A stretch of 64,000 nt of DNA from IMG/VR virus record IMGVR_UViG_3300033145_001156, positions 41,623 to 105,622 of that record. The stretch is one strand, 5' to 3'. This document shows, piece after piece, positions 1 through 64,000 of this stretch; position 1 is the first letter of the stretch, and every line of letters starts with the position of its first letter. The DNA comes from a virus. The translations under genes and the position numbers were made by a program. The notes below the pieces were generated by a model. The model was given only the letters and a program-made list of their open reading frames with translations, made no database searches and was not told where the DNA came from.

Positions 1-23
1 ACTCGGTATTCGGGGGGTTCCCG

Positions 24-803
24 ATGCCGGGCCTGGTCATATTCGCGGGGCTGCCGGGGACCGGCAAGACTCAGTTCGCCATACAGGTCGCCGTGGACAT
101 CGCCCGGAGGATAAGGGACACGGGGCAGAAGGGCTGCGTGGGGATATTCTCGATAGAGATGAAGGGCAGCTCCTTGGTCAACAGGATCATCTGCGCGGAC
201 ATGGGGCTGGACACGAGGAAGATCAATTCATGCCTGGAGGACTGGCGGGCATCCAGGCTGTACGAGGCGGGCGACGGGCTGGCCGCGCTGCCTTTGTACG
301 TCGACCCTTCAGACATGGTGACTTCCGAGATGATCTCCTACCGGGCCGCCGCACTCCACATGAGGCACGGACCCTTGAGATTCCTGGTCATCGACTTCGC
401 AGAGCTCATCGGAGACAAGCGCATGGAGTCTGAGGAGCTGAGGGTGTCTGGGATATACCGGAATGCGACCTCGCTGTCGAAGACACTCGACATGACCGTC
501 ATGCTGCTGGCGCAGTACAACCGGGGGGTCGCTGCGAGGGACACTAAGCTGGGGGGGAACTCCGACATACGGTACTCGTCCTTCGCGGAGATAACGGCGT
601 CGATGATACTCCACGGCTACAACCCGGTGCAACTGCGAAAGATGGGGGTCAGCCTGAGGACGCCGAAGGACTATCCCGGCATAGAAGGTAGGGCATATGT
701 GTTCTGCGGCAAGCATCGCGAGGGGCCGACAGGCATCATAGAGCTGGACTGGAACCCGAGTTCGACGTTCTGGTCGGACCCGCAATCGGAGGGGGCATTT
801 TGA
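24..803 (+). CDS. dnaB: DnaB-like replicative helicase, C-terminal ATPase domain (5'-partial; frame is open to the window edge)
   Basis: Walker A GLPGTGKT, FSIEM motif, Walker B LVIDF, LAQYNR and KHREGPTG motifs typical of SF4 helicases. Confidence 0.9.
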   Translation: MPGLVIFAGLPGTGKTQFAIQVAVDIARRIRDTGQKGCVGIFSIEMKGSSLVNRIICADMGLDTRKINSCLEDWRASRLYEAGDGLAALPLYVDPSDMVTSEMISYRAAALHMRHGPLRFLVIDFAELIGDKRMESEELRVSGIYRNATSLSKTLDMTVMLLAQYNRGVAARDTKLGGNSDIRYSSFAEITASMILHGYNPVQLRKMGVSLRTPKDYPGIEGRAYVFCGKHREGPTGIIELDWNPSSTFWSDPQSEGAF

Positions 804-1303
804 TGATCAAGGGAGAGTTCCATAACGTAGACATCAACTTGGGATACGAAAGGCTCGCGAAGGCTATCGTCGTGGGTGGGCTGCGAGGGTGGAATTACAA
901 GTTCCTCGCCTCCGACTGGTGCTTGGACTTGTGCCTGATGGTGGACTGGGACAGGGACGAGCTGGTGCGGAAGCTGAGGAAGGTTGAGAAGCGGGAAGGG
1001 CCGTGCTGGTGGAAGCTGCGGCGGACATGCGATGACTGTGAGAAGCCGATAGCCGACTGGAACAAGTCTGGATACTGCAAACTTTGCGCAAAGTCTCACA
1101 GGAAGCGTAATGACCATAACTATGGCAGGGCCAGGATGTGTCTGAAGTGTGGTGGGCGAATAACCAATAACGCGAGATTATGCAGGACGTGCGAGAACAA
1201 GAGGAGGAGAAGTGCTGGACTTGACGGTGGCGGACAGGCAGTTGGCGTTCACGAAAACTGTGTTGGGGAGGATGGAGGAGTTCGAACACAAGGACATAAT
1301 TGA
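800..1303 (+). CDS. hypothetical protein with four CxxC pairs (zinc-finger-like)
   Basis: Overlaps helicase stop; CDDC, CKLC, CLKC, CRTC. Confidence 0.55.
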   Translation: MMIKGEFHNVDINLGYERLAKAIVVGGLRGWNYKFLASDWCLDLCLMVDWDRDELVRKLRKVEKREGPCWWKLRRTCDDCEKPIADWNKSGYCKLCAKSHRKRNDHNYGRARMCLKCGGRITNNARLCRTCENKRRRSAGLDGGGQAVGVHENCVGEDGGVRTQGHN

Positions 1304-1910
1304 GGCGACCAGGGTGCAATGCGGACTCCTGTCCGATTGGAAGACTGTCGAGCGGAAGGCCGCGTTGAACATGATGATCGGCGTCTACACGCTGGATTTG
1401 TTGTGGCGGGAGCTGGGGAGCGATGACGTGTACTCGTTCTATGAGCAGGCTCCATGGTGTCCGATAGAAGAGTTCAACTACTCGTTCGAGCAGTTCATGG
1501 ACAGGGCCTTCGAGCTGGACTGGGCCACGGTGAGGAACTGGTGCAGGGTGGCGGACACGTGGCTCATCAATCCCCCCATGATTGAGTTCAAGCCGGAGGA
1601 GGTAGAGCCTTCCAAGCTCTTGCTGTTCACAGCAAAGGAGCGCAAGGGGGAGATGACGGAGGAGGACTACGAGGTGCTGGGGAGCGGGTGCTCGTGGAGG
1701 AAGATGCGGCAGCACCTCTTGGTGAGCAGGCACGGGGAGAGCCCGATGAACGACAGGGTCATCATCCTGGACGGGGGGATACTGTGGGCAAAGGACGGCA
1801 GGGGACCGAGGGTCGCGATAGGGAGTTTAGAAGTCGATGAAGAGGATGATCTTATAAGATGGGGGGTAGAGCGGATCGTTAAGGCGGCGGGTGTGAAGAT
1901 AAGGGGATGA
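1212..1910 (+). CDS. hypothetical protein
   Basis: GAGGAGG RBS before GTG 1212; 232 aa in phage-typical codon usage. Confidence 0.65.
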   Translation: MLDLTVADRQLAFTKTVLGRMEEFEHKDIIEATRVQCGLLSDWKTVERKAALNMMIGVYTLDLLWRELGSDDVYSFYEQAPWCPIEEFNYSFEQFMDRAFELDWATVRNWCRVADTWLINPPMIEFKPEEVEPSKLLLFTAKERKGEMTEEDYEVLGSGCSWRKMRQHLLVSRHGESPMNDRVIILDGGILWAKDGRGPRVAIGSLEVDEEDDLIRWGVERIVKAAGVKIRG

Positions 1911-2193
1911 GACTGGGGCCATATCTTTTGGGATAGAGCGGACGAGGCTGGTTTTCATGGCTGTCTAAGGCCGCTAGGAACTATTCTCTTTGGAAAGTAG
2001 AGAGCTTGGAGAAGTTAGTTAGGTAATAAGTGTTAGTTTACGAGAGCAGCGGGACGTAGAAGGAAGGAGATGAAATAATGTTGGAAGTGTTGGAAGTAGA
2101 GAGGTTTTTCCAGGTGGTTGGAATGTGCGTTGTGTTTGGTGGGCTGATTTGGGTTTTCGGGTCAGTCGTAGTTGATATATGGAGAGGCAAAGC

Positions 2194-2487
2194 ATGACTC
2201 AGAAAGAAAGGACGGCGGACATGGGAGAAGAGGGTGTGAATCGGAAGTCGTTGAGGTTGTATGGTTATGAGGTGGCGAGAGACTATGGCATGCGGGTTAG
2301 ATCATCATCTGATGCTGTGTATTTACACTTATGTGACATAGCCAACGACGACAAGCTATACGTGACGCGCATAACGTTGTTTAGGTTACAAGAGATCATT
2401 GCTGACGCGATGCAGCTATTCAAGCAGGCAGACGAGGTAGAAAAAGCACAAATAGCTGAACGAGAAGAGGTGAGTGTGCTAGAATAG
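2194..2487 (+). CDS. hypothetical protein
   Basis: GGAGAGG RBS before ATG 2194. Confidence 0.5.
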   Translation: MTQKERTADMGEEGVNRKSLRLYGYEVARDYGMRVRSSSDAVYLHLCDIANDDKLYVTRITLFRLQEIIADAMQLFKQADEVEKAQIAEREEVSVLE

Positions 2488-2571
2488 GTTGGTTAGGCGA
2501 ACTGGTTAATTGGTTGACATTGACGATAAGCATGAATGGACTTTGCGCAAAGCGCAAGAAGGGATTAAACC

Positions 2572-2904
2572 GTGAGGATTGAGACTAGATTTATAAACCA
2601 GCTTTTGAATCAAATACAAAAGAGTAGATTCTATGATGGAAGCTATACTTACGTAGACCCTCTCTTATTGGTTCGTCACAAGTTGGAATGCCTACGGGAT
2701 GGCCGAGAGTGTAATCCTCTTAATGATTATGATGCCAGACTGTTGTTGAGGGCCATTAGGACAAATAGGGATCACGTTATAGAACATGATCGGTCCGAAG
2801 CGATAGAAAAGCTGCTTGACAAGATGTACCAAATTTGTGTTCATGGTGAGTGGGCGCATCCTGGGGGAATCGTTGGCGATCCCCGGGCGGAGGGCGCGGG
2901 TTGA
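2572..2904 (+). CDS. hypothetical protein
   Basis: 110-aa ORF after AAGGGA; preceded by palindrome copy at 2541. Confidence 0.5.
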   Translation: MRIETRFINQLLNQIQKSRFYDGSYTYVDPLLLVRHKLECLRDGRECNPLNDYDARLLLRAIRTNRDHVIEHDRSEAIEKLLDKMYQICVHGEWAHPGGIVGDPRAEGAG

Positions 2905-2988
2905 GCCAGCATAAGTAGTGCATATGGTTCTAATCCGTTTTCTGCGAAGAGACTGGATGGAATACAGAAGAAGTTATTTGAGTAACCC

Positions 2989-3017
2989 TTGACAATTCGG
3001 GGTATTTGTATTATAAT
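2989..3017 (+). promoter_or_regulatory. sigma70-type promoter, perfect consensus
   Basis: TTGACA (2989-2994), 17 nt, TATAAT (3012-3017), followed by AAGGAGG RBS and ATG 3038. Confidence 0.85.
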
Positions 3018-3037
3018 TCAGGCAAGGAGGTGGAGAT

Positions 3038-3241
3038 ATGACTCACAAGGTGATATACAAGATGAACCTGAGGGGGGACGGGCGATTGGTGGAGTTCCTT
3101 CAGCCCTTCCTGGCCAGTTACGTCGAGGAGAAGCTGACCCTGGGCAGGGCGAGGAAGTTCAAGTCTGCGCTGGAGATCATCTTCGGAGACGCCGTGACCG
3201 TCCAGACGGCCAGCCTGCCGATCAGCATCAAGATTCTGTAA
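3038..3241 (+). CDS. small hypothetical protein
   Basis: Strong promoter and RBS directly upstream. Confidence 0.65.
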   Translation: MTHKVIYKMNLRGDGRLVEFLQPFLASYVEEKLTLGRARKFKSALEIIFGDAVTVQTASLPISIKIL

Positions 3242-3251
3242 TGCTCTTCAC

Positions 3252-3557
3252 GTGAAAAAGTGGCAGAAGAGGATCTGGCAGGAGGTCATCGACCGGGATG
3301 AGGGGTTGTGCTTATACTGCGGAAGGCAGGGATGTCAGGTCCATCATGTCACGCCACGGTTGCGCTATGGTAAAGAGGGCAAGAGGAAGGGCGGCCCATT
3401 GTGGCAGTTGAAGAACATGTGCTGTGTGTGTTTCAGGTGCAACGTGGAGGCGCACACGAGGGGGATGAGGATCAGGGCCATGGAGATTCTGCACCAGCGA
3501 TTCGAATATGACTACTCTGACGGGCCATGGGCGGAATATGGGGTGGGCGATGGATGA
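3252..3557 (+). CDS. HNH endonuclease
   Basis: RDEGLCLYCG...VHHV...NMCCVCFRCNVEAH. Confidence 0.85.
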   Translation: MKKWQKRIWQEVIDRDEGLCLYCGRQGCQVHHVTPRLRYGKEGKRKGGPLWQLKNMCCVCFRCNVEAHTRGMRIRAMEILHQRFEYDYSDGPWAEYGVGDG

Positions 3558-3741
3558 CAAGGACTTCCGGGAGATTGATGCTTATCTCATTTTCCAAAGG
3601 AAGTTAGCGGAGGAGACGGAGAATGCTGGCAAGATGGTGGCGGGGTTTTTCAACACCCTCGTTCAGCATGGCGTACCAGAACAATGGGCAGCATACATGA
3701 CCTCATTCTACTTTTGGGCACTGACGCAGAAGGGGAAATGA
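3550..3741 (+). CDS. small hypothetical protein
   Basis: Overlaps HNH stop, coupled. Confidence 0.5.
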   Translation: MDDKDFREIDAYLIFQRKLAEETENAGKMVAGFFNTLVQHGVPEQWAAYMTSFYFWALTQKGK

Positions 3742-3826
3742 GCGGAGACCGGTTCGACTTGGTTGGGGGCTTCCTGATCTTGATGCTCGCAGTCGTGGTG
3801 GTGTTGGCGATATGGGGAGGTTGCAG

Positions 3827-3892
3827 ATGAGAGAACTGCCGATCTTGCTTAATGGCGAAATGGTACGGGCGACGATGGAGGGGCGCACTTGA
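3827..3892 (+). pseudogene. orphaned original 5' end of the ASCH-like gene (MRELPILLNGEMVRATMEGRT*)
   Basis: GGGGAGG RBS; 21 codons homologous to the N-terminus of 4732..5364; its stop overlaps the -35 of the inserted element's promoter. Confidence 0.75.
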
Positions 3893-3917
3893 CAACTAGA
3901 GTAGTCTGTACTATACT
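3889..3917 (+). promoter_or_regulatory. sigma70-type promoter of the LAGLIDADG element
   Basis: TTGACA (3889-3894), 17 nt, TATACT (3912-3917); GAGGAGG RBS before ATG 3956. Confidence 0.75.
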
Positions 3918-3955
3918 ATACCTGAGAATGTTTAGTCCATGAGGAGGTATAGGGC

Positions 3956-4747
3956 ATGATTAACTGGCAGGATAAGGACTGGTCATATTTACTAGGCGTT
4001 ATACATGGCGATGGATGTATCGCCCCGCGCAGCATAAATATTGCTGTAGGATATGGTGATCGGGACTACGCAGATGTGTTAATGTCTTTATGGGAATCGT
4101 TGGGATATTTTCCCAAGTTGTACCGCCCACGCTCTGCACTTAGGGTAAGCGTTCACAGCAAAGTGTTGCGTGATGAGATAGCGCCATTCAAGCAGAAAGG
4201 TATTTGGTCATGGCCGGAAGGGTTGCAGGAGTCGGAATATCTTTCTGGGGTATTCGACTCTGATGGATGGGCATCTTTGGCGGGCGGTAGTAAGAAGATT
4301 GGTATTACACTCAAACGGAGCGGAAATCTTAAGAGACTAGCTGCCTACCTGGGTCATTTGGGAATTCCTAGAGTAACCGTTCAAAATAGAGTAACAAGCT
4401 ATAAGGGTCGCCCCTACGAAATAGAGAGAATACTCATTTGTGATTCAGCAAGGATTGTTCAGCTCGGAGCCTTGTTGAATTTTCGTAATGCTAGAAAGGC
4501 AGGCATGTTTGATGCGGTTTATCAACATGCTAAGAACTATTTGAATCGGGTCCCACTGTGGCGCGAGGTAGGATTATGGCTAATGGAAGAGTCTAGAGAT
4601 TGGCGCGAAATTGCCAAGAAGTTTAATTTGTCGAAGGCTCAAGTTGATAGTGTCCTGCAGAACTTACGCCAGAACGCAGACGTTCAGACAACGCCCCAGG
4701 TAGTAATCTTGACGAAATACGAGGTGAGGGAGTGGCGAGACAAATAA
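3956..4747 (+). mobile_element. free-standing double-motif LAGLIDADG homing endonuclease with a C-terminal HTH-like segment
   Basis: SYLLGVIHGDG and EYLSGVFDSDG motifs; lower GC than flanks; own promoter. Confidence 0.85.
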
Positions 4748-5364
4748 GAGAACTTCCCGTGTTAATGAATAGCTCTATGACTATAGCGACAATGGCCAGG
4801 ACGAAGACGATGACTCGCAGGCCGATGAGGCCGCAGCCTGAACATGATGCGCGATACACTCACCAGCCCCAGCGGTTGGTTTGGAGGGCGCGTAGTGGAT
4901 GGGAAGGCATCATGTGGGAGCCGTGGAAGCTAGGACATCCCCGGCCAGGATATGAGCACGTTGCCAAGCAGGGGCCATACGGAGTCCCCGGCGACTTCCT
5001 CTATGTGCGGGAGACGTGCCGGGCTGAGGAGCTTGAAAGCGGCCTCGACGGTATACGTTACTTGGCCGACAATGCCTTCATCGAAATCGAGGATAGTCTA
5101 GAAGCGGGCAAGCGCTGGAGCCAGATGTACCATTATCGAGGGGGCGAGGGGCTGACTATTCCCAGTATCCACATACCCAAGTGGGCCACACGGACGTGGC
5201 TGGTGAATACGGGCGTGGGAGTGGAGCGCGGGCCAGAGATCACGGAAGCCGATGCGAGGGCCGAGGGGTTCGAGAGCGCCGACGCGTTCATGATCTGGTG
5301 GGAGAATCAATACCCTGGAATGGACTGGCGGTTCGTGACTAGCTACGAGGTGATAGAGCGATGA
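4732..5364 (+). CDS. conserved phage protein, ASCH/PUA-like family
   Basis: RELPV...KTMTRR, PYGVPGDFLYVRET, PSIHIPKWA, ITEADARAEGF motifs. Confidence 0.75.
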   Translation: MARQIRELPVLMNSSMTIATMARTKTMTRRPMRPQPEHDARYTHQPQRLVWRARSGWEGIMWEPWKLGHPRPGYEHVAKQGPYGVPGDFLYVRETCRAEELESGLDGIRYLADNAFIEIEDSLEAGKRWSQMYHYRGGEGLTIPSIHIPKWATRTWLVNTGVGVERGPEITEADARAEGFESADAFMIWWENQYPGMDWRFVTSYEVIER

Positions 5365-5618
5365 GAGATGATCTTGGACGTACGACATGGCCCGACAAGG
5401 TGCGAGCAGAGCGCGACAAATACGGGGAGTTCATCGAGCGGCTGGCGCGGACGGGACTAAAATGGCGACTTGACAATCCATCTTACTGGTACTGTCCGCA
5501 CTGTGACGGCGGGGTAGTCCGTTCTGGCATAGGGCTCACCCACGAAGGCAACTGCCCCGTCGTCGAAGCTCGCCGTCTCTTGGGCTGGCCCGTGGATGAG
5601 CGGGGGAATCTGGAGTGA
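5361..5618 (+). CDS. hypothetical protein (CPHC...H-x-x-x-CP)
   Basis: Coupled ATGA overlap. Confidence 0.55.
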   Translation: MRDDLGRTTWPDKVRAERDKYGEFIERLARTGLKWRLDNPSYWYCPHCDGGVVRSGIGLTHEGNCPVVEARRLLGWPVDERGNLE

Positions 5619-5800
5619 TGATGACAATAAATGAATTCGTATGCAACGGGATCGACAGGCTCATGGCAGACGCGGCAGCGCAAGCATCTGAGTTCACGGA
5701 TGCTAGCAGTGCGTTGGCAATAGCGTTCCTCGACGCGCCGGACACGTTGCGGAGGGCCTGGCATGACTGGCTAGTGAGCGAGGAGGAGAACGATGAGTGA
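5615..5800 (+). CDS. small hypothetical protein
   Basis: Coupled overlaps at both ends. Confidence 0.45.
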   Translation: MMMTINEFVCNGIDRLMADAAAQASEFTDASSALAIAFLDAPDTLRRAWHDWLVSEEENDE

Positions 5801-6146
5801 GCGAACAGCATCTGAGATTCGGACGTATTGTGAGGCGGCAAGCGAGGGGCCGTGGCACAAAAACGGATTCCTGCCGCAACGGGCATATAACGGGGCTAGT
5901 CAATGTGTTCTCGTTGCTCCTGCACGAATCTTTGTTCGTAGCGAAGTAGCCATCGCCGAAGCAAACCTCGCATTTTGCGTCAACGCCCGCGTCGACCTGC
6001 CCCGCGTGTTGGAGGTAGCGGTGAAGCTGCGAGAGATGGCAGAGTTTGCTTGTGAGCTTGCCGACGACGATGTGGACTGGGATGCAGTGAACGTGTTGCT
6101 AGACGAAACTAGGTGGCTAGCGGAGGATACCGATGGAGATGAGTGA
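5793..6146 (+). CDS. Ead/Ea22-like protein
   Basis: EAASEGPW...ANLAFCVNARVDLPRVL pattern; GAGGAG RBS. Confidence 0.55.
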   Translation: MSERTASEIRTYCEAASEGPWHKNGFLPQRAYNGASQCVLVAPARIFVRSEVAIAEANLAFCVNARVDLPRVLEVAVKLREMAEFACELADDDVDWDAVNVLLDETRWLAEDTDGDE

Positions 6147-6411
6147 GCGGACGGCGGCACAAATCCGCGCGTACCTGGCAGAGGATATGAAGCTGCACAA
6201 CTTCCTGGCATTGGTGGAAGTGGACATGCCGCGATTGCTGGAGGCGGCAGTGAAGTTGCGGGAGGCGCGATTGAGTGATCGGCGTTGTATTATTGGCACT
6301 GCTTTCTATTCCCCGCTTTCTGAAGAGAAAATTGAGCGTCTGGCACAGCAAGATACCCTTTTGATCGAAACCGCATGGCTAGCAGAGGGGGATACTGATG
6401 GAGGCACCTGA
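6139..6411 (+). CDS. paralog of the preceding ORF
   Basis: Shared MSERTA, VD(L/M)PR.LE.AVKLRE and ET.WLAE motifs. Confidence 0.6.
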   Translation: MSERTAAQIRAYLAEDMKLHNFLALVEVDMPRLLEAAVKLREARLSDRRCIIGTAFYSPLSEEKIERLAQQDTLLIETAWLAEGDTDGGT

Positions 6412-6760
6412 GCGGATCTACTTGCAAGCGAGCATGACGGAAGAGGATGACGACTGGGATGACGAGGTTGGAGTGACTTGGTGCGTTGACAGGATCAATG
6501 ATACCGATGTTGAATATGTGCGGCGGGACGTGGCGGCGAAGCTGAGGGCGGCGCTTGCGCACTATCGTCTCACGGTTTCGGCGTATCATGGCAAATGCGC
6601 GGATCTCTTTGCCGAAACCGCATGGCTGGCAGATTCACCGGAAGCGGCAGTTTCACTAAACGCTGAAAACGGAGAGGAGAGTGAAGGCCACGTGCTGGCA
6701 GATGGTAAGCTGCATGATGGCATATCGACGACGGGACAATGGGGGGAGGGTGAAGCGTGA
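6398..6760 (+). CDS. hypothetical protein (APERIYLQ...VTWC...DVEYVRRD) sharing the ETAWLA motif
   Basis: Coupled; DNA repeat shared with preceding ORF. Confidence 0.6.
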   Translation: MEAPERIYLQASMTEEDDDWDDEVGVTWCVDRINDTDVEYVRRDVAAKLRAALAHYRLTVSAYHGKCADLFAETAWLADSPEAAVSLNAENGEESEGHVLADGKLHDGISTTGQWGEGEA

Positions 6761-7002
6761 CAGACTTGGAATCGGCAATTTGGGGATTGGTGACAGAGAA
6801 GGAACTAAAAACGATCGGTGACCAGAAGCAGTTAGTGCGAGATATCGTAGCGCTATTCCCGCCGCAAAATCTGACACATTACGCTCTTCGGGGTATCGTG
6901 GAGCAACTGCGGCTTTGCGGGTACGAATGTGAAGCTGGGCCGCTGATACTCAATACGGCATTTATAGCACTAGAGGAATTGTCTCGCCAGGGAGGAGAGT
7001 GA
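6757..7002 (+). CDS. hypothetical protein
   Basis: GGAGG RBS, GTGA overlap. Confidence 0.5.
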   Translation: MTDLESAIWGLVTEKELKTIGDQKQLVRDIVALFPPQNLTHYALRGIVEQLRLCGYECEAGPLILNTAFIALEELSRQGGE

Positions 7003-7005
7003 AAC

Positions 7006-7239
7006 GTGCACAAGTGGCTGACGGCAGAAGAGATTGAGTGTATGGAAGAGACCTTGGTAGGTTTGGAAGAGCGACTTATCGCTGCTCCCCTTTTTGCGCC
7101 TGATATGCGACGTCTCATAGCCGACCGTCGAGAGACGCGGAAACTGCTTAGGCGCGTTGTGTTCGGAGATATATTCATGGATTTGAGGCTAGCGCTAAGT
7201 GACATAAGCGATATGTTGGAGGCAACCGCCGATGACTAA
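7006..7239 (+). CDS. hypothetical protein
   Basis: GGAGGAG RBS. Confidence 0.5.
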   Translation: MHKWLTAEEIECMEETLVGLEERLIAAPLFAPDMRRLIADRRETRKLLRRVVFGDIFMDLRLALSDISDMLEATADD

Positions 7240-7498
7240 CTGGCAAAAGTGTCCTGATTGCGGTAAGGTTTGCGCGAAGCTAAGAATATGGGGTAACATC
7301 TTAGTTGGGTATTGTCTGGGCTGTGACCTCAAGTGGTGGGGTATGTTGGGTACGGAGCACCTGATAGGCAGGAAAGGCGGGAAGAAAGATGACTGACGCT
7401 GAAAAGATGCTTCTGAAGAAGCTACGCGTGCTCCTGGTGGAAATGATTCACTTGATTGACGCGCGGCTATCGATGGCAAGCGCCGGGGGGTAGCACAA

Positions 7499-7957
7499 AT
7501 GACTGATGCACAGATGCTCCAGACAATCACAACAATGCTGACAGGCCCACCTTCCAGCCTGGTGATAATCATGGCGATTGGGGCGGCGGCGCGGTTGCAT
7601 GGCCTAGACGGCTTGATGTACTACCGCCAGATATGGGCCGAATCCAGGTTCAATCCTGAAGCGGTCAACCCAAAGTCCGGCTGCCTTGGGCTGGGCCAGA
7701 TGAATCCGAAGTTCTGGCCGGAGGCGACGACCGACGTGAAGGGCAATCTGAAATTGTCGGCAGGGTACATGGAGAACTTGTTGGAGCAATATGGGGGCAA
7801 CTACGAAAAGGCACTGGCGGCATATAACTGGGGCCCTGCGAGAGTAGATTTTATGATTGACAAGTTCGCTGCTTATGGCGGCAGCTGGTATGCCGTCTTG
7901 CCCCAGGAGACGCAGAAGTACATCCGCTGGATCATGGAGGGGGATGGAGATGAGTGA
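7499..7957 (+). CDS. soluble lytic transglycosylase (SLT) domain protein
   Basis: AESRFNPEAV (catalytic Glu), GLGQM, ALAAYNWGP, ETQKYI. Confidence 0.9.
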   Translation: MTDAQMLQTITTMLTGPPSSLVIIMAIGAAARLHGLDGLMYYRQIWAESRFNPEAVNPKSGCLGLGQMNPKFWPEATTDVKGNLKLSAGYMENLLEQYGGNYEKALAAYNWGPARVDFMIDKFAAYGGSWYAVLPQETQKYIRWIMEGDGDE

Positions 7958-8297
7958 ACTGATTGATATAGTCAGGTGTCACAGGTGCAACAACAGGGCT
8001 ATCGTGGCGGGACTCTGCGCTGGGTGCGCCAGCAAGGAGATCAAGCGGCTGCGCGAATCACTACGAGGGGCGCAAGATAACGTGACGCGCCAGATCGAGG
8101 CAGTCAAGGATGCGGAGAGGGAGATCAAGCGCTTGCGGAAGATTGAGGCGGCACTGTTATTGCCTTGGCAAGTGGATGTTGACCCCAGGAAGGCCGCGAT
8201 CACCTGGTATCGGAAAATGGCTCTTTATTCTGCCGGCGGCGACGCTCTGAGGGCGCAACGGTTCGCCATGGCCGATGCGCTGGAGGGGAAACCATGA
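7950..8297 (+). CDS. hypothetical protein, zinc finger plus coiled coil
   Basis: CHRC..CAGC; EIKRLR occurs twice; coupled. Confidence 0.55.
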   Translation: MSELIDIVRCHRCNNRAIVAGLCAGCASKEIKRLRESLRGAQDNVTRQIEAVKDAEREIKRLRKIEAALLLPWQVDVDPRKAAITWYRKMALYSAGGDALRAQRFAMADALEGKP

Positions 8298-8527
8298 CAG
8301 ATGCACTTCAATTAGAGCTACTCAATGCGCGCATCAAAACACTGGAAGCCGAAAATGCGTTGCTAGGTGCTCAGCATGATGCCTATGAAGATTTCATATG
8401 GGCCGTATTAGGTATGTTCAGCGGAAAGAATATGGAGGCTTTCAAGGTATGGGTTGCTAATGTTCTCAAGTCTATTGATGCGTTGCCGAATAGCGATAAG
8501 ATTAGAGAGGCATTGGAGGCGAGATGA
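8294..8527 (+). CDS. hypothetical protein
   Basis: GGAGG RBS, ATGA overlap. Confidence 0.55.
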   Translation: MTDALQLELLNARIKTLEAENALLGAQHDAYEDFIWAVLGMFSGKNMEAFKVWVANVLKSIDALPNSDKIREALEAR

Positions 8528-8655
8528 GCAAGGGCGGGTGGTTCGTGGCGGCATGCGCACTGGGGGTCTTGGGGTACGCACTCGTGTCGTGCGGGCTGTG
8601 GACGCTGGTGCGTTGACTAGAGCGCCGTTTTGTGGTAGAATTATGGGAGGGAAGG

Positions 8656-8889
8656 ATGAAGCATTTCGTTGATGGGGATCAGGTGGCGATCACGCTGGAC
8701 GACTTTGTGGACTTGCAGCAATCGCCCGCCGTGTTCATTCCCGTGGACAGCGACGACGGGAGGGCCGTGATCGCTGGCGGGGTGGCGCAGTTGTCTGTGG
8801 GGCGGTTGAGCGAGATATTCAACGAATTGAGGACTTTGCGCGAAGCGCAGGAAGGGGATGGAAATGGGCGGGCAGGTCTTGAAGGTTAG
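8656..8889 (+). CDS. hypothetical protein
   Basis: GGGAGG RBS before ATG 8656. Confidence 0.55.
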   Translation: MKHFVDGDQVAITLDDFVDLQQSPAVFIPVDSDDGRAVIAGGVAQLSVGRLSEIFNELRTLREAQEGDGNGRAGLEG

Positions 8890-9343
8890 GCGGTACAAGG
8901 CGGGGTACGAGGTTCGGACGATACATCATCCAGAAGAAGATTGCGGCGTTCCCGGCGGGATGGAGATGAAGTCCGCCTTCACGCCGGAAGGGTACTACAT
9001 CGGCAATTCCAAGGATGCATACCGATTGATAGTCAAGCGGGGCATCAAGCCGGAACCCATGAAGCCGGATCGTCCGGAGGCTAACGGGGGTTGGGGGCGG
9101 ACGTGTTCCATCGGGTTCTGTGAGCGCGACCAGAAGTGGTTCGGCTGGTCACACAGGGCTATCTACGGGTTCGGAATTGGCGCTAAGGTAAAAGAGGGGG
9201 ACTGTGCTGCGAGTTCGGGATGGACTGACGAGTGGTTGGCAGAGTATCCTGAAGATGACCTTAGCTTACCAGTCGGATTTGTCGCTGAGTCATTAGCTGA
9301 TTGTAAACGAATGGCGATAGCGTTTGCGGAAAGTGTATCCTAG
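8858..9343 (+). CDS. conserved phage hypothetical protein (KWFGWSHRAIYGFGIG...AFAESVS)
   Basis: 161-aa ORF with RBS; Trp/Gly motif recognised from uncharacterised phage proteins. Confidence 0.65.
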   Translation: MEMGGQVLKVRRYKAGYEVRTIHHPEEDCGVPGGMEMKSAFTPEGYYIGNSKDAYRLIVKRGIKPEPMKPDRPEANGGWGRTCSIGFCERDQKWFGWSHRAIYGFGIGAKVKEGDCAASSGWTDEWLAEYPEDDLSLPVGFVAESLADCKRMAIAFAESVS

Positions 9344-9399
9344 GACTTTGCGCAAAGTCTGGGGGAGCGACGGTCGGGGTTCGCAGGCATGGGTTCGAC

Positions 9400-9651
9400 A
9401 TGGAGTGGGCGCACCACAGGCACGGGGTCCGGGTGGGTGATGAGAGGGTGTCGGAGTACGTCGAGGATGTGCTCAGGCAGGTGAAGAGGAGCGGCAACGG
9501 ATTCGTGGGGACGGGCGACTTGGCGGTGTACGGGTATCTGGCTGACGAGGCTGATCTGTATGTGCTCGTCATCCTTCACGGGGCGGAGAGCTACTGCCTG
9601 GAGATGACGGCAGAGGCGGTTCATGCGAGACTCGTGGATTCAATGCCCTGA
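9400..9651 (+). CDS. hypothetical protein
   Basis: Phage-like codon usage; start uncertain. Confidence 0.45.
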   Translation: MEWAHHRHGVRVGDERVSEYVEDVLRQVKRSGNGFVGTGDLAVYGYLADEADLYVLVILHGAESYCLEMTAEAVHARLVDSMP

Positions 9652-9733
9652 TTGCAAGGGCCTTGGCAAGATTGACGGGAAGAAGTGTCCGCGCTGCGGG
9701 GGGAAGTTCTGCGTGAAGAAAGAGGAGGATTGA

Positions 9734-10051
9734 ATGGAGACGTTCAAGTGCTACGTGTGCAAGGTGGAGGTCGAGGGAGGATACCACGTGTTCATGGAGG
9801 CCCGGAGCGCCAGGGAGAAGGACAGGTTCAGGGACGTGTGCGAGAAGTGCGTGCCGGGGGCGACCGAGTTCGACAGGTGTCTCAGTCCTGAAACGATAAA
9901 ACAGATGCATGGGGAGTATGCGTCTGGGATGGGTCCGAGGGAGATCGAGCTGAGGGAGATGTTCCGGGAGGCGATGAAGATACTCCCTGACAGGGTGAGG
10001 CACGGGATCTACGAGGCGTATTGGGAGAAGTGCGAGAGGGTGCTGGGATGA
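9734..10051 (+). CDS. hypothetical zinc-finger protein
   Basis: GAGGAGG RBS; CYVC..CEKC. Confidence 0.6.
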   Translation: METFKCYVCKVEVEGGYHVFMEARSAREKDRFRDVCEKCVPGATEFDRCLSPETIKQMHGEYASGMGPREIELREMFREAMKILPDRVRHGIYEAYWEKCERVLG

Positions 10052-10074
10052 CCTTGCAGCAAAGGGAGTGAAGC

Positions 10075-10563
10075 ATGGCAACGTTGGGTGACCTCAGGCA
10101 GGACCCTAAAAATGCAAGAAAACATTCAGCGCGCGGTTTTGGGATGCTAGTCGATACTATCCAGGAAGTCGGCGCAGCACGTTCCGGTGTGTGCGATGAG
10201 GACGGTGTGATCCTTGCGGGAAACTTGACCTGGGAAGCTATGGCTGAGGCTGGGATCAATAAGGTGAAGATCGTGGACGCTGAGGGTGATGAATGGGTGG
10301 TCGTTCGGCGTAAAGGGCTGAGTAATAAACAGAAGGTCAAGCTGGCTGTGGGTGATAACCGGATCGGCGAATTGTCTGAGTGGGATGTGGATGTATTAGA
10401 GGGGCTGGACATTGACTTGGGCGATATGTGGTTCGACTCAGAGCTTGCAGAGATAGGACTAGTCGATCCGGCTGACGTGGTATTTCCAGAATATGATGAA
10501 TCTATAGCTGGCGAGGTAGAATACATTGAATGCCCCGAATGCGGACACAAATGGCCCAAGTAG
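10075..10563 (+). CDS. ParB/Srx-like N-terminal domain protein with C-terminal zinc ribbon
   Basis: LRQDPKNARKH, ILAGN, GDNRIGELSEWD, CPECG; usual position upstream of a phage methyltransferase. Confidence 0.75.
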   Translation: MATLGDLRQDPKNARKHSARGFGMLVDTIQEVGAARSGVCDEDGVILAGNLTWEAMAEAGINKVKIVDAEGDEWVVVRRKGLSNKQKVKLAVGDNRIGELSEWDVDVLEGLDIDLGDMWFDSELAEIGLVDPADVVFPEYDESIAGEVEYIECPECGHKWPK

Positions 10564-11573
10564 ATTACATGGCTATTCTGGAGGGGGCGTGGCAGCAGCA
10601 TCTTGAAGAACGTAAGCTGGATGCCCCGACGCTGATAAGCACTTTCGCAGGTTGCGGCGGTTCCTCCCTCGGCTACAGCATGGCAGGGTTTCGGGAACTC
10701 CTGGCAGTCGAATGGGATGACAATGCAGTCGCAACGTTCAAGTTGAACTTTCCAGACGTGCCGGTCTATCATGGTGACATTCACAAGCTGACAGTTGAAA
10801 AGTGCTTGGAAATGATCGGCCTGCAACCTGGGGAGATTGACCTTCTGGATGGTTCACCGCCTTGTCAGGGATTCAGTACGGCAGGCAAGCGCAAGATGGA
10901 GGACAAGCGCAATCAACTTTATATGGAGTTTATCCGATTGCTCAGGGGGTTAAGGCCGAAGGTGTTCGTGATGGAGAATGTGAGCGGCCTGGTCAAGGGC
11001 AAGATGAAGCTGGTGTTTGCTGACATCATGCAGGAGATGAAGGCAAGCGGTTATAGGGTCAGGTGCAAGTTGCTCAATGCGATGTACTTTCAGGTTCCGC
11101 AGAGTAGACAACGACTGATATGGATCGGGGTTAGGGATGATTTGGGAATTGAAGTGAGCTTTCCGAAGGCAGAGCATAGACCGATAACAGCGGGGCAAGC
11201 TATTGTCGGGGCTGATTCTATGCCTCTTGGGAGACCGACATTAGCAGTTCGTAATGTTAGCCGACAAATACGACCAGGTGAAGGGGCGGGCAAGTATACT
11301 AAACATGGTACGGCTTTTAGCGTGATCCGTCTCGATGAACGAAGACCAGCACCAACGTTGACAAAGTCATTAGCTGGGATGAGTGGAATTATGCAGCCGA
11401 CAGGGGATAGCTATCTATCAGCAGCACAGATCAAAAGACTAGCAAGCTACCCAGGTTCATTTCGATTGATGGGTGCTGCTACTAGAAAGTGGGCATGTAT
11501 TGGTAATTCCGTTCCGCCCCTCTTCATGCGGGCAATTGCAAAACATATCAGAACAGAGATATTGAAAGCATAA
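10551..11573 (+). CDS. DNA (cytosine-5) methyltransferase
   Basis: FAGCGG (motif I), GSPPCQGFS (IV), ENV (VI), PQSRQR (VIII), IGNSVPP (X). Confidence 0.95.
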   Translation: MAQVDYMAILEGAWQQHLEERKLDAPTLISTFAGCGGSSLGYSMAGFRELLAVEWDDNAVATFKLNFPDVPVYHGDIHKLTVEKCLEMIGLQPGEIDLLDGSPPCQGFSTAGKRKMEDKRNQLYMEFIRLLRGLRPKVFVMENVSGLVKGKMKLVFADIMQEMKASGYRVRCKLLNAMYFQVPQSRQRLIWIGVRDDLGIEVSFPKAEHRPITAGQAIVGADSMPLGRPTLAVRNVSRQIRPGEGAGKYTKHGTAFSVIRLDERRPAPTLTKSLAGMSGIMQPTGDSYLSAAQIKRLASYPGSFRLMGAATRKWACIGNSVPPLFMRAIAKHIRTEILKA

Positions 11574-11742
11574 CAGAAATAGGGTTAGGACCCAAGTTAT
11601 TGGAATCATGAGGCGCAACGATGGGAGCGGTTAAGTTTATGTCAACAAATGAAACACAGGCGTGCGAGTGGTTTGCTGTACATGTCTCAGAAAGTGAGTA
11701 TGATTTGTTTGCCTTGGTAACTGTTTGCATAGTTGGTGCATA

Positions 11743-12300
11743 ATGGGCAGACGCAGAGAACTGGCAGAACTAAGGCGGGACAGGCGAAGGATAGCTACTC
11801 TATATCTCAGAGGTAAACTTCAAACGGAAATCGCTGAAGAGCTAGGGATCAATCAGTCAACTGTAAGCCGTGATTTGAAAGCGCTTCAGAAGGAATGGCT
11901 GGAAGACACCAAGATTGACTTCGACAAGGCTAAAGCCAGAGAGATTGCCAAGATTGATAACCTCGAACGCATTTACCATGTTGCTTGGATACGCAGTTGT
12001 GAGGATGCTGAGACTATTCGTAAGAAGAAGGCAGAAGTTGCTGGGGTAGAGCGTAAAGAGATCGTCACTACTGCTAAGGGGCAGGTAGGTGATCCTCGTT
12101 TTTTGACGGGGGTACAGTGGTGTATTGAGCGGCGCTGTAAAGTGTTGGGCATTGATGCGCCAACGAAGATAGCACCGACAGATCCGACAGGGGAGAAGGA
12201 ATATACAGGGCTTACGGACGAAGAGCGAAATAGACGGATATGTGCGCTCCTTGGGATCAAGCCAGAGGGTGAAGCTAGATCGGATACTTCTGACGAGTGA
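11743..12300 (+). CDS. terS: terminase small subunit (N-terminal HTH)
   Basis: LQTEIAEELGINQSTVSRDL HTH; immediately upstream of and overlapping terL. Confidence 0.75.
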   Translation: MGRRRELAELRRDRRRIATLYLRGKLQTEIAEELGINQSTVSRDLKALQKEWLEDTKIDFDKAKAREIAKIDNLERIYHVAWIRSCEDAETIRKKKAEVAGVERKEIVTTAKGQVGDPRFLTGVQWCIERRCKVLGIDAPTKIAPTDPTGEKEYTGLTDEERNRRICALLGIKPEGEARSDTSDE

Positions 12301-13795
12301 CGTTTTCAAGAAGGTATACCGTGATGACAGGGCGGCTTTCGTCTGGGACTGCATAGACTGGCAAGCTCCCATTCTGAAAGGCGAGACGATGGCGGCCTAC
12401 CAGGAGGAGATACTGTCTGAGCTGGACGTCAGGGAGAGAGTGTCTGTTCGGGGGCCCCACGGTCTCGGGAAAACTGCGCTGGCAGCTTGGAATGTTTTGC
12501 ATTTCGCGTTGACGAGGGATGGGGAGGATTGGAAGGTTCCCACGTTGGCGTCCGTCTGGCGGCAACTTGTTGAGTACCTTTGGCCTGAGGTACATAAATG
12601 GGCATCCATATTGAGATGGGACAAGATAGGGAGGAATCCTTTTGGTGATCAGTTGATGGTATTGCGGCTCCGGTTGTCTACGGGGGCCGCTTTTGCTGTT
12701 GCGGCAAAAGACCCTGGGTTGATCGAGGGAGCTCATGCAGAGCAAATGTTGTACGTTTTTGATGAGAGTAAGTCTATTGCCGACAGGATGTGGGATGCTG
12801 CTGAGGGTGCGTTCGCGTCTGGCGACGTCAAGTGGTTTGCCATTAGCACGCCTGGGGAGACGCAGGGCAGGTTCTGGCAGATACAGGCGCGCAAGAAGGG
12901 CTACCACGACTGGTGGGTGAGGCACGTCACACTGGAGGAGGCTCTTGCTGCTGGGCGGATGCGCCCCAAGTGGGTCGAGGAAAGGAAGCTACAATGGGGG
13001 GAGCAGTCTCCCATCTACCAGAACCGCGTGCTGGGGGAATTCGCGGACTCGCCCTCGGACGCCATCATACCGCTGACTTGGGTGGAGGCGGCCAACGAGC
13101 GCTGGCGGGAGTGGGACAAGGAGGGGGTGCTGACGGCGGTCGGGGTGGACGTCGGGGGCGGGCTGGCCACGGGGAACAAGAGCGTGATAGCTAAGGCGTA
13201 CGACAGGTTCAAGATCGCCGAGCTGGTGAAGATACCCATGGCGAGCGACCCGAAAGTAGCGACGATGGAACTCACCGGGAGGATAGTCGCGATGCTGCGG
13301 GGCACAGATGCGACAGCGGTGGTGGACTCGATAGGGATAGGGGCCGGGGTGCTGCACAGGCTGTGCGAGCTGGAGTACAAGGCCATCGACTTCGTGGCGG
13401 GCAGGAAGACGTCCCTGATGGACCAGGTGGATTCGTACGGGTTCAGGAACTGGAGGTCCGCCGCATGGTGGATAACCAGGGAGCTGCTGGAGCCGGACAG
13501 CGGGTACGACGTGTGCCTGCCGCCGGACGACGAGCTGACGGGCGACCTGACGACGCCGAAGTGGAAGCCGGTGAGCGCCGGGCTAATCCTCGTCGAGCCG
13601 AAGGACAAGGTGAAGGACAGGCTCCCGGAGGGGCGGTCGACGGACTGCGGGGATGCCGTGGTGCAGGTGCTGGTGGGGAAGACGCTGGAGAACGCCCGTC
13701 TGCTGGAGGAGGTCAGGAGGAAGAAGCCGAAGGTGAAGAGCGTGTGGGCACCGGGGTACAGGATAGGGAAGGGGTTGACGAGGGGGAGAGGATGA
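12242..13795 (+). CDS. terL: terminase large subunit
   Basis: Walker A RGPHGLGKT, Walker B YVFDES, ISTP coupling motif, nuclease VGVDVG and STDCGDA. Confidence 0.93.
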   Translation: MRSLGSSQRVKLDRILLTSDVFKKVYRDDRAAFVWDCIDWQAPILKGETMAAYQEEILSELDVRERVSVRGPHGLGKTALAAWNVLHFALTRDGEDWKVPTLASVWRQLVEYLWPEVHKWASILRWDKIGRNPFGDQLMVLRLRLSTGAAFAVAAKDPGLIEGAHAEQMLYVFDESKSIADRMWDAAEGAFASGDVKWFAISTPGETQGRFWQIQARKKGYHDWWVRHVTLEEALAAGRMRPKWVEERKLQWGEQSPIYQNRVLGEFADSPSDAIIPLTWVEAANERWREWDKEGVLTAVGVDVGGGLATGNKSVIAKAYDRFKIAELVKIPMASDPKVATMELTGRIVAMLRGTDATAVVDSIGIGAGVLHRLCELEYKAIDFVAGRKTSLMDQVDSYGFRNWRSAAWWITRELLEPDSGYDVCLPPDDELTGDLTTPKWKPVSAGLILVEPKDKVKDRLPEGRSTDCGDAVVQVLVGKTLENARLLEEVRRKKPKVKSVWAPGYRIGKGLTRGRG

Positions 13796-14103
13796 TGGAG
13801 CACAAGTGCGAGGCGAATGAGGGCGGTACTCACGTAGAGTTCTGGCCCAAAGATCAGAAATGGCATTTGAGTACTTGCGGAACTCTCTTATATTGTCCCT
13901 ACTGCGGCATCAAGCTGGAGAAGCCAGATGAGAAGATCGAGGTGAGCCGGAACGCGTTGAGAGAGGTTGTCGATCAGTTGTGGATAGTCCATGAAGAAGA
14001 TGCTTGGGGGGGGCATCGCACAGATGCTCCCGAGAGGGTCTTTGCTCAATGCCAACGGATCAACAAGATGCTGCGGGATGCAGAGCGCGAGGAGGGGGGA
14101 TGA
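13792..14103 (+). CDS. hypothetical zinc-finger protein
   Basis: MEHKC...YCPYCGIKLE; coupled to terL stop. Confidence 0.6.
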   Translation: MMEHKCEANEGGTHVEFWPKDQKWHLSTCGTLLYCPYCGIKLEKPDEKIEVSRNALREVVDQLWIVHEEDAWGGHRTDAPERVFAQCQRINKMLRDAEREEGG

Positions 14104-14426
14104 TGGAGCACGAGCACAGATGTACAAAGAGTGCGAGTGTCAGAATTCTATGGCGTACCGATCACTGGAGTATCGTAGATTCTACAGGCTGGCCGCGTTT
14201 CGGTATCACTCACTGCCCCTACTGCGGCGTGAAGCTGGAGCCGCCGGACGTCAAGATTGAGGTGAGCCGGAAGGCACTACTAAACTGGGCTAGTCGTTTA
14301 GACCTTGCTAATAGCGAATTACTAGGGGGCTGGCTGAGAACAGAAGTTAGTACTTTCATTGGGGCAATTGCAATTTGTATCAGGACGGCAGCACTCAATG
14401 ACTGAGCGCGAGGAGGGGGGATGATG
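14083..14426 (+). repeat. 23-bp direct repeat GAGCGCGAGGAGGGGGGATGATG flanking ORF 14100..14405
   Basis: Identical copies at 14083-14105 and 14404-14426. Confidence 0.85.
14100..14405 (+). CDS. paralog of preceding zinc-finger ORF
   Basis: MEHEHRC...HCPYCGVKLE.PD.KIEVSR.AL. Confidence 0.6.
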   Translation: MMEHEHRCTKSASVRILWRTDHWSIVDSTGWPRFGITHCPYCGVKLEPPDVKIEVSRKALLNWASRLDLANSELLGGWLRTEVSTFIGAIAICIRTAALND

Positions 14427-14663
14427 TGGACTGACGTGTACGACAAGTGGGGTACTGGGGAGCATGAGGACGTTCCGTGCAAGTTTGCGGGGCAGACGAT
14501 AATGTTGAGCAGGGAGAAATGCGAAGCCGGGCTGGGTGACTTGGTGAAGGAGTACGTTCGCATCCTGCGCACCCCGTGGTGGCGGAGGACGTTCGGCTGG
14601 GGGTTCGCGGAGAAGTTTCTGCGGAAGCGCCTGAACGTCTCCATCCTTGAATGGCATAAGTAG
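14421..14663 (+). CDS. hypothetical protein
   Basis: RBS within the repeat. Confidence 0.55.
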   Translation: MMWTDVYDKWGTGEHEDVPCKFAGQTIMLSREKCEAGLGDLVKEYVRILRTPWWRRTFGWGFAEKFLRKRLNVSILEWHK

Positions 14664-14691
14664 GATTTTGCGTAAAGTTCAGGAGGAAGCG

Positions 14692-15276
14692 ATGATGTTG
14701 CCTGGCAGTTTGGTGGCCGAGATGGTAGATGCGACAATAACAGGAAACATAGTACTATTCTTCCCCCACGAGATACCAGAACAGTTTCCTGGAGTAACTG
14801 GCAAGTTGCTGTGCCATGCACCACCATTGGAAGATGGTGGTCTTAGACATGCTTTCGTGTATCTAGGGCCGGAGCAAGCGGACGAGGCCGGGTTCTGCCA
14901 TGTGTGCGGAGAGTTTCAGTTGCCTATTGTTGTTCTTGCGAACTCGTGGTCTGCGTGTGGATATTGTGGCAGTAAGCGCCTTGTGCGCGAAGTTCAGGGG
15001 GTAATGATGAGGGGGATAAAGTCGTATTGGTGGCAGTGCGACGTCTGCAAGAAGACCGCAGAGACGAGACAAGATAAGTTACCGCTAGGGTGGATGCCTG
15101 CCTACGGGATGCACGTGTGTTCTGAGGAATGCAAGCAGAAGATGATCAAGATTCAGTCTGAGGTCTACTGCATCGGTCCTGGGGAGACCTTGGATTTCGA
15201 GACGATGAGCATCATTGACTGGCAGGTAGGTGAGGGTAAGTTGTACCTGACTGTTGATGAGGGGAGAATGGGGTAG
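14692..15276 (+). CDS. hypothetical Cys-rich protein
   Basis: AGGAGG RBS; CHVC, CGYC, CDVC, CSEEC. Confidence 0.55.
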   Translation: MMLPGSLVAEMVDATITGNIVLFFPHEIPEQFPGVTGKLLCHAPPLEDGGLRHAFVYLGPEQADEAGFCHVCGEFQLPIVVLANSWSACGYCGSKRLVREVQGVMMRGIKSYWWQCDVCKKTAETRQDKLPLGWMPAYGMHVCSEECKQKMIKIQSEVYCIGPGETLDFETMSIIDWQVGEGKLYLTVDEGRMG

Positions 15277-15519
15277 ATGGGTGAGAAGAGGATATGCTAC
15301 CACCTGTTCCTCGTGCCGACGGCATGGGACCAAAAGAGGCCGGGGCCATGCGAGGTCAACTCTTGCAGGTGCGGGCAGAACTGGACGTGCCCCGTGTGCG
15401 GGTACGGGCAGGGTTCGTGGCCGCACGTGTGTGACATGCCGGACGGGGAGCACGAGAGATTGTTGAAGCGGAGCCTGGTGGAGAATGCAGACATATGGAG
15501 GGCGTTGGCAGATGCGTGA
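15277..15519 (+). CDS. small Cys-rich hypothetical protein
   Basis: Abuts previous stop; CRCG, CPVCG. Confidence 0.5.
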   Translation: MGEKRICYHLFLVPTAWDQKRPGPCEVNSCRCGQNWTCPVCGYGQGSWPHVCDMPDGEHERLLKRSLVENADIWRALADA

Positions 15520-15796
15520 CGAGACGTTGTTCCTGGAGTGCGAGTGCCACAGCGACGAGCACGTCCTGAGGTGGAGCCTGGTTGCCGATCCCAAGTGGCC
15601 CGCCTTGTACACCTCGGTGTTCTTGTGCCAGTACAGGAACGTGTTCAAGCGAGTATGGGTTGCCGTCAAGTACGTCCTTGGGTACAAGTGCAGGTATGGG
15701 CATTAGGACTGCTTCGAGTTGAACCCAAAGGACATAGGGCGGATGATAGCCCTGCTGGAGGTATACCGGGAGGCAGTGCATGGTGGAGAGTCTTGA
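15512..15796 (+). pseudogene. small ORF interrupted by an in-frame TAG at 15704-15706
   Basis: GYKCRYGH*DCFELNPKD; frame continues to TGA 15796, overlapping the next gene start. Confidence 0.5.
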
Positions 15797-16046
15797 GGAG
15801 GCTGCCGAGTCGGTGGGGAAGGTCGACTGGGACCAGTTCGTGGCAACCATCTGCGAGAGTCGGGAGCGGGTGATCGAGGAGTTCTGCTGGTGGGCGGAAC
15901 ATTGCGGGGAAGCGCTCGCAGAAGCTTATGCCTTGTGGGAGGAGTCTTGTGGTAGACCTCCGATGACCAAGAACGAGAAGAAGCAGGCGTGGTTCAACTA
16001 CGTGCGTGAAAGGGAGAGGGATGGGCAAGGCGTTCGAGATGAATGA
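15780..16046 (+). CDS. hypothetical protein
   Basis: GGAGG RBS. Confidence 0.5.
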   Translation: MVESLEEAAESVGKVDWDQFVATICESRERVIEEFCWWAEHCGEALAEAYALWEESCGRPPMTKNEKKQAWFNYVRERERDGQGVRDE

Positions 16047-16102
16047 CGATGGTTGGTCGTCCCACGGGACATAGCCATCAGGCTGGGAAGAGGAGGGTGA
16101 GG

Positions 16103-16570
16103 ATGAGTGAGATGCTGCGGTGCGGGGACTGCGCGCTGTTCGAGCGGGGCGGCACGGCTGCCCTTTACAATTGGTGGGGTGACTGTGAGGTAAGCCCGGA
16201 TCCCCTCTCGGTGCATGGCTCGGACGAGGCCTGCAAGAAATTCAAGCCGAAGGGGGAACCCGAGCTACTGGCGGAGAAGGTATACGAATGGGACATAGGT
16301 GACTTTAAGATGCACGAGACTGGGGATGTGCAGGAGCTGCCAGTGGAAGACGCGTGTATCAATATCTTTGATTCTGCGCCTGTGCGGTTAGGAGGATATA
16401 AGGCAGTATACATTTATCGATTCCCTTGGCTTGCGTTCAAGCCCAAAGGTTGGCGGCAGTGGGTTGTCTTCCTGTGGGGGACGGACGTCTGGTTCGGGCG
16501 GTGGCCGTTCTGCAAGTGCCTGTTCGCGGCCAACGTCCTGGTCTGGATGCTGGGGTGGGTGATGGGATGA
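16103..16570 (+). CDS. hypothetical protein, Cys motif plus hydrophobic C-terminus
   Basis: GAGGAGG RBS; CGDC. Confidence 0.55.
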   Translation: MSEMLRCGDCALFERGGTAALYNWWGDCEVSPDPLSVHGSDEACKKFKPKGEPELLAEKVYEWDIGDFKMHETGDVQELPVEDACINIFDSAPVRLGGYKAVYIYRFPWLAFKPKGWRQWVVFLWGTDVWFGRWPFCKCLFAANVLVWMLGWVMG

Positions 16571-16830
16571 GCAGGGTCCATCAGGTCAAGTGCGACGGTT
16601 GCAGGAAGATACAGGAGGACACGCGGGACAACGCCATGCCAGAGTGGAGGGACCCGGACAGGTGGGACGGCTGGTGGTCGCTGGACGTGGCAGGAGACGG
16701 TCGGGAGCACTACGACTTGTGCTGCCTCAAGTGCCTGAAGGAGTGGGTGGGGAATAGGGTTGAGTACTGGGAGCGATACGAAAAGGAGGCTGTTGACTTG
16801 AAAGTGGATCAGGGGAGGGCGATGCAGTGA
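16567..16830 (+). CDS. hypothetical zinc-finger protein
   Basis: CDGC...CCLKC; ATGA overlap. Confidence 0.55.
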   Translation: MSRVHQVKCDGCRKIQEDTRDNAMPEWRDPDRWDGWWSLDVAGDGREHYDLCCLKCLKEWVGNRVEYWERYEKEAVDLKVDQGRAMQ

Positions 16831-16870
16831 ATAACCAGGTGCAAAACTTGTCAGTTCTCAGGAGGGCGGC

Positions 16871-17173
16871 ATGAGGAGGGTAACTTGGGCTCGTTGGATT
16901 GAGCTGTGTACTGATGATTGCGATTTTGAGTGCTATGTAGAAGATAGTCGGCTCTTCGCGATACCAAGAACTGGCAAGGTGTTTGAGATTCTCATGCCAG
17001 GGCACTGGGAGAAGCTGCGCGGCGGCCCATTCATTCGTCACGGGGGCGACCTCAGCTTCCATTGCGCCTGTGGCAAGCCCGTAGTGTTAGCTGACGAGGC
17101 TATCATGGACTGTTCATGCGGACGGCGATATCGGTTGCCACCCGCAGAAGTGGAAGTATGGAGGGAACGATGA
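16871..17173 (+). CDS. hypothetical protein
   Basis: AGGAGG RBS; CACG..CSCG. Confidence 0.55.
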   Translation: MRRVTWARWIELCTDDCDFECYVEDSRLFAIPRTGKVFEILMPGHWEKLRGGPFIRHGGDLSFHCACGKPVVLADEAIMDCSCGRRYRLPPAEVEVWRER

Positions 17174-17337
17174 AGAAGCTGGAGGAGAGATTGGAGAGGG
17201 AGGATGATGGGTGCGGGGAGTGGAGGCCCCGTTCCGTATTTGCAGCTACCCGATACAGAATAGAAAACGGGGAGGAGGTGATACTTGGGGACAAGGTACT
17301 TCCTGACTGTGAGCTGCCTTCAATGCGGGAGAACTAA
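17170..17337 (+). CDS. small hypothetical protein
   Basis: GGAGG RBS, ATGA overlap. Confidence 0.4.
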   Translation: MKKLEERLEREDDGCGEWRPRSVFAATRYRIENGEEVILGDKVLPDCELPSMREN

Positions 17338-17545
17338 TAATGATATTTACTACGCCCCGACGTGCGGCTTCCTGACCCACAAGTGCGACCACTGCGGGGT
17401 GGAGTTCGACATCGAGGCCCAGCTCTGCGAGAGGGAGAGGACGGAACTCAGGCGGCAGCAGGAGGAGCACAGTGCGATGATAGAGAGGATGGTGGAGGGT
17501 TTTGGACGGAGTGGTGCCGTCATTGACTTGGAGGACTTCACATAA
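17285..17545 (+). CDS. hypothetical zinc-ribbon protein
   Basis: GGAGGAGG RBS before TTG; CLQC..CDHC. Confidence 0.55.
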   Translation: MGTRYFLTVSCLQCGRTNNDIYYAPTCGFLTHKCDHCGVEFDIEAQLCERERTELRRQQEEHSAMIERMVEGFGRSGAVIDLEDFT

Positions 17546-17605
17546 AATGGCGAGGGCTATGAGTTGGCAGAACACCTTGCGCAAAGCGCAGAGGGGGAGT
17601 GACAA

Positions 17606-18055
17606 GTGATAACGCGGAAATTCTCTTGCGGGAGCGGTTGTTCTTTTTATCATGCGATATACGTTGAAGGCCTGAACAGGGGCTACATCTGCCTCGCTCA
17701 ACCCGGAGAAGAACCAGAAGGTTGTCCGATGGTGAGGCCCGTCATTGATGGAGACTATGTGCACATTCATTGCCCATCATGCTATGCTTGCGTGCCCATC
17801 GTTGAAGGGGGATACGAGGTTTGCGACAAATATGATAAGCCGTTTGGGCGGATGGACCAACAAGTAGATTCCTGCGTGGGGTGTCCGTTTTATCACCCAA
17901 ACAAGAAGGCGGGTGGATGGCTTGAGTCGCGGGAAGACTTAATAAAAGAGCTTCACAGGCTTCGTACAGAGTTGCTTCGTGCAGCGAGGAGGGCAGAGCG
18001 GGCAGAGAAAGAGATCAAAGACAAGGCGACGGAAGAGCATGAGGGTTTTATGTAG
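17606..18055 (+). CDS. hypothetical Cys-rich protein
   Basis: GGGGAG RBS; many Cys; C-terminal coiled coil. Confidence 0.55.
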   Translation: MITRKFSCGSGCSFYHAIYVEGLNRGYICLAQPGEEPEGCPMVRPVIDGDYVHIHCPSCYACVPIVEGGYEVCDKYDKPFGRMDQQVDSCVGCPFYHPNKKAGGWLESREDLIKELHRLRTELLRAARRAERAEKEIKDKATEEHEGFM

Positions 18056-18191
18056 CCATTAGAGATGGCGTGGAGTTCAAGTTGGTTAAGTGTGCGAGGT
18101 GTCGCAAGTGTGGAAACATCAACGACATGCGGTTAGTCTCGTGTTCTTGGATGCACAAGAAGTGAGACTTTGCGCAAAGTGAGGAGGTCTA

Positions 18192-18665
18192 ATGTCTGAA
18201 TGGAACTGGAGTGATGTTCGCGAGCCGATAGAGAAGCTACTGCGGGAGAAGTATGGTGTAGGGTTGGAATCGGTCACGGTGGTGAGGACTGCCCGCTCGA
18301 ACTGGCATGCCCACGTTCCGGCAGGTCTTACGTTCGTGCCTACCCGATACCGAAACGTTGACAGGAAGGGTGTGAGGGCATGGCTGTGGCGCTTCTTCGG
18401 GAAGGTGCTTGGGAAGCCCCGCTGGGGGCAAGACAAGGTGATGCTGGAGCCCATGTGTCCTCACGAAGTGGAGGAGATCCAGTTGTCGCAATACACCGCT
18501 AAAGATCCGTGTGGTGTTGAATACAGATGGTGGATGGGATACGGCCCGGAGTCGAAGGTCCTGGCTATCGGTGATTGGGAAGGTTCGACTGGCTTTGCGC
18601 AAAGCAGGAAGGGGGAAAGAGATGCTGACGATGGAGCATCGGCCCAAGATCGAGAAGGCGTATGA
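18192..18665 (+). CDS. hypothetical protein
   Basis: GAGGAGG RBS directly after palindrome copy. Confidence 0.6.
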   Translation: MSEWNWSDVREPIEKLLREKYGVGLESVTVVRTARSNWHAHVPAGLTFVPTRYRNVDRKGVRAWLWRFFGKVLGKPRWGQDKVMLEPMCPHEVEEIQLSQYTAKDPCGVEYRWWMGYGPESKVLAIGDWEGSTGFAQSRKGERDADDGASAQDREGV

Positions 18666-18698
18666 GGATGCGATTGTTGAAGTCAAGGAAGGGAGAAA

Positions 18699-18989
18699 AT
18701 GATGAAGTGGCCGGGGATGGGTGAATATGGTGATGTCAATGAGGGAGAGGGGTCGGTTCACCTTCCGTTCACTCAGGTGGATGTGGAGTTCTTTCCGAAA
18801 CTCATGTACGGCTATAGGGGCTACACATGGCCCGACGACCTGTGTCCGCACGTGAAGGACAACAAGATTGAGCGGGTTTTGGTGCTGACCAGCCAAGACG
18901 GCTACACCGGCGCGGGGATATGCCTGGACTGCCTGATGGAGTGGGCGGAGCGGAACCGCAGCAGGATATGGAAGGGAGAAGGCGAGTGA
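18699..18989 (+). CDS. hypothetical protein
   Basis: RBS; CLDC; coupled to the glycosyltransferase. Confidence 0.55.
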   Translation: MMKWPGMGEYGDVNEGEGSVHLPFTQVDVEFFPKLMYGYRGYTWPDDLCPHVKDNKIERVLVLTSQDGYTGAGICLDCLMEWAERNRSRIWKGEGE

Positions 18990-20236
18990 AGAAGGTGGCG
19001 TTCCTGACGACGTTCTTCGAGGTCGAGAGCGGGTATTCCCTGGTGGCGGTGACGGAGACCCAGATCAGGATGCTGTTGGACCACGGGTACGAGCCGGTCG
19101 TCCTGGTGCAGGAGGACTTCAAGCCCCACGGGATGTGGGCCCCGGAGATGCTGGACGTGCGCCCCGTGATCCCCAGATTGAAGCTGACGCAGGGGGTCGC
19201 CAAGGACTTCGAGGAACGAGTGAACAGGATACAGGAGGCGCTGGAGGAGAACCTGGAGGGGGTCGACGTCTGCATCACGCAGGACATCATCCTCCAGGCA
19301 TTCTACAAGGAGCACAACGTGGCCATGAGGCGATACGCCAGGCGGCACGAGCTCCTGTGGCTGCACTGGATACACTCGTGCCCGAGCGCGGGGGACCAGG
19401 GGAAGTACCCCGGCAACTGCCGGTTCACCCCTCCCCCGGGCTACATCGTGTACCCCAACTCGTCCGATAAGTCGCTGGTGGTGGGCGCTTACGGGCTAGG
19501 CGGTCAGGAGTGGCGGGTGAAAGTGAGCAGGGCTGGCCACTCGATAGACCCGATGCTGCTGTGGCCCTACGACGAGCTGACGCGGGACCTCGTCTCCAAG
19601 TTCGCTCTCCACCAGGGGGACGTGTCCGTCGTGTACCCCGCCAGGCTGGACAGGGGGAAGCAGCCCGAGAAGATCATACGGCTGCTGGCGGGGGTCAAGA
19701 AGTTGGGCTACACCCCCAGGCTCCTGGTCATCGACTGGCAGTCGATGGGCAAGAGGTTCCAGAAATACATAGACGAGCTGCTGGAGCTGGCCAGGGAGTT
19801 GGGGCTGGAGGGGGAGGTCGCGTTCACGAGCAGGCTGGACGACAGGTGCTCCCAGGGCGTCCCGAGGAGGATCGTCGTCGAGCTGATGGACTTATCCAAC
19901 GTGTACGTCCACCCCTCTAGGGTCGAGACTTACTCGTTCGTCGTGCATGAGGCCATGCTCAGGGGCTGCCTGTGCGTCCTGAACCACGACCTGCCCATGA
20001 TGCGGGAGCTGTACGGGGACGCGGCGATATACATGGACTTCAGCAGCGACAGAATGAGTCGTAAATATCAGCCCGATGAGCAGTCGTTCTGGGACGACGA
20101 GGCCAAGAGGCTGATGGCTGAGTTGGGGCAGAACAGGGCGCTAGCGGCGAGGCAGAAGGCACGGAAGGAGTGGACGCCCCAGGCACTGTGGAAACAATTC
20201 GAGCCCCTGCTTTTCCTAATACCAGTAGGTGAATAA
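18986..20236 (+). CDS. glycosyltransferase, GT-B fold (GT4-like)
   Basis: PARLDRGKQPE, NVYVHPSRVETYSFVVHEAM (E-x7-E), N-terminal KKVAFLT. Confidence 0.85.
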   Translation: MKKVAFLTTFFEVESGYSLVAVTETQIRMLLDHGYEPVVLVQEDFKPHGMWAPEMLDVRPVIPRLKLTQGVAKDFEERVNRIQEALEENLEGVDVCITQDIILQAFYKEHNVAMRRYARRHELLWLHWIHSCPSAGDQGKYPGNCRFTPPPGYIVYPNSSDKSLVVGAYGLGGQEWRVKVSRAGHSIDPMLLWPYDELTRDLVSKFALHQGDVSVVYPARLDRGKQPEKIIRLLAGVKKLGYTPRLLVIDWQSMGKRFQKYIDELLELARELGLEGEVAFTSRLDDRCSQGVPRRIVVELMDLSNVYVHPSRVETYSFVVHEAMLRGCLCVLNHDLPMMRELYGDAAIYMDFSSDRMSRKYQPDEQSFWDDEAKRLMAELGQNRALAARQKARKEWTPQALWKQFEPLLFLIPVGE

Positions 20237-21597
20237 TGAATATCATTGTTACAGGCACTGGTCGGTGCGGTACAGGATTTATGGCCAGGTGGTTATCTAG
20301 TGCTGGTATCAAATGTACTCACGAAGGAGTGTTTAACACTAAGGGTTGGGACTACGCGCTAGAGCAGATACGGTTGCGGTTGGCCAATCCCTATTGGGGC
20401 TGGCAAGCTGATTCATCATGGCTTGCCGCTCCATGGCTAGGGCAACCAGAGCTTAAAGATATGACTGTGATTCATGTTGTGCGTCATCCCAAGCCAACTA
20501 TAGATTCGTTCTTGCGACTAATTTTGTATGCTAACAACCGACCATATTTTGACTGGGCGGCCCAGTTCCTTCCTAGATTGAGGGAACTAAATCCAGTAGA
20601 TAGTATGGTTTACTGGTATATAACTTTGAACGAGATGATAGAACCATATGCCCACTATCGACATATGGTAGAAGATAGTACCATGTCACTAGAACGGTTC
20701 TTAGGCATAGATATAGAACCTGAGAAGCTCTATAATAATACTCTATACAACACTAGGGCTGGTCTTGGCCCATCAAATATTAGACTAGAAGACATCAACT
20801 CAGAGTTAAGAGATAAGCTACTAGCCATGACAGACAAATATGGATACGAATGGGATGATGCTTTTGTACCCGAGACCATAGAGGCTACGTGGTGGGCAGG
20901 ACAATCTATATTACTAGATTCAAGATCAGGCTACCTTGGTGGTTCTTGGCAGTGGCGTGACACTAACGGAAAACCATTAGCCTATGATGGTGATCTCGTT
21001 AAGTTCTTCTATGAACAAACACTCTCAGTGGAACACCCATTCGTAGTAGACGTTGGGGCTAGCACGGGTAGCTTTACCCTGTTACCCTTGTTACATCCAA
21101 CAATGAATGTCTTGGCATTTGAACCTAACCCTATGGCATTTAGTGTGTTAGAGAGCAATATTAAATTGCATAACCTTCAAGATAGAACATCGCTGTGTCA
21201 AATAGCACTATCAGATACTAATGGAACAGGAACACTAAAGGTTCCCGAAGGCAGCACCCATATGGCTATTGGATGTTTGGGATCGCCAAGGCCACGCGGA
21301 CTTGAATGGTATGATGTGCCTGTGGAAATCAAAAGTCTAGATAGCTATAACCTCCCAGTATTAGATTTCCTTAAGATTGATACCGAGGGAAATGAACTGA
21401 ATGTTTTGAAGGGTGGCGAGGTTACAATTAAAAGGTTCTTGCCATCAATATTGCTAGAATATCAAGCACTTAATACTAGACAGTTTGGGTACGAGCCTGA
21501 GAAGATAATTGAGTTGCTAGAAAGCTGGGGTTATGACCATTTTGAACACGTAGGGATAGAGGACATCTATGTTAGTTGCGATCATAACGACTCTTGA
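20236..21597 (+). CDS. fusion of a sulfotransferase-like P-loop domain and an FkbM-family methyltransferase
   Basis: IIVTGTGRCGT, THE, HVVRHP..TIDS; then VDVGASTG, AFEPNP, FLKIDTEGNE. Confidence 0.8.
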   Translation: MNIIVTGTGRCGTGFMARWLSSAGIKCTHEGVFNTKGWDYALEQIRLRLANPYWGWQADSSWLAAPWLGQPELKDMTVIHVVRHPKPTIDSFLRLILYANNRPYFDWAAQFLPRLRELNPVDSMVYWYITLNEMIEPYAHYRHMVEDSTMSLERFLGIDIEPEKLYNNTLYNTRAGLGPSNIRLEDINSELRDKLLAMTDKYGYEWDDAFVPETIEATWWAGQSILLDSRSGYLGGSWQWRDTNGKPLAYDGDLVKFFYEQTLSVEHPFVVDVGASTGSFTLLPLLHPTMNVLAFEPNPMAFSVLESNIKLHNLQDRTSLCQIALSDTNGTGTLKVPEGSTHMAIGCLGSPRPRGLEWYDVPVEIKSLDSYNLPVLDFLKIDTEGNELNVLKGGEVTIKRFLPSILLEYQALNTRQFGYEPEKIIELLESWGYDHFEHVGIEDIYVSCDHNDS

Positions 21598-22741
21598 CAA
21601 CCTGCCCTTGCTGAAGGAGCAGATCCTCGTCCTGCGGAGCGACCCGTTCGTGGACGAGATCGTGGTAGTCAGCAATGGTTCTAATGATGGAACTAATGAA
21701 TGGTTAAAGGAGCAAGATATTATTTCTGTTATTAGGGAGAACGACGGGGCCGGGCCTGGCAGGAACGCTGGTCTTGATATGGCAGGAGAGTTCGACTACG
21801 TGCTCATGCTCGACGGCGGGATCAGGCCGCTGGTGAACGGGACGGGGCACATGCTGGACTACCTGGAGAGGCACCCCGGGGTCGACGTCCTCGGGCTGGA
21901 GGTCCCGCACTTCGAGACCGACAGGGGGAGGGCGTGGCGTAGGTGGCCTAGGCCAATAACTGACGACCAGACGTACAGGCACAGCCATCTAAGCCTCACG
22001 GCGTATTGCCTCTCGCGGGCGCGCGCGTGGGACGGGCTGAGGTTCAGCGAGGAGGGGCCGTTCGGGGAGCCCGGGTGGGGCGTGGACGATGACGAGATGG
22101 CCTGCCAATGGGCCGAGGCGGGGATAGTCCTGTACTCAGTAACTAACATCCACCCCTACAGGCGGGGGTCGGGCAGCTTCAGGAGGCTGTTCCTGGAGAC
22201 GGGCGTCTGGCCGAACCAGTACGGATCGGTATACGAGAAGAGGCTGGTCTGGATGCAGCAGAACTGGCCGCAGTACGGGCGGGGGGTGCAATGGGGAGAA
22301 CCCTGGCTTACCATCGTCGTCAAGGTCGGGGAACTGGAGGGGACGGCCAGGATCATCAAGCGCGCGCACAACATGCTGAGGAGGAGGGCGTTCGGGGAGC
22401 CGTGGGACGCCATCCCGAACCCGTACAGCATCGTGGCGTGGGACCCGACCGAGGAGTTCACGGAGTGGGCCGAGCCGAGGCGGCTGAGGCAGCACCACGG
22501 CGACAGGATCATCGTGGACGGCAGGATCGTCAGGAGGGCGACGGAGAGCGGGGAGGTCTGGACGGGCGACTTCAGGGTGTGGAAAGGAGAAGATTGGAAG
22601 GGGGCTGTGAGGCCCAACGCTCACTACCATGCATTGGTGACCAGTGAGGGAGGGTTGGAGCAGGTGCTGAAGCGATACAGTGAGATTTATCCCAGGCAGG
22701 AGAAGAACGTTTCCCCTGAAGCGAGAGAAGAGGTTGGCTAA
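21569..22741 (+). CDS. glycosyltransferase, GT-A fold (GT2-like) with C-terminal extension
   Basis: EIVVVSNGSNDGT, GPGRNAGL, YVLMLDG, GWGVDDDE. Confidence 0.85.
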   Translation: MLVAIITTLDNLPLLKEQILVLRSDPFVDEIVVVSNGSNDGTNEWLKEQDIISVIRENDGAGPGRNAGLDMAGEFDYVLMLDGGIRPLVNGTGHMLDYLERHPGVDVLGLEVPHFETDRGRAWRRWPRPITDDQTYRHSHLSLTAYCLSRARAWDGLRFSEEGPFGEPGWGVDDDEMACQWAEAGIVLYSVTNIHPYRRGSGSFRRLFLETGVWPNQYGSVYEKRLVWMQQNWPQYGRGVQWGEPWLTIVVKVGELEGTARIIKRAHNMLRRRAFGEPWDAIPNPYSIVAWDPTEEFTEWAEPRRLRQHHGDRIIVDGRIVRRATESGEVWTGDFRVWKGEDWKGAVRPNAHYHALVTSEGGLEQVLKRYSEIYPRQEKNVSPEAREEVG

Positions 22742-25700
22742 GAAGCATTTTCTGGCAGGGAGTTCAGGAGCATCCTCTAAATTTGAGTGGAATGAAGAAT
22801 GGCGTGAAATCTCAGCCAGGCGTACTCGCACGTCTAAGACAAAACACCTTCATATCAATGGAAGTCCTACTGGGAAATATGGTTGGCATGGAACCATTGG
22901 TTCAATTCACTATCAGGACGAACAAGGCGATTGGCAAGAGATTGATGCAACGTTACGGCGCATCAATAACCCCCAGCTTGATGGCTGGCTAGTTACCCAA
23001 AACGGCTGGCACTTTGCCCTGGGTAAGCCAGGTGATAAAGACGATGATGGTTGGATAGGCTTCGGTGGTAGACAGGGGGCCAACTGGCTGAAATTCCGTT
23101 TGGATAAAGTCGGCTATCTTCATTGGCCGACTAGAGACTGGCAGGATATTGGCGGTGGTCCAACCCACGACCGTGGCAAGCTCACCCAGCATACTAATAC
23201 CATGACAATCGGGCCAGAAGGAGCCGAGTCCAGTGTCAAAACCACGGGTTATGCTGAATGGACTGACCTTTGGCAAACACCAGACAATGGCGCTATTTCA
23301 GTCAAATGGCGAGTGGACGGAGAAAAGCTCAAAGAGGCTGTTACCGTTAGCCAGACGGCAAGAGAGTGGATTACAAAAAACAGACCTCCTGACACAACCC
23401 CAAGTGAAACTTACTTCGGCTTTGTCTATGAGCTTGATGTAAGCGACATCCCTAAATGGGTTAAGGGCGGTGTTTTACAAGACATTGATGCTGACTTTGA
23501 TGACGATAATAGCACAGCCAGGGTTGAACTACGCGACGCTATGGATAGGCTATTGGCCTTTCTGCCCGTCTCCTACGCTTATAGCCAAGAAGATGAACGT
23601 GGTTACCGAGAGCGCGTTGCCTTGCGCAAGCGGTTCTGGAAAGCTCCTAATGGCAAGCACTACCTCTTGGTAGGTGCGCTCGTTCCTAACTTGGCGAATC
23701 TGCCTGCTGGCGACATCATCTTCGACCCTAGCCCCTACTCAAGTGACGACCCGACAGAGGATGGATTCATTAAATATGAAAGTGGGCCAACCTATACTAG
23801 AGATAATACAGCTGATTATCTTAGATTTGGTGGTTATGGTGAATATACCATGTTTCCAACATGGTATTTTGACTACCGTGCTTATGTTGAGTGGAATATA
23901 ACTGCTCTAGCTGGAGCTACTCTGACGACGAATCCGACATTCAAGTATCAAGGAACGTTTGATAGGACCCTTAATGAAGAGATAAACCCGATTTCAAGTC
24001 AGCCAAGTGAAGCGGAAGATGCAGACCTATACGCTGACATTGCAAGTGGTACAGCTTATGTGGACCCTTGGAACTTTGCTGTTGGCACAGGGCAAGAAGA
24101 TGATTTGGGTTCTTCGGCCAAAACAGACCTCCAAAATGCTATTGATGCTTCACAGTCATGGTTCGCAATTGGTTTACAGGACCCGGTTGCCGAGGGAACG
24201 GGCGATGATGACCTTTCGAGTCGACTTTACTCCGAGAATAAGGACCCCGCCGCCGATCCGCCGCCAACGCTGTATGTAGAGTATGAAGAAGGTTCTTCAT
24301 CATCTTCATCGAGTTCTAGCTCTAGTACCTCCTCAAGCAGCACATCATCAAGTTCTACGTCAAGCTCATCTACCAGCTCAAGCTCTACTTCGTCCTCAAG
24401 CACCAGCTCATCCTCAACTTCGAGTTCCAGCACGAGTAGTAGCATCTCATCATCATCAACGTCGAGTTCTTCTACGTCATCCAGTTCGACATCCAGCAGC
24501 TCAACTTCTTCAAGCTCAACGAGCAGCTCAAGCACGTCTTCAAGTTCAACATCATCGTCAACATCAAGTAGTTCAACTTCTAGCTCTTCGACATCAAGCT
24601 CATCTACGAGCAGCAGCTCTACATCGTCTAGCAGCACGTCCAGTTCATCCACAAGTTCAAGCACGAGTTCATCTTCAACATCCAGCAGCAGTACCTCATC
24701 TTCCAGCACGTCTAGTTCATCAACGAGCTCTTCATCAACATCATCATCAAGCATATCTAGTAGTAGCACTTCGTCAAGCTCTACATCTTCTTCTAGCACA
24801 AGTTCAAGTTCTACATCCAGTTCAAGTACCAGCTCGACGTCATCGAGCACCAGTTCTTCCTCGACGAGCAGCAGTAGTATTAGCTCAAGTAGCACGTCCA
24901 GTTCAAGTACGTCTAGCAGTTCCACGTCTTCTTCGTCAACGAGTTCCACCTCGTCAAGTTCTACTTCTTCGAGTAGCAGCACTTCTTCGTCATCGACCAG
25001 CAGCAGTTCGACATCAAGTAGTTCCACCAGCTCGTCGTCCACGTCCAGCAGCACTTCGAGTTCGTCAACCAGTTCATCCAGCACGTCCAGCTCATCTACG
25101 TCGAGTAGCTCAACGAGCACCTCAAGCAGCAGCACATCCAGCTCATCGACAAGCTCTTCGACGAGTAGCAGCTCAACCTCCTCATCGTCAACGAGTTCTA
25201 GTTCAACCTCGTCGAGTTCCACGAGTTCGTCAACATCGAGCAGCAGCACTTCCTCAAGTTCCACATCTTCTTCGTCGACTAGCTCAAGCAGCACGTCTTC
25301 GAGTTCGACTTCGTCTAGTTCCACTTCGAGCACGAGTAGCAGCTCGACATCGTCTTCGAGCACGTCAAGTTCCTCGACAAGCTCAAGCTCCACGTCTAGC
25401 AGCAGCACTTCAAGCAGTTCTACATCAAGCACGAGTTCGAGCAGCACCTCGTCATCATCGACGAGTTCATCTTCAACCAGCAGCAGCACTTCGTCAAGCT
25501 CCACGTCCAGCTCTTCAACGTCATCCTCATCGACTTCAAGTTCCAGTACTTCATCATCCTCAACGTCCTCTAGCTCTACCAGTAGTACGAGTTCAAGCAG
25601 CACGTCGTCTACTTCGAGTAGTAGCACTTCCAGTTCCAGCACAAGCTCATCTTCGACGTCTAGCAGCTCTACTTCCTCTAGTTCTACATCGAGCAGCAGT

Positions 25701-26273
25701 ACATCTAGTAGTTCCACGTCGTCATCATCTACCAGCTCGTCTACAAGTTCCAGCAGCACATCGTCTAGCAGCACGAGTTCATCTTCCACATCAAGCAGCA
25801 CATCGTCGTCCTCTACGTCATCTAGCAGCACTTCCAGTTCGTCAACGAGTAGCACATCAAGCTCAAGTACAAGCAGTAGTTCAACAAGTTCAAGCAGTAC
25901 TTCATCATCTTCAACTTCCAGCTCCAGCACAAGTTCATCCTCCACGAGTAGCAGTTCCACATCATCAAGTACTTCGTCAAGTTCGACTTCAAGCGGCACG
26001 AGTTCATCTAGCACCAGTTCGTCATCCACCAGCATAAGCAGTTCAAGCTCAAGTTCGTCGTCGTCGTCAAGCAGTTCGAGCTCCTCGTACTCGGTGCCGC
26101 CGATGGAGTGCACGGCGCTGGATGTGGTGTGCGGCGCAACGACGATAACGGCGGTTGACGGTTGCGAGGGACCGATCACGACATGCATGTGCAGCGCAAC
26201 GGCGGTTGACGGTTGTGAGGGACCGATCGTGACATGCGCGTCCGGCGAGATAGAGGTAGAAGTATACGAGTAA
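22734..26273 (+). CDS. large putative virion protein: N-terminal beta-rich globular domains, ~598-aa Ser/Thr (SSSST)n tract, Cys-rich C-terminus
   Basis: Uninterrupted ORF; TTG start after GAAGAGG; IHYQD..GDWQEID..L and IIFDP motifs like WapA/RHS N-termini, followed by a DNRLRE-like segment. Confidence 0.85.
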   Translation: MAKKHFLAGSSGASSKFEWNEEWREISARRTRTSKTKHLHINGSPTGKYGWHGTIGSIHYQDEQGDWQEIDATLRRINNPQLDGWLVTQNGWHFALGKPGDKDDDGWIGFGGRQGANWLKFRLDKVGYLHWPTRDWQDIGGGPTHDRGKLTQHTNTMTIGPEGAESSVKTTGYAEWTDLWQTPDNGAISVKWRVDGEKLKEAVTVSQTAREWITKNRPPDTTPSETYFGFVYELDVSDIPKWVKGGVLQDIDADFDDDNSTARVELRDAMDRLLAFLPVSYAYSQEDERGYRERVALRKRFWKAPNGKHYLLVGALVPNLANLPAGDIIFDPSPYSSDDPTEDGFIKYESGPTYTRDNTADYLRFGGYGEYTMFPTWYFDYRAYVEWNITALAGATLTTNPTFKYQGTFDRTLNEEINPISSQPSEAEDADLYADIASGTAYVDPWNFAVGTGQEDDLGSSAKTDLQNAIDASQSWFAIGLQDPVAEGTGDDDLSSRLYSENKDPAADPPPTLYVEYEEGSSSSSSSSSSSTSSSSTSSSSTSSSSTSSSSTSSSSTSSSSTSSSSTSSSISSSSTSSSSTSSSSTSSSSTSSSSTSSSSTSSSSTSSSTSSSSTSSSSTSSSSTSSSSTSSSSTSSSSTSSSTSSSSTSSSSTSSSSTSSSSTSSSSTSSSSISSSSTSSSSTSSSSTSSSSTSSSSTSSTSSSTSSSSTSSSSISSSSTSSSSTSSSSTSSSSTSSTSSSSTSSSSSTSSSSTSSSSTSSSSTSSSSTSSSTSSSSTSSSSTSSSSTSSSSTSTSSSSTSSSSTSSSTSSSSTSSSSTSSSSTSSSSTSSSTSSSSTSSSSTSSSSTSSSSTSSSSTSSSSTSSTSSSSTSSSSTSSSSTSSSSTSSSSTSSSSTSSTSSSSTSSSSTSSSSTSSSTSSSSTSSSSTSSSSTSSSSTSSSSTSSSSTSSTSSSSTSSTSSSSTSSSSTSSSSTSSSSTSSSSTSSSSTSSSSTSSSSTSSSTSSSSTSSSSTSSSSTSSSTSSSSTSSSSTSSSSTSSTSSSSTSSSSTSSSSTSSSSTSSSSTSSSSTSSSSTSSSTSSSSTSSGTSSSSTSSSSTSISSSSSSSSSSSSSSSSSYSVPPMECTALDVVCGATTITAVDGCEGPITTCMCSATAVDGCEGPIVTCASGEIEVEVYE
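24294..26087 (+). repeat. low-complexity Ser/Thr pentapeptide repeat, codon-diversified
   Basis: 598 codons almost all Ser/Thr; all six Ser codons used, so not a perfect DNA tandem repeat. Confidence 0.95.
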
Positions 26274-26283
26274 AGGAGGTACG

Positions 26284-26568
26284 GTGGCGCAATACAGTGT
26301 AGGGGATTTGGTGAATTGCAGGGCCACGTTCACCGAGGGCGGGGTCGACGTGGACCCGATGACCATCGAGATGCACGTCCGGGTGCCGGACGGGACGGTG
26401 GACATCTACACACATGCTGGCGGGACCGTCACCCGGACAGCGGTGGGGGTCTACGAGTCAGAGTTCGAGGTCACCCAGTTCGGTGTCTACCACTACAAGT
26501 GGGTGTCGACCGGACCGGGTCAGGCCGCCGCCGAGATGGGGTTCCAGACGTTCTACACATCGTTCTGA
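26284..26568 (+). CDS. small beta-sandwich-like putative virion protein
   Basis: AAGGAGG RBS; VTRTAVGVY...GVYHYKW pattern. Confidence 0.6.
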   Translation: MAQYSVGDLVNCRATFTEGGVDVDPMTIEMHVRVPDGTVDIYTHAGGTVTRTAVGVYESEFEVTQFGVYHYKWVSTGPGQAAAEMGFQTFYTSF

Positions 26569-26582
26569 GGAGACGGGCGGGT

Positions 26583-26612
26583 TTGCCATCGTCGGCGTAG
26601 GTGTGGTATAAT
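26583..26612 (+). promoter_or_regulatory. sigma70-type promoter upstream of portal
   Basis: TTGCCA, 18 nt, extended -10 TGgTATAAT. Confidence 0.65.
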
Positions 26613-26623
26613 AGGGGAACGAG

Positions 26624-28198
26624 GTGATCATGGGGATCAGGGAGAAGTTGGCTGGCAGGATAGCGCCGGACCTAGTGGCGACGATAGGTACGCAGTCAGA
26701 ACTATTGGAGTCGCAGGGCCAGCAGATAGAGTGGCTGGCGAGAGAAGCAGCTAGAAACAGCAAGTTGCGTGAGCGATTAGCAAGCTGGGAGCTCTTTGAA
26801 GAAGATATTGGGTGGGAGAGGCTGGGGCCCAGCGGCGACCTAGACATGCCGGAGAGCACGAGGCAGTTCAAGGTGAGGCGGTCGCGGATCCTCTACAGGA
26901 GCGACCCGAACGCGCTGAGGATCGTCCAGCTCTACACCGACTACGTGGTGGGGGACGGGCTGTCGATCAAGGCCGCGAACGAGGACGTCCAGGTGATAGT
27001 GGACTTGTTCCTGGGCGACAGGAAGAACAAGAAGCTGTTCAGCTCGCAGGGGCAGCGGGGATTCTCCAACAGGCTGCTGGTGGACGGGGAGACGTTCCCC
27101 GTCTACTTCCGCCCGACGGGGAAGAAGCGGGACGGTATCATCAAGGTCAGGCGGGTGTCCTCCCTGCAGATCGTCGAGATACTGACCGACCCGGAGGACG
27201 AGCTGACCCCGCTGTGGTACCTGAGGCAGTGGAACGAGGGGGCCGAGACCAAGCACCTGTGGTACGCCGACAGGGACGCCACGGGCGAGGACTTGAAGAA
27301 GGTCGAAGAGTTCAGGGGGTACGAGCAGTCCGGCCTGAATGTGAGGATGTCGCAGGTGGTGTTCCACGCGCTGGGGACGAGGGGGCAGGGCTTGCTGTTC
27401 ACCATCCTGGACTGGCTGAACGAGTTCAAGCTGTTCATGGAGAGGCGGGCGACCATCATGGCCGCGCTGGCCCTGTTCGCGTGGAAGACGAAGACGACCG
27501 GGACCCCCAAGGAGGCCGAGCTGCTGAAGGCCATGTGGGGCACGGAGATAGACGACGTGAGGATGCCGCCCGCCTTCGCGGGGGCGAGGCTGATAGAGAC
27601 CGAGGGGGCGGACACCGTCCCGATCAAGACTGACACCGGGGCGTCCGCCGCGCAGGTGGACGGCACGATGCTGTTCCAGCAGATATGCGTGGGGTCGGGG
27701 ATACCCCCGCACATGCTCGCGCGCGGGGAGTACTGGAGGATGGCGACGGCCACCGCCCTCGACTGGACGCTGGAGAGGCAGTTCAAGGCGTACCAGTCCC
27801 TGCTGAGGGGATACTACAACGACGCAGTGCGCTACCAGCTGGAGTTCTCCGCCAACGCAGGCGCGAAGATGCCGAAGGACGAGGCCGAGTGGGCGCTCGA
27901 CCTGGACTTCCCGCCGCTGACCAGGGAGAAGACGAAGGACATGCTGGAGGCGCTGGCGATAGGCAGCGAGCTGGGGGTCCCCGCCGACGAGATCCTGTAC
28001 AAGGCGCTGGTGGCGCTGGGGGTCGACAACCCGTCCGACATCGTGCAGCAGATGGAGAAGGGCGAGGTGGAAGAGGCCGAGGCCGCCATCGCGGGGTCGA
28101 TCGAGGGCCGCGAGGAGGAGATCATCGAGTCGCTGACGCACTTCGCCAGGATGCTGAGGGACGACAGCATGATGGAGGCGTCCCTGGAGGAAGATTAG
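26624..28198 (+). CDS. portal protein
   Basis: 524 aa; RIVQLYTDYVVGDG, LLVDGETF, GSGIPPHML, LDFPP; position in head module. Confidence 0.85.
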   Translation: MIMGIREKLAGRIAPDLVATIGTQSELLESQGQQIEWLAREAARNSKLRERLASWELFEEDIGWERLGPSGDLDMPESTRQFKVRRSRILYRSDPNALRIVQLYTDYVVGDGLSIKAANEDVQVIVDLFLGDRKNKKLFSSQGQRGFSNRLLVDGETFPVYFRPTGKKRDGIIKVRRVSSLQIVEILTDPEDELTPLWYLRQWNEGAETKHLWYADRDATGEDLKKVEEFRGYEQSGLNVRMSQVVFHALGTRGQGLLFTILDWLNEFKLFMERRATIMAALALFAWKTKTTGTPKEAELLKAMWGTEIDDVRMPPAFAGARLIETEGADTVPIKTDTGASAAQVDGTMLFQQICVGSGIPPHMLARGEYWRMATATALDWTLERQFKAYQSLLRGYYNDAVRYQLEFSANAGAKMPKDEAEWALDLDFPPLTREKTKDMLEALAIGSELGVPADEILYKALVALGVDNPSDIVQQMEKGEVEEAEAAIAGSIEGREEEIIESLTHFARMLRDDSMMEASLEED

Positions 28199-28403
28199 AT
28201 GATCGGCTACATCCCGTGTTACGACAAGATGAGTGACGATGCGGTGGTCGAGAAATATCTCAGGGTCGATACCGACAAACTATGGGCCGGGATGACTGAT
28301 GATGAGTTCTGGGCTACGACGAGATGGGTGCTGCCAGGACTTTGCGCAAAGCGCAAGAAAAGAGATTTAGGTGGCCTTACGAGCTGCCGGAAAGGGACGG
28401 GGG

Positions 28404-28940
28404 ATGACTTGCATCATTGGGTTGGCTGAAGGCGGCAAGGTGTGGATCGGGGGCGATTCTGCCAGCAGTGATGGTAGTTGGATAGTCAGGGCCACCGCGA
28501 TCGAGAAGGTGTTCCAGTGCCCACCGTTCCTCCTTGGGTGTGAGACGTCGTTTCGGATGATGCAGATCCTGCGCTATCATCTCGGGGATCTGCCTGAACA
28601 AGGTGAGTCAAATACCACAGCGTATATGGTCAAGACGTTCGTGGAGCGCATCAGACGGATATTCAAGGAGCACGGTTTCGCCAAAATTGAGGACAGCAAG
28701 GAAGAGGGCGGCCAGTTCTTCGTGGGGTATAACGGTTGGTTATACCTGATCGGCTCCGACTTCCAGGTCAACAGCTACCGGGACGGGCTGGACGCGATAG
28801 GGAGTGGGGCAAACCTCGCGCTGGGGGCCATGAAGGCGTTGGACTTTCTGCCGCCGAGGGAGCGCGTCGAGAGGGCATTGGAGGTCGCGGCGTACTTCAG
28901 CGGGGGCGTGATGCCGCCGTTCACAGTATTGGAGGGATAG
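28404..28940 (+). CDS. Ntn-hydrolase, HslV/proteasome-beta-like peptidase
   Basis: N-terminal MTCIIG, GGDS, EKVF, AIGSG..ALGAM motifs. Confidence 0.75.
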   Translation: MTCIIGLAEGGKVWIGGDSASSDGSWIVRATAIEKVFQCPPFLLGCETSFRMMQILRYHLGDLPEQGESNTTAYMVKTFVERIRRIFKEHGFAKIEDSKEEGGQFFVGYNGWLYLIGSDFQVNSYRDGLDAIGSGANLALGAMKALDFLPPRERVERALEVAAYFSGGVMPPFTVLEG

Positions 28941-28941
28941 A

Positions 28942-29331
28942 ATGTATGAAGTAGATAAGAAGATGTTCGAGCAGTTGGCTGCCCTAGAGCACGACCGGTG
29001 GTCGAGGTGGATGAAGTACATGTTTGCTAACCTGACAATGGAGAACCTGGTGCGGTGGAAGCGGCAGATGGACACGCATTACAGGAATTTGTCAGAAGCT
29101 GAGAAGGAGAGCGACAGGAAGGAAGTGCGTCGGACTTTGGAGATTCTAAAGACAGATGTTGTGCGTAAATGGGAACCGTGGATGTCTGAGGGAGAATATT
29201 GTGCTAGTTGTGGCGGGTACACTTCAGAACCCTGTTTTCATGAGGGCAAGCCGTATTGTAGGGGCCACTTGCCTGGGACCAAAGAGGAGGAAGAACGACA
29301 CAAGGCGTATTTTGAGGGGCGGGAGGGATGA
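28942..29331 (+). CDS. hypothetical protein (EHDRW..W; LSEAEKESDR)
   Basis: GGAGG RBS. Confidence 0.6.
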   Translation: MYEVDKKMFEQLAALEHDRWSRWMKYMFANLTMENLVRWKRQMDTHYRNLSEAEKESDRKEVRRTLEILKTDVVRKWEPWMSEGEYCASCGGYTSEPCFHEGKPYCRGHLPGTKEEEERHKAYFEGREG

Positions 29332-29543
29332 TGAGCATCACTGCCGTGGATGAGGGTTGCAGGTATTGCGGGGGCTACCACGCAGGAACGTGCCTGATGA
29401 TCGAGGAGATTGAGTACTATCCCGACGGCTCGGTCAAGAGGGTGAAGCTGCGGCCTCAATTCGGGGGAGTTTATCACAGTGGACCAGAGGTGAACGTGAC
29501 GTGGGTGTCAGATGACGTTGCCGAGGAGGACTCTGATGGCTAG
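29328..29543 (+). CDS. small hypothetical protein (CRYCG..H...C, IEYYPDGSVKRV)
   Basis: Coupled, GGGAGG RBS. Confidence 0.55.
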   Translation: MMSITAVDEGCRYCGGYHAGTCLMIEEIEYYPDGSVKRVKLRPQFGGVYHSGPEVNVTWVSDDVAEEDSDG

Positions 29544-29642
29544 AGACTGGGTTCCGGCGGCGTTCTACATCGCGGGGGGGATCGCCATCTTGACAGGTGT
29601 CGGGCTGATTCTCATGGGAATAGCATACAGGGTGCGATACCT

Positions 29643-29984
29643 ATGTACGTGATCGTGTATTGCGGGTACGAGGGACTGGACAGGGTGCTGTGGGCCGGGG
29701 AGGAGGGGGCCGGGGAAGCCTGCCTCCGCATCCGGAAGCGCATCGTCGACAACCTGGAGCGTGTCGGCCTTCCCCCGAGGCCTGATGAAGACGACGAGGG
29801 CTGGAGCGCCGCACTGGACGAATGGTACGAGATGAAGGAGAAGGTCCGGGATATCATGAGCTGGCCCTGGTGGAGCATGGATGATCCCGACAGGGTGTGC
29901 GTGATGAAGGACGTCGGGGACTTCGAGTACAGGTGCTGCTGCGAGGAGCTGGGTGTCGGGACGGAGAAGGAGTGGCTGTATTGA
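29643..29984 (+). CDS. hypothetical protein
   Basis: Coupled to the next gene. Confidence 0.55.
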   Translation: MYVIVYCGYEGLDRVLWAGEEGAGEACLRIRKRIVDNLERVGLPPRPDEDDEGWSAALDEWYEMKEKVRDIMSWPWWSMDDPDRVCVMKDVGDFEYRCCCEELGVGTEKEWLY

Positions 29985-30775
29985 GCAAGATCGAGGCGTT
30001 GATCAGGCTGCTGGAGGACGTGAGGTACAGGAGCAGGTACCGCAAGTCCACCGACCGGTACAAGACCGAGCTCCAGAAGACCTACGAGGAGTGGTACAGG
30101 GGACTCGCCAAGGACCTAGAGAAGGAGGAGAGCGAGGTCAAGCGCCGCAAGCTATCTGAGGCGGCTCTGCTCGTGCTCCTGATGGATCTCAAGAAGTTGG
30201 GCAGGGAGCGGCTGGAAGAGGCATACATGCAGTCTATAGAGGCCGTCGACATAACGCCAGAGATGGTGGACGAGATGGAGTTCATCATCGCCAGCAACGA
30301 CGAGTACCTGGAAGACTCCCTGATGCCCGCCCTCAGGGAGAGGATCGAGAAGAACGTCACGTCCGAGATATGGTTCGCCGGGCTAGCCGCCATACTGGGG
30401 ACGTTCACGGGGTTCACCGCGAGGGTCGGGCTGTACGCAGGAGCGTATTGGAACGCGATATGGAAAGGGGCCGCACAGAAACATAAAGTTCAGAATCGCG
30501 AGGAATGGCAGGTGCTCTGGCTAAAAGATCCCAGGGCTCAGCATTGTAAAAGTTGTTTGGAGTTCGCTGGAGCCTATGTCCATTATGATGCGATGCTAGT
30601 AGTGACTGGCGGGGCGACACCGTCGCATTTGGTTGACTGTAATGGTAACTGCCGATGTCTGCTCCTGACACGTTCCGGCCCTGAGATGGACTGGGTCGTG
30701 ATGGGTTCCGGGGGCGTCACGGAGAGCATGAGGGAGAAGAGAGAGGAGATAACGTGGCAGAGTGGCGCAAGGTAG
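29981..30775 (+). CDS. minor head / MuF-like head morphogenesis protein
   Basis: Helical N-terminus then W....AQHCKSC...P....CNGNCRC; between portal and protease. Confidence 0.7.
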   Translation: MSKIEALIRLLEDVRYRSRYRKSTDRYKTELQKTYEEWYRGLAKDLEKEESEVKRRKLSEAALLVLLMDLKKLGRERLEEAYMQSIEAVDITPEMVDEMEFIIASNDEYLEDSLMPALRERIEKNVTSEIWFAGLAAILGTFTGFTARVGLYAGAYWNAIWKGAAQKHKVQNREEWQVLWLKDPRAQHCKSCLEFAGAYVHYDAMLVVTGGATPSHLVDCNGNCRCLLLTRSGPEMDWVVMGSGGVTESMREKREEITWQSGAR

Positions 30776-31167
30776 AAGAGTTCGCGGACGACCTGGCTGA
30801 GCGCATATACGCATTGGAGGCGCTCCAGGCCGTGCTGCCGATGAGCGACGAAGAGTTCCTGGAGATGGGGCGCAGGCTACAACGGGCCATCGATCGAGAG
30901 TATCAAAAGGTAACTGGCCAATACATAGTCTCCGACCATCTCAAGCTCCACCGGTTCAGGCTGGAGCTGGACGTGGAGGGCGACTGGGGCCTGCTGGCTA
31001 GGGGAATCGTCAGGATGATCCTGGACTGGGAAGCAGGGCTGAGTTGCGAGCCTGCTGCCCTGGAGGGCTACGGGACGCCTTCGCTCATGCTCCGCGTTCC
31101 CGACACGGGGGAGACGAGGATGGGCTGCAGGATCAAGGTGCGTCACTATTATGGGCTGAGGACATAA
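30754..31167 (+). CDS. hypothetical protein
   Basis: GAGGAG RBS. Confidence 0.55.
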   Translation: MAEWRKVEEFADDLAERIYALEALQAVLPMSDEEFLEMGRRLQRAIDREYQKVTGQYIVSDHLKLHRFRLELDVEGDWGLLARGIVRMILDWEAGLSCEPAALEGYGTPSLMLRVPDTGETRMGCRIKVRHYYGLRT

Positions 31168-31168
31168 C

Positions 31169-31618
31169 GTGGAAGAGATGACTTGCAGCGATGAGGAGTT
31201 CCCTGCCATAACCGTAGATGTCTTGGATGCGCTGGTGCGAGAACTGAAGGAGCGGATGCCTTCTGAGGGGTTGTATCTCACGAACTGGGGCAACGAAGGG
31301 TATACCTTGCCGAGCGATGACCACGTCGTGCCTCGGCGCTGGCTAGCTGACATGGGCGAGGATGAGCGAGAAGGAATAGAAGCATGGCACACATGGACTT
31401 TGAGGCGGGATTACAAAGAGAGGTGGGCAAAGATGGCGAGGATAGACGTGAGGAGCAGCATAGAGGAGCAGTTGGGGGCGATGACGCAGGACGACGTGGA
31501 CAGGTTCTGCAACATAGCCAACTTAGCCAAGATGACCACAGAGGAGTTTGGGGAGTGGTTCGAAGACTGGTCGCTGGAGGGGCTGGCGCAATTACTGACT
31601 GCGAGGATAGCAGAATGA
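31169..31618 (+). CDS. hypothetical protein
   Basis: Abuts previous ORF. Confidence 0.55.
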   Translation: MEEMTCSDEEFPAITVDVLDALVRELKERMPSEGLYLTNWGNEGYTLPSDDHVVPRRWLADMGEDEREGIEAWHTWTLRRDYKERWAKMARIDVRSSIEEQLGAMTQDDVDRFCNIANLAKMTTEEFGEWFEDWSLEGLAQLLTARIAE

Positions 31619-31851
31619 TATGTGCGGTCTGCGGGCGCGAGGACAAGTTTGACTTCCACGTGCTAGACACGGTGTGGATATGCGTGGTGCCGGAAGAGTG
31701 GTGGGATGAACACGTCTGCCTGAGCTGCTTCGACGAGTTGGCGTTCAAGAAGAGCTACAGGTACACCATCAAGGTGTTGTACTTCGACGGGCATCGACAG
31801 CCGATCACGTTCACGGCCCGGGAAGGGATAATCGAGGAGGAGAGAGGATGA
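31615..31851 (+). CDS. small zinc-finger protein
   Basis: CAVC...VCLSCFD; ATGA overlap. Confidence 0.55.
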   Translation: MICAVCGREDKFDFHVLDTVWICVVPEEWWDEHVCLSCFDELAFKKSYRYTIKVLYFDGHRQPITFTAREGIIEEERG

Positions 31852-32156
31852 CTGCTATCAACACGGAATTTGAAACCATGGAATTCAGGGTACAACCGCC
31901 AGAACAGAGGGAGAGAAAGGGGATAGATATCAAAAGGCTGTTCGCGAAGCTATGGTCACTCCAATACCCGAAACGGTATCGTGAAGACTTCATGTACTGC
32001 TGGGAGCAGTGGCGATACACGGATTGGCCAGAAAGCGGCCTATGGTGGGCTTGCCAAGTGTTCGGAGAGTATGTCTATCCCGGTTGGACTTATAGCGATG
32101 AAGAGCGTGAGATCCTTGAGCAGCAGAGAACGGCAAGACAAGAGGCGCAGGCCTGA
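31848..32156 (+). CDS. hypothetical protein
   Basis: GAGGAGG RBS. Confidence 0.55.
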   Translation: MTAINTEFETMEFRVQPPEQRERKGIDIKRLFAKLWSLQYPKRYREDFMYCWEQWRYTDWPESGLWWACQVFGEYVYPGWTYSDEEREILEQQRTARQEAQA

Positions 32157-32171
32157 AGAAGGGGGAAGGGA

Positions 32172-32348
32172 ATGATTTGGCAAGTAGTTGACGTTGTGGC
32201 GTTGTGGGTTGGGAGGGCCGTGCTGGGTCTGATGGTGCTGACGGTGGCGACCATCCTCGTGGGCATGTTCGCCATCGGGTTCCAGGTCGTCCGGAAGGGC
32301 GCGCGGGACGCGTGGCGGGCCATCAAAGTCGCACGGAAGGGCAAATGA
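32172..32348 (+). CDS. small membrane protein
   Basis: 58 aa, long hydrophobic stretch and basic tail; read from sequence (below ORF-track cutoff). Confidence 0.5.
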   Translation: MIWQVVDVVALWVGRAVLGLMVLTVATILVGMFAIGFQVVRKGARDAWRAIKVARKGK

Positions 32349-32614
32349 GGGTAGTCGGGGACCTGGCAGTCGACGAGGAAGGCTACATGTACTTCAGGAT
32401 ATGCACCACGCATGGCTGGACGCCCGGGCGGAACAAGCTGTGCCGGGTGGGCGGCGGCATGGTGTTCTTCTGGGACGACTACATCGGGGTCGAGAGGGGG
32501 TTCCCCATCGGGGAGTTCGTGGAATGGCTGAGAGAGGTAGATGATGAAGTATCAGGAACCGGAGAAGCTGAGCGACAGCAAGCTGAAGGCGTACCACTGG
32601 TGGCTGCATTCTAG
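32345..32614 (+). CDS. hypothetical protein
   Basis: ATGA overlap with previous ORF. Confidence 0.45.
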   Translation: MRVVGDLAVDEEGYMYFRICTTHGWTPGRNKLCRVGGGMVFFWDDYIGVERGFPIGEFVEWLREVDDEVSGTGEAERQQAEGVPLVAAF

Positions 32615-33617
32615 GTACAGCCGGGAGGACGTGAGTAGGAAGGAGGTCGCCAGGAGGCACACCGAGGCTGTCAGGGTGATGGAGGCCCGCGGGGTGAAGC
32701 ATCCCAGGCAGGACAAGCTGGATAGAGCGACGGTGGACGACTTTGCGCGAAGACGTGAAGGCGGGCCAGGAAAGGGTCGGAGAAGTCCTGTGAAAGATGA
32801 AGACCAGAATGAGGCCGAGCCAGGCAGGGAGACACAGGACTTTGCGCAAAGTTTGGAGGAGTCGCATAGTCGGAGCAAGTGCATGAGGTGTGACGAACCG
32901 CCGGTAGTGGATGTCCAGTGGGCCGACGGTCGTGGGAGGGCGTGGTTCTGCCTGCCGTGCTTCAGGGAATGGATCAAGGGAGAATATGAAGGAGACGACA
33001 GGGAGATAGTCAGGGCGTTCCACGTCCTCGACGGGGAGGTCCCGAAGAAGATAGGGGATGGAGAGCAGGTTAAGAAGCTAGGTGACCAATTGAAGGACAA
33101 GGAGATAGCTGAGCGCATCGAGAAGTTGACAGGGATGGAGGAGGCGCGGCGGCTGGACGACACCTACAAGCCCGAATACTTCGAGAAGTGGATGGACTGG
33201 GACAGGCACGTGCGCGCGTGGAATGCGATAAAGCCGCACCTGAGGGGGCAGTCGTTCCTGGACGTGGGCTGCGGGATGGGGTTCGCGCTGTCGCAGCTGA
33301 GGCAGGCGGGCTACAGGGTGAGGGGAACGGAAGTGAGTCCGTGGGCCATAGGGTTCTGCGCCGCGCTGGGGATCAGGGTGGACAGGGCCAGCGCTACCAA
33401 GCTGCCCTACGAGGACGGATCGTTCGACACCGTGTTCTCGATGTTCCTGCTGGACGACGTCCCCGGGAAGGCCGTCGAGGAGTCAATCAGGGTCGCGAGG
33501 ATGAGGGCGGTGCACCTGGTCCCCGACGTGGAGAAGTGGGCGGGGGGGGAGCTGGCGGACGGGTTCCGGGTGCTGGTACACGACAAGTCGGCGGCGAAGT
33601 CCGGGCAGGAAGCGTGA
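32541..33617 (+). CDS. multidomain protein with C-terminal class I SAM methyltransferase
   Basis: FLDVGCGMG, GTEVS, LPYEDGSFDTV; N-terminal His-rich and CxxC domains. Confidence 0.8.
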   Translation: MMKYQEPEKLSDSKLKAYHWWLHSRYSREDVSRKEVARRHTEAVRVMEARGVKHPRQDKLDRATVDDFARRREGGPGKGRRSPVKDEDQNEAEPGRETQDFAQSLEESHSRSKCMRCDEPPVVDVQWADGRGRAWFCLPCFREWIKGEYEGDDREIVRAFHVLDGEVPKKIGDGEQVKKLGDQLKDKEIAERIEKLTGMEEARRLDDTYKPEYFEKWMDWDRHVRAWNAIKPHLRGQSFLDVGCGMGFALSQLRQAGYRVRGTEVSPWAIGFCAALGIRVDRASATKLPYEDGSFDTVFSMFLLDDVPGKAVEESIRVARMRAVHLVPDVEKWAGGELADGFRVLVHDKSAAKSGQEA

Positions 33618-33618
33618 T

Positions 33619-33646
33619 TTGACACAAGCCGTGGATTCACTATAAT
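33619..33646 (+). promoter_or_regulatory. sigma70-type promoter of the capsid operon
   Basis: TTGACA (33619-33624), 16 nt, TATAAT (33641-33646). Confidence 0.75.
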
Positions 33647-33705
33647 ATGATTAGCAAGCGGATAATGCGGGGATGACCCGCTACAACTGAATAGATACTA
33701 TCGCG

Positions 33706-33742
33706 AGGCCGGAGAGCCCTTTTCTCCGGCCTTTTGCGTTTT
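33706..33742 (+). terminator. intrinsic terminator/attenuator in the capsid-operon leader
   Basis: Stem AGGCCGGAGA/TCTCCGGCCT, 7-nt loop, TTTGCGTTTT tail, just before the RBS of 33753. Confidence 0.65.
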
Positions 33743-33752
33743 GGAGGTGGAC

Positions 33753-34070
33753 ATGTACAAGTACGGCGTCCCGTTCAGGGAGGCCAAGATGAAGACTGTC
33801 GACGGCATAAAAATGCCAGCTTCGGCTTTCCTCTACGTTCCCGACCCGGAACTTCCCAGCACGTGGAGGCTGCCGATCCGGGACAAGGACGGGAAGATGA
33901 CCGCCAAGCAGTTGGGCATGGCGGCTGCGGCGCTGGGGCCCGGGTTCAGGGGGCAGAGGGTCGAGCTCCCCGCCGGGGCGAGGAAGGCTGCGGCAAGGAA
34001 GCTGATCGGGTTGTACAGGAAGCTGGACAAGGAACCACCCCCATATCTCAAGAAGATAGGAGGTGGATGA
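33753..34070 (+). CDS. small head-associated protein (AFLYVPDPE.PSTW.L...AAAAL.PGFRG)
   Basis: GGAGG RBS; domain recognised from phage protease/scaffold loci. Confidence 0.65.
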   Translation: MYKYGVPFREAKMKTVDGIKMPASAFLYVPDPELPSTWRLPIRDKDGKMTAKQLGMAAAALGPGFRGQRVELPAGARKAAARKLIGLYRKLDKEPPPYLKKIGGG

Positions 34071-35419
34071 TGCCGTGGGTTTTGAGTGACGTAGATAAGC
34101 ATAAGGCAGGGTTGAGCAAGAAGCAGAAGGAGTTATGGCTGAAGGTAGCCAACCCGGCGCGGGAGCGGTGCCTCGGCAAGATCGAGGGGACGCCCAGCAA
34201 GGAGCAGATCAAGAAGTGCGAGGGCAGCGCCATCCGGCAGGCCAATGCGGTCGTGGGAGGCAAGGTGAGCGAGGTGCAGATATGCGAGGCGTCGCCCAGC
34301 CACGAGATCTACCTGACTGAGAAGGAGGGTAGGAAGTGGCGGGTGGGCCTCATAGACGAGGGGATGTCGGGCAACCGACGCCTCTATACCGGGGAAGTGC
34401 TTCGGGAGGCGGTCAATCTTTTCGAGGGGGCCCCGAGTTTCGCAGACCATCCCACCACCGACGAGGAGGCTGAGAGGCCGGAGCGCAGCATCCGCGACAA
34501 GATGGGCGTGTTCGAGAACCCCGTCTGGGAATCCGACGGAATCAAGGCGGACTTCATACCGATAGATCCCTGGCTACGTGAAGTCATGCTGACGAGCTTC
34601 AACGAGGGTGTCCCGGACTTCGTGCAGTTCTCGATAAACGCCAAGGGGCTCGCGGAGAGCGAGAAAGACGCCCACGGGAAGTACCAAAACGTCACGCGGA
34701 TACTGAGCGTGCAGTCCGTGGACGTCGTGACGCAGGCCGCGGCTGGCGGGAAGGTGATAGAACTACTGGCGTCCCAGAAAGAGGATGCTGAAATCGAGGA
34801 GGAGAGGATGATAGACTGGAAAGAGTTGACTGTCAAGGAGCTCGCGGACAACTGTCCGGAACTCCTGGAGTCGATACGTGTAGAAGAGAAAGCGAAAGCC
34901 TACGGCGAGAAGGAGGAGCTGTTCGCGCTCCAGGAGACCATCAAGGGGCTGGAGGACGATAAGGTCACCCTGGAGGCCGAGAAGACGGCCCTGGGCGAGA
35001 AGATCGCGGGCCTCGAGGGCGAGAAGGCAGAGCTCGAGGGGGCGGTCAGCAAGATGACCGTGAGCGCCCGGATGGTGGAGGCTTCGAACGTCGTGGTCCA
35101 GAAGATCGCCGAGGCGGAACTCCCGGACGTGACGAGGAAGAAGCTGACGAAGCTCTTCGAGGTCACCGTGGAGGCGTACGCCAAGGACGGATCGGAGGAG
35201 GCTGGTGCGAAGCTGGAGCAGGTCATCACCGACGCCATCGAGGCCGAGAGGGTGTACCTGGACGAGCTGATGAAGCAGCCCGAGATCACGGGCATGGGCA
35301 AGACGGAGAAGGAAGGCCTGACGATGGGGGACGCGAAGACGAAGCTGAAGGAGGCGTTCATGAGGCATGGCCACTCCGAGGAGGAAGCGGAGGAAATGGC
35401 AGGAGGCAGGAATGGCTAA
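34067..35419 (+). CDS. prohead protease (T4 gp21-like) with ChaB-like N-terminus and C-terminal coiled-coil scaffold
   Basis: GNRRLY..EVL.EAV, ADHP, FSINAKG, SVDVV..AAAGG; AGGAGG RBS before ATG 34067. Confidence 0.8.
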   Translation: MMPWVLSDVDKHKAGLSKKQKELWLKVANPARERCLGKIEGTPSKEQIKKCEGSAIRQANAVVGGKVSEVQICEASPSHEIYLTEKEGRKWRVGLIDEGMSGNRRLYTGEVLREAVNLFEGAPSFADHPTTDEEAERPERSIRDKMGVFENPVWESDGIKADFIPIDPWLREVMLTSFNEGVPDFVQFSINAKGLAESEKDAHGKYQNVTRILSVQSVDVVTQAAAGGKVIELLASQKEDAEIEEERMIDWKELTVKELADNCPELLESIRVEEKAKAYGEKEELFALQETIKGLEDDKVTLEAEKTALGEKIAGLEGEKAELEGAVSKMTVSARMVEASNVVVQKIAEAELPDVTRKKLTKLFEVTVEAYAKDGSEEAGAKLEQVITDAIEAERVYLDELMKQPEITGMGKTEKEGLTMGDAKTKLKEAFMRHGHSEEEAEEMAGGRNG

Positions 35420-36473
35420 GAACGAGTGTTGGAGCAAGGGCGGCGGATACGAGCTGCTCATGGAGGAAGTCAAGACAGACCACCCCGGGACTCTCGACAG
35501 CGGTGAGGCGTTCCGGGCGAGCGAGTTCACCGGCGTCGCGCTGGTGGACATAGCGGACGCTGGGAGCGGGACGATCACGCGCGCGATGGGTTTCGGGCTG
35601 ACGGTTGCTGCCACGGATGACGGCGGGGCGAGTGCCGTGGCGCTCGGGGATCCGCTGTACTACCACTCGGACGACGGGGCCGTCAACAAGGTCGTGAACG
35701 ACGGGTACTTCATCGGGTGGGCATGGGGCGTGGTGGCTTCTGGGTCAGCCGTCATCTGCGTGCTGCTGGACCAGGACCCGGACTACACCAGGTTCATGGA
35801 CGAGCAGCTCCTGGAGTTCGGCGACGGGGCGGGCACGAAGGAGGACGCGGGGGACGTGCAGATCTGGTTCGACCTGGCCGACCAGGATTTCATGGTCAGC
35901 AATTTACTAGCCGGGAGCGACGTCCGCATTGACACGACCGATGACGGTAGGATCGAGCTGAACAGCCATACTTACGGGGCCACCATCCCGAACTGGGAAG
36001 GTATAGTGCGGGTTAATCCTACGTTTGGCACGGCTAATCCGGCTCTTGACGTGTGCACGTTCAACGTGCAGCCATTAGTGCTTGATACCGTTACTGGTAC
36101 CAACATTATTGGTTCGCAGAGCGACATCTACATAAATGGTGGAGTTGGTGATTGGTCGGGAGTGATGCGCGCTGGTCAGTTCCAGGTCACGGATGATGCT
36201 GTTGCTGGGCGTACAATCGCTGGGCCGGTCATGATGATCAGAACATGGCAGCAGTTGATCGCCACAGTGACTAACGGCGTGTATGCTATCTACTCAGACA
36301 TAGCAACTGGAGGCACTGGATATACAGCATGGCTGTGGGTGGGCGACGACGGCGGACAGCAGGCTGACTTGGCATCTGCGGTAAGCGCTACAGTTATTGC
36401 AGTTGTCACTTGCGAAGTGGATGGGGCTGCTGTGGGTTACATCCCGGTCTATGACGGATACACACCTGCATAA
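35412..36473 (+). CDS. capsid cement/decoration protein (DUF2190-like) with long C-terminal extension
   Basis: TGVALVD, ALGDPLYY, FIGWA...ICVLL; between scaffold and MCP. Confidence 0.65.
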   Translation: MAKNECWSKGGGYELLMEEVKTDHPGTLDSGEAFRASEFTGVALVDIADAGSGTITRAMGFGLTVAATDDGGASAVALGDPLYYHSDDGAVNKVVNDGYFIGWAWGVVASGSAVICVLLDQDPDYTRFMDEQLLEFGDGAGTKEDAGDVQIWFDLADQDFMVSNLLAGSDVRIDTTDDGRIELNSHTYGATIPNWEGIVRVNPTFGTANPALDVCTFNVQPLVLDTVTGTNIIGSQSDIYINGGVGDWSGVMRAGQFQVTDDAVAGRTIAGPVMMIRTWQQLIATVTNGVYAIYSDIATGGTGYTAWLWVGDDGGQQADLASAVSATVIAVVTCEVDGAAVGYIPVYDGYTPA

Positions 36474-36510
36474 CCTAAGTTGATTTGACGTAAACTGAAA
36501 GGGGGGCATC

Positions 36511-36792
36511 GTGCCCAAGGATAAAGACACCAAAACCACGATGAAGGGGCTCGCTTTGAGTGAGGAGCAGAAGAAGGTGGTGGCCGAGCTGCAGAAGTTC
36601 AAGCAGAGGCTCCAGCGGGAGCAGCAGAAGGCCGCCACGATTCAGGACCAGCTCTCTCGACAGGTGGGCGTAATAGCTGAGGTGACGGGGGTCGTCAAGT
36701 ATCTGAGGGCGCAGATGCCTTCTCCCGAAGAGATGACGGGGGAAGTGACCTTGGGCGAGAAGATCTCGCTCAGGGAACCTAAAACTGAATAG
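36511..36792 (+). CDS. small coiled-coil protein
   Basis: AAGGGGG RBS. Confidence 0.55.
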   Translation: MPKDKDTKTTMKGLALSEEQKKVVAELQKFKQRLQREQQKAATIQDQLSRQVGVIAEVTGVVKYLRAQMPSPEEMTGEVTLGEKISLREPKTE

Positions 36793-36862
36793 CATCGAGA
36801 TACCAGATACATCGTAGACACATCGCGGCCCTCGGAAGACAAGACACTTACACCATAGGAGG

Positions 36863-38038
36863 GTGAACATGAGTGGAGTATTGAAACTGATCGAGAACCT
36901 GGACATCCAGCGAGCGGCGATCCACAAGACGTACGACAAGGACGGCGTAAACCTCCGCAGGCGTTGGAACAGTCCGGAGTGGAACAACAAGGTCGCGGAC
37001 TTCGTGAACCTGTGGGCGGACGTTGAGCAGGGCATCCGACCCAACTGGTACCTGAGAGAAGTCCTGACCACGAGTGACTTCCCGATGCTGTTCGGGGACG
37101 TCCTGGACAGGCGGCTCCTGGCTGCCTACCGGCGCGCCCCGGCGACGTGGCGGGACTACATCAGGACCGACACCGTGCGGGACTTCCGCCAGGTGAAGCG
37201 GTTCGACATCAACACCGGCTCGAGGGTCTTGGACCCGGTGGCCGAGAAGGGCGAGTACACCCCGATCGTCAACAACGAGGGTGAGTACGACTACACGGTC
37301 GGGAAGTACGGCAACCAGAAGGACTACTCCTGGGAGGCCATCGTCAACGACGACTTGGGGGCGCTGAAGAGGGCTCCGGACGAGCTGGCGACGCTAGCGG
37401 CCAACACGGAGGCCTGGTTCGCGACGAGCCTGTTTTCGAATGCCGCGGCCTGGGCTTCAGCCTTCGGCGGGCTAGCATACACCGGCACGGCCAGGCTGGG
37501 GGTCGCGGCGCTGCAGCTGGGCATCACCACGATGCAGACCAGGACCGATCCCGGCGGAGCGCCGATCAACGCGAGGCCGATATGGCTGGTGGTCCCCCCG
37601 AACCTGGAGTTTCAGGCGAGGTCGATCCTCGAGTCCATCGAGCTGGACTGGGAAGGCGCGACGGTCGCCCCGTTGGGGGGCAACGCGTTCACCTACGGGA
37701 CTAAGAACGTCATCAGGGGCTACCTGAAGCTGAGGGTGAACGATTGGCTGCCCATCGTGGGGGCCAACGGCACGGAAGCATGGTACCTGTTCACCGACTA
37801 CAACAACATCCAGGCGATGGAAGTCGGGTTCCTGAGGGGCCACGAGACCCCGGAGGTGCGGATGAAGAGTTCCGATTCCGTGCTCCTGGGCGGCGGGCCT
37901 GTCAGCCCGATGGAGGGCACTTTCCTGGACGACGACGTGGTCTACAGGGTCCGGATGATCATCGGCGGGACCCGGATGGACTGGCGCGGCGCGTACGCTT
38001 CCAACGGTACGGCGGCACAGCCTTCGATCCCTGCGTAA
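36863..38038 (+). CDS. major capsid protein, Mu gpT-like
   Basis: TTSDFP.L, VRDFR, KYG...SWEAIVNDDLGAL, LVVPP.LE, EVGFLRG.ETP, YRVR, DWRG. Confidence 0.9.
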   Translation: MNMSGVLKLIENLDIQRAAIHKTYDKDGVNLRRRWNSPEWNNKVADFVNLWADVEQGIRPNWYLREVLTTSDFPMLFGDVLDRRLLAAYRRAPATWRDYIRTDTVRDFRQVKRFDINTGSRVLDPVAEKGEYTPIVNNEGEYDYTVGKYGNQKDYSWEAIVNDDLGALKRAPDELATLAANTEAWFATSLFSNAAAWASAFGGLAYTGTARLGVAALQLGITTMQTRTDPGGAPINARPIWLVVPPNLEFQARSILESIELDWEGATVAPLGGNAFTYGTKNVIRGYLKLRVNDWLPIVGANGTEAWYLFTDYNNIQAMEVGFLRGHETPEVRMKSSDSVLLGGGPVSPMEGTFLDDDVVYRVRMIIGGTRMDWRGAYASNGTAAQPSIPA

Positions 38039-38044
38039 ACACTT

Positions 38045-38066
38045 GAGGGGGCCTCGCGGCCCCCTC
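38045..38066. terminator. GC-rich hairpin after MCP (no U-tail)
   Basis: GAGGGGGCC-TCGC-GGCCCCCTC. Confidence 0.45.
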
Positions 38067-38082
38067 TGAAGGAGAGGAGAAT

Positions 38083-38565
38083 ATGGCGAGAGGAGCACTT
38101 GGCGTCCAGCCGCCGGACAGTTTCACGCGGCAGGCAGCGAGGGCACTAGCGGTGCTGCCCCCTGCCGGGGCATACGACGCTGCGCCCCTGGAACTCGAAT
38201 CGGGGCTCATGAAGTGGGTGACGCTGAGCGTCACGTACATCCGGGGGGCGGTGAACGGGGCGGTCGACCTCATGATAGAAACCAGCCCCTACAACCAAGC
38301 TGCTGAAGTGCCTGCGGGAGCGCAGGAATGGTTCACTTCGACGCTCTACGTCGCTGGGGCACCACCGCCCGCGCCAGTGGGCAGCGACGTCTATGAGGAG
38401 TTCATCACGTACACCTCCACCCTCGCCACGAATGCGTACACCTACGGACCTATACGGCTCGGGGGGACCATACCTAGGCTGAAGGTGTCCTGCAGGGAGA
38501 GCGGGGTCGTGGGGACCCCGGGGACTTGCCACATAGTAGCGTACTTTGCACCTTATGGAGCGTGA
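38083..38565 (+). CDS. putative virion structural protein
   Basis: RBS; position after MCP; beta-rich. Confidence 0.6.
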   Translation: MARGALGVQPPDSFTRQAARALAVLPPAGAYDAAPLELESGLMKWVTLSVTYIRGAVNGAVDLMIETSPYNQAAEVPAGAQEWFTSTLYVAGAPPPAPVGSDVYEEFITYTSTLATNAYTYGPIRLGGTIPRLKVSCRESGVVGTPGTCHIVAYFAPYGA

Positions 38566-38568
38566 TAA

Positions 38569-39006
38569 ATGCCAGGACTGACTAACGAAGCCGCGGGGAC
38601 GGCGACTGCATGTGCAGTTCAGGACGTGTTCGACCTCGTAAACGCAGAATTGGTGTTGCAGGAGACCGGTTCCACGTTGACTTCTACGGCTGCGGAGCAG
38701 AACGTATATGTATCAGAAACACCACTTGGGTGCTTTAAGCCGATAGTCGTGTTCATTTCGCTCGATGCGATGGCAGCGGGCGCGGATTCTGTGACCATCA
38801 GGTCATATTATAGAATCGCGGCAGCACCAGCGGGCTATTTGCTCAGCGATACTCAGACATATACGGGTGTCGATGGAGGCCTTGCAGGGGGGCGTGTGTT
38901 AGTAGCAATAGACCTTTATCCGAACCGCTTTGGATGTCGAGTGACATTACAGAGAGTCGGTGGAGCAGATTATGCGTTCCCTTGGGCCGTACACTTAGAG
39001 AATTAG
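38569..39006 (+). CDS. putative virion structural protein
   Basis: Position; beta-rich. Confidence 0.6.
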   Translation: MPGLTNEAAGTATACAVQDVFDLVNAELVLQETGSTLTSTAAEQNVYVSETPLGCFKPIVVFISLDAMAAGADSVTIRSYYRIAAAPAGYLLSDTQTYTGVDGGLAGGRVLVAIDLYPNRFGCRVTLQRVGGADYAFPWAVHLEN

Positions 39007-39017
39007 GGAGATGAGAT

Positions 39018-39707
39018 ATGGTTCGAGGCTATGATCACTTAGGCATAAACTTCGAGATGCTTATGGATTTACAGATGAACGAGGGTATTGGTACAATTGT
39101 GTACGATTCTGCAAAAGCTCATCATCCGTTTGTGTTGACAGCTACGGCTACTTGGACGAACCTGGCGAACGATCTGACCGTGATAGATTTCAACGCTGCG
39201 AACCCAGACCACATCGCGTGCGGGGCTGCTGCATGTGCTGACTTGGACTTCACGGCTGGAGACTTCAGTGGAGCCTGCTGGGTACGAGGAGATGCCCTTG
39301 GTAACAGGAACATCCTGACCCACGGCGTCCACAACGTGGACGGATGGTACTGGTACATAGATGTCAATGGTGCGATGAACCTGATCACGAGTCAGGCGGC
39401 GGCATATCAAGTTACCATCGGCGCTGCCGGGGACATCGTCGTGGGAACGTGGAGATTCGTGTCTTTTTCAAGGGACGGCGAGGTCGTGAACATGTACACC
39501 AACGGCGCAGAAGTCACCACTATCGCAGGTACTCATGTCGACCCCGTTACGGCAGCGGCCCGGAACTTCTACATCGGAGTGAACAACGCCGCCGGGGCTG
39601 CATGGTATGACGGGTATCTGTGGAGGCCGAGGGTTTGGGATAGGGTTTTAACTGCTGCTGAGTTTCTCTCTCTCTTCGAGATGGAACGCACATACTTAGG
39701 GGCTTAG
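39018..39707 (+). CDS. LamG/concanavalin-A-like lectin domain protein
   Basis: DFSGACWV, TWRFV, MYTNG, FYIG...YDGYL..PRVWDRVLTAAE. Confidence 0.8.
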   Translation: MVRGYDHLGINFEMLMDLQMNEGIGTIVYDSAKAHHPFVLTATATWTNLANDLTVIDFNAANPDHIACGAAACADLDFTAGDFSGACWVRGDALGNRNILTHGVHNVDGWYWYIDVNGAMNLITSQAAAYQVTIGAAGDIVVGTWRFVSFSRDGEVVNMYTNGAEVTTIAGTHVDPVTAAARNFYIGVNNAAGAAWYDGYLWRPRVWDRVLTAAEFLSLFEMERTYLGA

Positions 39708-40916
39708 ATGGGCATAGGACTTGTGGACGACCTCTGGAGAATAGAGCACGGCATACACCACACTCCCCGATTCACCGGGGACATATGGTTCGTGGACGCT
39801 GCGGTCGCAACGAGCGGGAGTGGGGAGACCCCATACCAAGCGTTGAAGACCATCAAGGAGGCAGTGACCCTCGCGAGCGCGGGGGATGCGATTACGGTCA
39901 AGGCTGGGGTTTACAGCGAAGACGCCCTGGACTTGAACAAGGACGGATTAGAGCTATGGGGTGAGATAGGTGTCGTCATAGGCAGTTCCGTCGGGGGGAC
40001 GGTGCTGACGGTCTCCGGGGACTATTGCTGGGTTGAAGAGGTCTGGCTGACCGAGGCTGGTCAGGTAGGCATGGCGCTCACCGGAGCACGTTGTTACATA
40101 ATGCGCGTACAGAGCGGACCGGGCAACTCCATCGGGTTCGACGTGGACGGGACAGCCAACGTCCTAGAGCGGTGCCACGCCGGGCAGCCCACGACCACCG
40201 GGTTCGACGTCGGGGCCAACGGGAACGCGCTGAGGGACTGCGACGCCATCGGCACGGGAGCTGGGACCCGCGGGTTCCACGTCTCTGCTGGGCTGAGGAA
40301 CAAGCTTTTCAACTGCGCGAGCGTGGCGAACACGACGGCGGGATTCGAGATCGCGACCGGCTCCAACAGCAACCTGCTGGAGAACTGCGCGTCGGGGGCC
40401 GGGGACGGGCGCTGGGTGGACGCAGACCTCGCGAGCGTGTGGAGTAATTTCACGTACGACGACACGGTCTACAAGATCACGACGTTCAACGGCGGGACGA
40501 CCTACAACATGTTCAAGATCACCGGGGCGGTCAGGGTGAGCGACATCCACGGGCACGTGGACACGGAGATCCCGAACGTCGCCAGCGACCTGCACCTGGA
40601 GCTGTTCTCCACCGGCGGCGCGGTCAACATAACGAACGGGCCGGGCACCAACATACAGGCGGCGGTCGTCGGAGCGCTGCTGGTGAGGAACGCGGAGTCG
40701 ACGGTCAATATAGACCTGGCGGACCCGAACGGGACTCCTGCGTTGGCGGAGAACGCGAACTGGCGCGACCCGAAGACCATCATAGACGTAGTGAAGGACG
40801 GCGGGGCGGACACCTACATCCGGGCGGTCCTGAGCGTGGCACAGGCCAGCGGGGCGATCCACTGGCACTGCATGTGGGAGCCGCTGACGGAGTCAGGTTT
40901 CCTGGAGGCAGCATAA
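39708..40916 (+). CDS. right-handed beta-helix (pectin-lyase-like) virion protein
   Basis: SGETPYQALKTIKEAV..ASAGD.I.VKAGVY; repeated GF.V...N.L..C coils. Confidence 0.75.
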   Translation: MGIGLVDDLWRIEHGIHHTPRFTGDIWFVDAAVATSGSGETPYQALKTIKEAVTLASAGDAITVKAGVYSEDALDLNKDGLELWGEIGVVIGSSVGGTVLTVSGDYCWVEEVWLTEAGQVGMALTGARCYIMRVQSGPGNSIGFDVDGTANVLERCHAGQPTTTGFDVGANGNALRDCDAIGTGAGTRGFHVSAGLRNKLFNCASVANTTAGFEIATGSNSNLLENCASGAGDGRWVDADLASVWSNFTYDDTVYKITTFNGGTTYNMFKITGAVRVSDIHGHVDTEIPNVASDLHLELFSTGGAVNITNGPGTNIQAAVVGALLVRNAESTVNIDLADPNGTPALAENANWRDPKTIIDVVKDGGADTYIRAVLSVAQASGAIHWHCMWEPLTESGFLEAA

Positions 40917-40973
40917 GGGTGAAACACGCCCAGGACTTCTCATTCGACGTCCGGGCAATATACGAGGATTAGG

Positions 40974-41159
40974 ATGGCTGATGAGAAGAAGGTCTGGCTG
41001 ATAGGCAAGTGCTTCATCTGCGAGAAGTACTGGCCCGAGGACGAGATGACCAAGGCGAGGGTAGTCACGAGGGCGATGAAGGAGAAGGAGCCGGTCAAGT
41101 ACGTGTGCCCGGACTGCAAGAAGATAATTGAGCATGAGCCGGTAGTAGAGGAGATATAA
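40974..41159 (+). CDS. small zinc-finger protein
   Basis: CFIC...CPDC; RBS. Confidence 0.55.
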   Translation: MADEKKVWLIGKCFICEKYWPEDEMTKARVVTRAMKEKEPVKYVCPDCKKIIEHEPVVEEI

Positions 41160-41578
41160 TGGCCACGTTCAGCTATGGAGACCCGCCAGCCACCAATAGG
41201 GATTATGTCCGACTTCTTGTGGTGGACATTGATCTGACGACCACGGTTGGGCCGCGCGAAGACTGGAGTGTGTTCTTTACAAATGAAGAGATTGACGTGT
41301 TTTTAGCCCTGGCAGTCAACAACGTCTGGCGAGCATCGGCCATAGCTCTTCGTGCAATCGCAGTATCGAAAGCACTGATGGCGAAGGCATTTTCAATCGG
41401 AGACTACTCGGAGAGTGCGACTGAGATTCAGGTTGCAGAAACTCTCAACCGCAAGGCTGAGGAGTTTGACGAATTGGCTGTGAAATACGGGGGTCCGTAT
41501 TCCTCCGTACAAAGTTTTGATTTCACGAATTTCGCCTTTAGAGCCAGAACATGGAGGGACGCTCTTGTCGGAGACTAA
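41159..41578 (+). CDS. head-to-tail adaptor
   Basis: RDYVRLLV.D, FTNEEIDVFL, VWRASAIAL; position. Confidence 0.7.
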   Translation: MATFSYGDPPATNRDYVRLLVVDIDLTTTVGPREDWSVFFTNEEIDVFLALAVNNVWRASAIALRAIAVSKALMAKAFSIGDYSESATEIQVAETLNRKAEEFDELAVKYGGPYSSVQSFDFTNFAFRARTWRDALVGD

Positions 41579-42434
41579 GCTGCTTTATCAAGAGGAGAGC
41601 TGGTTAAGAAAACAATATTGGGATAATGAGTTAGGATTCCGCAAACTAGCAGACTTGGCTGGATGTGGGACTTCTACCATTCGCTACTGGTTTCGCAAGT
41701 TCGGCATTCCAAGTCGAGATATGTCAGAAGCGATAAGGCTAAGCAAATCAAAAGGCGATGAACTCTATCGTAACGTTGAATGGCTGCGAACCCAATATAT
41801 TGATAATGGGTTTAGCATGCAAATGATAGCTGACATATCTGGATGCACAGCAGCTACTATTCTGCACTGGCTGAGGAAATTTGACATCCCCCGCCGGGGC
41901 GGATCAGAAGCAATTAAATTGTCTCATGACAAGGGGCGGCATAACCGTGTAGTAGATGACGAATTGAAGCACAAGTTGTCAGAGGGTGTAAAGGCAGCTT
42001 ACGCAAGAGGTGACTATGATAAAGAGGAATATCGTCAACGTCGTTCTGAAACCATGAAGCGGCTTTGGGCAGAGGGGGTATTTGACCATGTTGGGCCAAT
42101 GCGATCCGAGTGGATAAAATCGGCATGGGCTTCTGGGAAATTGAATGGGAACATGGAAAATAATTCAAATTGGCGTGGTGGATTGTCTTTTGAACCCTAT
42201 ACGCCAAAGTTCAATGAGGAATTTAAGCAATCAATTCGTGAGCGCGACAACTATACATGTGGCATTTGTTGGCTTCCGGGAAAGAGTGTTCACCATATAA
42301 ATTATGTGAAGAAAGACACAAATCTAGAAAACTGTATCATCTTATGCAAATCCTGTCATGGTGTCACAAATCATAATCGTGACTACTGGCAACCCAGACT
42401 ATCAGCACTGATGGAAGCCAGGGCGAACCGATAA
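41565..42434 (+). mobile_element. HNH homing endonuclease with tandem HTH-like DNA-binding repeats
   Basis: Two LY...WLR.QY...IA...GC...TI..W.RKF.IP repeats; NSNWRGG; IRERDNYTCGIC..VHHINY...LCKSCH; AT-rich. Confidence 0.85.
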
Positions 42435-42871
42435 TGGCTAGGAGCGGACTTCTAAAGGGCGTTCGCCCAACCACATTATTGAAGAATCAGCTCTATGAGC
42501 TGGAATTGCTGCATTTTTGCACGATCCAGGTCGCAACGGAAGGTGCAGACGACGGGTTCGGGCAACCGATGCTGGCCTGGGAGGACGAGACCACCGACGT
42601 TCACTGCCGGCTGAACTGGCGGTCGGTGAACGAGCAGTTGTGGCAGTTCGAGGGAGTCGTCGCCGACTACAAGCTATTCGTGGACATTGACGTGATAGTT
42701 CCCGAGACTAGGCAGATAGTTGACGTTACTGATAAGGATGGGAACTTGATAGACGCTGGGCCATTCGATATCATAAGCACCCAGAGATTCGATATGGGCC
42801 CAGACACGGGACAGCACCATAAAGAGTTGCTGCTGAAGAGGGCTGCGAGGTCGGGAAGGGGCAAGGGATGA
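42434..42871 (+). CDS. head closure / head-tail joining protein
   Basis: CTIQ....DDGFGQP...W....TDVHCRL, HHKE.LL. Confidence 0.7.
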   Translation: MARSGLLKGVRPTTLLKNQLYELELLHFCTIQVATEGADDGFGQPMLAWEDETTDVHCRLNWRSVNEQLWQFEGVVADYKLFVDIDVIVPETRQIVDVTDKDGNLIDAGPFDIISTQRFDMGPDTGQHHKELLLKRAARSGRGKG

Positions 42872-43698
42872 GGATCCTGGTGACGGGTGACGCCGGTTGG
42901 CTCGGCGGGCACATCTCCAACCATCTGGAGGGCGAGGGGCACGTGGTCGTCGGTTTCGACCTCCTGCCGGGCGACAGGATGGTCGGCGACCTCGTTGACT
43001 TGAAGCCCGAGCACCTAGAGGGGATCGAGGCGGTCGTCCACTGCGCGGCCATCGGTGACGTGTACGTGGCGAACAGGAACCCCGCACTGGCGTTCAAGGC
43101 GTCGGCTGAGGGCACGGCGGCCCTGGTGGCGGCCTGCCCAGAGGACCTGAGGGTGTTCGTCCACATCAGCACGTGGGAGGTCTACGGGCCTCATTCTCCT
43201 CACATCGAGGTCTTGGAGACGTCCCAGTGCAGGCCGGAGCACCCCTATGCCGCCGCGAAGCGCGCTGGGGAACTGGCGCTGGTGAGCACGATCAGGACGC
43301 CGTGGCGCATCCTGAGGCTGGGGAGCGCGTACGGGCACGGGATGAGGGAGAGCTCGCTAATCTCCAGGTTCATCGAGAAGATGAGGAGCGGGGAGCCGCT
43401 GACCATTCACGACGACGGGAAGCAGTTCAGGCAGTGGGTGTGGACGGGGGACATGTGCAGAGCAGTCAGTTCAGCACTGGGGGATGTCCCGAACGGGGTG
43501 TACAACGTCGTCGGGAGCGAGGCTGTCACCGTGCTGGGGCTAGCGGAGATGCTGGGCGGAGAGATCGTCCACCAGGAGCGGAGGAAGTCAGAAACGCCGT
43601 GCTACCTGGTGTCGGGGGCCAAGGCGAAGTTCTGGCTCAGGTGGGAGCCGGAGAAGGGATTCAAGGAAGGGGTGGCAGAGATTGTACGGAGCACGTGA
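42868..43698 (+). CDS. NAD-dependent sugar epimerase/dehydratase (extended SDR)
   Basis: ILVTGDAGWLG, HISTWEVYG, YAAAK catalytic motif. Confidence 0.9.
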   Translation: MRILVTGDAGWLGGHISNHLEGEGHVVVGFDLLPGDRMVGDLVDLKPEHLEGIEAVVHCAAIGDVYVANRNPALAFKASAEGTAALVAACPEDLRVFVHISTWEVYGPHSPHIEVLETSQCRPEHPYAAAKRAGELALVSTIRTPWRILRLGSAYGHGMRESSLISRFIEKMRSGEPLTIHDDGKQFRQWVWTGDMCRAVSSALGDVPNGVYNVVGSEAVTVLGLAEMLGGEIVHQERRKSETPCYLVSGAKAKFWLRWEPEKGFKEGVAEIVRST

Positions 43699-44218
43699 CC
43701 CGGGGAAGCACAGGGAGTCCCTCGTGAGGCTGGTGAGGGAGTCCGGCGCAAGGAACATCGCGGAGGTGGGCGTCTACAAGTGCGCGACCTCGCTGGCGGT
43801 CCTGATGAACTGCGACGTGGACAGGTACTACATGGTCGACCCCTGGAGGGACTACTGGGACTCCGGGGACGGGGAGGCGGACCGGGGCTCCCCGAAGGAC
43901 GTGGACTGGGAGGCCCTGTTCAAGGGTGCACTGGAAGTGGAGCAGCGGTTCACCGTGGCGGAAGTCTTGAGGCTCCCGTCGGTCAGCGCGGCGAAGATGT
44001 TCTACCCCGGGGAGCTGGACCTGGTGTTCATAGACGGCGACCACTCCTACGAGGGTGCGAGGGCGGACATAGAAGCGTGGACACCGGCGGTGAAGGAGGG
44101 CGGGATCCTGTCGGGGCACGACTACTACACGAGGTGGCCGGGAGTCGTCAGGGCGGTCGACGAGGCGTTCGGAGACTTGCACTTCATGAAAGACACGGTG
44201 TGGTGGACTCAATTATAG
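43682..44218 (+). CDS. class I SAM methyltransferase (Methyltransf_24-like)
   Basis: AEVGVY, VDPW, DLVFIDGDHSYE, GGILSGHDY. Confidence 0.85.
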   Translation: MYGARDPGKHRESLVRLVRESGARNIAEVGVYKCATSLAVLMNCDVDRYYMVDPWRDYWDSGDGEADRGSPKDVDWEALFKGALEVEQRFTVAEVLRLPSVSAAKMFYPGELDLVFIDGDHSYEGARADIEAWTPAVKEGGILSGHDYYTRWPGVVRAVDEAFGDLHFMKDTVWWTQL

Positions 44219-44841
44219 TCTACACGGCGATAATAGGCGACATAGACGACCTGTTGCCAACGAGGACAGGAGGGGTAGCATGGGTTGATGTCCGAAAAAG
44301 AAGAAGCCCAGGGTGGGCGATAAGGCAAGCAAGAAGGCAGTTGACAGACCCGAGAAGGGAGTCTCGGCTGTACAAGATACTGAGCCACCAGTGGATACCG
44401 GGGACGAGCATCTGGATAGACGGGACGATCCAGTTGAAGGTGAGTCCAAGGGAGTTGGCGCAGTACCTTGGGGAGAATGACATGGCGGCGTTCCGGCACC
44501 CGTCGAACGACTGCGCCCTGAGGGAGGCCGAGATAGTCGCCAGGGTGGGGAAGGCGACCGAAGAAGCGTTGAGGCAGGCCGAGAGGTACAGGGAGGCCGG
44601 ATTCCCGGAGCACCACGGGATGATGGCTTGCGGGGTTCTGATCCGCAGGCACACCGAGGCAGTAGAACGATTCAACGACATGTGGTGGAGCGAGTATTGT
44701 CGAGGATGCGTCAGGGACCAAGTGAGCTTCAACTATGTGTTGTGGAAGTTGGACATGAAGTGCAGCGTGATTCCGGGTGACTCGTACAACAACAGGTTCA
44801 TACGAAAGGTGTCACATGTCAAACCGACGGGTTACGGCTAG
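44200..44841 (+). CDS. DUF616/MUCI70-like glycosyltransferase
   Basis: VYTAIIG..D.L, KILSH, SIWIDG, FRHP..DC..EA, RDQVSF.YVLW. Confidence 0.75.
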   Translation: MVDSIIVYTAIIGDIDDLLPTRTGGVAWVDVRKRRSPGWAIRQARRQLTDPRRESRLYKILSHQWIPGTSIWIDGTIQLKVSPRELAQYLGENDMAAFRHPSNDCALREAEIVARVGKATEEALRQAERYREAGFPEHHGMMACGVLIRRHTEAVERFNDMWWSEYCRGCVRDQVSFNYVLWKLDMKCSVIPGDSYNNRFIRKVSHVKPTGYG

Positions 44842-45577
44842 GGAAGTATTTTGCCAGGTTCAGGGGCACATGACGACCGGAGAGGGATACTCGGTCATCC
44901 GGCTGGGCGACGGGGAGTGCCGGTTGATGGGCTGGCCCGACAGGACCCCGAGGAGGGAACTCCAGCAATCATTGAGGTACTGGTTCGGGCATACGGACTT
45001 CAGCCGGGAAGACGTGGACGCGATGGCGAACCTCCTGAGGCAGGCGATAGCGGTTGCCGACGTGGTGGGGGTCCCGGGCAAGGAGCAGCTGGCTGACGGG
45101 CGCAAGGGCTGGGCGAACGTGGAGAGGTACCTGGACGAATATCATCTGCTGGACGAGGACGCGTGGCTGTGCGACAACGAGCTGCACATCCGGATGGCCG
45201 AGCAGGGGCTGTACGAGGAGCTGCTGCTGGGACTCCCTGACATTAGCATCATCACTTGCAGGGACGTCGGGTTCCTGATGGAGTCGTTCTTCAGGATCGG
45301 GGCGGTCACAGTCTACGAGGTTCCTGCCGAGGCGCAGACAGCCGGGTGGAAGCCGACGAGCCACTGGCCGGACAGGTTCGACGAGTTGTACAAGGAGGTC
45401 GAGGTCACGTATCCTGGCCAACTGTTCCTGGTAGCCGCCGGGCCGCTGGGCAAGGTGTACTGCCAGTGGGTGAAGGAGCGGGGCGGGGTGGCCCTGGATG
45501 CAGGCTCGATCTTAGATGGCTGGGTCGGGATACGGAGCAGGACGTACCTCAAGGAGAGGGACTACTCGCTATGCTGA
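44816..45577 (+). CDS. GT-D-fold-like glycosyltransferase
   Basis: SVIRLGDGE motif, ADVVG, LVAAGPLGK, ALDAGS..D. Confidence 0.65.
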   Translation: MSNRRVTAREVFCQVQGHMTTGEGYSVIRLGDGECRLMGWPDRTPRRELQQSLRYWFGHTDFSREDVDAMANLLRQAIAVADVVGVPGKEQLADGRKGWANVERYLDEYHLLDEDAWLCDNELHIRMAEQGLYEELLLGLPDISIITCRDVGFLMESFFRIGAVTVYEVPAEAQTAGWKPTSHWPDRFDELYKEVEVTYPGQLFLVAAGPLGKVYCQWVKERGGVALDAGSILDGWVGIRSRTYLKERDYSLC

Positions 45578-46209
45578 AGGTGTCGGTGGACCTGGACAAG
45601 TGGTTGGATGAGTACCCGTGGTACCGGGACGTGCTGGACGTCCTCGACGACTACCAGGAGGGGCCTGAGACGGCTGCCCTCTGGACGCCGTGGAAGGGCG
45701 GGCTGTGGATGAAGGAGCGGGTCTGCGAGATCGCGGAAGTGTGCGCGGAGAGGTTCCCTGGGGACTTCATCGAGATCGGGGCCTACCTGGGGCAGACCAC
45801 GAGGGGGCTGGCGGAGGTGGCCAGGGAGCACGACCGGCGGGTGGTGGTGATAGACCCGTGGGACCCGGACTCGCTGTGTTGCCAGGGCTGGGAGTACAAC
45901 GTGTTCCTGCGCAGCATCAGGGGGTACTCGGACATCATAGACGTCTACCGGCTGTCTTCGTTCGAGGACGAAGCCATCGAGATCATCGAGGGCAGGGAGC
46001 TCGCGTTCGCGTTCGTGGACGGGCTGCACATCTACGAGGCGGCGCTGTCGGACATCAAGGCATGCGCGCACTGCCATGGGGTCATAGCCGTGGACGACCT
46101 GCCGAACTGCATTGACGTGTGGGACGCGTTCATGGAGGGCGTCGAGGTGACTAGGAGGGTTCCGTTGTGGAGGAAGTATCATCGTGAAGGCTATCTATTG
46201 CCACGTTGA
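45571..46209 (+). CDS. class I SAM methyltransferase
   Basis: IEIGAYLG.TT, IDPW, FAFVDGLH.YE, VDD. Confidence 0.8.
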   Translation: MLKVSVDLDKWLDEYPWYRDVLDVLDDYQEGPETAALWTPWKGGLWMKERVCEIAEVCAERFPGDFIEIGAYLGQTTRGLAEVAREHDRRVVVIDPWDPDSLCCQGWEYNVFLRSIRGYSDIIDVYRLSSFEDEAIEIIEGRELAFAFVDGLHIYEAALSDIKACAHCHGVIAVDDLPNCIDVWDAFMEGVEVTRRVPLWRKYHREGYLLPR

Positions 46210-46786
46210 ACCGCCGGAAGTTGACATCATAATACCAACGCTGAATTTCAGGGCAGCATTAGACAACTATCACGGTTGGCCCGATCCTGGCGTGGAAACT
46301 TGGTGGTTGACAGTCATGGTAGATGAAAAACAAGAAGGGTTCACTCGGACAGTCAACCGTGGACTTGCCGAGACGAAGTCTCCGTACATCTGTATTATAG
46401 GGGACGACGCGGTCCCAGAGACCGAGGGTTGGCTGTTAGAACTGAGGAAGGCGCTGGAGGAGGGGTACGGGTTCGCGTTCCCGACCATGCCTTGCAGGAC
46501 GGCTCCCATATCGAAGGCGAGGAGGGCGTCCCCGACAGGGCAGTTGGTGGAGATACCCCACGGGCCTTACGGGTGCGTCCTGATGAAGAGAGAAGTCTTG
46601 GGGGAGGTCGGGCTGCTGGACGAGGCGTTCGCGCACTACGGGTCGGATGTTGACCACCAGAGGCGATCTAGTTTCAAGTCGGTGTGGGTTGCGCACGTGT
46701 ACGTCCGCAGGGAGCTGCACGAGCCGAGGGAACCCTGGTGGACGGAGGACGGGATAAAATTCCGTGAAAGGTGGGGAGATCGATGA
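46184..46786 (+). CDS. glycosyltransferase GT2-like
   Basis: VDIIIPT, GFTRTVNRGL, IGDDA, VGLLDEAF.HYGSDVD. Confidence 0.85.
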   Translation: MKAIYCHVEPPEVDIIIPTLNFRAALDNYHGWPDPGVETWWLTVMVDEKQEGFTRTVNRGLAETKSPYICIIGDDAVPETEGWLLELRKALEEGYGFAFPTMPCRTAPISKARRASPTGQLVEIPHGPYGCVLMKREVLGEVGLLDEAFAHYGSDVDHQRRSSFKSVWVAHVYVRRELHEPREPWWTEDGIKFRERWGDR

Positions 46787-46937
46787 GATGTTATCTGAGA
46801 GGCACGTCATAGTTGGGGTTGCTGAACACGGTACTAGGATGTCTTGTCAATCGTGTGCTCATCAAGGTATGTGACAGCAACACCAAGAAAATCGTAGGTT
46901 GGCGGTGGGGCAAGGCAACAGATTTTCCTAGGAAAGC

Positions 46938-47774
46938 ATGATGAGGATTGGGTGGATTTTTGATCAGGCGCTATCGCTCCACACGGGCGGGCAGATGCTT
47001 TCCAGCAGGCTGCTGCTGAGGAGGTCACCAGGCTGGGCCGACGTGAAGGTCATATCGCCGTACCACGACAGTTGGCTGGGCGAGTGCGACGCATACATCG
47101 TGAACCAGTGCCGGTACTTCAGGCCCGACCAGTTGGCGAGGATCATGGAGAAGCCGTACATCTGGCTGTTCCACGACGCGCTGCACAACTGTATGCACCA
47201 GGGGTTCATCCTGAAGGCGCTGCTGAGGAAGGCGACGGGCTGCATGTTCAAGTCGCCTTCCCACCAGGAGAACGTGTGCGGCAAGTGGCCGGAAGCGAAG
47301 GAAGTCCCCGGGAAAGCGGTCTACGCGACGCCGATAGACCTGGACATGTTCTACCCGGGGGAGAAGACGAGAGGCACGATCTGGCTGGGGAACTACGTGC
47401 CGGAGAAAGGCGTGAGAGAGGCCGTCGCGTGGGCCGAGGAGAACGAGGAGGTCGTGGACTTCTTCGGGTTCGGGGACGCGTTCATGTTCAGGATAGCCAG
47501 CCCCTGGGCCAGGTTCTATCCGGTGCTGCCCTACAGGGAGGTGCCGCAGATCCTCAGGCGGTACGAGAGGCTGGTGTTCCTGCCCAAGTGCCCAGAGGCC
47601 GCCGGTCGGGTGGTGGTGGAGGCGCTGCTGTCGGGCTGCGAGGTGGTCACCAACGACATGATCGGGTTCAAGTCGTTCGACTGGTGGTCGGACGAGCCAG
47701 GGACTTTGCGCAAAGCGCTGAGGGAGCGAGAGGGGGAATTCTGGGAGACGGTCAAGGAGATGTTAGATGGATAA
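46938..47774 (+). CDS. glycosyltransferase GT4-like
   Basis: GG.LS, EKG, FLPKCPEAAGRVVVEALLSGC. Confidence 0.8.
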   Translation: MMRIGWIFDQALSLHTGGQMLSSRLLLRRSPGWADVKVISPYHDSWLGECDAYIVNQCRYFRPDQLARIMEKPYIWLFHDALHNCMHQGFILKALLRKATGCMFKSPSHQENVCGKWPEAKEVPGKAVYATPIDLDMFYPGEKTRGTIWLGNYVPEKGVREAVAWAEENEEVVDFFGFGDAFMFRIASPWARFYPVLPYREVPQILRRYERLVFLPKCPEAAGRVVVEALLSGCEVVTNDMIGFKSFDWWSDEPGTLRKALREREGEFWETVKEMLDG

Positions 47775-48345
47775 AGAATATCCGGTAGGGGTTGCCTACC
47801 AAGAAGGCCCAGGTCACACGGGGCTTGCTGGTATGCATGGGGGGAGTGATCCTGGGTTAGGTTCTATAGGTGGACCAAGCGGCGGTCCACCAGCTACGGA
47901 AGAACAAACCAATTATGTTAAGAGACTACTTTTCAAACAATCAGATACGGAAATGATGCAATCTCTAGGTTCTGGCCAACGTTTGGAGAATGGTTTTCTC
48001 TACTACAAGACTATGGATAAGCGTCCTGAGGGGTTTTGGGATTTGTCGCGTAGGGAAGCGGGAAAAGCAGGGGTTGTACTTGGTGCACGTTATATAAAAT
48101 GGCGGAATTCGATAGATGTTTCAAAAATGAGCAAAGCACAAGCATCCACTTTTTTGGATTCAGCAACTAACCGTTTAGGTGGTTCGCTACAGGGATTTGT
48201 CAGATTGCAAACAGGAGGAAGTCGACAAAGTACCGATAGGTATTTTCAAGGGTTAGTGAATGAAACGCGAACTTATATAAAGAAGTATCCTGATGGTGAG
48301 GAAATGAGAAAGGCTCTTGGAAAAAGTTATGGGTTCGGTAGATGA
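47767..48345 (+). CDS. hypothetical protein with YPVGVAYQE leader (candidate internal capsid protein)
   Basis: AAGGAG RBS; AT-rich; Gly-rich GHTG..G.HGGS segment. Confidence 0.6.
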   Translation: MDKEYPVGVAYQEGPGHTGLAGMHGGSDPGLGSIGGPSGGPPATEEQTNYVKRLLFKQSDTEMMQSLGSGQRLENGFLYYKTMDKRPEGFWDLSRREAGKAGVVLGARYIKWRNSIDVSKMSKAQASTFLDSATNRLGGSLQGFVRLQTGGSRQSTDRYFQGLVNETRTYIKKYPDGEEMRKALGKSYGFGR

Positions 48346-48492
48346 GTCAAGTCACCGCAGTTCACAGGGCATACTACACGAAGGTGAAGGGTTGGGCGAA
48401 AAACACGTACTGCGGATGTTATAATTGTCTGCTGACTTGTGGGAGCGCAACTTGTTCAGCTTTCACGAGGGCGGCTGGCTGAGGAGGGCGAG

Positions 48493-48966
48493 GTGAGCTT
48501 CAAGGTCGACGTAGAGACGAAGTTCACTCCTGAGCGCCAGATACACGCGGCCTGCGACGTCGTGATGACCGACTGGTGCGAGTACTCGGGGGAGATAGTC
48601 CAGCAGATGGCGCGGGCGAACGTCACGGAGGGGATCGGGCCGGGGCCGCACCCCCATCCCGGGAGGGAGGACACCGGGGCGCTGAGGGAGTCCGTCCAGT
48701 TCGTGGTGGACGAGCCGGAGAGGTACGTCTGGAGGGCGCAGGTCGGGCCGGACAAGAACGCACCTGCGCTGGAGGGCGGGACTCCCCCGTGGTTGTACGG
48801 ATGGTTCCTGGAGGTGGGCTGGCACTCCCCGGTGGGCAGGTTCTGGCGGTACCCGTGGCTGAGACCAGCGCTGCTGAACAGCATCACGTGGGTGAGGAGG
48901 GACCTAGACAGAGCGGCAGATACACTGGCCCGGATGTTGAACAGGTTGAGCAGAGGATGGAAATAG
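48493..48966 (+). CDS. HK97 gp10-like tail component
   Basis: DTGALRES, Y..FLEVG, PWLRPAL. Confidence 0.75.
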   Translation: MSFKVDVETKFTPERQIHAACDVVMTDWCEYSGEIVQQMARANVTEGIGPGPHPHPGREDTGALRESVQFVVDEPERYVWRAQVGPDKNAPALEGGTPPWLYGWFLEVGWHSPVGRFWRYPWLRPALLNSITWVRRDLDRAADTLARMLNRLSRGWK

Positions 48967-48974
48967 GAGGGGAG

Positions 48975-49184
48975 ATGAAGTACCCTGTTGGAGTAACATA
49001 CCAAGAAGCGGAGACGAAGGGTAGGATGGGCGGGGAGAAGGCGCAGGGGCCGGGAGGGTTCTGCGTGTGCCCCGAATGCGGGGAGGAGATCCCCCACGAG
49101 ACGGGGAAGCCATGCTTCGGCGAGGAGTGCCCGGAGTGCGGAGCCAAGATGACGGCCAAGGGCGGAAAAGAGGAAGCTAAATAG
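48975..49184 (+). CDS. small Cys-rich metal-binding protein with YPVGVTYQE leader
   Basis: GPGGFCVCPECG...H..G.PC....CPECGAKM; AGGAGG RBS. Confidence 0.7.
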   Translation: MKYPVGVTYQEAETKGRMGGEKAQGPGGFCVCPECGEEIPHETGKPCFGEECPECGAKMTAKGGKEEAK

Positions 49185-49609
49185 TGATCTCCGTCGTGCA
49201 GGTCCTCCGCACTTGGCTGCTCCTACAGCCTCTCATCATACCGCAGGTCGGGATGAAGATATGGGGGATGCCGGGGATACCCTCTGGTGAAGTTAACAAC
49301 ATGCCGCAGAAGGCTATCACGATGTATCAGAACCCTGGGACGGGCAGGTGGGGGGTCCCACTCTACAACGCATCCATCCAGTTCAGATGCTACGGGGCGA
49401 CGTCGTGGGAGGCAGAGGAGGTCTGGGGGGCGCTGTACGACACACTCCACAGGGTGAACTGCATCAACGTCACCATCGGGGCTGATGACTATACCATATA
49501 CGTCTCGCAGTTGGGGAGCGGGCCGACTGAGCAGCAAGAGCCGCTGACTGACTGGCCGTTCCAGCTCGCATCATTTTCATTTATAGCCTGCGAGAGCACG
49601 ATGCCTTGA
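49184..49609 (+). CDS. tail terminator / tail completion protein
   Basis: IQFRCYG.T..EAE.V...L...L; position. Confidence 0.7.
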   Translation: MISVVQVLRTWLLLQPLIIPQVGMKIWGMPGIPSGEVNNMPQKAITMYQNPGTGRWGVPLYNASIQFRCYGATSWEAEEVWGALYDTLHRVNCINVTIGADDYTIYVSQLGSGPTEQQEPLTDWPFQLASFSFIACESTMP

Positions 49610-49653
49610 TATTATCATACCTATAAGTGTAGACAATTCAAGAGGAGGGATAT

Positions 49654-50145
49654 ATGTTCGAGCAGTTAGTAATGGGAGTTAGCAAGCACCACGGGGCGTT
49701 CGTCGCGAGGATCAAAGGGCAGAAGCTACTCCAGGTCGGCACGGCGTCCAGGGGCGCGTTCGCTGAGTGGTTCCGGCGGCGAGGCAGGGAGGTCGAGGTC
49801 GATGGGGAGGGTGAGTACGACGCAGCGTACTCGCAGGGATTACTAGATGGGATGAACGAGGAGGACGTCGCGAAGCTGGTCAAGAAAGTCTTGGGACAAG
49901 CACCGGTGTTCGTGTCCTCGGTTCCTTCTCCCAAGTGGCGGCACACGAACGTGAGGCGCATGGCGGCGGACTACGAGCGAATCCTGAGCAAGTTCAAGAT
50001 CGAGGCGTTCGCGTACTGGGGTGGCAGGATGCTATGCGTCGTGGCGAAGAAAAAGAAGAGGCGGGTCGCCAAGGCAGAAGTTGTCAAGACGGAACCAGTC
50101 AGGACAGAAGAGAAGCATGACTTCTCGGAATGGAGGAGTGGATGA
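49654..50145 (+). CDS. degenerate methyltransferase-like protein
   Basis: LLQVGTA, YDAAYSQGLL, SVPS; GAGGAGG RBS. Confidence 0.5.
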   Translation: MFEQLVMGVSKHHGAFVARIKGQKLLQVGTASRGAFAEWFRRRGREVEVDGEGEYDAAYSQGLLDGMNEEDVAKLVKKVLGQAPVFVSSVPSPKWRHTNVRRMAADYERILSKFKIEAFAYWGGRMLCVVAKKKKRRVAKAEVVKTEPVRTEEKHDFSEWRSG

Positions 50146-51083
50146 TACTCCAGGTAGGCATGACGTCGTTCTCGCCGCAGCATGGCTACGGGAGGATAGA
50201 GGAACCCATGGTTGACGCGCTAGCGGCGGCTGGCGCGACCATCCTGAAAGACCATGAATTCGGCTGGAATTATAGACTTTTATGGGGTTATCCCCATGCA
50301 TATATTATTTCTAAGAGCGGTTACGGTGATGACATCATACTTCATACCATGTTCGAGTTCCCGACCTTGCCCAAGCATTGGCCCGGTTTGTACAACCGGT
50401 ACCGCTTGCTGTGGTTGCCGACGACTTGGTGCGAGGAGGTCTACAGGGACAACGGTGTGACAGCCGACATCATGGTGAGCGGCTACGGGATAGACGAGGA
50501 AGACTTCCCGGAGCTGACAAGGGAGCGGGAGGCGCACGACCACCCGTTCACGTTCCTGGCGGTGGGGCACCAGTTCACCGACAGGAAGGGTTCGCACCTG
50601 GCGCTGGAGGCATTCATGAAGTTGGGGCTGAAGGACGCCAGGCTGCTGCTCAAGATCCGGGACCCGATGGTCAAGAGCATCTCCGGGGATTTCAAGGGAG
50701 AGGTCGTGGTCGTCGGCGGGTTCCTGGGCAACAACGACTACTGGAACCTGCTCGCCATGAGTGATGTGCTCGTCTACCCCCACTGGGGGGAGGGGTTCGG
50801 GCTGATCCCCTTGGAGTACGGTCGGACGGGACTACCAGGGATCGTCACCGACTACTCAGGGCCGAGGGACTACCTGAACGACGAGTGTTGGCTGAGGTTG
50901 GAGATGAGGAAGGGCAAGCCCGACGTGGAGCAGCTGATGGCGCAGATGCTCTGGTGTTATGAGCACCAGGACGACGTGCGCCGGATGGGGCGGAGCGCCG
51001 CGAAGTACGTGGCCGAGGAATACACGTGGGAGGCTTCCGGGCGCAAGGCGTATCGGAAGCTGAAGGAAAAACTAGGAGGTTAA
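50142..51083 (+). CDS. glycosyltransferase GT4-like
   Basis: GYG, TMFE, FTFLAVG..DRKG, DVLVYPHWGEGFGLIPLE. Confidence 0.88.
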   Translation: MILQVGMTSFSPQHGYGRIEEPMVDALAAAGATILKDHEFGWNYRLLWGYPHAYIISKSGYGDDIILHTMFEFPTLPKHWPGLYNRYRLLWLPTTWCEEVYRDNGVTADIMVSGYGIDEEDFPELTREREAHDHPFTFLAVGHQFTDRKGSHLALEAFMKLGLKDARLLLKIRDPMVKSISGDFKGEVVVVGGFLGNNDYWNLLAMSDVLVYPHWGEGFGLIPLEYGRTGLPGIVTDYSGPRDYLNDECWLRLEMRKGKPDVEQLMAQMLWCYEHQDDVRRMGRSAAKYVAEEYTWEASGRKAYRKLKEKLGG

Positions 51084-51087
51084 AACT

Positions 51088-51636
51088 ATGCCAGGAGGCG
51101 GAATACGTGCCTCAACGCCTGACGAACTCTTTTTCGATCAGGGTTCGATCACGTTCGAGGGCACGGAGATAGGAGCTACGGTTGGGCCTACCACCTGGAG
51201 GATCGTGAAAGAAGACTACATCCCGGACCTCTGCGGAGCGAAGGGGGAGATCAGGGGCACCAAGTACCGGGTGAAGGAGGAGGCGTTCCTGCAGGTCACC
51301 ATGACTGCATGGCTGCTGACCAACCTGAGCTGGGCAGTGTTCGGGATCGATGTGTCTTCGGACGTATCTTCCGAGGTGATGGGTTCGGTCGTCGGGGCGT
51401 CGAGTTCGGAGGTTGGCTGCATCGCCGACGAGTACTACGGGACCGTGCGGTTCAAGGGGACGGACTGCAACGGGTTCGACACCACGATCTACCTGATGAA
51501 CGCGGAGGTCGAGGGAGACCTTGAGGTCGCGTTCCCCGGCGTGAGTGAGGTGCAGTACACCGTGACGTTCAAGGCGACGTATGCTGCGGCGCACCCGACG
51601 GTTCGACCGTGGCAGGTCATACGCGAGATTGCGTGA
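51088..51636 (+). CDS. major tail protein
   Basis: EIGATVG, LQVTM, YTVTFKA; upstream of chaperones and TMP. Confidence 0.75.
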   Translation: MPGGGIRASTPDELFFDQGSITFEGTEIGATVGPTTWRIVKEDYIPDLCGAKGEIRGTKYRVKEEAFLQVTMTAWLLTNLSWAVFGIDVSSDVSSEVMGSVVGASSSEVGCIADEYYGTVRFKGTDCNGFDTTIYLMNAEVEGDLEVAFPGVSEVQYTVTFKATYAAAHPTVRPWQVIREIA

Positions 51637-51637
51637 T

Positions 51638-51672
51638 AAAAAAGAGGGGCTTTCGAATCTCCGAAAGCCCCT
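51638..51672 (-). terminator. hairpin with U-tail on the minus strand
   Basis: AAAAAAG then AGGGGCTTTCG-AATCTC-CGAAAGCCCCT. Confidence 0.55.
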
Positions 51673-51693
51673 ACCATGAAAGGAGACTGAGGA

Positions 51694-52116
51694 GTGACTG
51701 AGGAACTGAAGAAGTTGGCAGAGGAAGGGCTGGACCTGGACGGGCTCGTCCCGGAGGTCACCATCAGGTACAGGGGGGAGGAATACCCGATCAAGTACCT
51801 GACGCCGATAGAGGAGGTGCAGGTCCAGCGGCTGAGCAAGAAGCTGTCCTGGACGATCAAGAAGCGCGAGGCCGTGGACAAGCTGATCGAGGCTCTGTCC
51901 GAGGACGATGACGAGCAGTTCGAAGAGCTCCTGGGCAAGAGTGAGGAGTGGAACGAGAGGATCGCCGACGCCTTCAACGACATCGTCAGCATCTCTATCC
52001 CGGCCATGAAGGAGGGCATGTCGGACATGCCCTCGGTGCAGATGACGGCCATGAGCACGTTCATCCTGAAGGTGATGGGGGCCGGACGGGTCCCTCCTCA
52101 GCCCGAGAACTCGTAG
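51694..52116 (+). CDS. tail assembly chaperone (G-like)
   Basis: Acidic helical ORF between MTP and TMP. Confidence 0.7.
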   Translation: MTEELKKLAEEGLDLDGLVPEVTIRYRGEEYPIKYLTPIEEVQVQRLSKKLSWTIKKREAVDKLIEALSEDDDEQFEELLGKSEEWNERIADAFNDIVSISIPAMKEGMSDMPSVQMTAMSTFILKVMGAGRVPPQPENS

Positions 52117-52403
52117 AGCTGTGCGCCACGCTGATGTGGAACTACGGGTTCTCCGAGAGGGAGTTGGAAAAGATACCTGCGTGGAGGCAGAAGATATACC
52201 TGGAGATGATCCCCCGCCTGGCTGCGGGGGAGGACGCGCGGGCCGTCATGGTCCATCATGATGATCCCAAGCAGTTGCTGAGGCGGTTGCGGACTCGGGC
52301 TGCGGGCGTCTCCAAGAAGCACGAGCTGAAGGCTAGGGACATCGGGAGGCGGTTCATGGACGCATTGAGGATGCACGGCGCTAAGGTGAGGGGGAAGAAG
52401 TAG
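52110..52403 (+). CDS. tail assembly chaperone C-terminal ORF (T-like, -1 frame; start uncertain)
   Basis: Open frame from 51948 overlapping G; YGFS..E...IP pattern; ends at the TMP start. Confidence 0.55.
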   Translation, partial: LVELCATLMWNYGFSERELEKIPAWRQKIYLEMIPRLAAGEDARAVMVHHDDPKQLLRRLRTRAAGVSKKHELKARDIGRRFMDALRMHGAKVRGKK

Positions 52404-55400
52404 TGGCCCAAACGTTCGCGTTCGGCGAGGCCGTCGTGACAATCCGTGGGGACATGCGGGAGCTGGCTGCTGCGCTGGGTCAGTCGCGCGGCCTTGTCGA
52501 CGATTTCAAAGAAGAAGCCAAGAGCACCAGCCAACAGGCTGTATCGTCTTTTCAGGCGATCGATGGCGCGGTCGCCGTGCTCAACGGCGTCCTAGTGGCG
52601 GCGGCCAAGAAAGCCGGACAGTTGGCCGACAGTTGGATGTACGCCGCCGGTCGGCTGGAGACGCTGGAGATATCGCTCCAGAACGTGGGCAAGATGGCTG
52701 GATATTCCGAAGATGAACTATTCAAGTACCGCGACGCCATCAAAGCGGCTGGTATTGAGACGAAGGGGGCCACCCAGGCAACCATCGCGTTCGTCACGTC
52801 CCAGCTGGACGTAAGCAAGGCGGCCAAGGTAGCGCGGGTGGCACAGGACTTGGCCGTCATCGCGGGAACCGATTCCACCCAGATGTTCAACAGACTGACC
52901 CAGGCCATCTCCATGCAGCGCCCGATACTCCTGCGGGCCGCCGGGATAACCACCGGGCTGACCGAGATATACGCGAAGTTCTCTGAGGAGACTGGCATCG
53001 CGGTCAAGGCGATGGACGCGCAGATGAAGAAGACCGCCATGCTCAACTTCATCTTGGAGTACGGCGAGAGGGCGTTCGGGACCTACGAATCTGCGATGGG
53101 TTCCGCGTACAAGCAGATGGGTTCGATGACCCGGTACGCGGAAGAGATGAAGAACGTCTTCGGCGAGCACCTACAGCCGGTCTTCATGGCACAAGTCAGC
53201 GCTCAGAAATTATTCTACAAGACAATGGTGGACCTGCATCCAGTGTTGCAGGGGACCATCGCGCTGACGATGAAGCTGGGATCCGTGGCGGTCGCTGCAG
53301 TGGCTGGAATCAAGGCGCTGTCCCTCGCGATCCCATATTTGACTGGCGGGATGTTGACGCTGACTGGAGCACTGGGAATCTTGGCATCTACGGTACTTCC
53401 CTTAATCCTCGCCATCGGCGCTTTGACCGCCATATACGTCATCTACAAGAAGCGGGGGGAAGAAGTCACCGCGATGGTGGAGCGCCAGGAGGAGCGCATG
53501 GCGAGCCTGGCGAGGGTCTACGCGCGCGGGGCTGAGGACTACGAGGAGTACATCGCCAAGATGACGCGGCTGGCCATCGAGGCGGGGAAGGTCCCGTACC
53601 AGATCAGCTCCAACACCGAGGAGGCCATGAAGTGGGTAAGGCTCAACCTCGCCATGACGGTCACCGAGTTCAACAACCTGCGCGACGGCATAGTGGAGAC
53701 CGCACAAGTCGCACGCGATTTCTCCGAGGGGATGCTGAGCAGCGGGGAGAACATCAAGCTCGCGGCGGAGACCGAGGTGGAGGCCCAGAAGGACGTGGCG
53801 AGGTGGGCAGAGTATGCGACCTCTCAGCGCCTGGCCGGTCTGGCCAAGGAGTGGGACGCGCGGAAGAAGGACCAGGCGCAGGCCAAGAAGTGGGCCAAGG
53901 CGATGTCCGAGGTCTTCGAGAAGGCCCTCGACAGCGCCGCCGAGTACGAGGAGGAGCGCGTCGCGCTGGCGGGCGAGTCCGACCAGGCCATCGTTGAGTT
54001 GGCCGCGCAGTTCGACGAAGAGCGGACGCTGGCCCAGGCCCGGCACCATCAGAACCTGGCCCAGTTGGAGGCCCAGTGGCAGGCCGACCGCACGGCTGCC
54101 GCGGCTGCGGGGGACATGGCGGAGCTGCAGAAGATAGATGCCACGTACCAGCAGGAGTTGGCGAAGCGGCAGGCGAGCTGGGCCAACAGGACGGCGATGG
54201 ACCGGCAGGAGCATGCGCTGGACCTGGCTAGATTAGCGGTGGCGAACGCGCAGAAGGCCCACGCCAACGAGGTCGCCAGGCTGGAGGAGATAACCGCCCT
54301 GAAGAAGCAGATGGCCGAGAAGTTCGCCATCGAGTTCATGGCGAGTGACGACTGGCTGAAGATGAGCCAATCGGCCCGGAAGGTGTTCATGGCCCAGATG
54401 GACGCCAACTTCGGTCTGAGGCTCTCCAAGGAGGCGCTGTACGCCGAGAAGTCGATGGCGATCGCCAACGAGCTGGCGCAAGGGATAATCAGCACTGCCG
54501 AATCCACCGCCCGGCTGGAGCTGGCGCTCGCGGAGGCGACCGACGAGGCGCTGGTGACCCAGAGGGCGAAGGACGCCCAGGCGGCCATAGAAGCGGCCCA
54601 GGCGAACCTGGCCGCGCTGGTGAACACCTACGGCATAGCCGCCACCGTGCTGCCCGACTACACCGCGGCCACCATCGCCGCCGGAGCCGCGACCGGGGGG
54701 ATGGCGGAGCAGACCGAGACCGCCGTCACCGCGCTGGAGAGGGTCGTGTCGTCCCTGAAGGGCGTCGCGACCGAGGCCATGGAGCTGGTGACCGAAGTCA
54801 TCGGGTTCGAGCTGCCCAAGGGGTTCAGAGAGGGGTTCCAGAACATAGCCGACGCGATGGTCGAGGCCGTCCAGGTGGTCTACGACGCCTGGCAGAGGGG
54901 CGAGGGCAAGGCGAGGAAGGCGGGGGAGTTCGCCGACCACGTGAGGAAGATATTCGAGGGCATGCAGGCCGCCGCCGACTTCATGAGGCAGTCCGAGCGG
55001 CCCGCCAAGCTGGTGGCCGAGGCCGTCGCCAGGGTCGCGGAGTTCATAGACCTGAGCGTCGCTGAGATGGGCAAGATGGCCGACAAGTACGAGGAGGAGG
55101 GGCTCCTGCACATGGAGCGGTTCGGGCTGGCCGTGCAGTCCATCGTGGGCGCGATGGGCGCGGCCTTCGGCTTGATGCAGGCGATGCCGAGGGCGAGGAT
55201 GGTGGAGGCTGCCCCCGAGGAGCTGTTCACGTTCATGGACTCCCTAGTCCAGGGGCTGAAGAAGATCGCGCTGCCCGTGGACCTCGGGGACCTGGCGAAA
55301 CTGAGGATGTGGTCCGAGGCGATGGAGGCCATCCTGTCCCCGATACAGACGGCGATAGACGTCGCCACCAAGCTGGCGGGGTACGAGCGCATCTCCGGAT

Positions 55401-57541
55401 TGGGGGCCAAGGTGAGGGCCGTGATGGACGGGGTGGACGAGATACTGGGCGCGATGCTCGGGGCACTGGCACCCTGGGGGACCCACGAGATGTACTCCGT
55501 GGACGCGCTCCGCAGGCTGATAGAGCGGCAGGTCGAGCTCATCAACGTCTGGGCCATGGGGGTCAGCGCGCTGAACAACGCCATCGGGCCAGCCGTGGAC
55601 GTCGTGAAGAAGCTGGCAGATTATGAGACGCCCGAGAACCTGGCGGACAAGGTGGCGCAGGTCATGCTGGACGTCGGGGAGATATTCGACGCGGTCATGG
55701 ACGCGCTGGCACCCTGGGGTACTTCGGAGTACTACCCCGTCGAGGGGTTCGAGACGATCATGGCCCGTGTCGCCCAGATGATGAACGCCTGGAACGAGGC
55801 GCTGGGGCCGCTGTCCTCGGCCATCAGGAACGCCGTGGAGATGGTCAACGCTCTCTCCACGTACACGCGCGTGCAGAACATACGGGAGAAGGTCGCCCGG
55901 CTGGTGTCCGACATCGACATCATCATGCAGGAGTTCAACAGGGCCTTCGAGGAGGGGCTGGGCCTCGCGGAGGAAGCCGCCGAGAACGCGACCGAGTTCG
56001 CCGAGCAGATGGGCGACATAGTCTCCATCGTCACCGACGGGCTGGACGCGATAGCCGCGCTGCAGGACTACACGGCTGCCGGGGCCGGGTTCGAGCTGAG
56101 GGTGCAGGCCTTCCTGGACGACCTCGTGAGGATCGTCAGCGTGTTCGCCGACGAGGAGCACGGGCTGCCAGCATTTCCTGCTCTTCTATTGCCCATCGTC
56201 GAGGACTTCGCCACCGGCTTCAGGGACGTGGCCTCAATAGTCAAGGACGGCCTCGACGTGATAGCCGGGTTGCGGGACTACGTCAAGACCGGCTCGGACT
56301 TCGCCACCAGGACGCAGCACTTCATCGAGGACGCGTGGACGGTGGTTGAGATGTTCCGAGACAACCTGGAGAAGTTCCCCGCCGAGCTCGCAGAGCGGGC
56401 CGAGCTGTTCAGGACGGGCTTCGAGCACATAGCCTCGATCATCTCGATGGGCGTGGACGCCATAAGCGACCTGGTGAACATGCCTGGAGTTCAGAACCTG
56501 GACGACCAGACGGACACATTCCTGTCGGCGCTGTTCGGGTCGGCGAAGCCAGCGGAAGAAGGCGGACTCATGGGAATCCTCCCTAAGTTTGACCTCTACC
56601 TGATCAAGTTTACCGACGTATATCCCGACCTAGCAGACCGAGCGAGGCAGTTCGCCGATGGATTCGTGGTGATAGCGAAGTTGATCGATGACGGCATAGG
56701 TGCCATCACGGCGCTGGTGGAGATGGTTGACACCAGAACCCTGGACGACAGGACGGACGAGTTCCTGTCCGCCCTGATGGGTCCCGCGACGGCGGCGGGG
56801 GCCATCCCCCCGCAGGGGATCATCTCCAAGTTCGACTACTACCTGGCCAACCTGAGCCAGTTGACCCCCGACCTGGTGGAGAGAGCCAGGACGTTCAACA
56901 CCGGGTTCCACGAGATCAACAGGCTGATAGCGATGGGCCTGGACGCGATAGCGATGATCACGTCCATCCCCGACGACCTGAACCTGGGTGACAAGCTCGA
57001 TGCCTTCCTCGACTTCATCAGGGAGCTGAAAGAGGGTTTTGACGAGTTGTGGGGGTTGGGCAAGTCCTACGCCGAAGAATCGTCAGCGTTCGAGAGGGAC
57101 ATGTCGTCCGTGCAGGGCAACATCAACAAGGCAATGAACTCCATCCAGTACCGGGACTACACGCGCGTGGGCAAGCGCATCGTGGAGGATATCGCGCTAG
57201 GCATCAAGATGGCGACCAGCTACGCCCTGGCCCCCGCGCTGAAGACCATCAGCGACATGCTGCCGCACAGCCCGGCAAGGATAGGACCCCTGTCTGAGCC
57301 CGTCGATTGGGAAGGCTACCTCACTTCCGGGCTGGGCGACGCTTTGCGCGAGGTCGGGATGACTCCGGGGATGAGCATGACGGCAGGGCGTCCCGCAGGG
57401 ACGATGGTCAACATGAACGTGCTGGTCGAGAGCGGGGCGTCCATCGACACGTACCGGACGGCAGCCGCGCTGGCGAACGCGATAGAGCAGCAGGCAGGGA
57501 GCAGGGGAATGAACATAACCAGGTTGGGATACAGGAGATAA
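52403..57541 (+). CDS. tail tape measure protein
   Basis: 1712 aa Ala-rich helical; hydrophobic segment; internal repeats; C-terminal LPHSPARIGPL. Confidence 0.92.
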   Translation: MAQTFAFGEAVVTIRGDMRELAAALGQSRGLVDDFKEEAKSTSQQAVSSFQAIDGAVAVLNGVLVAAAKKAGQLADSWMYAAGRLETLEISLQNVGKMAGYSEDELFKYRDAIKAAGIETKGATQATIAFVTSQLDVSKAAKVARVAQDLAVIAGTDSTQMFNRLTQAISMQRPILLRAAGITTGLTEIYAKFSEETGIAVKAMDAQMKKTAMLNFILEYGERAFGTYESAMGSAYKQMGSMTRYAEEMKNVFGEHLQPVFMAQVSAQKLFYKTMVDLHPVLQGTIALTMKLGSVAVAAVAGIKALSLAIPYLTGGMLTLTGALGILASTVLPLILAIGALTAIYVIYKKRGEEVTAMVERQEERMASLARVYARGAEDYEEYIAKMTRLAIEAGKVPYQISSNTEEAMKWVRLNLAMTVTEFNNLRDGIVETAQVARDFSEGMLSSGENIKLAAETEVEAQKDVARWAEYATSQRLAGLAKEWDARKKDQAQAKKWAKAMSEVFEKALDSAAEYEEERVALAGESDQAIVELAAQFDEERTLAQARHHQNLAQLEAQWQADRTAAAAAGDMAELQKIDATYQQELAKRQASWANRTAMDRQEHALDLARLAVANAQKAHANEVARLEEITALKKQMAEKFAIEFMASDDWLKMSQSARKVFMAQMDANFGLRLSKEALYAEKSMAIANELAQGIISTAESTARLELALAEATDEALVTQRAKDAQAAIEAAQANLAALVNTYGIAATVLPDYTAATIAAGAATGGMAEQTETAVTALERVVSSLKGVATEAMELVTEVIGFELPKGFREGFQNIADAMVEAVQVVYDAWQRGEGKARKAGEFADHVRKIFEGMQAAADFMRQSERPAKLVAEAVARVAEFIDLSVAEMGKMADKYEEEGLLHMERFGLAVQSIVGAMGAAFGLMQAMPRARMVEAAPEELFTFMDSLVQGLKKIALPVDLGDLAKLRMWSEAMEAILSPIQTAIDVATKLAGYERISGLGAKVRAVMDGVDEILGAMLGALAPWGTHEMYSVDALRRLIERQVELINVWAMGVSALNNAIGPAVDVVKKLADYETPENLADKVAQVMLDVGEIFDAVMDALAPWGTSEYYPVEGFETIMARVAQMMNAWNEALGPLSSAIRNAVEMVNALSTYTRVQNIREKVARLVSDIDIIMQEFNRAFEEGLGLAEEAAENATEFAEQMGDIVSIVTDGLDAIAALQDYTAAGAGFELRVQAFLDDLVRIVSVFADEEHGLPAFPALLLPIVEDFATGFRDVASIVKDGLDVIAGLRDYVKTGSDFATRTQHFIEDAWTVVEMFRDNLEKFPAELAERAELFRTGFEHIASIISMGVDAISDLVNMPGVQNLDDQTDTFLSALFGSAKPAEEGGLMGILPKFDLYLIKFTDVYPDLADRARQFADGFVVIAKLIDDGIGAITALVEMVDTRTLDDRTDEFLSALMGPATAAGAIPPQGIISKFDYYLANLSQLTPDLVERARTFNTGFHEINRLIAMGLDAIAMITSIPDDLNLGDKLDAFLDFIRELKEGFDELWGLGKSYAEESSAFERDMSSVQGNINKAMNSIQYRDYTRVGKRIVEDIALGIKMATSYALAPALKTISDMLPHSPARIGPLSEPVDWEGYLTSGLGDALREVGMTPGMSMTAGRPAGTMVNMNVLVESGASIDTYRTAAALANAIEQQAGSRGMNITRLGYRR

Positions 57542-57542
57542 A

Positions 57543-60251
57543 ATGTCAAATCCTATGATTCGCGTGAGACTCATAGCGGGCGACGACGAACTGGACATCC
57601 ACGACTGGAAAGACTACGTCCTGATGGGCAACGGTCTGACAGATTCGGGGTCATCCGTCGAGCTCAGATGGCAGGTCCCCCTCGAACCCTGCAAGGGCGG
57701 CACGGGCAACCTCCAGCGGCTCGTGGGGGAGCTCCGCAAGTACATCCAGCGCGCGAAACTCTACGAACAGGAGAACATCGGAGATCCGGTCTACCTGGCG
57801 GTCTACTGGCCCGAGTGCGAGGACATCCCCGTCCCTTCCTTCGGCAGAGGATGGCGCTACAAGAGGATTGTCGACGGAGCGCTCGCAGAGGCCACCCCGG
57901 GGATGGGGCAGGGGCAGCCCGACTTCCGGTTCGGCTCCGACGCGATCCCCGTCCTGGCTGCGATGTTCGCGGTGAAGCAGGACCCGGACGGGGAGTACGC
58001 CTGGAGGTCGGAGTTCAGGTGGGTCGCCCAGGCGACGGGGCACCTTGAACCCGTGGCCGAGAACGGCATCAAGCTATGGGAAGAATCGCAGAACATCATC
58101 ACGAACGGCGACTTCGAGCTGGGCAAGGCGGGCTGGACCGACACGGGGCTCACGTCGACCGTCAGCGCGGAGAGGGCGAAGTTCGGCGTCCGCTCCCTGC
58201 TGATAACCCCGGCAGTCGGCACTTGTCGAACTCCTTTCACGGACCCCGCGCCCCCGTCCCACTTCATAGCCACGGCGTGGTTCTATCTCCCTTGCGGAGT
58301 AGATCATACACAAATAGGACTGACATTGGACGATGACGTTAACCCATTGGTGACCCAGTTATGCGCGGACGTTCATGACGAGTGGCAAAGGGTTCAAGTC
58401 GATTATGACACCAATGCAGGTTCAGCTGCATGGTTCGTGTATATCGCTTGTAATGAAGTAAATGCGAGCCGGTACTTCTGGGTGGACGGGGTGCAGGTCG
58501 AGATGCGCCTGGAGGTCGATGGGCCGACGCCCTTCATAGAACCAGACAGGCATCTAGGCGAAGTTTGGGACACATGCTATTCCCCACATACTAGCATGTC
58601 CACGCGAAATGAAGGAGAATGTCGAGTGGTTCGCCCTATTGAGCGCAATTATGCTACTCCCTGCTGCGGCTCGTTCCATTGCTGGTACAGGCCGGGGTAC
58701 GACAACGCCCTCGTGTCCGGCGTAGGGCAGGCCACGATATTCGACTGGCTGAAAGACAGCAACAACTTCATCTGGGTCTACTTCGACTACAGCACCAACA
58801 CGTTTGAGCTGAAGGTGAACAACTTCGTCCAGGTGACGACCGTCGACGCCTTCATGGAGGGCGACTATATTGGAGTAGGCGCGACATGGGACTTCATAAA
58901 CGACGAGTACAAGCTGTACCTCAGGGGCGTTCCAGGCGTTATGGGGACGACCGTCAAGATATGCCCGGACTTGAGGGGTGAGGACATCTTCTGGGGTTCC
59001 GAGTTCGACCACGACAACCAGGCGAACGGCGACCTGTACGACTGCCGGATGTGGACGGAGATACTCACGGATGTCCAGATGAAGGCGGTGCATGAAGAAG
59101 GAAGGGGTAATGGTGAGTTACCCTATGTCTGGGGAGAAAAAGGGTCTGCCGATCATCCAACTTTCGCCACACCTATGGGTGTCGAACTTGAAAACCATGA
59201 TGATTGTACTGATGGAGATACCAATTGGGTTGAGTTTGGCAATATCGCGGGAGACATCAGCGCAGTTTCTTGGGTCATGGTCAAGGCAGAGTCCTCAATA
59301 GATGGAATTGATCCTACCGAAATGCAATTATGGTATGGATTGAGAAGGCATGCCGCCTCGATACAAAGAATATACAATCGCGGCCAATTCGTTTGGGAAG
59401 GGGAAGACTATCATACCACTATCAACTGGATTACAACTTTAGCTACCGACGCTGCCAATACCAGTAATGGGGAGCACCAGCAAACCTCCACGATGGGTAC
59501 AAGCTGGGCTGCCGCAAGCAGCTTGGCTTGGCATTTAGCTAAATATAACTATGATATTACGTGGCTTCGTGGGCAATGGCGGGTCTGTGCTAGAATTCGC
59601 ACGGACCATAGTGCCGATGTTTACTTCAGAATGTATACGACGGGGGAATGGAATCATTTCCAAACTCCTTACATACCTAGTGCGGGTGGATTACAATGTC
59701 AACAAAATTCAGCCCTTGGATCTGGCGCGCTCTGGGAGTGGCATGACTTCGGCGTTATTGATATACCAGTCACGTATATGGCCGAAAGACAGGCCAATGG
59801 GCGCTCAATGGCACCACTCAACTTTGAGATGGAACAGGTAGAGCTTATCCTGGAAGTCATGGGGGCCAGCGCTTCCGATAAAGCAGAGTGCGATTACATA
59901 ATGTTGATCCCAGAATCTATGGGCGGCATTTGGGGAGATATAAGTAATAGGTATACAACTTGGCCCGGCTACCACGTATCCGATACCGAATCGCAGGCCG
60001 CGACATGCAACGTTCAAATGGAAGATGTTCTTAGCGCCATAATCCCACCATTTGGCGTAGAAATGTCCCCTGCCGAGCCTTATCCTCACAGGGGTGATCC
60101 GTTATGGATACCTCCAAACATCCCAAGCCGTTGCGTGTTCGCTTTCACGGAATATAGCGATGGAGGATTTCAATGCCTATATGAACACGTCATTAACCGG
60201 GCGCTTTACGTCAAAACTATGATGGGCCATCGATACCGAACATCCCGATGA
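57543..60251 (+). CDS. distal-tail-like protein with inserted carbohydrate-binding and LamG domains
   Basis: Directly after TMP; NIITNGDFE..GW, VDGVQVE, LamG-like ATWD..KLY..G, ANG...D.RMW. Confidence 0.7.
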   Translation: MSNPMIRVRLIAGDDELDIHDWKDYVLMGNGLTDSGSSVELRWQVPLEPCKGGTGNLQRLVGELRKYIQRAKLYEQENIGDPVYLAVYWPECEDIPVPSFGRGWRYKRIVDGALAEATPGMGQGQPDFRFGSDAIPVLAAMFAVKQDPDGEYAWRSEFRWVAQATGHLEPVAENGIKLWEESQNIITNGDFELGKAGWTDTGLTSTVSAERAKFGVRSLLITPAVGTCRTPFTDPAPPSHFIATAWFYLPCGVDHTQIGLTLDDDVNPLVTQLCADVHDEWQRVQVDYDTNAGSAAWFVYIACNEVNASRYFWVDGVQVEMRLEVDGPTPFIEPDRHLGEVWDTCYSPHTSMSTRNEGECRVVRPIERNYATPCCGSFHCWYRPGYDNALVSGVGQATIFDWLKDSNNFIWVYFDYSTNTFELKVNNFVQVTTVDAFMEGDYIGVGATWDFINDEYKLYLRGVPGVMGTTVKICPDLRGEDIFWGSEFDHDNQANGDLYDCRMWTEILTDVQMKAVHEEGRGNGELPYVWGEKGSADHPTFATPMGVELENHDDCTDGDTNWVEFGNIAGDISAVSWVMVKAESSIDGIDPTEMQLWYGLRRHAASIQRIYNRGQFVWEGEDYHTTINWITTLATDAANTSNGEHQQTSTMGTSWAAASSLAWHLAKYNYDITWLRGQWRVCARIRTDHSADVYFRMYTTGEWNHFQTPYIPSAGGLQCQQNSALGSGALWEWHDFGVIDIPVTYMAERQANGRSMAPLNFEMEQVELILEVMGASASDKAECDYIMLIPESMGGIWGDISNRYTTWPGYHVSDTESQAATCNVQMEDVLSAIIPPFGVEMSPAEPYPHRGDPLWIPPNIPSRCVFAFTEYSDGGFQCLYEHVINRALYVKTMMGHRYRTSR

Positions 60252-60256
60252 AACTC

Positions 60257-60285
60257 TTGACTTTTATATGCGAATGTGCTATAAT
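60257..60285 (+). promoter_or_regulatory. sigma70-type promoter of a moron
   Basis: TTGACT, 17 nt, extended TGcTATAAT; AAGGAG RBS. Confidence 0.8.
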
Positions 60286-60299
60286 AAAAGAAAAGGAGA

Positions 60300-60818
60300 T
60301 TGCCTAAAATGAAACGATTGATGTCTATGTTGCTGTTAGGTATATTACTTGCTAGGTTATGCATATTGCCCGTTCTAGCTACTTCAGAATGGCAAGTGAT
60401 CTGGAAGTGGGAAGGCATAATCAAAGAAGTTCCTGGTGAACAGCAAGGTTATTTCATCACTGCTTTTGAAGATTGGCCTGAGGGGCCACTGAAACGGGAG
60501 ATCCACGTGGAATACCTAGATGGGGAGAAGGCTGACGGTCGTGGAGGCAAGATAGAGTTCGTCTTGATTGACTTCCCCAAGGGGGGTGGTTGGGCTGGCT
60601 GGACTGACTCGGCCTATTTGTACTGTCCAGCAACTTACCATGCCGAGAGTGAGATTTTCGTGGGAGAGCACATCCCAGATGGGGCAGGAATCGTCTGGGA
60701 TGGTCGGGACAATGAAAACCACAACGTGCGCCCCCTCCACGCGAAAGTGAAATTGAGGCTCTTGAAACCCAAGTTCCACTATTCATATCTACCGTTGGTG
60801 ACGAATGCAACGCCGTGA
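60300..60818 (+). CDS. secreted protein (moron) with signal peptide and C-terminal YLPLV motif
   Basis: MKRLMSMLLLGILLARLCILPVLA signal; ends HYSYLPLVTNATP; own promoter inside the tail operon. Confidence 0.7.
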   Translation: MPKMKRLMSMLLLGILLARLCILPVLATSEWQVIWKWEGIIKEVPGEQQGYFITAFEDWPEGPLKREIHVEYLDGEKADGRGGKIEFVLIDFPKGGGWAGWTDSAYLYCPATYHAESEIFVGEHIPDGAGIVWDGRDNENHNVRPLHAKVKLRLLKPKFHYSYLPLVTNATP

Positions 60819-61986
60819 GATGATGCAGGTTTGGGACAGGAGCGGGAGCATCATCAGTGACCCGACAGGGGCTATCTCGGTTCCACTGGGGCTGCGCTGG
60901 CGCACCGGGCTACCCGGCGGATTCCTAGACTGCGAGTGGCATGTGACCCTGGGGATGCTGAGGACGTGGGCCGTCAGGGAGGCATACACCATCAAGATAT
61001 ACGACGGGCTGAGGAGCTGCTACTGGGGCAGGATAGAGGACCTGAGCCGGTTCATCAACCTGCCGAACAAGCTCAGCAACGCTTTGCGCAAAGTCACGGC
61101 CTTCGGGTTCTGGATCAACGCCGTCCAGAGGATATACACGGCTGACCACGTGAACGACGACGGGGACACCATCATAACCGCCGCGCTGCCGAGCTGCCCG
61201 CTCATATCGGCGGACACGGACGAGATAGGCGACATGGGGCTGGCGCTGGGCCTCGTCTCCTGGAGGGACGTGTACGTGGCGGACGTCGTGAGGGACACCC
61301 TGGCCTACGGGGACAATGCGACGCCGCCGGAGACGTGGGAGTTCGCGGTCTGGGACGGGGAGAGGACTTCAGACGGCCTGGCGAAGCCCTGGCTGTTCCA
61401 GAGGGACGTGAGCAACTACGACCTGCAGATACCCCTGGAGGCGATAGACGGGCAGGTGACGGTGACCTCCACGCTGTCGAGGACGGCGAACTACGTGCTG
61501 TCGAAGTACGACGAGAACTACACGGCGGCGGCGCAGGACGCCGGTTCCCAGGCCGACTACGACAGGAGGGACTACCTGTTCATGGCCCAGGGGTCGCAGG
61601 CCGTCGCAGAGAACCTCCGGGACAGGTACCTGGAGCTGCACAAGGGCCCGCAGACGCAGATGAGCGCGGTGAGGCTGAGGAGGAACCTGCTGACGCAGGC
61701 CGGGGCCCCGTACGAGATGAACAGGGTGAGGGCCGGGATGAGGGTTGTATTCCCAGAGCTGAGGAGGGCATGGGATAAGGTCTACTACATAATAGCGACG
61801 GACTACGACTCGGACTCCCATTCACTCACGCTGACGTTCGACAGTCCTGCCGAAGTGGTCGTTCCACGGGAAATTATAGAACCAGCCCCTCCGCCTGGGC
61901 CGCCGACACCCCCGTTCATCCCAGGGCCGCCAATACCATGGCGACCAACGCCGCGCCGGTGGCCGGAGGGTTTCCCATGGGTATAG
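60805..61986 (+). CDS. tail hub / baseplate protein with proline-rich C-terminus
   Basis: PGGF, YWGRIED, DAGSQADY.RR, RVRAG, TDYD; position. Confidence 0.7.
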   Translation: MQRREMMQVWDRSGSIISDPTGAISVPLGLRWRTGLPGGFLDCEWHVTLGMLRTWAVREAYTIKIYDGLRSCYWGRIEDLSRFINLPNKLSNALRKVTAFGFWINAVQRIYTADHVNDDGDTIITAALPSCPLISADTDEIGDMGLALGLVSWRDVYVADVVRDTLAYGDNATPPETWEFAVWDGERTSDGLAKPWLFQRDVSNYDLQIPLEAIDGQVTVTSTLSRTANYVLSKYDENYTAAAQDAGSQADYDRRDYLFMAQGSQAVAENLRDRYLELHKGPQTQMSAVRLRRNLLTQAGAPYEMNRVRAGMRVVFPELRRAWDKVYYIIATDYDSDSHSLTLTFDSPAEVVVPREIIEPAPPPGPPTPPFIPGPPIPWRPTPRRWPEGFPWV

Positions 61987-61994
61987 GAGGGTAG

Positions 61995-63674
61995 ATGGGA
62001 GCTCCGGAATCACATTACGACTGGCTGAGGCTGCACGACAGGCGGCTGGACAGGGGCCTCGCAGCACTGGGCGGGCCTCCGTACGGCAGCGTCGTCACCA
62101 CGGACAGGCGTTTCCACCTCTCCTTCGACGGCCACAGCTGGCCCGACCTGATGGAGCCCAGCTGGGAGCCGACCGAGACCAACGTGATATTCCTCGGCTG
62201 GGAGCACATGTGCGGGGTGCTGAGGAAGGACTCCGAGGGGCAGTACAGAGCGATATTCGACAAGGCAGTGCAGATTGCAGTGGCGGAGACCAATGCCTGC
62301 ACGAACCCGAGTGCGGAAATCAATGTCGCTGGTTGGATATTCGGCGGTAGTGGATTAACTCGTGTGGCTACCGATTACGTATACGGTGATTACTGTTTCC
62401 AGTTGCTTGCAAATTTTGTTGGCGGATATGCTCGGGATGATCTGGCCGTTGCGGGCGGCAGCACGTGGACTTTCTCACTTTGGGTGAAGACCACATCAAG
62501 TGACATACGTATCTACATGTACGACACCGTGGCTGCCGCTCCTGTTGCCGAGGATTTTGCTCAGGGCACGGGAAGATGGGAGTACATAACAATCACGGGT
62601 ACGATGGGCGCTGGCGCTGGCAATTTACGTTTTTACGTGAGCGACACGAGAGCAGCCGGATGGGACAATGTCTACTTTGATGCGGTCAATATTGTAGAAG
62701 CTGCTTATTCCACTCCCTGCATTGACGGCTCTCTCGGCGCAGGCCATGCCTGGACGGGCGCGGCCCACGCCTCCACCTCTACCCGAGCAGCCGCCGTGCT
62801 CGAATATCCCAATGACGTAGTGGCGTATCCCAGTGGGAATTGCTATGAGCAACTGACCATCGCGGGGTGGTTCATACCAGCGTGGTCAGCGGATGGGCTA
62901 ACCGGCACAACGATAGCTTGGGACATACGTGGTGCGAATAACAACAATAGAATCTTCATCAATTTTGACTCTGCGGGTAATGTTTGGAACTTGTACGTTA
63001 ATGGCGCGGTACGTTGCGCTTCAGCAGCCCAAACTTTCAATAGCTGGGAGCCACAATTCATAGTTGCCACTCTTGACTTTGACGCAGATGAATTTATGTT
63101 GTTTGTCAATGACGACACGATCATCACTGATACGACAGTCCTAACACCGCCTGTTTTTGGTGCTTCATTACTCCATATTGGGAATGCGTTCAACGATACA
63201 TTACAATTCAACGGCCTCATAGACGACTTCGTGATATACCCCCGCGTCCTCTCCGCCGACGAGATACATAGCATCTACAAGTTCGGCAACCCGCTGCTGC
63301 CGCCGACGCACGCGAATATGAGGGTGATATTCGGGCAGTGGACGAGCACGGACTTTGACGGGGATACTTTTGGCGCAACAGGGTGGACGACTTATGATTT
63401 AGTAGATGGGTTTGGGATACCGTTTGGAGCTAAGGCTATTTCAGTAACTATCTCTATGAATGACATAGGAGGCGGTATCAATCACTACTTTTCCTTACGT
63501 AAAGATGCTACAATGGCAGGAGCAGTTACAGCCGAAGCGGGCAATCAGGCTGGGGAGACAGGGTCAGAAAGCGGCCTGGTGCCGGTGGCTAATGGCAGAA
63601 CGGTTCAGTATACTGTTGGGCCGAGTGGGGATGACTGTACTCTTTACTGGAAAATAACTGGCGTGTTCTTGTAG
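61995..63674 (+). CDS. tail protein with carbohydrate-binding and LamG domains (candidate receptor-binding protein)
   Basis: TNACTNPSAE...GW, YFDAV, STSTRAA, FNGLIDDFVIYPRVLSADEI. Confidence 0.75.
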   Translation: MGAPESHYDWLRLHDRRLDRGLAALGGPPYGSVVTTDRRFHLSFDGHSWPDLMEPSWEPTETNVIFLGWEHMCGVLRKDSEGQYRAIFDKAVQIAVAETNACTNPSAEINVAGWIFGGSGLTRVATDYVYGDYCFQLLANFVGGYARDDLAVAGGSTWTFSLWVKTTSSDIRIYMYDTVAAAPVAEDFAQGTGRWEYITITGTMGAGAGNLRFYVSDTRAAGWDNVYFDAVNIVEAAYSTPCIDGSLGAGHAWTGAAHASTSTRAAAVLEYPNDVVAYPSGNCYEQLTIAGWFIPAWSADGLTGTTIAWDIRGANNNNRIFINFDSAGNVWNLYVNGAVRCASAAQTFNSWEPQFIVATLDFDADEFMLFVNDDTIITDTTVLTPPVFGASLLHIGNAFNDTLQFNGLIDDFVIYPRVLSADEIHSIYKFGNPLLPPTHANMRVIFGQWTSTDFDGDTFGATGWTTYDLVDGFGIPFGAKAISVTISMNDIGGGINHYFSLRKDATMAGAVTAEAGNQAGETGSESGLVPVANGRTVQYTVGPSGDDCTLYWKITGVFL

Positions 63675-63697
63675 ACTTTGCGCAAAGTGGAGGAACC

Positions 63698-63964
63698 ATG
63701 ATAACAGTAGAAGTAGCATTTGAGGCGACGATCAAGTTCAGTGGCGAGGAGCTGCCACATGCCGTCGAGATACGGTTCGGCAGGGACGGAGCGGCACAGT
63801 CCGAGGGGCCTACGTTGCACATCAATGCCGAGAGCAAGCTGCCTGAGTGGAACGTGAACCACCTGTTCACCGTCTTCAAGCGGCTGGGACAGGGGCCGAT
63901 AGAGGACGTGTACGCAGCATTGGAGGCGCTGGAAGTAGCGTGCCAGGACATCATGCCAGAATGA
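63698..63964 (+). CDS. hypothetical protein
   Basis: GGAGG RBS directly after palindrome copy. Confidence 0.55.
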   Translation: MITVEVAFEATIKFSGEELPHAVEIRFGRDGAAQSEGPTLHINAESKLPEWNVNHLFTVFKRLGQGPIEDVYAALEALEVACQDIMPE

Positions 63965-64000
63965 GGAGGATGCATGCCACCATCGAAATATGCGAAAGAC

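Follow-up and report, generated by a model that had tools for sequence, protein, structure and literature searches.

The 12-bp palindrome CTTTGCGCAAAG, which recurs through the genome of an uncultured 105-kb phage, is best explained as an element that acts in cis at gene junctions and is confined to this phage family. Our tentative reading, held at somewhat less than an even chance and based on sequence comparison, is that it is a putative double-stranded DNA site for a dimeric phage protein, operator-like or roadblock-like in its action, which would also serve as a crossover point for the exchange of gene cassettes. The window analysed, a stretch of 64,000 nucleotides, comprises positions 41623-105622 of a complete virus record of 105,622 bp that bears a 114-bp terminal repeat. 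All ten exact copies claimed by the earlier note were recovered in it (starting at 1082, 2541, 9346, 18168, 18593, 28340, 32840, 47704, 61082 and 63676) against 0.01 expected from shuffled sequences, and none of 100 shuffles reached ten; allowing up to two mismatches yielded 20 matches against 1.97 expected, and mismatched copies with proper flanks lie at 8834, 14666, 17575 and 32741. When the check for enrichment over a Markov background was run on the full genome, CTTTGCGCAAAG was the top-ranked 12-mer under an order-3 model, with 18 exact copies against 0.003 expected, or about 25 copies once variants with one or two mismatches are added. Since independently assembled relatives (65-89% nucleotide identity) keep the exact word, in homologous contigs of at least seven other metagenomes, an origin from assembly joins or adapters is ruled out. 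The copies in the window, and the genes that they border, are as follows, where M stands for the motif unless numbered and the L numbers denote contigs.

1082..1093, no strand assigned: exact copy in an ORF-like frame (LCAK), flanks AAA and TCT; the consensus fits the minus strand better (AGA..TTT)
2541..2552, plus strand: exact copy of the CGC class, GGA-M-CGCAAGAAGGGA; GTG 19 nt downstream, gene 2572-2904
8834..8845, plus strand: one-mismatch copy CTTTGCGCGAAG that borders the Tad6 slot on the left, its end 12 nt upstream of the tad6 start
8858..9343, plus strand: tad6, a single gene between two copies (Pfam PF25188, E 2.7e-54, Tad6 Thoeris inhibitor)
9346..9357, plus strand: exact copy 2 nt past the tad6 TAG; L128/L150 homology resumes here
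14666..14677, plus strand: two-mismatch copy TTTTGCGTAAAG, 2 nt past a TAG, with the ATG of gene 14692-15276 14 nt downstream
17575..17586, plus strand: one-mismatch copy M1, with the GTG of gene B 19 nt downstream; L121 homology begins here
17606..18165, plus strand: cassette B, a Cys-rich 149-aa gene and a small ORF, between M1 and M2
18168..18179, plus strand: exact copy M2, 2 nt past a TGA, with the ATG of gene C 12 nt downstream; L121 homology stops here
18593..18604, plus strand: exact copy M3 in the 3' end of gene C (FAQS), 17 nt before an ATG at 18622
28340..28351, plus strand: exact copy about 140 nt past the portal gene, with the GTG of ORF 28371-28940 19 nt downstream
32741..32752, plus strand: one-mismatch copy CTTTGCGCGAAG within the long open frame 32541-33617
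32840..32851, plus strand: exact copy within the open frame 32541-33617, followed by TTTGGAGGAG
47704..47715, plus strand: exact copy within the 3' end of gene 47145-47774; gene 47767-48345 starts about 50 nt further on
61082..61093, minus strand: exact copy in a tail-region gene (LRK), with consensus flanks on the minus strand, TGA-M-CGT
63676..63687, plus strand: exact copy 1 nt past the TAG of a 559-aa gene, 10 nt before the ATG of gene 63698-63964

The actual unit is RGA-CTTTGCGCAAAG-Y, a spacerless palindrome of 14-16 bp. Across the 25 copies of this genome and 17 copies tabulated from relatives, all 12 core positions are near-invariant, and the 14-mer ACTTTGCGCAAAGT is found in 18 of these 42. 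On the left flank, A at -1 and G at -2 are retained in 22-23 of the 25 own copies, whereas just 4-5 of them have the symmetric TC on the right, so the flanks are strand-asymmetric; their orientation is common to about 23 of the 25, and nearly all run with the genes. The flank bias described previously (GGA or AGA on the left, T or CGC on the right) is real, as are the 16-bp palindrome at 9344-9359, which reads GACTTTGC followed by GCAAAGTC, and the 23-bp identity between the copies at 2541 and 28340. Copies without a following Shine-Dalgarno site (SD) tend toward a longer palindrome of 16-20 bp, for example TAGACTTTGCGCAAAGTCTA at genome position 2746. The readings LCAK (1082), FAQS (18593) and LRK (61082) were confirmed for the copies inside open frames, and the claim of a signal at the level of nucleic acid, DNA or RNA, rather than of a peptide motif is supported. 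Isolated half-sites occur at chance level and the enrichment is limited to full palindromes, as would suit the dimeric protein that had been suggested.

The placement of the copies is equally regular. Ten of them begin 1-6 nt past the stop codon of an ORF with 50 codons or more, and 15 of the 25 end 10-31 nt upstream of an SD-preceded start (14 of these at 10-24 nt), a proximity that a rough estimate from gene density gives to about 4% of random positions. The SD starts 1-8 nt past the motif, which usually occupies a minimal spacer from the upstream stop codon to the next SD, and this tight spacing to the SD could be functional instead of a by-product of genome compaction. A few copies are located within genes, and 7 to 10 have no start codon nearby. 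The junction positions given earlier for individual copies proved correct, and the stoperator-like layout claimed with them is genuine, many copies lying in tiny intergenic gaps at stop and start codons.

Comparison with the related contigs showed that the motif stays letter-perfect while the neighbouring DNA diverges, the exact word being kept in homologous contigs at 65-89% nucleotide identity. Most relatives were located through the motif itself, which entails an ascertainment bias; the second copies in L128/L150, L154, L159 and L166, which played no part in finding those contigs, are all exact. L121, which was found via its portal gene, holds one exact and three one-mismatch copies with flanks 65-89% identical, and the equivalent of M3 is exact and in the same frame in both L121 and L159. 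Even the reversed copy inside the gene at 61082 is exact in L056, within 23 identical nucleotides, where the protein is 45-75% identical. An element tied to translation starts would have no obvious use for such a copy.

The same alignments showed the motif to mark points of gene exchange between related phages. Compared with L121, 16 of 45 bases match to the left of M1 and 43 of 45 to its right, and the pattern is reversed at M2, with 42 of 45 on the left and 13 of 45 on the right. Cassette B, enclosed by these two copies, is missing from L159 and lies on the opposite side of gene C in L121. Where this genome has one copy, L166 has two with a 1.35-kb insert between them; the Tad6 slot is occupied in L128/L150 by an unrelated 206-aa gene; and about 1 kb with an additional copy is inserted in L121 directly past the equivalent of the 28340 site. 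Single genes bounded by two copies are also found at genome positions 13743-14291 and 17729-17932 and at 4788-5258 of L121. Moreover, a 33-bp motif unit is common to unrelated contexts, and identical motif-flank units of 23-33 bp precede unrelated genes. Among the roles proposed in the earlier note, only that of recombination points for gene cassettes is directly backed by the comparisons, in which homology to relatives is interrupted at the copies; some overlap with mosaic breakpoints is to be expected anyway because the motif sits at gene borders. The genes swapped at motif copies include an anti-defence gene, the anti-Thoeris gene tad6.

We propose that a dimeric, phage-encoded DNA-binding protein would read the motif base by base as double-stranded DNA and would act at many junctions together, the motif serving as operator or as roadblock to elongation much as L5 stoperators and KorB operators do. 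General short-homology recombination would cross over at the motif because this is the sole identical stretch (12-33 bp) among otherwise unrelated junctions, so that promoterless single genes bounded by two copies would behave as exchangeable cassettes, as PeSL elements do; the Sak4-type AAA_24 recombinase encoded in the genome could carry out this step. Judging from domain matches, two proteins stand out as candidate readers, a LexA-type winged-helix protein and a ParB-HTH-methyltransferase. The former, a 96-aa protein encoded at genome positions 33579-33869, matches LexA_DNA_bind (E 5e-14), and its predicted model can be superposed at 1.5 A on the N-terminal domain of LexA; a copy lies directly upstream of its gene both here and in L166, and seven homologues, 71-83% identical to it, are encoded on contigs of the same kind. 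The latter, at genome positions 14345-15907, consists of ParB_N and HTH_ParB fused to N6_N4_Mtase. Neither candidate could be linked to the motif by co-variation. The earlier statement that there is no obvious cognate binder thus holds for the window and fails for the rest of the genome, where each of these two genes lies directly behind a copy. Phage_integrase, Resolvase and ParA were not found in the complete genome, the positive controls having worked for integrase and resolvase, and by this gene content the phage looks non-temperate. Stoperator-like global silencing would then have no obvious use, and the role of prophage silencing that the stoperator comparison implied is weakened.

A serious rival, which we nevertheless hold to be doubtful, is an RNA-level junction element, that is, a sense-strand hairpin between the stop codon (1-6 nt away) and the next SD (1-8 nt away). 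The hairpin would form with a GGA..UUU or CGCAAG flank and, itself or through an RNA-binding protein or RNase recognising it, would set downstream translation, couple or uncouple cistrons, or mark where the polycistronic mRNA is processed or stabilised. The strongest argument for it is position, the 3' end of 14 copies falling 10-24 nt before a start, between stop and SD, and the asymmetric flanks and shared orientation with the genes suit an RNA-level element equally. A similar association with gene starts is seen in the SAS/ESAS repeats of Cluster K (PMC3203893). In addition, canonical intrinsic terminators are not above chance in the stretch scanned, window positions 1-20000, and therefore other RNA signals may be in use. 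Predicted RNA folds are more stable on the plus strand than on the minus (sums of -174 and -120 kcal/mol), and flank pairs of the G-U type are far more numerous on the plus strand than on the minus (21 vs 3, in the T class). However, this last bias is predicted by the strong G>C skew of the plus strand, and covariation is absent, within-site flank pairing being 53/80 against 49.6 with permuted flanks (p = 0.11). The loop GCGC is no less invariant than the stem, the T and CGC flank classes give two differing predicted hairpin geometries with weak energies of -1 to -12 kcal/mol, and Rfam yielded zero family matches for the motif. The copies without a nearby start and the conservation in L056 of the reversed copy at 61082 also speak against an RNA hairpin.

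The mobility of the bounded genes might instead reflect a dedicated exchange site, recognised or cleaved by a recombinase or nuclease as attC or homing sites are, with conservation owed mainly to gene mobility and not to regulation. This we consider rather improbable. It would account for the single co-oriented promoterless genes between copies (cassette B, tad6, 13743-14291, 17729-17932, L121 4788-5258 and the L166 insert), which are present, absent, moved or replaced across relatives with borders falling at copies, and for the identical units before unrelated genes; an HNH-AP2 gene is present, and the L166 insert has a weak match to an IS110-type C-terminal domain (E 0.001, below the cut-off). 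However, no tyrosine or serine recombinase and no Y1/HUH transposase was found in the complete genome, the motif is far shorter than attC, copies also stand inside conserved genes and before conserved core-type genes, and general short-homology recombination, as for PeSLs (PMC2839356), yields the same pattern without a dedicated enzyme. Quite improbable, too, is a parS-like or NBS-like loading site, at which the ParB-HTH-methyltransferase would dock so as to methylate or organise the phage genome. The alignment of the N-terminal 190 residues of this protein with Spo0J, Noc and ParB (E 6e-13) is full-length and takes in a canonical HTH, and a variant copy lies directly upstream of its gene. Spo0J, Noc and ParB bind spacerless palindromes of 14-16 bp, and the motif has this very architecture, of the form xTTTxxC-GxxAAAx (compare parS TGTTTCACGTGAAACA, NBS ATTTCCCGGGAAAT and KorB OB TTTAGCSGCTAAA). 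Against this, the CTP-binding box II is degenerate (GGTRLEA vs GERRxRA), which makes clamp-like spreading doubtful; L241, which carries the nearest outside homologue of the ParB domain (58% identity), has no dispersed palindrome in the 10 kb available; and such a site would not account for copies placed so regularly between stop codon and SD. The remaining readings are weak. That the motif is a promoter element for phage-directed transcription is very improbable, although the copies are oriented with the genes and lie just upstream of many starts: with the SD beginning 1-8 nt past the motif, the transcript start would fall inside it, which is possible only with a T7-type single-subunit polymerase. 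Such a polymerase was not found, weak evidence in that the search's positive control gave no match, and no ORF has a suitable size and place. The 13 consensus sigma-70 promoters on the plus strand are located away from the copies, only two copies lying 60-67 nt upstream of one, and several copies are at gene ends or within genes. Hardly credible at all is a host-derived, HIP1-like iterated word or a plain target of the phage C5 methyltransferase (window 10530-11573), to which the central GCGC would lend itself. GCGC occurs 584 times in the genome, at its expected frequency, so its methylation fails to single out the 12-mer, and the word is concentrated at junctions, not spread through genes. 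A count across 185,579 species, with one genome per species, gave 42 scattered single matches, at most one per representative bacterial genome, and no relative, which leaves the HIP1-like suggestion without support.

The known systems close to the motif include the stoperators of Cluster A mycobacteriophages (L5 gp71), asymmetric 13-mers at which the monomeric repressor of a temperate phage stops transcription elongation (PMC9283540, PMC6550527). As with stoperators, two to three dozen copies of one short word (here about 25) are dispersed genome-wide, co-oriented with transcription, within very small gaps between genes or across stop and start codons. Unlike the asymmetric 13-bp site, the motif is a perfect 12-bp palindrome extendable to 16-20 bp, and unlike in the temperate stoperator phages, an integrase/immunity cassette was not found in the complete genome, in which a LexA-type HTH is present. 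The SAS of Cluster K, which lies 3-8 bp before the start and is restricted to the non-structural half of the genome, is an asymmetric 13-mer with the SD inside it, and the ESAS adds inverted repeats (PMC3203893). Like these elements (11-19 or more copies), the motif has a single orientation, lies upstream of a subset of starts, is conserved within its cluster and has a candidate function only. It differs from the SAS in being a palindrome that lies upstream of the SD, with its end 10-24 nt from the start codon; its link to the upstream stop codon is as frequent, and it occurs also in the virion module and inside genes. The PeSLs of T4-type phages are composites of a strong sigma-70 early promoter and a terminator stem-loop; they give rise to motif-joined minicircles during infection, and for their cassettes, as for this motif, a dedicated recombinase is not known (PMC2839356, PMC4122927). 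In both cases a repeated motif flanks single accessory ORFs, and the borders of indels and replacements between relatives fall within it, here at cassette B, the L166 insert, the Tad6 slot and the L121 insert, with matches dropping from 42-43/45 to 13-16/45. Unlike a PeSL, the motif has no associated promoter, and its unit is just 14-33 bp from stop codon to SD. Small hairpins without a U-tract are predicted from it (-1 to -12 kcal/mol).

ParB-family sites (parS, Noc NBS and KorB OB) are spacerless palindromes of 13-16 bp with a T-run, a central CG and an A-run, and the NBS and OB sites are dispersed in tens of copies. The motif shares this architecture, and a protein with a ParB-type HTH is phage-encoded; the sequence differs, the phage's ParB domain forms part of a methyltransferase fusion and its CTP box is degenerate, and the copies are placed at stop/SD junctions, which is not characteristic of ParB sites. 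Both attC and REP elements are palindromes directly past the stops of co-oriented genes, which in integrons are promoterless; REP elements are intergenic hairpins, and attC, an imperfect palindrome of 57-141 bp with paired core sites, marks exchangeable single-gene units, with the IntI tyrosine recombinase encoded beside the array. No match to PF00589 (IntI-type integrase) was obtained in the complete genome, nor any to PF01797 (RAYT/Y1 transposase). Unlike attC, the element is 12-20 bp long and invariant in sequence; like attC and REP, it is palindromic and stands directly past the stops of co-oriented genes.

We found the 12-bp palindrome CTTTGCGCAAAG in 10 exact copies in the window, the same 10 that the earlier note had located, against 0.01 expected from dinucleotide-preserving shuffles, and 20 matches with at most two mismatches against 1.97 expected. 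The source record is one contig of 105,622 bp with a 114-bp direct terminal repeat, rated complete, of which the window covers bases 41623-105622. Over this whole genome there are 18 exact copies, or about 25 once variants with typical flanks are added, and the word is the most enriched 12-mer genome-wide over an order-3 Markov background (0.003 expected), as the note had proposed to check. Among 6-bp palindromes, the same genome strongly avoids CGGCCG (0 vs 34 expected), GGCGCC (2 vs 28), GCCGGC (5 vs 29) and CTCGAG (5 vs 23), a pattern that resembles restriction-site avoidance and possibly points to the restriction-modification systems of the host.

The 12-mer core is invariant in the alignment of the 25 copies, and the flank bias seen earlier is present, with A at -1 in 23 of 25 copies and G at -2 in 22 of 25; position -3 is a purine and position +12 a pyrimidine. 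Two kinds of right flank occur, T(T/C)T..., often continuing into TTTAGGAGG, and CGCA(A/G)GAA(A)GGG. Where no Shine-Dalgarno (SD) site follows a copy, the palindrome tends to extend to 16-20 bp, as in the following copies, the second of which had rightly been described as a 16-bp palindrome:

Genome 2746: extended copy, TAGACTTTGCGCAAAGTCTA
Window 9344-9359: 16-bp palindrome, GACTTTGCGCAAAGTC

The copies at 2541 and 28340 do share 23 bp, and those inside ORFs are read in frame as LCAK, FAQS and LRK, both as previously reported. Every gene is encoded on the plus strand, and the flanks are oriented the same way as the genes in about 23 of the 25 copies; the flank consensus fits the minus strand at 61082 and possibly also at 1082. 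Counted from the phage's own and its relatives' copies, core variant changes are transitions in 11 of 11 cases.

We scored the placement of the 25 copies by an automatic rule, considering only ORFs of at least 50 codons for stops. Ten copies begin 1-6 nt past a stop codon, which is TAG or TGA here and TAA too among relatives, and 15 end 10-31 nt upstream of an SD-preceded start, 14 of them at 10-24 nt; 18 of the 25 lie beside a stop or a start of these kinds when the stop is allowed to fall as far as 17 nt inside or beyond the copy. Many junctions therefore read simply as stop, 1-6 nt, motif, 1-8 nt, SD, start, and the majority of the remaining junctions in the genome are overlapping starts and stops that carry no motif. 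Between seven and 10 copies have no nearby start and are found at gene ends or inside genes, and two of the gene-end copies sit 60-67 nt upstream of sigma-70 promoters.

None of the 13 plus-strand TTGACA-17-TATAAT consensus promoters lies at the motif, and a promoter function was rejected since consensus sigma-70 promoters are found elsewhere. The near-consensus pattern TTGACA-17-(TG)TATAAT gave 16 matches in total, 13 on the plus strand vs three weaker ones on the minus strand:

Genome 2806, 6547, 8888, 13469, 18422, 22650, 23799 and 31417, plus strand: promoters of near-consensus pattern
Window 2989, 3889, 8613, 33619 and 60257, plus strand: promoters of near-consensus pattern

Several of the 13 share the upstream word AACCCTTGACAA, and together they probably define host-RNAP transcription units. 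Terminator-like sites are not above chance in the window's first 20 kb, and Rfam and tRNA scans gave no matches. A terminator with a U-tract, a pac/cos site and a Chi-like word were likewise rejected as identities of the motif.

Comparison with related contigs shows the motif to be a conserved junction element marking the borders of exchangeable single-gene units. The 9-kb viral contig L121, whose portal is 89% identical and which was found independently of the motif, carries one exact and three one-mismatch copies. Homology between the phage and its relatives ends or starts at copies: compared with L121, 16 of 45 bases are identical to the left and 43 of 45 to the right of the copy at 17575 (M1), and 42 of 45 to the left and 13 of 45 to the right of that at 18168 (M2). 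With M3 the copy at 18593 and A-D the neighbouring genes, the orders are:

Window: A-M1-B-M2-C-M3-D
Relative contig L159: A-M-C-M-D, B missing
L121: A-C-M-B-M-x-D

A 33-bp unit, GATTAGGA-motif-CGCAAGAAAGGGA, is common to junctions with unrelated genes, and in L121 about 1 kb with an additional copy is inserted directly after the equivalent of 28340. Another relative, L166, has a 1.35-kb insert between two exact copies where our phage has a single copy before a LexA-like gene. The slot at 8834-9357 is occupied by tad6 (window 8858-9343), an anti-defence gene of an uncultured phage with a motif copy on either side; its product is a full-length Tad6 inhibitor of type I Thoeris (Pfam PF25188, E 2.7e-54). 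In L128 and L150 a 206-aa gene unrelated to tad6 stands there instead, VWA-like only according to a language-model lead, and homology restarts at the right-hand copy. Motif-free breakpoints also occur, a 7.6-kb block at 18986-26600 being missing in L121, and only L121 and partly L056, a contig of the tail region, form an unbiased sample since most relatives were found via the motif.

Further observations concern the same regions. The insert of L166 (1750-3083) consists of about 650 bp of degenerate tandem repeat and a 228-aa ORF that weakly matches an IS110-type C-terminal domain (Transposase_20, E 0.001, below cut-off). The block at 18986-26600 lies between gene D and the portal gene, which follow each other directly in L121, and its borders are not at motif copies. 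The ORFs at 18622-18702 (26 codons) and 18699-18989 (96 aa) correspond to one 125-aa ORF in L121 (2653-3030), split by a frameshift near an A-run that is either real or a sequencing slip.

A metagenome scan for motif, SD and ATG returned 72 loci, 10 of which (L126, L128, L129, L138, L150, L154, L159, L166, L177 and L187) are homologous to the phage at 65-83% nucleotide identity; the motif is conserved in related phages, a point the note had asked to have checked. Four of these relatives have a second copy that was not used in finding the contig, exact and with A at -1 in all four, and G stands at -2 in all but one copy of each pair. L056 retains the reversed in-gene copy at 61082 with 23 identical nucleotides, its protein being 45-75% identical. 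The motif is thus shared by the family and either strongly constrained or subject to concerted evolution, and the recurrence in independent contigs rules out an assembly artefact. Beyond these relatives, we found neither the motif nor an analogous one in L118 and L119, which are distant relatives in the structural module (34-39% identity of the major capsid), and no motif unit in the INPHARED collection of isolated phages. No relative could be confirmed from a metagenome scan with the portal protein, and viral-contig scans with DnaB, the LexA-like protein and an alignment of the latter yielded none; a 14-mer scan of viral contigs gave single chance-level matches among the matches listed, L056 among them being a true relative. 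Among the GTDB representatives (185,579 prokaryote species with one genome per species) there are scattered single matches, and neither a relative nor a genome rich in copies. The host HIP1-like word suggested earlier was rejected on this account. A GCGC methylation target was rejected too; we regard a promoter, and a host word or C5 methyltransferase target, as highly improbable each.

We tentatively read the motif as the putative site of a dimeric phage DNA-binding protein. All core positions are invariant, including those of a would-be loop; enrichment is limited to whole palindromes, half-sites standing alone showing none; the symmetry is longer where no SD follows; and the reversed in-gene copy is conserved. 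Such a protein would act through the motif at many junctions, and short-homology recombination between copies would shuffle the intervening genes. On the other hand, the location between stop codon and SD, the co-oriented copies with asymmetric flanks and the summed folds (-174 kcal/mol on the plus strand vs -120 on the minus strand) would also suit an element acting at the junctions as RNA. We regard this as a serious but less likely rival: the flanks do not covary for a stem (p = 0.11), two different hairpin geometries are predicted, and the plus-strand excess of G-U pairs is expected from that strand's G>C skew. Core variants lean to neither side, falling at loop- or wobble-compatible positions in 8 of 11 cases vs 67% expected.

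The genome encodes a Sak4-type recombinase, DnaB, a primase and two DNA methyltransferases, and the complete genome gave no match to an integrase, resolvase, Y1 transposase, ParA-type ATPase or RHH_1. Two proteins have sequence-specific DNA-binding folds, each encoded directly behind a copy:

Genome 33579-33869: LexA-type candidate reader, 96 aa, LexA DNA-binding domain, E 5e-14
Genome 14345-15907, outside the window: fusion of ParB_N, HTH_ParB and N6_N4 methyltransferase, 520 aa

The model of the former fits the LexA N-terminal domain with an rmsd of 1.5 A over 66 residues; the protein lacks a cleavage or dimerisation domain and has seven homologues at 71-83% identity, and an exact copy precedes its gene in L166 as well. 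In the fusion, the first 190 residues can be aligned over their whole length with Spo0J, Noc and ParB (E 6e-13). A TerS-like protein with an N-terminal HTH_23/Terminase_5-like motif (window 11725-12300, 191 aa) and an HNH-AP2 protein are less likely readers. Pfam scans of about 80 early-region proteins found few families, so further DNA-binding proteins may hide among ORFans. The 517-aa ORF that follows the HTH_23 protein (region 11725-13795) has no Pfam match, and the two may be a small and large terminase pair, in which case the packaging genes would lie some 13 kb upstream of the portal.

We think it unlikely that a dedicated phage system docks at the palindrome, which would then be more than an operator; two forms of this were considered. 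It could be the core of an integrase-free, integron-like platform, in which promoterless single-gene cassettes, anti-defence genes such as tad6 among them, would be taken up, excised and passed from phage to phage, the 14-16-bp site between stop codon and SD serving their transfer; a dedicated exchange site is quite unlikely. Alternatively, the ParB-methyltransferase fusion might load at it as at parS and modify the incoming genome from there. The motif architecture matches ParB-family sites, but the CTP-binding box of the fusion is degenerate (GGTRLEA vs GERRxRA), and L241, the phage contig with the nearest outside homologue of the ParB domain (58% identical), has no dispersed palindrome in 10 kb, making the ParB co-occurrence test negative; we hold loading of this protein to be very unlikely. 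L241 also has a 24-bp unit in about 15 tandem copies (6115-6470), probably a coding 8-residue repeat.

The motif is unusually clean, being a perfect palindrome, exact across phages whose nucleotide identity has dropped to 65-80%, fixed in place between stop and SD, and associated with repeated gene swaps. It offers a testable case of a regulatory word that doubles as a linker of mosaic evolution, in a lineage unrelated to T4-type phages. Genes between two copies, that for Tad6 being one case, qualify as candidate accessory or anti-defence genes, and for engineering the sites offer natural landing pads. If either form of the docking-site reading were true, paired copies would mark out accessory genes open to exchange in uncultured phages, and a dedicated reader or exchange mechanism, if one exists, would make this a new kind of viral cassette system.

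To our knowledge, dispersed cluster-specific phage words (stoperators, SAS/ESAS and PeSLs) are few, and half are still unexplained. The evolutionary behaviour of our motif is most like that of PeSLs, but the PeSL promoter is missing here. Its layout resembles that of the L5 stoperators, although it is palindromic and the phage has no lysogeny genes, and like the SAS/ESAS of Cluster K it is start-associated, but with no SD inside. ParB-family sites are 13-16-bp spacerless palindromes made of a T-run, a central CG and an A-run, and the likeness to them is in form only. The motif is not covered by the full definition of any compared family, and therefore we group it with the dispersed cluster-specific regulatory or linker repeats of phage genomes.

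Follow-up and report, generated by a model that had tools for sequence, protein, structure and literature searches.

The virion module of a tailed, uncultured phage with a complete genome of 105.6 kb raises the question of why so many genes for glycan-building enzymes lie among its structural genes and on which acceptor the encoded enzymes act. An earlier note on the stretch of DNA analysed here (the window, 64,000 nucleotides) had described such enzymes amid virion genes together with a Ser/Thr-rich protein, and family profile searches and translation confirmed both. It had counted about seven glycosyltransferases; seven GT-like genes are indeed present, but only five exceed the Pfam cut-off, one of the others being weak and one short. 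They are accompanied by four methyltransferases, one NDP-sugar epimerase/reductase and one sulfotransferase-fold domain (Table 1). The genes of the region are tightly packed on the plus strand throughout, so that all glycan-related enzymes, which are soluble, share the orientation of the structural genes. No transmembrane segment was found in any cluster enzyme examined, and the enzymes are thus predicted to be cytoplasmic. Locus 1 lies between the terminase and portal genes as claimed, except that terL is 5 kb upstream, with small Cys-rich ORFs intervening. The labels "gp10-like" (47767–48345) and "MTase-like" (the 163-aa protein of locus 3) had to be dropped, neither gene matching any family. 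The tail terminator is encoded at 49184–49609, and a Glyco_hydro_cc hydrolase is also encoded by the same phage. The Methyltransf_11 protein, whose gene sits between those of portal and protease, is an uncertain member of the glycan system.

Table 1. Predicted glycan-related features and landmark virion genes, in positions of the window.
Feature	Position	Strand	Support
Large terminase, terL (landmark, outside the system)	12242–13795	+	phrog_2, 9.5e-27
GT4a, GT-B glycosyltransferase, first gene of cassette 1	18968–20236	+	PF00534, 4.4e-10
ST::FkbM, fusion of sulfotransferase fold (aa 1–~210) and FkbM SAM methyltransferase (aa 272–433)	20236–21597	+	PF05050, 1.2e-18; TIGR01444, 3e-23
GT2a, GT-A glycosyltransferase	21569–22741	+	PF00535, 4.5e-9
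Fibre, N-terminal galactose-mutarotase-like beta-supersandwich	22734–23741	+	AF2 pLDDT 83.8
Fibre, CBM96-type carbohydrate-binding module	23751–24290	+	8wab Z 12.9; 7vbo Z 11.0; Foldseek probability 1.00
Fibre, (SSSST)n stalk, 599 aa, proposed O-glycosylation substrate	24291–26087	+	Composition, translation
Fibre, Cys-rich C-terminus, 61 aa, duplicated motif AVDGCEGPI(T/V)TC	26088–26273	+	Translation
Portal protein (landmark)	26624–28198	+	phrog_10963, 6e-32
Methyltransferase, Methyltransf_11 domain (aa 240–320)	32541–33617	+	PF08241, 1.3e-12
Major capsid protein (landmark)	36863–38038	+	PF25209, 1.2e-36
Locus 2, SDR-type NDP-sugar epimerase, dehydratase or reductase	42868–43698	+	PF01370, 2.5e-37; RmlD_sub_bind, 9e-24
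Locus 2, Methyltransf_24 methyltransferase	43682–44218	+	PF13578, 1.3e-14
Locus 2, TOD1/MUCI70 (DUF616) GT-like protein	44188–44841	+	PF04765, 2.2e-17, aa 187–327 of long ORF
Locus 2, GT-D-fold-like protein	44816–45577	+	PF22882, 1.3e-10, above cut-off; NF040628, 2e-5, below cut-off
Locus 2, second Methyltransf_24 methyltransferase	45571–46209	+	PF13578, 3.3e-10; start inferred from sequence
Locus 2, short GT2-like protein, 200 aa	46184–46786	+	PF00535, 3.4e-6, profile positions 55–129 only
Locus 2, weak GT1/GT4-like protein	46938–47774	+	PF00534, E 5e-3, 16.8 bits, below cut-off
Locus 3, 163-aa protein, conserved GT4c partner	49654–50145	+	34%-identical homolog directly upstream of L006 GT4c homolog
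Locus 3, GT4c glycosyltransferase, directly upstream of major tail protein	50130–51083	+	PF00534, 2.5e-13
Major tail protein, Ser-rich loop DVSSDVSSEVMGSVVGASSS (aa 88–107)	51088–51636	+	phrog_885, 2e-5

The listed ORF of GT4a starts at 18920, the likely start being the ATG at 18968; its homologs in L113, L114, L027 and L129 (87, 63, 61 and 53% identity, respectively) align from residues 20–24 onwards, and no match was found among 50,697 GenBank phage records. GT2a, with a conserved C-terminal extension of ~250 aa, has homologs in L113, L129, L027, L132 and L114 (74, 56, 54, 46 and 45% identity). Neither enzyme significantly matched the solved protein O-glycosyltransferases, the best profile matches, GmaR (E 0.22) and GalT1 of the Fap1 pathway (E 0.3), being non-significant, so that the type of acceptor cannot be read from homology. 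The ST::FkbM gene located between them has a GC content of 0.43, compared with 0.62 for the glycosyltransferase genes on either side. Its sulfotransferase-fold domain was modelled with AF2 at pLDDT 86, the top ~35 Foldseek matches of the model in the PDB are all PAPS sulfotransferases, and G7, G9 and R10 as well as R83, P85 and S91 (motif R..P.....S) are invariant or nearly so. The proposal of a methylated and possibly sulfated glycan is supported only at the level of folds and motifs, namely FkbM, the two Methyltransf_24 proteins and the sulfotransferase fold.

Directly after GT2a follows the ORF of the fibre (22680–26273, 1197 aa; start at either 22680 or 22734), and the tract of about 600 Ser/Thr residues noticed earlier proved to be 599 residues long (residues 538–1136: 476 S, 117 T, 4 I and 2 G). 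All six serine codons are used and the 98 SSSST units are encoded by 97 different 15-mers, which confines the repeat to the protein level; TRF found no array in the stalk DNA, the longest exact repeat of which is 18 nt, compared with 18.9 ± 2.1 expected by synonymous shuffling. The head, which is globular and conserved, the tract and the Cys-rich end are all encoded in a single frame. Taken together with the lack of DNA repeats beyond the shuffle level, this shows that the protein is genuine and under selection for its amino-acid sequence. The N-terminal domain matched no Pfam or PHROG family; it has 537 representative homologs (209 below 1e-30) and resembles LacZ domain 5, GalM and GH97 (VIA Z 10–11 over ~210 residues). 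A homolog of the second module matches PF24517 (CBM96). The C-terminus, for which an Atlas search found no relatives, may be an anchor, and no recognisable virion-anchor domain was found in the fibre of this phage.

The strongest evidence for what locus 1 serves comes from comparison with other phages. A relative with an 89% identical portal protein (L001) joins window position 18971 straight to 26602 and lacks GT4a, ST::FkbM, GT2a and the fibre all together, as a clean insertion or deletion. Since they are missing jointly, the four genes form one 7.6-kb cassette (18968–26273), which, being absent from L001, is dispensable for making virions. The GT4a–GT2a pair occurs in six lineages (the window, G001/L113 with L128, G002/L114, G003/L027, L129 and L132) that are otherwise dissimilar (terL identity 26%, GC 0.44–0.56), and the cassette is placed before terL, before the portal gene or in the tail-tip module. 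In all six, an ORF with a Ser/Thr tract of 54 to 600 aa is adjacent to the pair or within 2.5 kb of it. By the same criterion no tract was found in any of 99 control loci, comprising 19 from the family (305 kb) and 80 from metagenomes (697 kb). The Fisher test (p = 2e-7) counted against these controls only the four further lineages retrieved by enzyme sequence alone, every one of which carries a long Ser/Thr-tract ORF beside the pair, and the co-occurrence expected by the earlier note is thereby borne out. The heads of the tract proteins differ between lineages (GalM/CBM96, LamG or DUF7483), so that what stays constant beside the enzymes is the tract, not the head. Fusions of GT4 with GT2 in L132 and of a sulfotransferase domain with GT2 in L129 tie these enzymes to a single pathway. 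A protein of L027, encoded just past a Dit-like gene, combines the same head with ~70 aa of polySer linker and a tail-tip domain of the Sipho_Gp37/Tal type (2e-23), and the cassettes of L114 and L129 come after the tape measure gene, which identifies the fibre as a predicted virion component in these relatives. A beta-helix protein accompanies the cassette in L113, L114 and L129, and a third family member, L024, encodes a SPSxS tract of ~580 aa followed by two GT2 genes. New here are the single cassette missing from L001, the recurrence of the pair with tracts, the enzyme fusions and the head–polySer–Tal fusion; the earlier claim that locus 1 serves the Ser/Thr-rich protein is upheld by these comparisons of sequence, and we propose that cassette 1 moves horizontally as a self-contained module.

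Loci 2 and 3 are less closely connected with the fibre. Their genes are not shared by the other cassette-bearing phages, and the suggestion that they act on the same glycan as locus 1 found no support beyond hints. The SDR gene reached no NCBIfam equivalog cut-off. The listed ORF of the TOD1/MUCI70 protein starts at 43780, its first ~135 codons looking non-coding (Arg/Gly-rich) and overlapping the Methyltransf_24 gene in another frame. A GT4c homolog (33%) occurs in the same gene order in L006, the major tail protein of which (29%, E 3e-23) retains D(V/L)SSD(V/A)SSE, and homologs of 26–27% identity occur in 148 GenBank phage records, mostly of Streptomyces phages but also including the Rhodococcus phages Peregrin (gp60) and Grayson (gp62). 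GT4c is therefore, by this synteny and homology, the best candidate for modification of the tail tube, with the major tail protein as a possible substrate. The major capsid protein is also a possible substrate, and a composition check found no Ser/Thr-rich segment in it. For the idea of a coated capsid and tail, these are hints only.

Overall, the cluster is probably best read as making a mucin-like virion fibre that is O-glycosylated and perhaps also methylated and sulfated; a "glycocalyx" for this phage is put forward as a hypothesis. We infer the following course. Late in infection the fibre would be translated in the host cytoplasm, where soluble GT4a would start O-linked glycosylation on hydroxyls of the stalk and GT2a would extend the glycan, both drawing on host nucleotide sugars. 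The ST::FkbM protein would cap it with sulfate drawn from host PAPS, with O-methyl groups or with both. A stiff, hydrated stalk of the bottle-brush type would result, ~100–200 nm long if each residue added about 0.25 nm as it does in mucin domains. Once attached to the virion, the stalk would display the two-module sugar-binding head, through which the phage would first touch host capsule, EPS or another polysaccharide. The probable contribution of loci 2 and 3 would be a rare or methylated sugar together with additional transferases, which could be used either for this glycan or on other virion proteins.

Alternatively, the enzymes might remodel host surface glycans (LPS, capsule, teichoic acid or S-layer glycan) in infection or lysogeny, thereby blocking superinfection or the trapping of released virions by debris, with the fibre unrelated. 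Soluble phage glycosyltransferases altering host surface polymers are well known from the P22/SfX gtr operons and staphylococcal TarP, the nearest NCBIfam names of GT4a and GT2a, though far under the cut-off, are the exopolysaccharide enzymes VpsD and EpsD, and the phage has the Glyco_hydro_cc hydrolase. We nevertheless regard this as improbable: the ORFs examined include no flippase, GtrA/GtrB-type component, priming transferase or membrane protein, the genes are co-oriented with the late structural genes in which they are embedded rather than near an integrase or forming a moron with its own promoter, and both the linkage to Ser/Thr tracts and the Tal fusion would be left unexplained. The same linkage makes it very hard to believe that the sugars go onto phage DNA bases to evade restriction, as in T4 (glucosyl-hmC) or with modified thymidine of the YerA41 type. 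Phage DNA glycosyltransferases exist, but those of the window lie in virion modules and not among replication genes, and a partial survey of the large ORFs found ordinary DNA methylases (a C5 cytosine methylase and a ParB-N6/N4 methylase) and no hydroxymethylase or thymidylate-synthase-like base-modifying enzyme, the C5 methylase implying ordinary cytosine as substrate.

A rather unlikely, although more serious, alternative is that the tract stays unglycosylated and works only as a flexible spacer of great length, an extreme form of polyserine linker. The transferases would then act on another target, for instance other virion proteins such as the capsid, tail tube or beta-helix fibres, and would be linked to the fibre only through a shared receptor-binding accessory module. 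Polyserine linkers joining CBMs to catalytic domains in CAZymes of Saccharophagus, Teredinibacter and Cellvibrio are plain spacers for which dedicated glycosyltransferases are not known (PMC2699552), and the tract proteins likewise bear CBM or LamG modules. The beta-helix protein travelling with the cassette would also fit, as would the fact that GT4c adjoins the major tail protein gene in two phages distant from each other. Yet the GT4–GT2 pair follows the tract across varied heads and genome positions, and the strict SSSST periodicity would be needless for a mere spacer.

A glycosylated fibre would agree with the virion glycosylation encoded by phages Che8, Corndog and Myrna (Freeman et al. 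2023, as summarised in PMC12363180 and PMC11256854). From the CAZyme linkers, in contrast, the phage tracts differ in length, the former having about 40 residues and the latter 400–600, roughly ten times as many.

The virus record is 105,622 bp long and the window is its last 64 kb; a 114-bp repeat at both record ends indicates a complete phage genome, circularly permuted or terminally redundant. All substantial genes of the window are carried by the + strand. The nearest cultured relatives of its major capsid protein, found in Methanoculleus viruses and in Streptomyces and Arthrobacter phages, are merely 29–34% identical, and none of the glyco genes is common to the distant major capsid protein relatives, contigs L003–L005. 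In another relative, contig L002, approximately 1 kb (L002:827–1805), absent from the window at 37341–37344, interrupts the major capsid gene (83% amino acid identity), and is probably an intron, an intein or a homing-endonuclease insertion. Two endonuclease-like genes occur in the window itself, one of them within the head-tail joining genes, as does a cytosine DNA methylase. A glycoside hydrolase of the Glyco_hydro_cc family (2.6e-21) is encoded outside the window near the start of the same genome (G000:C1:1527–2744), and may be a depolymerase or a lysin.

Features of the window, with positions in nucleotides
Feature	Position	Strand	Basis or content
LAGLIDADG homing-endonuclease-like gene	3956–4747		
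C5 cytosine DNA methylase	10530–11573		
terL	12242–13795	+	family search
Small Cys-rich (CxxC-type) ORFs	14004–18989		several paralogous
Locus 1, GT4a	18968–20236	+	Glycos_transf_1/GT4
Locus 1, ST::FkbM	20236–21597	+	sulfotransferase-fold domain fused to FkbM methyltransferase
Locus 1, GT2a	21569–22741	+	GT2
Fibre ORF	22680–26273	+	1197 aa; alternative start 22734
Portal	26624–28198	+	family search
HslV-like peptidase	28371–28940	+	family search
Prohead protease-like gene	33734–35419	+	family search
Major capsid protein	36863–38038	+	family search
LamG lectin-like protein and right-handed beta-helix protein	39018–40916		
HTH-HNH endonuclease	41517–42434		
Head-tail adaptor	42434–42871	+	family search, weak match
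Locus 2	~42868–47774		SDR epimerase/reductase; Methyltransf_24; TOD1/MUCI70 (DUF616) domain protein; GT-D-like; second Methyltransf_24; short GT2; sub-threshold GT1-like gene
Tail terminator	49184–49609	+	family search
Locus 3	49654–51083		163-aa protein without family; GT4c (50130–51083); immediately 5' of major tail protein
Major tail protein	51088–51636	+	family search
Tape measure protein	52403–57541	+	family search; 1712 aa

Family searches of the window ORFs recovered the three glyco loci among the virion genes as the earlier note had described them, with some corrections. Locus 1 does lie between terL and the portal gene, with terL 5 kb upstream; the small Cys-rich ORFs fill this interval, and are also found in contig L001, a close relative, in a different order. 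The count of about seven glycosyltransferases (GTs) holds as seven GT-like genes, two of which are weak or truncated, and five GT families exceed the Pfam cut-off between terL and the major tail protein. The labels 'MTase-like' (locus 3) and 'gp10-like' found no family support. No NCBIfam equivalog scored above its cut-off for any glyco enzyme, and all of these enzymes lack a potentially membrane-spanning hydrophobic segment. Throughout the glyco loci the ends of neighbouring genes overlap or abut by a few bases, which is consistent with their co-transcription with the late genes.

The gene closing cassette 1 (locus 1 plus the fibre ORF) encodes the protein with about 600 Ser/Thr residues of the earlier note: its residues 538–1136 comprise 476 Ser, 117 Thr, 4 Ile and 2 Gly, chiefly as SSSST pentads. 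Tandem Repeats Finder detected no DNA array in the tract. Its 98 SSSST units are specified by 97 different 15-mers using all six Ser codons, and over its 1797 nt exact DNA repeats reach at most 18 nt, as compared with 18.9 ± 2.1 nt after random synonymous reshuffling. Since the codons are varied and the repeat is no longer than reshuffling yields, the SSSST periodicity is a property of the protein and not of the DNA; judged from its codons, the tract is under selection at the amino acid level and is not a product of recent slippage. ORFs in other frames over the tract (584 aa on the + and 653 aa on the − strand) were dismissed as side effects of the Ser codons, and an assembly artefact was rejected because independent contigs of other samples encode similar tracts.

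The N-terminal 519 residues of the fibre match no Pfam or PHROG family, and have 537 representative metagenome homologs, 209 of them below 1e-30; in these the first ~320 residues are conserved and the C-terminal parts are highly variable and often repetitive. The AlphaFold model of this head, built with 52 homologs (pLDDT 83.8, pTM 0.82), consists of two domains. Residues ~57–336 are modelled as a galactose-mutarotase-like beta-supersandwich that aligns over ~210 residues with domain 5 of LacZ, GalM and the N-domain of GH97 (VIA Z 10–11), a resemblance which, as modelled, is one of fold only. Residues ~340–519 form a CBM96 module (Foldseek probability 1.00 on the predicted structure), with Z-scores of 12.9 to 8wab (166 aa aligned, rmsd 3.9) and 11.0 to 7vbo. 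The last 61 residues of the fibre are rich in Cys, with an internal duplication and without LPXTG, and no relatives of this C-terminus were detectable, the Atlas included. Among the head homologs, P0001 (781 aa) bears a Hint/intein-like segment (CFVEETRILMADG...) beyond the conserved head domain, P0004 and P0029 have signal peptides and P0127 is fused to a membrane GT2 synthase; the signal peptides and the fusion indicate that the head domain is also found in cellular surface proteins.

The first ~210 residues of the ST::FkbM protein have no Pfam match, to a sulfotransferase model or otherwise. In the Atlas they lie closest to clusters of viral 'sulfotransferase family' proteins (score 0.95), their homolog P0175 bears PF13469, and the top ~35 Foldseek PDB matches of the AF2 model (pLDDT 86.1) are all PAPS sulfotransferases, including 3-OST-1, Cpz8, curacin ST and TPST (probability 1.0, TM 0.36–0.55). 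Across 26 homologs Arg83, Pro85 and Ser91 are invariant, and Gly7, Gly9 and Arg10 of the GTGRCGTG motif nearly so. The spacing of Arg83 and Ser91 presumably matches the canonical 3'-phosphate-binding R-x7-S, the conserved residues being located at what we take to be the PAPS phosphate sites, and in GTGRCGTG, presumably the 5'-PSB loop, Arg replaces the usual Lys. The fold and the conserved motif residues bear out the earlier wording of a possibly sulfated glycan and nothing stronger; on the predicted structure, the domain possibly sulfates the glycan. As to the two transferases, sequence and profile searches of the PDB gave no significant chain for GT4a, GtfA included, or for GT2a, for which no ppGalNAc-T (GT27) chain appeared at E ≤ 1; GmaR (E 0.22) and GalT1 (E 0.3) were rejected as relatives of GT4a/GT2a, being noise-level matches. 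No homolog of GT4a was found in 50,697 GenBank phage records.

The fibre ORF is preceded by the three enzyme genes and followed by the portal gene. IMG/VR contig L001, the portal of which is 89% identical to that of the window, matches the window up to 18971 and resumes at 26602, with 20 nt between, so that GT4a, ST::FkbM, GT2a and the fibre gene occur as one 7.6-kb block or not at all, a block that is dispensable for the basic virion given its absence from L001. The HslV-family peptidase-like gene adjoining the 3' end of the portal gene is less conserved in L001 (69% of nucleotides) than the latter. The block is a mosaic in GC content (GT4a 0.62, ST::FkbM 0.43, GT2a 0.62, fibre head 0.49), and the same four genes in the same order, with enzyme identities of 87, 72 and 74%, were found in the 50-kb contig G001/L113, which has a GC content of 0.44 and a terL only 26% identical to that of the window; a fragment of this kind (L128) comes from a separate sample. 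Its fibre combines the family head (38% identical) with about 420 residues of near-pure serine in which all six Ser codons are mixed. The GC mosaic suggests that the ST::FkbM gene and the body of the fibre derived from a low-GC phage such as G001. The palindrome CTTTGCGCAAAG, with one mismatch allowed, occurs at 13 sites in the window (1082–63687; 0.11 expected), several of them at or near gene junctions; copies at 18168, 18593 and 28340 flank cassette 1, and there is none within it. The best sigma-70-like promoter match of the 18–27 kb region (26583–26612; TTGCCA-18-TATAAT with upstream TG, 11/12) lies just 5' of the portal start, across the right junction of the cassette.

The earlier note had held that a lack of co-occurrence between Ser-rich ORFs and GT clusters in related phages would speak against its proposal. 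IMG/VR was searched with the GT4a and GT2a profiles only (alignments A5 and A6), and in every locus recovered with the GT4–GT2 pair a long Ser/Thr tract was encoded nearby.

Loci with a GT4–GT2 pair and the Ser/Thr tract encoded nearby
Contig	Gene order	Tract
G001/L113 (and L128)	GT4, ST::FkbM, GT2, fibre, then terL	fibre with ~420-aa polySer
G002/L114 (94 kb, CheckV 100%)	tape measure, 874-aa protein, GT4, beta-helix protein, polySer protein, GT2-containing protein, LamG protein	499-aa protein, 81% Ser/Thr; LamG protein of at least 1177 aa with several polySer linkers
G003/L027	Dit-like, GT4, GT2, fibre	GalM-like + CBM96 + ~70-aa polySer + Sipho_Gp37/Tal domain (PF14594, 2e-23)
L129	tape measure, BNR propeller protein, GT4, sulfotransferase-domain::GT2 fusion, beta-helix protein, tract protein	1263-aa protein, tracts of 54 and 122 aa
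L132	GT4::GT2 fusion, then tract ORF	Ser/Thr tract reaching contig end

By the same criterion, no tract was present at 19 loci of the fibre family that lack the cassette (305 kb) or at 80 unrelated FkbM-containing metagenome loci (697 kb), the latter obtained from a metagenome profile scan with ST::FkbM that returned generic FkbM loci only; counting just the four enzyme-retrieved lineages, Fisher's exact p is 2e-7. A metagenome scan with the ST::FkbM protein sequence gave no matches, and a scan of genome contigs yielded two loci only, both on MAG contigs of phage-like gene content. The tract proteins of L114, L129 and L132 lack the head domain of the window fibre, which indicates that the enzymes follow the Ser/Thr tract itself, and the fusions GT4::GT2, ST::GT2 and ST::FkbM argue that the enzymes act in one pathway. 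Another Ser-rich member of the fibre family, on contig L024, has a ~580-aa SPSxS tract and is located after terL and portal and before two GT2 genes; around the 17 members that are not Ser-rich, 2 of 115 neighbour ORFs match a GT1 family. Comparative genomics gives strong support to a link of cassette 1 with the Ser/Thr fibre, which we consider probable. Beta-helix proteins (47% identical in G001) also travel with the GT4–GT2 cassette (L113:6118–7566, L114:12159–13532, L129:11083–13152), and in the window one is encoded beside a LamG lectin-like protein between the capsid and connector genes.

Genes of loci 2 and 3 are absent from the other cassette-bearing phages, barring weak Methyltransf_24 matches, and IMG/VR queries with the major tail protein and the adaptor found no close relatives spanning these loci. 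On L006, a MAG contig of phage-like gene content, an ORF like that at 49654, a GT4c homolog (33%) and a major tail protein homolog (29%, E 3e-23) follow each other as in the window, and the major tail proteins of both share a D(V/L)SSD(V/A)SSE loop. GTs 26–27% identical to GT4c over 94–99% of its length occur in 148 GenBank phage records. Most are from large Streptomyces phages, and the Rhodococcus phages Peregrin (gp60) and Grayson are also represented; the describers of these two raise possible virion glycosylation (PMC13313380). The matching gene order and the homology to actinophage GTs make glycosylation of the tail tube by GT4c a reasonable idea. No Ser/Thr-rich segment was seen in the major capsid protein, and the virion-wide 'glycocalyx' of the earlier note, with loci 2 and 3 included, is speculative and rather doubtful.

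In its simplest interpretation the Ser/Thr tract would be a plain polyserine spacer, for which CAZymes provide a true precedent with linkers averaging 39–44 residues (PMC2699552); this leaves the linkage of tract and enzymes unexplained, and we hold it to be unlikely. The linkage would likewise go unexplained if the enzymes remodelled the host surface, and since no membrane, flippase or priming component occurs among the ORFs examined, that role appears quite improbable. Placement of the sugars on phage DNA is very hard to credit, as the rest of the genome encodes ordinary DNA methylases, a DnaB helicase, a primase, an AAA_24 ATPase and a DUF5131 protein, and no base-hypermodification genes were present among the large ORFs examined.

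In a further-reaching reading, to which we give somewhat less than even confidence, the mobile GT4–GT2 cassette, with or without sulfotransferase and methyltransferase, travels with polySer/Thr-tract proteins and serves uncultured tailed phages as a dedicated, hitherto undescribed system for protein O-glycosylation. Fibre and tail-tip proteins would thereby become mucin-like bottle-brushes of at least 100 nm, sulfated or methylated, a viral counterpart of mucins and of serine-rich repeat protein (SRRP) adhesins, for long-range capture of polysaccharides or for shielding. No account of a phage that encodes a mucin-like acceptor together with a mobile GT4–GT2(–sulfotransferase/methyltransferase) cassette of its own appears in the literature searched. 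Should the stalk be glycosylated, glycosylation of phage virions would extend past a few actinophage capsids to a modular system, traded horizontally and equipped with an acceptor made for the purpose, and the fibre would be the first case of a mucin-like glycoprotein in a bacterial virus, possibly a sulfated one, of which the literature searched holds no example. Such fibres would also cast new light on the adsorption range and hydrodynamics of phage particles, on how these adhere to mucus or EPS and on their shielding from immunity or proteases, and compact soluble enzymes with a simple (SSSST)n acceptor would be available for glyco-engineering. The cassette being small (three enzymes and a tract), the claim is directly testable in E. 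coli.

Giant viruses with glycosylated fibrils or capsids (Mimivirus fibrils, Vp54 of PBCV-1) decorate surface fibrils with virus-encoded, host-independent cytoplasmic GTs, sugar-modifying enzymes and methyltransferases; they are eukaryotic viruses whose structural proteins are unrelated and in which the acceptor is not a mucin-like Ser/Thr tract, and are likened here by description. In the SRRP adhesins of Gram-positive bacteria (Fap1, GspB, SraP, PsrP), GtfA/B, GalT and dGT1 (GT-D) decorate the Ser-rich stalk before export or assembly. The window resembles them in its long Ser-rich repeat stalk bearing a binding region, 599 residues of (SSSST)n beyond a GalM-like and CBM96 head, and in the genes for cytoplasmic transferases of GT-B, GT-A and GT-D fold beside the stalk gene. 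In contrast to SRRPs, the phage fibre has its binding head, of GalM/CBM96 type, at the N-terminus and would be borne by a virus particle and not by a cell wall, and the enzymes have no detectable homology, GalT1 reaching just E 0.3. Nor does the fibre show a signal peptide, hydrophobic N-terminus, transmembrane segment or LPXTG, or have accessory SecA2/SecY2/Asp genes beside it. Polyserine linkers (PSLs) with a mean length of 39–44 residues join CBMs to other domains in CAZymes of Saccharophagus, Teredinibacter and Cellvibrio (Howard et al. 2004; PMC2699552), and the near-pure Ser tracts of L114 and L027 are inter-domain linkers of a similar kind; unlike PSLs, the phage tracts range from 54 to 600 residues, are consistently linked to GT4–GT2 and, in the window, keep a strict SSSST pentad. 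Glycosylation of the virion by phage GTs is established for a few mycobacteriophages, Che8, Corndog and Myrna (Freeman et al. 2023, Cell Host Microbe 31:1216, as summarised in PMC12363180 and PMC11256854). Common to these and the present phage are soluble phage-encoded GTs, accompanied by methyltransferases in some actinophages, and the cytoplasmic glycosylation, proposed or shown, of the phage's own virion proteins. The acceptors described there are ordinary capsid and tail-tube subunits, whereas the one proposed here is a dedicated mucin-like stalk of 599 residues on a separate fibre, and the toolkit of the window is larger, with seven GT-like genes and a sulfotransferase-fold domain.

What the first reader, a model, noticed from the sequence alone, without database searches (positions are those of the whole stretch)
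22734..26273. Mucin-like protein: globular head, 598-codon (SSSST)n stalk, Cys-rich repeated C-terminus
Seen: 24294-26087 encodes almost only Ser and Thr (a few Ile, one Gly) with about 5-residue periodicity. All six Ser codons are shuffled, so the DNA is not a slippage-type tandem repeat; this points to selection on the protein while avoiding recombinational collapse. The C-terminus has 7 Cys and a 51-nt-period duplication (26147-26186 and 26198-26237, TAVDGCEGPI.TC). No signal peptide or transmembrane helix is visible. The N-terminal ~520 aa resemble WapA/RHS N-terminal and DNRLRE-like beta domains. Inference: a virion-anchored flexible fibre presenting an adhesin at the end of a stalk that could exceed 100 nm if glycosylated, anchored via the C-terminus and the small downstream protein 26284..26568.
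Basis: partly seen in the sequence, partly recalled or inferred. Interest (0 to 1): 0.8.

Follow-up and report, generated by a model that had tools for sequence, protein, structure and literature searches.

The report
Phage mucin-like stalk protein with glycosyltransferases
An uncultivated 105-kb tailed phage encodes a protein with a sugar-binding head, a 598-residue serine/threonine stalk and a tiny cysteine-rich end; the neighbouring sugar-adding enzymes accompany such stalks in three other phages, so it is probably a sugar-coated tether, but this is untested.

Summary
ORF 22734..26273 (+) holds a 520-aa folded N-terminus, a 598-codon tract (S476 T117 I4 G1, five-residue period), and a 61-aa end with 7 Cys and a 37/40-nt internal duplication. 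The DNA is not a tandem repeat.

- The head is a galactose-mutarotase-like beta-supersandwich plus a CBM96/DNRLRE-type jelly roll. It is not WapA/RHS.
- It belongs to a large family (536 representatives) found almost only in uncultivated phages.
- Among 35 non-redundant loci, all 4 with the upstream GT1 homologue have a Ser/Thr tract right after the CBM96-like domain; 0 of 31 others do. These four are scattered on the head-domain tree.
- In one relative the same head and poly-Ser tract are fused to the N-terminus of a tail protein (Sipho_Gp37). This supports virion display with the head distal.
- GC3 is mosaic: head and tract 0.35-0.49, C-terminus 0.71, core genes 0.84-0.92. The head is 81% identical to a signal-peptide protein whose nearest named relative is from Patescibacteria.
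- Evidence for selection on codon scrambling is weak.

Glycosylation, virion location and the anchor are all inferred. I class it as a new variant of known kinds: phage virion glycosylation, SRRP-like adhesins and polyserine linkers. First readers of this scan noted the same stretch in overlapping windows.

The parts
18920..20236 (+). GT1: GT-B-type glycosyltransferase (Pfam Glycos_transf_1), GC3 0.87. The conserved upstream partner of the stalk gene.
   Evidence: PF00534 4.4e-10. Homologues of 72% and 61% identity lie upstream of the head gene in L004 and L022, and one is also present in L037. GC3.
20236..21597 (+). FkbM-family methyltransferase with an unassigned 260-aa N-terminal part. Compositionally foreign (GC3 0.38-0.40).
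   Evidence: PF05050 1.2e-18, phrog_8156. GC3. No sulfotransferase model hit at E <= 0.5.
21569..22741 (+). GT2: GT-A-type glycosyltransferase, GC3 0.82.
   Evidence: PF00535 4.5e-9. Homologues of 48-54% identity sit directly upstream of the head gene in L004 and L022.
22734..26273 (+). The whole mucin-like protein gene (1179 aa from the TTG at 22734).
22797..23741 (+). Conserved head domain 1 (aa about 22-336): galactose-mutarotase-like beta-supersandwich.
   Evidence: 536 representative homologues. AF2 pLDDT mostly above 90 here. VIA Z 11-11.5 to LacZ domain 5, GH38 and mutarotases.
23754..24293 (+). Head domain 2 (aa about 341-520): CBM96/DNRLRE-like jelly roll, ending in a P-x-L-x-V-E-Y motif.
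   Evidence: 8wab Z 12.2, 7vbo Z 10.2. Foldseek probability 1.00 to 8wab. Homologues carry PF24517/NF033679 at the same position. The direct HMM hit on this protein itself is absent.
24294..26087 (+). 598-codon (SSSST)n tract; candidate O-glycosylated stalk.
26088..26273 (+). 61-aa Cys-rich C-terminal module (three C-x6-C units plus one further Cys) and the stop codon, GC3 0.71. It contains a 51-nt-period duplication (26147-26186 / 26198-26237).
   Evidence: 37/40 nt. No homologue found. GC3.
26284..26568 (+). p94: small Ig-like beta-sandwich protein with a strong AAGGAGG ribosome-binding site. A recurrent downstream partner of the head gene.
   Evidence: phrog_17896 1.8e-5. Homologues lie directly after the head gene in L023 and L026 and nearby in L071. 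AF2 pLDDT 87 with filamin/MG2-like matches at Z <= 8.7.
26624..28198 (+). Portal protein (context: the gene sits between terminase and portal).
   Evidence: phrog_10963 6.3e-32. TerL at 12242-13795.
42868..51083 (+). Second glycan-building cluster inside the structural module: epimerase, TOD1/MUCI70-like, GT-D-like, methyltransferase, GT2, GT4 (context).

Best explanation
The gene encodes a modular phage protein made in the cytoplasm, since it has no signal peptide. Its N-terminal 520 aa form a carbohydrate-binding-type head: a mutarotase-like supersandwich plus a CBM96-like jelly roll. The head is joined by a 598-residue (SSSST)n tract to a 61-aa Cys-rich C-terminal module.

I infer the following, none of it shown:
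- The adjacent GT1 (GT-B) and GT2 (GT-A) O-glycosylate the tract from nucleotide sugars, and the FkbM methyltransferase caps the glycan. This would turn a floppy linker into an extended, protease-resistant bottle-brush stalk.
- The protein is carried on the virion, held by its C-terminal module, possibly with the Ig-like p94.
- The head therefore samples host surface polysaccharide far from the particle, as a first reversible attachment step.

GT1, GT2, head and Ser/Thr tract together behave as a mobile cassette that different phages have placed at different virion positions. In this phage the head, and perhaps the tract, were recently swapped in from a low-GC source close to secreted Patescibacteria-type proteins.
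For: **Shown**
- Anatomy and composition.
- Fold assignments.
- CBM96/DNRLRE hits in homologues at the same position.
- The gene lies in the morphogenesis module: TerL, then GT1-MT-GT2-gene-p94-portal, then protease, major capsid protein, major tail protein.
- GT1 and GT2 homologues precede the head gene in L004 and L022; L037 has the GT1 homologue only.
- The tract follows the (V/I)EY end of the CBM96-like domain in all four GT1 loci but differs in kind. It is (SSSST)n of 598 aa here, 55 aa of poly-Ser in L022, TTTT plus at least 35 Ser in L004, and (T6-7LAP)n in L037.
- Among 35 non-redundant scorable loci, GT1-positive loci have a tract in 4 of 4 cases and GT1-negative loci in 0 of 31 (Fisher 1.9e-5). 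The four lie apart on the head tree, and all 4 independent contrasts agree.
- In L022 the order is tape measure, Dit-like protein, GT1, GT2, then head-polySer fused to Sipho_Gp37 (PF14594 2.9e-22; phrog_538 3.1e-34).
- No other ORF of the 105.6-kb genome has a Ser/Thr-rich segment.
- The phage carries at least seven further glycan genes inside its structural module, including a GT-D-like one.
- GC3 mosaic: head 0.48/0.35, tract 0.485, C-terminal module 0.71, p94 0.84, portal 0.92.
- The head groups (support 99) with P0151 (81% identity) and P0001. P0151 starts with a signal-peptide-like sequence; P0001 has a lipoprotein-like N-terminus and is named Patescibacteria by NCBI.

**From the literature**
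- Phage-encoded GTs glycosylate mycobacteriophage capsid and tail-tube C-termini (Freeman 2023, as cited in PMC12619734).
Against: - There is no direct evidence of glycosylation, of presence in virions, or of which end is attached.
- The sign test on independent contrasts cannot go below p 0.125 with four pairs.
- The four GT-plus-tract loci could share one ancestral cassette whose head was later exchanged. The association would then be one event maintained, not four gains.
- L019/L054 has a roughly 510-aa Ser/Pro-rich stalk with no GT1 homologue on its 10-kb contig.
- In most phage fibres the conserved N-terminus is the virion anchor, which is the opposite polarity.
- The C-terminal module has no homologue and could not be modelled.
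- The GTs could instead serve capsid or tail proteins, or host surface conversion (GT2 hits phrog_841, GtrB-like).
- CBM96 membership of this protein rests on fold and on homologues, not on a direct HMM hit.
Confidence: 0.55

Rival explanations
1. The tract is a plain flexible polyserine linker that is not glycosylated, like the linkers joining CBMs to other modules in CAZymes of Saccharophagus, Teredinibacter and Cellvibrio. The neighbouring GTs would act on other targets, such as capsid or tail subunits as in mycobacteriophages, or the host envelope.
For: - The tract follows a CBM-type domain and is 80% Ser, as in polyserine linkers (PMC2699552).
- GT2 hits a GtrB-like O-antigen conversion PHROG.
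- The phage has a second large glycan cluster that needs other substrates or builds a complex glycan.
- L019/L054 has a Ser/Pro stalk without a GT1 homologue.
Against: - GT1 and the Ser/Thr tract co-occur exactly (4/4 vs 0/31) across head lineages and across tract types, including a poly-Thr form.
- The tract is about 14 times longer than average polyserine linkers (39-44 aa).
- It keeps a Thr every fifth residue in 98 of 122 spacings.
- No other Ser/Thr-rich segment exists in the genome.
Confidence: 0.2
2. The polarity is reversed. The conserved N-terminal head docks on the virion near the portal or neck, as fibre N-termini usually do. The stalk would then project the small Cys-rich module, or simply form a glycan brush that shields the particle.
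For: - In the family the N-terminal roughly 330 aa are conserved and the C-terminal parts are highly variable: repeats, beta-helix, LamG, malectin. This is the usual pattern of anchor plus receptor-binding end.
- The gene lies beside the portal here and within a few kb of it in L003, L019 and L025.
Against: - In L022 the C-terminal part is a complete tail-protein domain that must itself be built into the tail, leaving the head free.
- Close homologues are secreted cellular proteins with signal peptides, where no virion exists to dock on.
- The head has carbohydrate-binding-type folds.
- The head has foreign GC3 while the C-terminal module is native-like.
Confidence: 0.12
3. It is not a virion component. 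It would be a soluble protein released at lysis, or acting inside the cell. For example it could bind or cleave extracellular polysaccharide for progeny escape or biofilm penetration, or serve as a glycan-coated decoy.
For: - There is no recognisable virion-attachment domain and the C-terminal module is an orphan.
- Supersandwich domains of this type are catalytic in some polysaccharide lyases and fucanases, which appear among the fold matches at Z 9-10.
- The head is strongly conserved, with invariant W, R and D residues.
Against: - The position inside the structural module.
- The fusion to a tail protein in L022.
- The recurrent Ig-like partner gene.
- A 598-aa tether is hard to explain for a free enzyme.
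Confidence: 0.13

Closest known systems
Serine-rich repeat adhesins (SRRPs: GspB, Fap1, SraP) of Gram-positive bacteria, with their GtfA/GtfB and GT-D glycosyltransferases
   Same: - A ligand-binding region is held on a very long Ser-rich stalk.
- Dedicated cytoplasmic GT-B, GT-A and GT-D-type glycosyltransferases are encoded nearby (GT-B and GT-A adjacent; GT-D-like at 44777-45577).
- The C-terminus serves as the presumed attachment end.
   Different: - No signal peptide, no accessory Sec genes and no LPXTG motif.
- The repeat is SSSST, not S-x dipeptides.
- The binding region is at the extreme N-terminus, with no short SRR1.
- The setting is a phage morphogenesis operon.
- The SRRP details here are from my own knowledge. 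Homology of GT1 to GtfA was not tested.
Virion glycosylation in mycobacteriophages (Che8, Corndog, Myrna; Freeman et al. 2023, cited in PMC12619734)
   Same: Phage-encoded glycosyltransferases sit among structural genes and modify virion proteins.
   Different: In those phages the glycans sit on short C-terminal ends of the major capsid and tail-tube subunits. Here the candidate substrate is a dedicated 598-residue tract on a separate lectin-like protein. The capsid and tail-tube C-termini of this phage are not Ser/Thr-rich.
Polyserine linkers of carbohydrate-active enzymes (Saccharophagus, Teredinibacter, Cellvibrio; PMC2699552)
   Same: A tract of about 80% Ser directly joins a carbohydrate-binding module to the next module. 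All Ser codons are used.
   Different: - Those linkers average 39-44 residues; this tract is 598.
- This tract has a regular Thr every fifth residue.
- It is linked to glycosyltransferase genes.
- It is phage-borne.
CBM96 / DNRLRE domain (alginate- and chondroitin-sulfate-binding modules; PDB 7vbo, 8wab; PMC9971899)
   Same: The second head domain has the same jelly-roll fold (Z 12.2 and 10.2). Homologues hit PF24517/NF033679.
   Different: This protein itself does not reach either HMM threshold, and its ligand is unknown.
CBM-decorated ('evolved') Dit and Tal tail-tip proteins of siphophages
   Same: Carbohydrate-binding modules are appended to tail-tip proteins for host glycan recognition. 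The L022 relative is exactly of this type (head fused to Sipho_Gp37).
   Different: In the window's phage the module is a separate gene next to the portal. It has a huge stalk and an orphan C-terminal module. The Dit/Tal comparison is from my own knowledge.

Membership tests
CBM96 / DNRLRE domain (PF24517, NF033679) | Sequence match to the family HMM above the curated cut-off | tested here: not met
   No hit for aa 1-520 in Pfam (E <= 0.01) or NCBIfam (E <= 0.1). Homologues P0004, P0005, P0008, P0019, P0059 and others do hit at the equivalent position.
CBM96 / DNRLRE domain (PF24517, NF033679) | Jelly-roll fold of solved CBM96 modules | tested here: met
   8wab_B: Z 12.2, rmsd 4.2, 169 of 176 residues aligned. 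7vbo_A: Z 10.2, 157 of 182 aligned. Foldseek probability 1.00, TMt 0.57. The model pLDDT in this domain is mixed, 41-93 per block.
CBM96 / DNRLRE domain (PF24517, NF033679) | Binding of an acidic polysaccharide | not testable with these tools
   Needs a binding assay.
Galactose-mutarotase-like beta-supersandwich | Fold match covering the domain | tested here: met
   About 200-215 residues aligned at Z 10-11.5 to LacZ domain 5, GH38 and aldose epimerases. This is only moderately above the background Z of 7-8. A shared fold does not show function.
Serine-rich repeat adhesins (SRRP) | N-terminal signal peptide for the accessory Sec system, and a C-terminal LPXTG anchor | tested here: not met
   Read directly from the sequence: no hydrophobic N-terminus. 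The C-terminus ends in an acidic beta-like EIEVEVYE with no LPXTG.
Serine-rich repeat adhesins (SRRP) | Long Ser-rich repeat region with adjacent dedicated glycosyltransferases | tested here: met
   A 598-aa tract. GT-B and GT-A genes lie directly upstream. A GT-D-like gene lies in the same structural module.
Polyserine linker of CAZymes | A tract of about 80% Ser between a CBM and another module | tested here: met
   79.6% Ser, following the CBM96-like domain. The length is about 14 times the reported averages.
WapA / RHS N-terminal region | Match to RHS/YD or WapA models | tested here: not met
   No such family in Pfam, NCBIfam or PHROGs. The fold matches are of a different kind.
Phage virion glycosylation system (mycobacteriophage type) | Phage GT genes inside the structural operon | tested here: met
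   GT1 and GT2 lie between TerL and portal. A second cluster lies between the head and tail genes.
Phage virion glycosylation system (mycobacteriophage type) | Glycans demonstrated on virion proteins | not testable with these tools
   Needs mass spectrometry of particles.

The most novel reading that the evidence does not exclude
Uncultivated phages carry a self-contained, mobile mucin cassette: a GT-B and GT-A pair, a lectin-like head, and a Ser/Thr stalk of freely variable length and sequence type.
- The cassette can be plugged onto different virion anchors. It sits on the tail-tip protein in L022 and on an orphan Cys-rich module next to the portal here.
- Its lectin head is exchanged with secreted surface proteins of Patescibacteria-like cells (81% identity).
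- This would mean that phages and ultra-small episymbionts draw on one pool of host-surface adhesins. It would also mean that bacteriophage particles can wear 100-nm-scale O-glycosylated fibres comparable to mimivirus fibrils or bacterial SRRPs.
Probability: 0.3. Interest if true: 0.8.

Novelty: new variant of a known kind. Interest (0 to 1): 0.6.

Why it matters
Protein glycosylation of bacteriophage particles has only recently been shown, and only as short decorations on capsid and tail-tube ends. A dedicated substrate protein with a 598-residue stalk and its own enzymes would be a much larger investment. It would suggest that phages build extended glycan-coated fibres for reach, protease resistance or shielding.

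The GT-plus-Ser/Thr-tract association across four phage lineages gives a concrete, cheap test: co-expression followed by mass spectrometry. It also offers a source of new protein O-glycosyltransferases with a simple acceptor.

The near-identity of the head to secreted Patescibacteria-type proteins hints at adhesin sharing between phages and episymbiotic bacteria. It may also give a handle on the unknown host.

Tried and rejected
- **WapA/RHS.** No model hit in Pfam, NCBIfam or PHROGs.
- **Slippage-type repeat.** Rejected.
- **Strong selection for codon scrambling.** Not shown.
  - Codon order equals a random shuffle.
  - The Ser codon mix differs from native high-GC3 genes (chi2 94) but not from the foreign head part (p 0.32). 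The flat usage may therefore just reflect origin at GC3 of about 0.5.
  - Only the lag-5 deficit and a weak position-specific bias remain.
- **Minus-strand 653-aa and +2-frame 584-aa ORFs across the tract.** I read these as mirror images of low-complexity coding sequence. The + frame is continuous with a domain that has 536 homologues.
- **C-terminal module.** No homologue among longer proteins. The Atlas search was blank. No paralogue in the genome or in the 97 loci.
- **p94.** The word-based homologue search found only itself. Its fold is a generic Ig-like sandwich.
- **PDB by sequence or profile.** Nothing.
- **Cultured phages (INPHARED).** Only a 136-aa match of the CBM96-like part to a Nitrosopumilaceae spindle-shaped virus ORF.
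- **Single-sequence scan of viral contigs.** Nothing.
- **Species genomes.** One hit among 185,579 species, on a phage-like contig of a Pirellulales MAG.
- **Sulfotransferase-like N-domain of the methyltransferase.** Not detected by Pfam at E <= 0.5.
- **Papers.** Howard 2004 and Freeman 2023 are not held. They are cited only through papers that cite them.
Full report
**Setting**

The window is bases 41623-105622 of a 105,622-bp IMG/VR virus record with direct terminal repeats, rated complete. The gene order is that of a siphovirus-like tailed phage:
- TerL at 12242-13795;
- GT1 (18920-20236), an FkbM methyltransferase fusion (20236-21597) and GT2 (21569-22741);
- the ORF in question (22734-26273), then a 94-aa protein (26284-26568) and the portal (26624-28198);
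- an HslV-like peptidase, the head maturation protease (33734-35419) and the major capsid protein (36863-38038);
- a second glycan cluster (42868-51083: epimerase, TOD1/MUCI70-like, GT-D-like, methyltransferase, GT2, GT4);
- the major tail protein (51088-51636), a 1712-aa ORF in the tape-measure position (assigned by size and position only) and distal tail genes.

No tRNA gene is present. No cultured phage is close; the portal is at most 30% identical to those of actinophages and Methanoculleus viruses.

- The ORF is open from 22680. The TTG at 22734 behind a purine-rich stretch is the likelier start.
- Codons 24294-26087 encode S476, T117, I4 and G1. A non-Ser residue falls every fifth position in 98 of 122 spacings.
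- Tandem Repeats Finder sees no array. The longest exact repeat is 18 nt, against 19.2 +/- 2.1 in synonymous shuffles.
- The last 61 aa carry 7 Cys arranged as three C-x6-C units plus one. They include a 17-codon duplication that is 37/40 nt identical.
- There is no signal peptide.

- Ser codon entropy is 2.52 of 2.585 bits. That is flatter than in the phage's high-GC3 core genes (2.29 bits; chi2 94, p 8e-19). It is not distinguishable from the head-coding part of the same gene (p 0.32).
- GC3 is strikingly mosaic: GT1 0.87, methyltransferase 0.38-0.40, GT2 0.82, head domain 1 0.48, head domain 2 0.35, tract 0.485, C-terminal module 0.71, p94 0.84, portal 0.92, major capsid protein 0.89.
- The flat codon use may therefore reflect a foreign, mid-GC origin rather than selection.
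- Codon order is random apart from two signals. There is a modest deficit of identical codons between in-register neighbours (lag 5: 0.156 vs 0.198, z -2.5, one-sided P 0.0045, eight lags tested). There is also a weak position-specific bias (p 0.0017).
- An ascertainment caveat applies. In two relatives (L004, L037) the tract contains 54- and 38-nt exact repeats and the contig ends inside it. The 55-aa tract of L022 is scrambled and assembled. The window's tract has no repeat above 18 nt, so mis-assembly is unlikely, but read mapping was not possible.

**What the head is**

- The first 520 aa have 536 representative homologues at E <= 1e-3. None is named beyond 'hypothetical protein'.
- Only one of 185,579 species genomes has it, on a phage-like contig of a Pirellulales MAG. 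No GenBank phage carries domain 1.
- An AF2 model built on 53 sequences has pLDDT 80.7 and pTM 0.80.
- Residues about 55-336 align to galactose-mutarotase-like supersandwiches: LacZ domain 5, GH38, aldose epimerases, YidC P1 (Z 10-11.5, about 200-215 residues).
- Residues about 340-518 align to solved CBM96 modules (8wab Z 12.2 with 169/176 aligned; 7vbo Z 10.2).
- Many homologues hit PF24517 (CBM96), PF06848 or NF033679 (DNRLRE) at that position. This protein itself does not.
- CBM96 was defined on an alginate-binding module (PMC9971899).
- The WapA/RHS recall is not supported.

**Family architecture**

The head pair is always N-terminal. What follows it varies:
- nothing but a short basic tail;
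- long Ala/Ser/Thr-rich pseudo-repeats;
- beta-helix, LamG, malectin, Ig or PKD modules.

Some members begin with signal peptides or a lipoprotein-like signal (P0004, P0151, P0001), so they are secreted cellular proteins.

On a tree of head domain 1, the window's copy groups (support 99) with P0151 (81% identity) and P0001, which NCBI names Patescibacteria group bacterium. Phage copies are 40-52% identical. Together with the low GC3, this points to a recent exchange of the head between this phage and such cells. The direction is unknown.

**The link to glycosyltransferases**

I used tblastn with the window's proteins against 97 fetched loci. Homologues of GT1 (61-72% identity), and mostly of GT2, lie directly upstream of the head gene in L004, L022 (= L069) and L037. 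In exactly these loci the CBM96-like domain's (V/I)EY end is followed by a hydroxy-amino-acid tract:

| Locus | Tract | Note |
|---|---|---|
| Window | (SSSST)n, 598 aa | assembled through |
| L022 | about 55 aa poly-Ser, ending in the same SVPP junction as here | assembled through |
| L004 | TTTT plus at least 35 Ser | contig ends in the tract |
| L037 | (T6-7LAP)n | contig ends in the tract |

- Of 35 non-redundant loci where both traits can be scored, 4 of 4 GT1-positive loci have a tract and 0 of 31 GT1-negative loci do (Fisher 1.9e-5, ignoring relatedness).
- The four are scattered on the head tree. All four independent contrasts agree, although four pairs cannot reach p < 0.125.
- An exception of a different kind is L019/L054. 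It has a roughly 510-aa Ser/Pro-rich stalk and no GT1 homologue on its 10-kb contig.
- L004 carries a triple-GT fusion in place of GT2.
- No other ORF of this genome has a Ser/Thr-rich segment, and the capsid and tail-tube C-termini are ordinary.
- I infer that the tract is the acceptor of these enzymes. This is not shown.

**Virion association and polarity**

In L022 the order is tape measure, Dit-like minor tail protein, GT1, GT2, and then one 938-aa ORF. That ORF is head, poly-Ser, and a complete Sipho_Gp37 / phrog_538 minor tail protein. There the head must hang from the tail tip by its C-terminal partner.

In the window, the C-terminal 61 aa are the only part of the gene with native-like codon usage. 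This fits a resident anchor onto which a foreign head and stalk were recombined. That is inference.

The 94-aa downstream protein has homologues directly after the head gene in L023 and L026 and nearby in L071. It models as an Ig-like sandwich (pLDDT 87; filamin/MG2-type matches, Z <= 8.7, generic). Small beta-rich ORFs of other families follow the gene in several other loci. A partnership is plausible, but its nature is open.

**Comparison with known systems**

- It works most like a serine-rich repeat adhesin: a binding region on a long glycosylated Ser stalk, cytoplasmic GT-B, GT-A and GT-D enzymes, and a C-terminal anchor. It lacks every export and anchoring feature of that family.
- It resembles polyserine linkers of CAZymes (average 39-44 aa; PMC2699552) but is about 14 times longer, is periodic, and is GT-linked.
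- It extends the known phage virion glycosylation (capsid and tail-tube ends in mycobacteriophages; Freeman 2023, cited in PMC12619734) to a dedicated mucin-like substrate.
- Literature searches for phage mucin-like or Ser-rich glycosylated fibres found nothing closer.

**Stalk length (inference from general mucin physics)**

If extended at about 0.25 nm per residue, the stalk would span about 150 nm. Unglycosylated, it would be a coil of a few tens of nm.

**Verdict**

My main reading is a glycosylated, virion-borne tether carrying a glycan-binding head, anchored by the C-terminus, at confidence 0.55. It is a new variant of known kinds, and interest is 0.6.

Noticed in passing
window 20236-21597: The FkbM methyltransferase fusion has GC3 0.38-0.40 and sits between GT1 (0.87) and GT2 (0.82). 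It looks like a recent insertion into an older GT pair. Relatives L004 and L022 have no homologue of it between their GTs.
   Followed up: partly
window 42868-51083: A second glycan cluster lies inside the structural module: NAD-dependent epimerase, TOD1/MUCI70-like, GT-D-like (PF22882 1.3e-10 at 44777-45577), methyltransferase, GT2, GT4. The phage has at least seven glycan-building genes in all.
   Followed up: partly
P0001 (homologue, NCBI MBU1130489.1), aa about 585-730: The Patescibacteria homologue appears to carry an intein-like (Hint) insertion inside its second head domain. It starts with a Cys-Phe-Val motif typical of an intein N-terminus, but only a weak NCBIfam hint supports this (E 0.098).
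   Followed up: no
L004:5572-7992: In this relative the gene between GT1 and the head gene is an 806-aa fusion of two GT2 domains and a GT1-like C-terminal domain.
   Followed up: no
L026 (Pirellulales MAG contig CAYNKU010000003.1): This is the only hit in 185,579 species genomes, and the contig looks phage-like. It has an HNH endonuclease, a GT2-like gene directly upstream, a 2102-aa head-family protein and a p94 homologue. It is probably a phage contig binned with the MAG, or a prophage.
   Followed up: partly
L003:9761-10030, L074:8145-8453: In other phages the head-family gene is followed by a different small beta-rich protein family (phrog_4137, C-terminal part). This suggests that a small partner gene of varying family is common after this gene.
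   Followed up: partly
window 39018-39707, 39708-40916 and 61995-63674: Further carbohydrate-binding-type proteins are present. A LamG protein and a weak beta-helix protein lie after the capsid gene, and a LamG plus CBM_4_9 minor tail protein lies at the tail end.
   Followed up: no
contig names: Several family members come from contigs labelled Hain-H14-01um, and from sediment or groundwater-type sample series. These settings are rich in Patescibacteria. This is only a hint about habitat.
   Followed up: no
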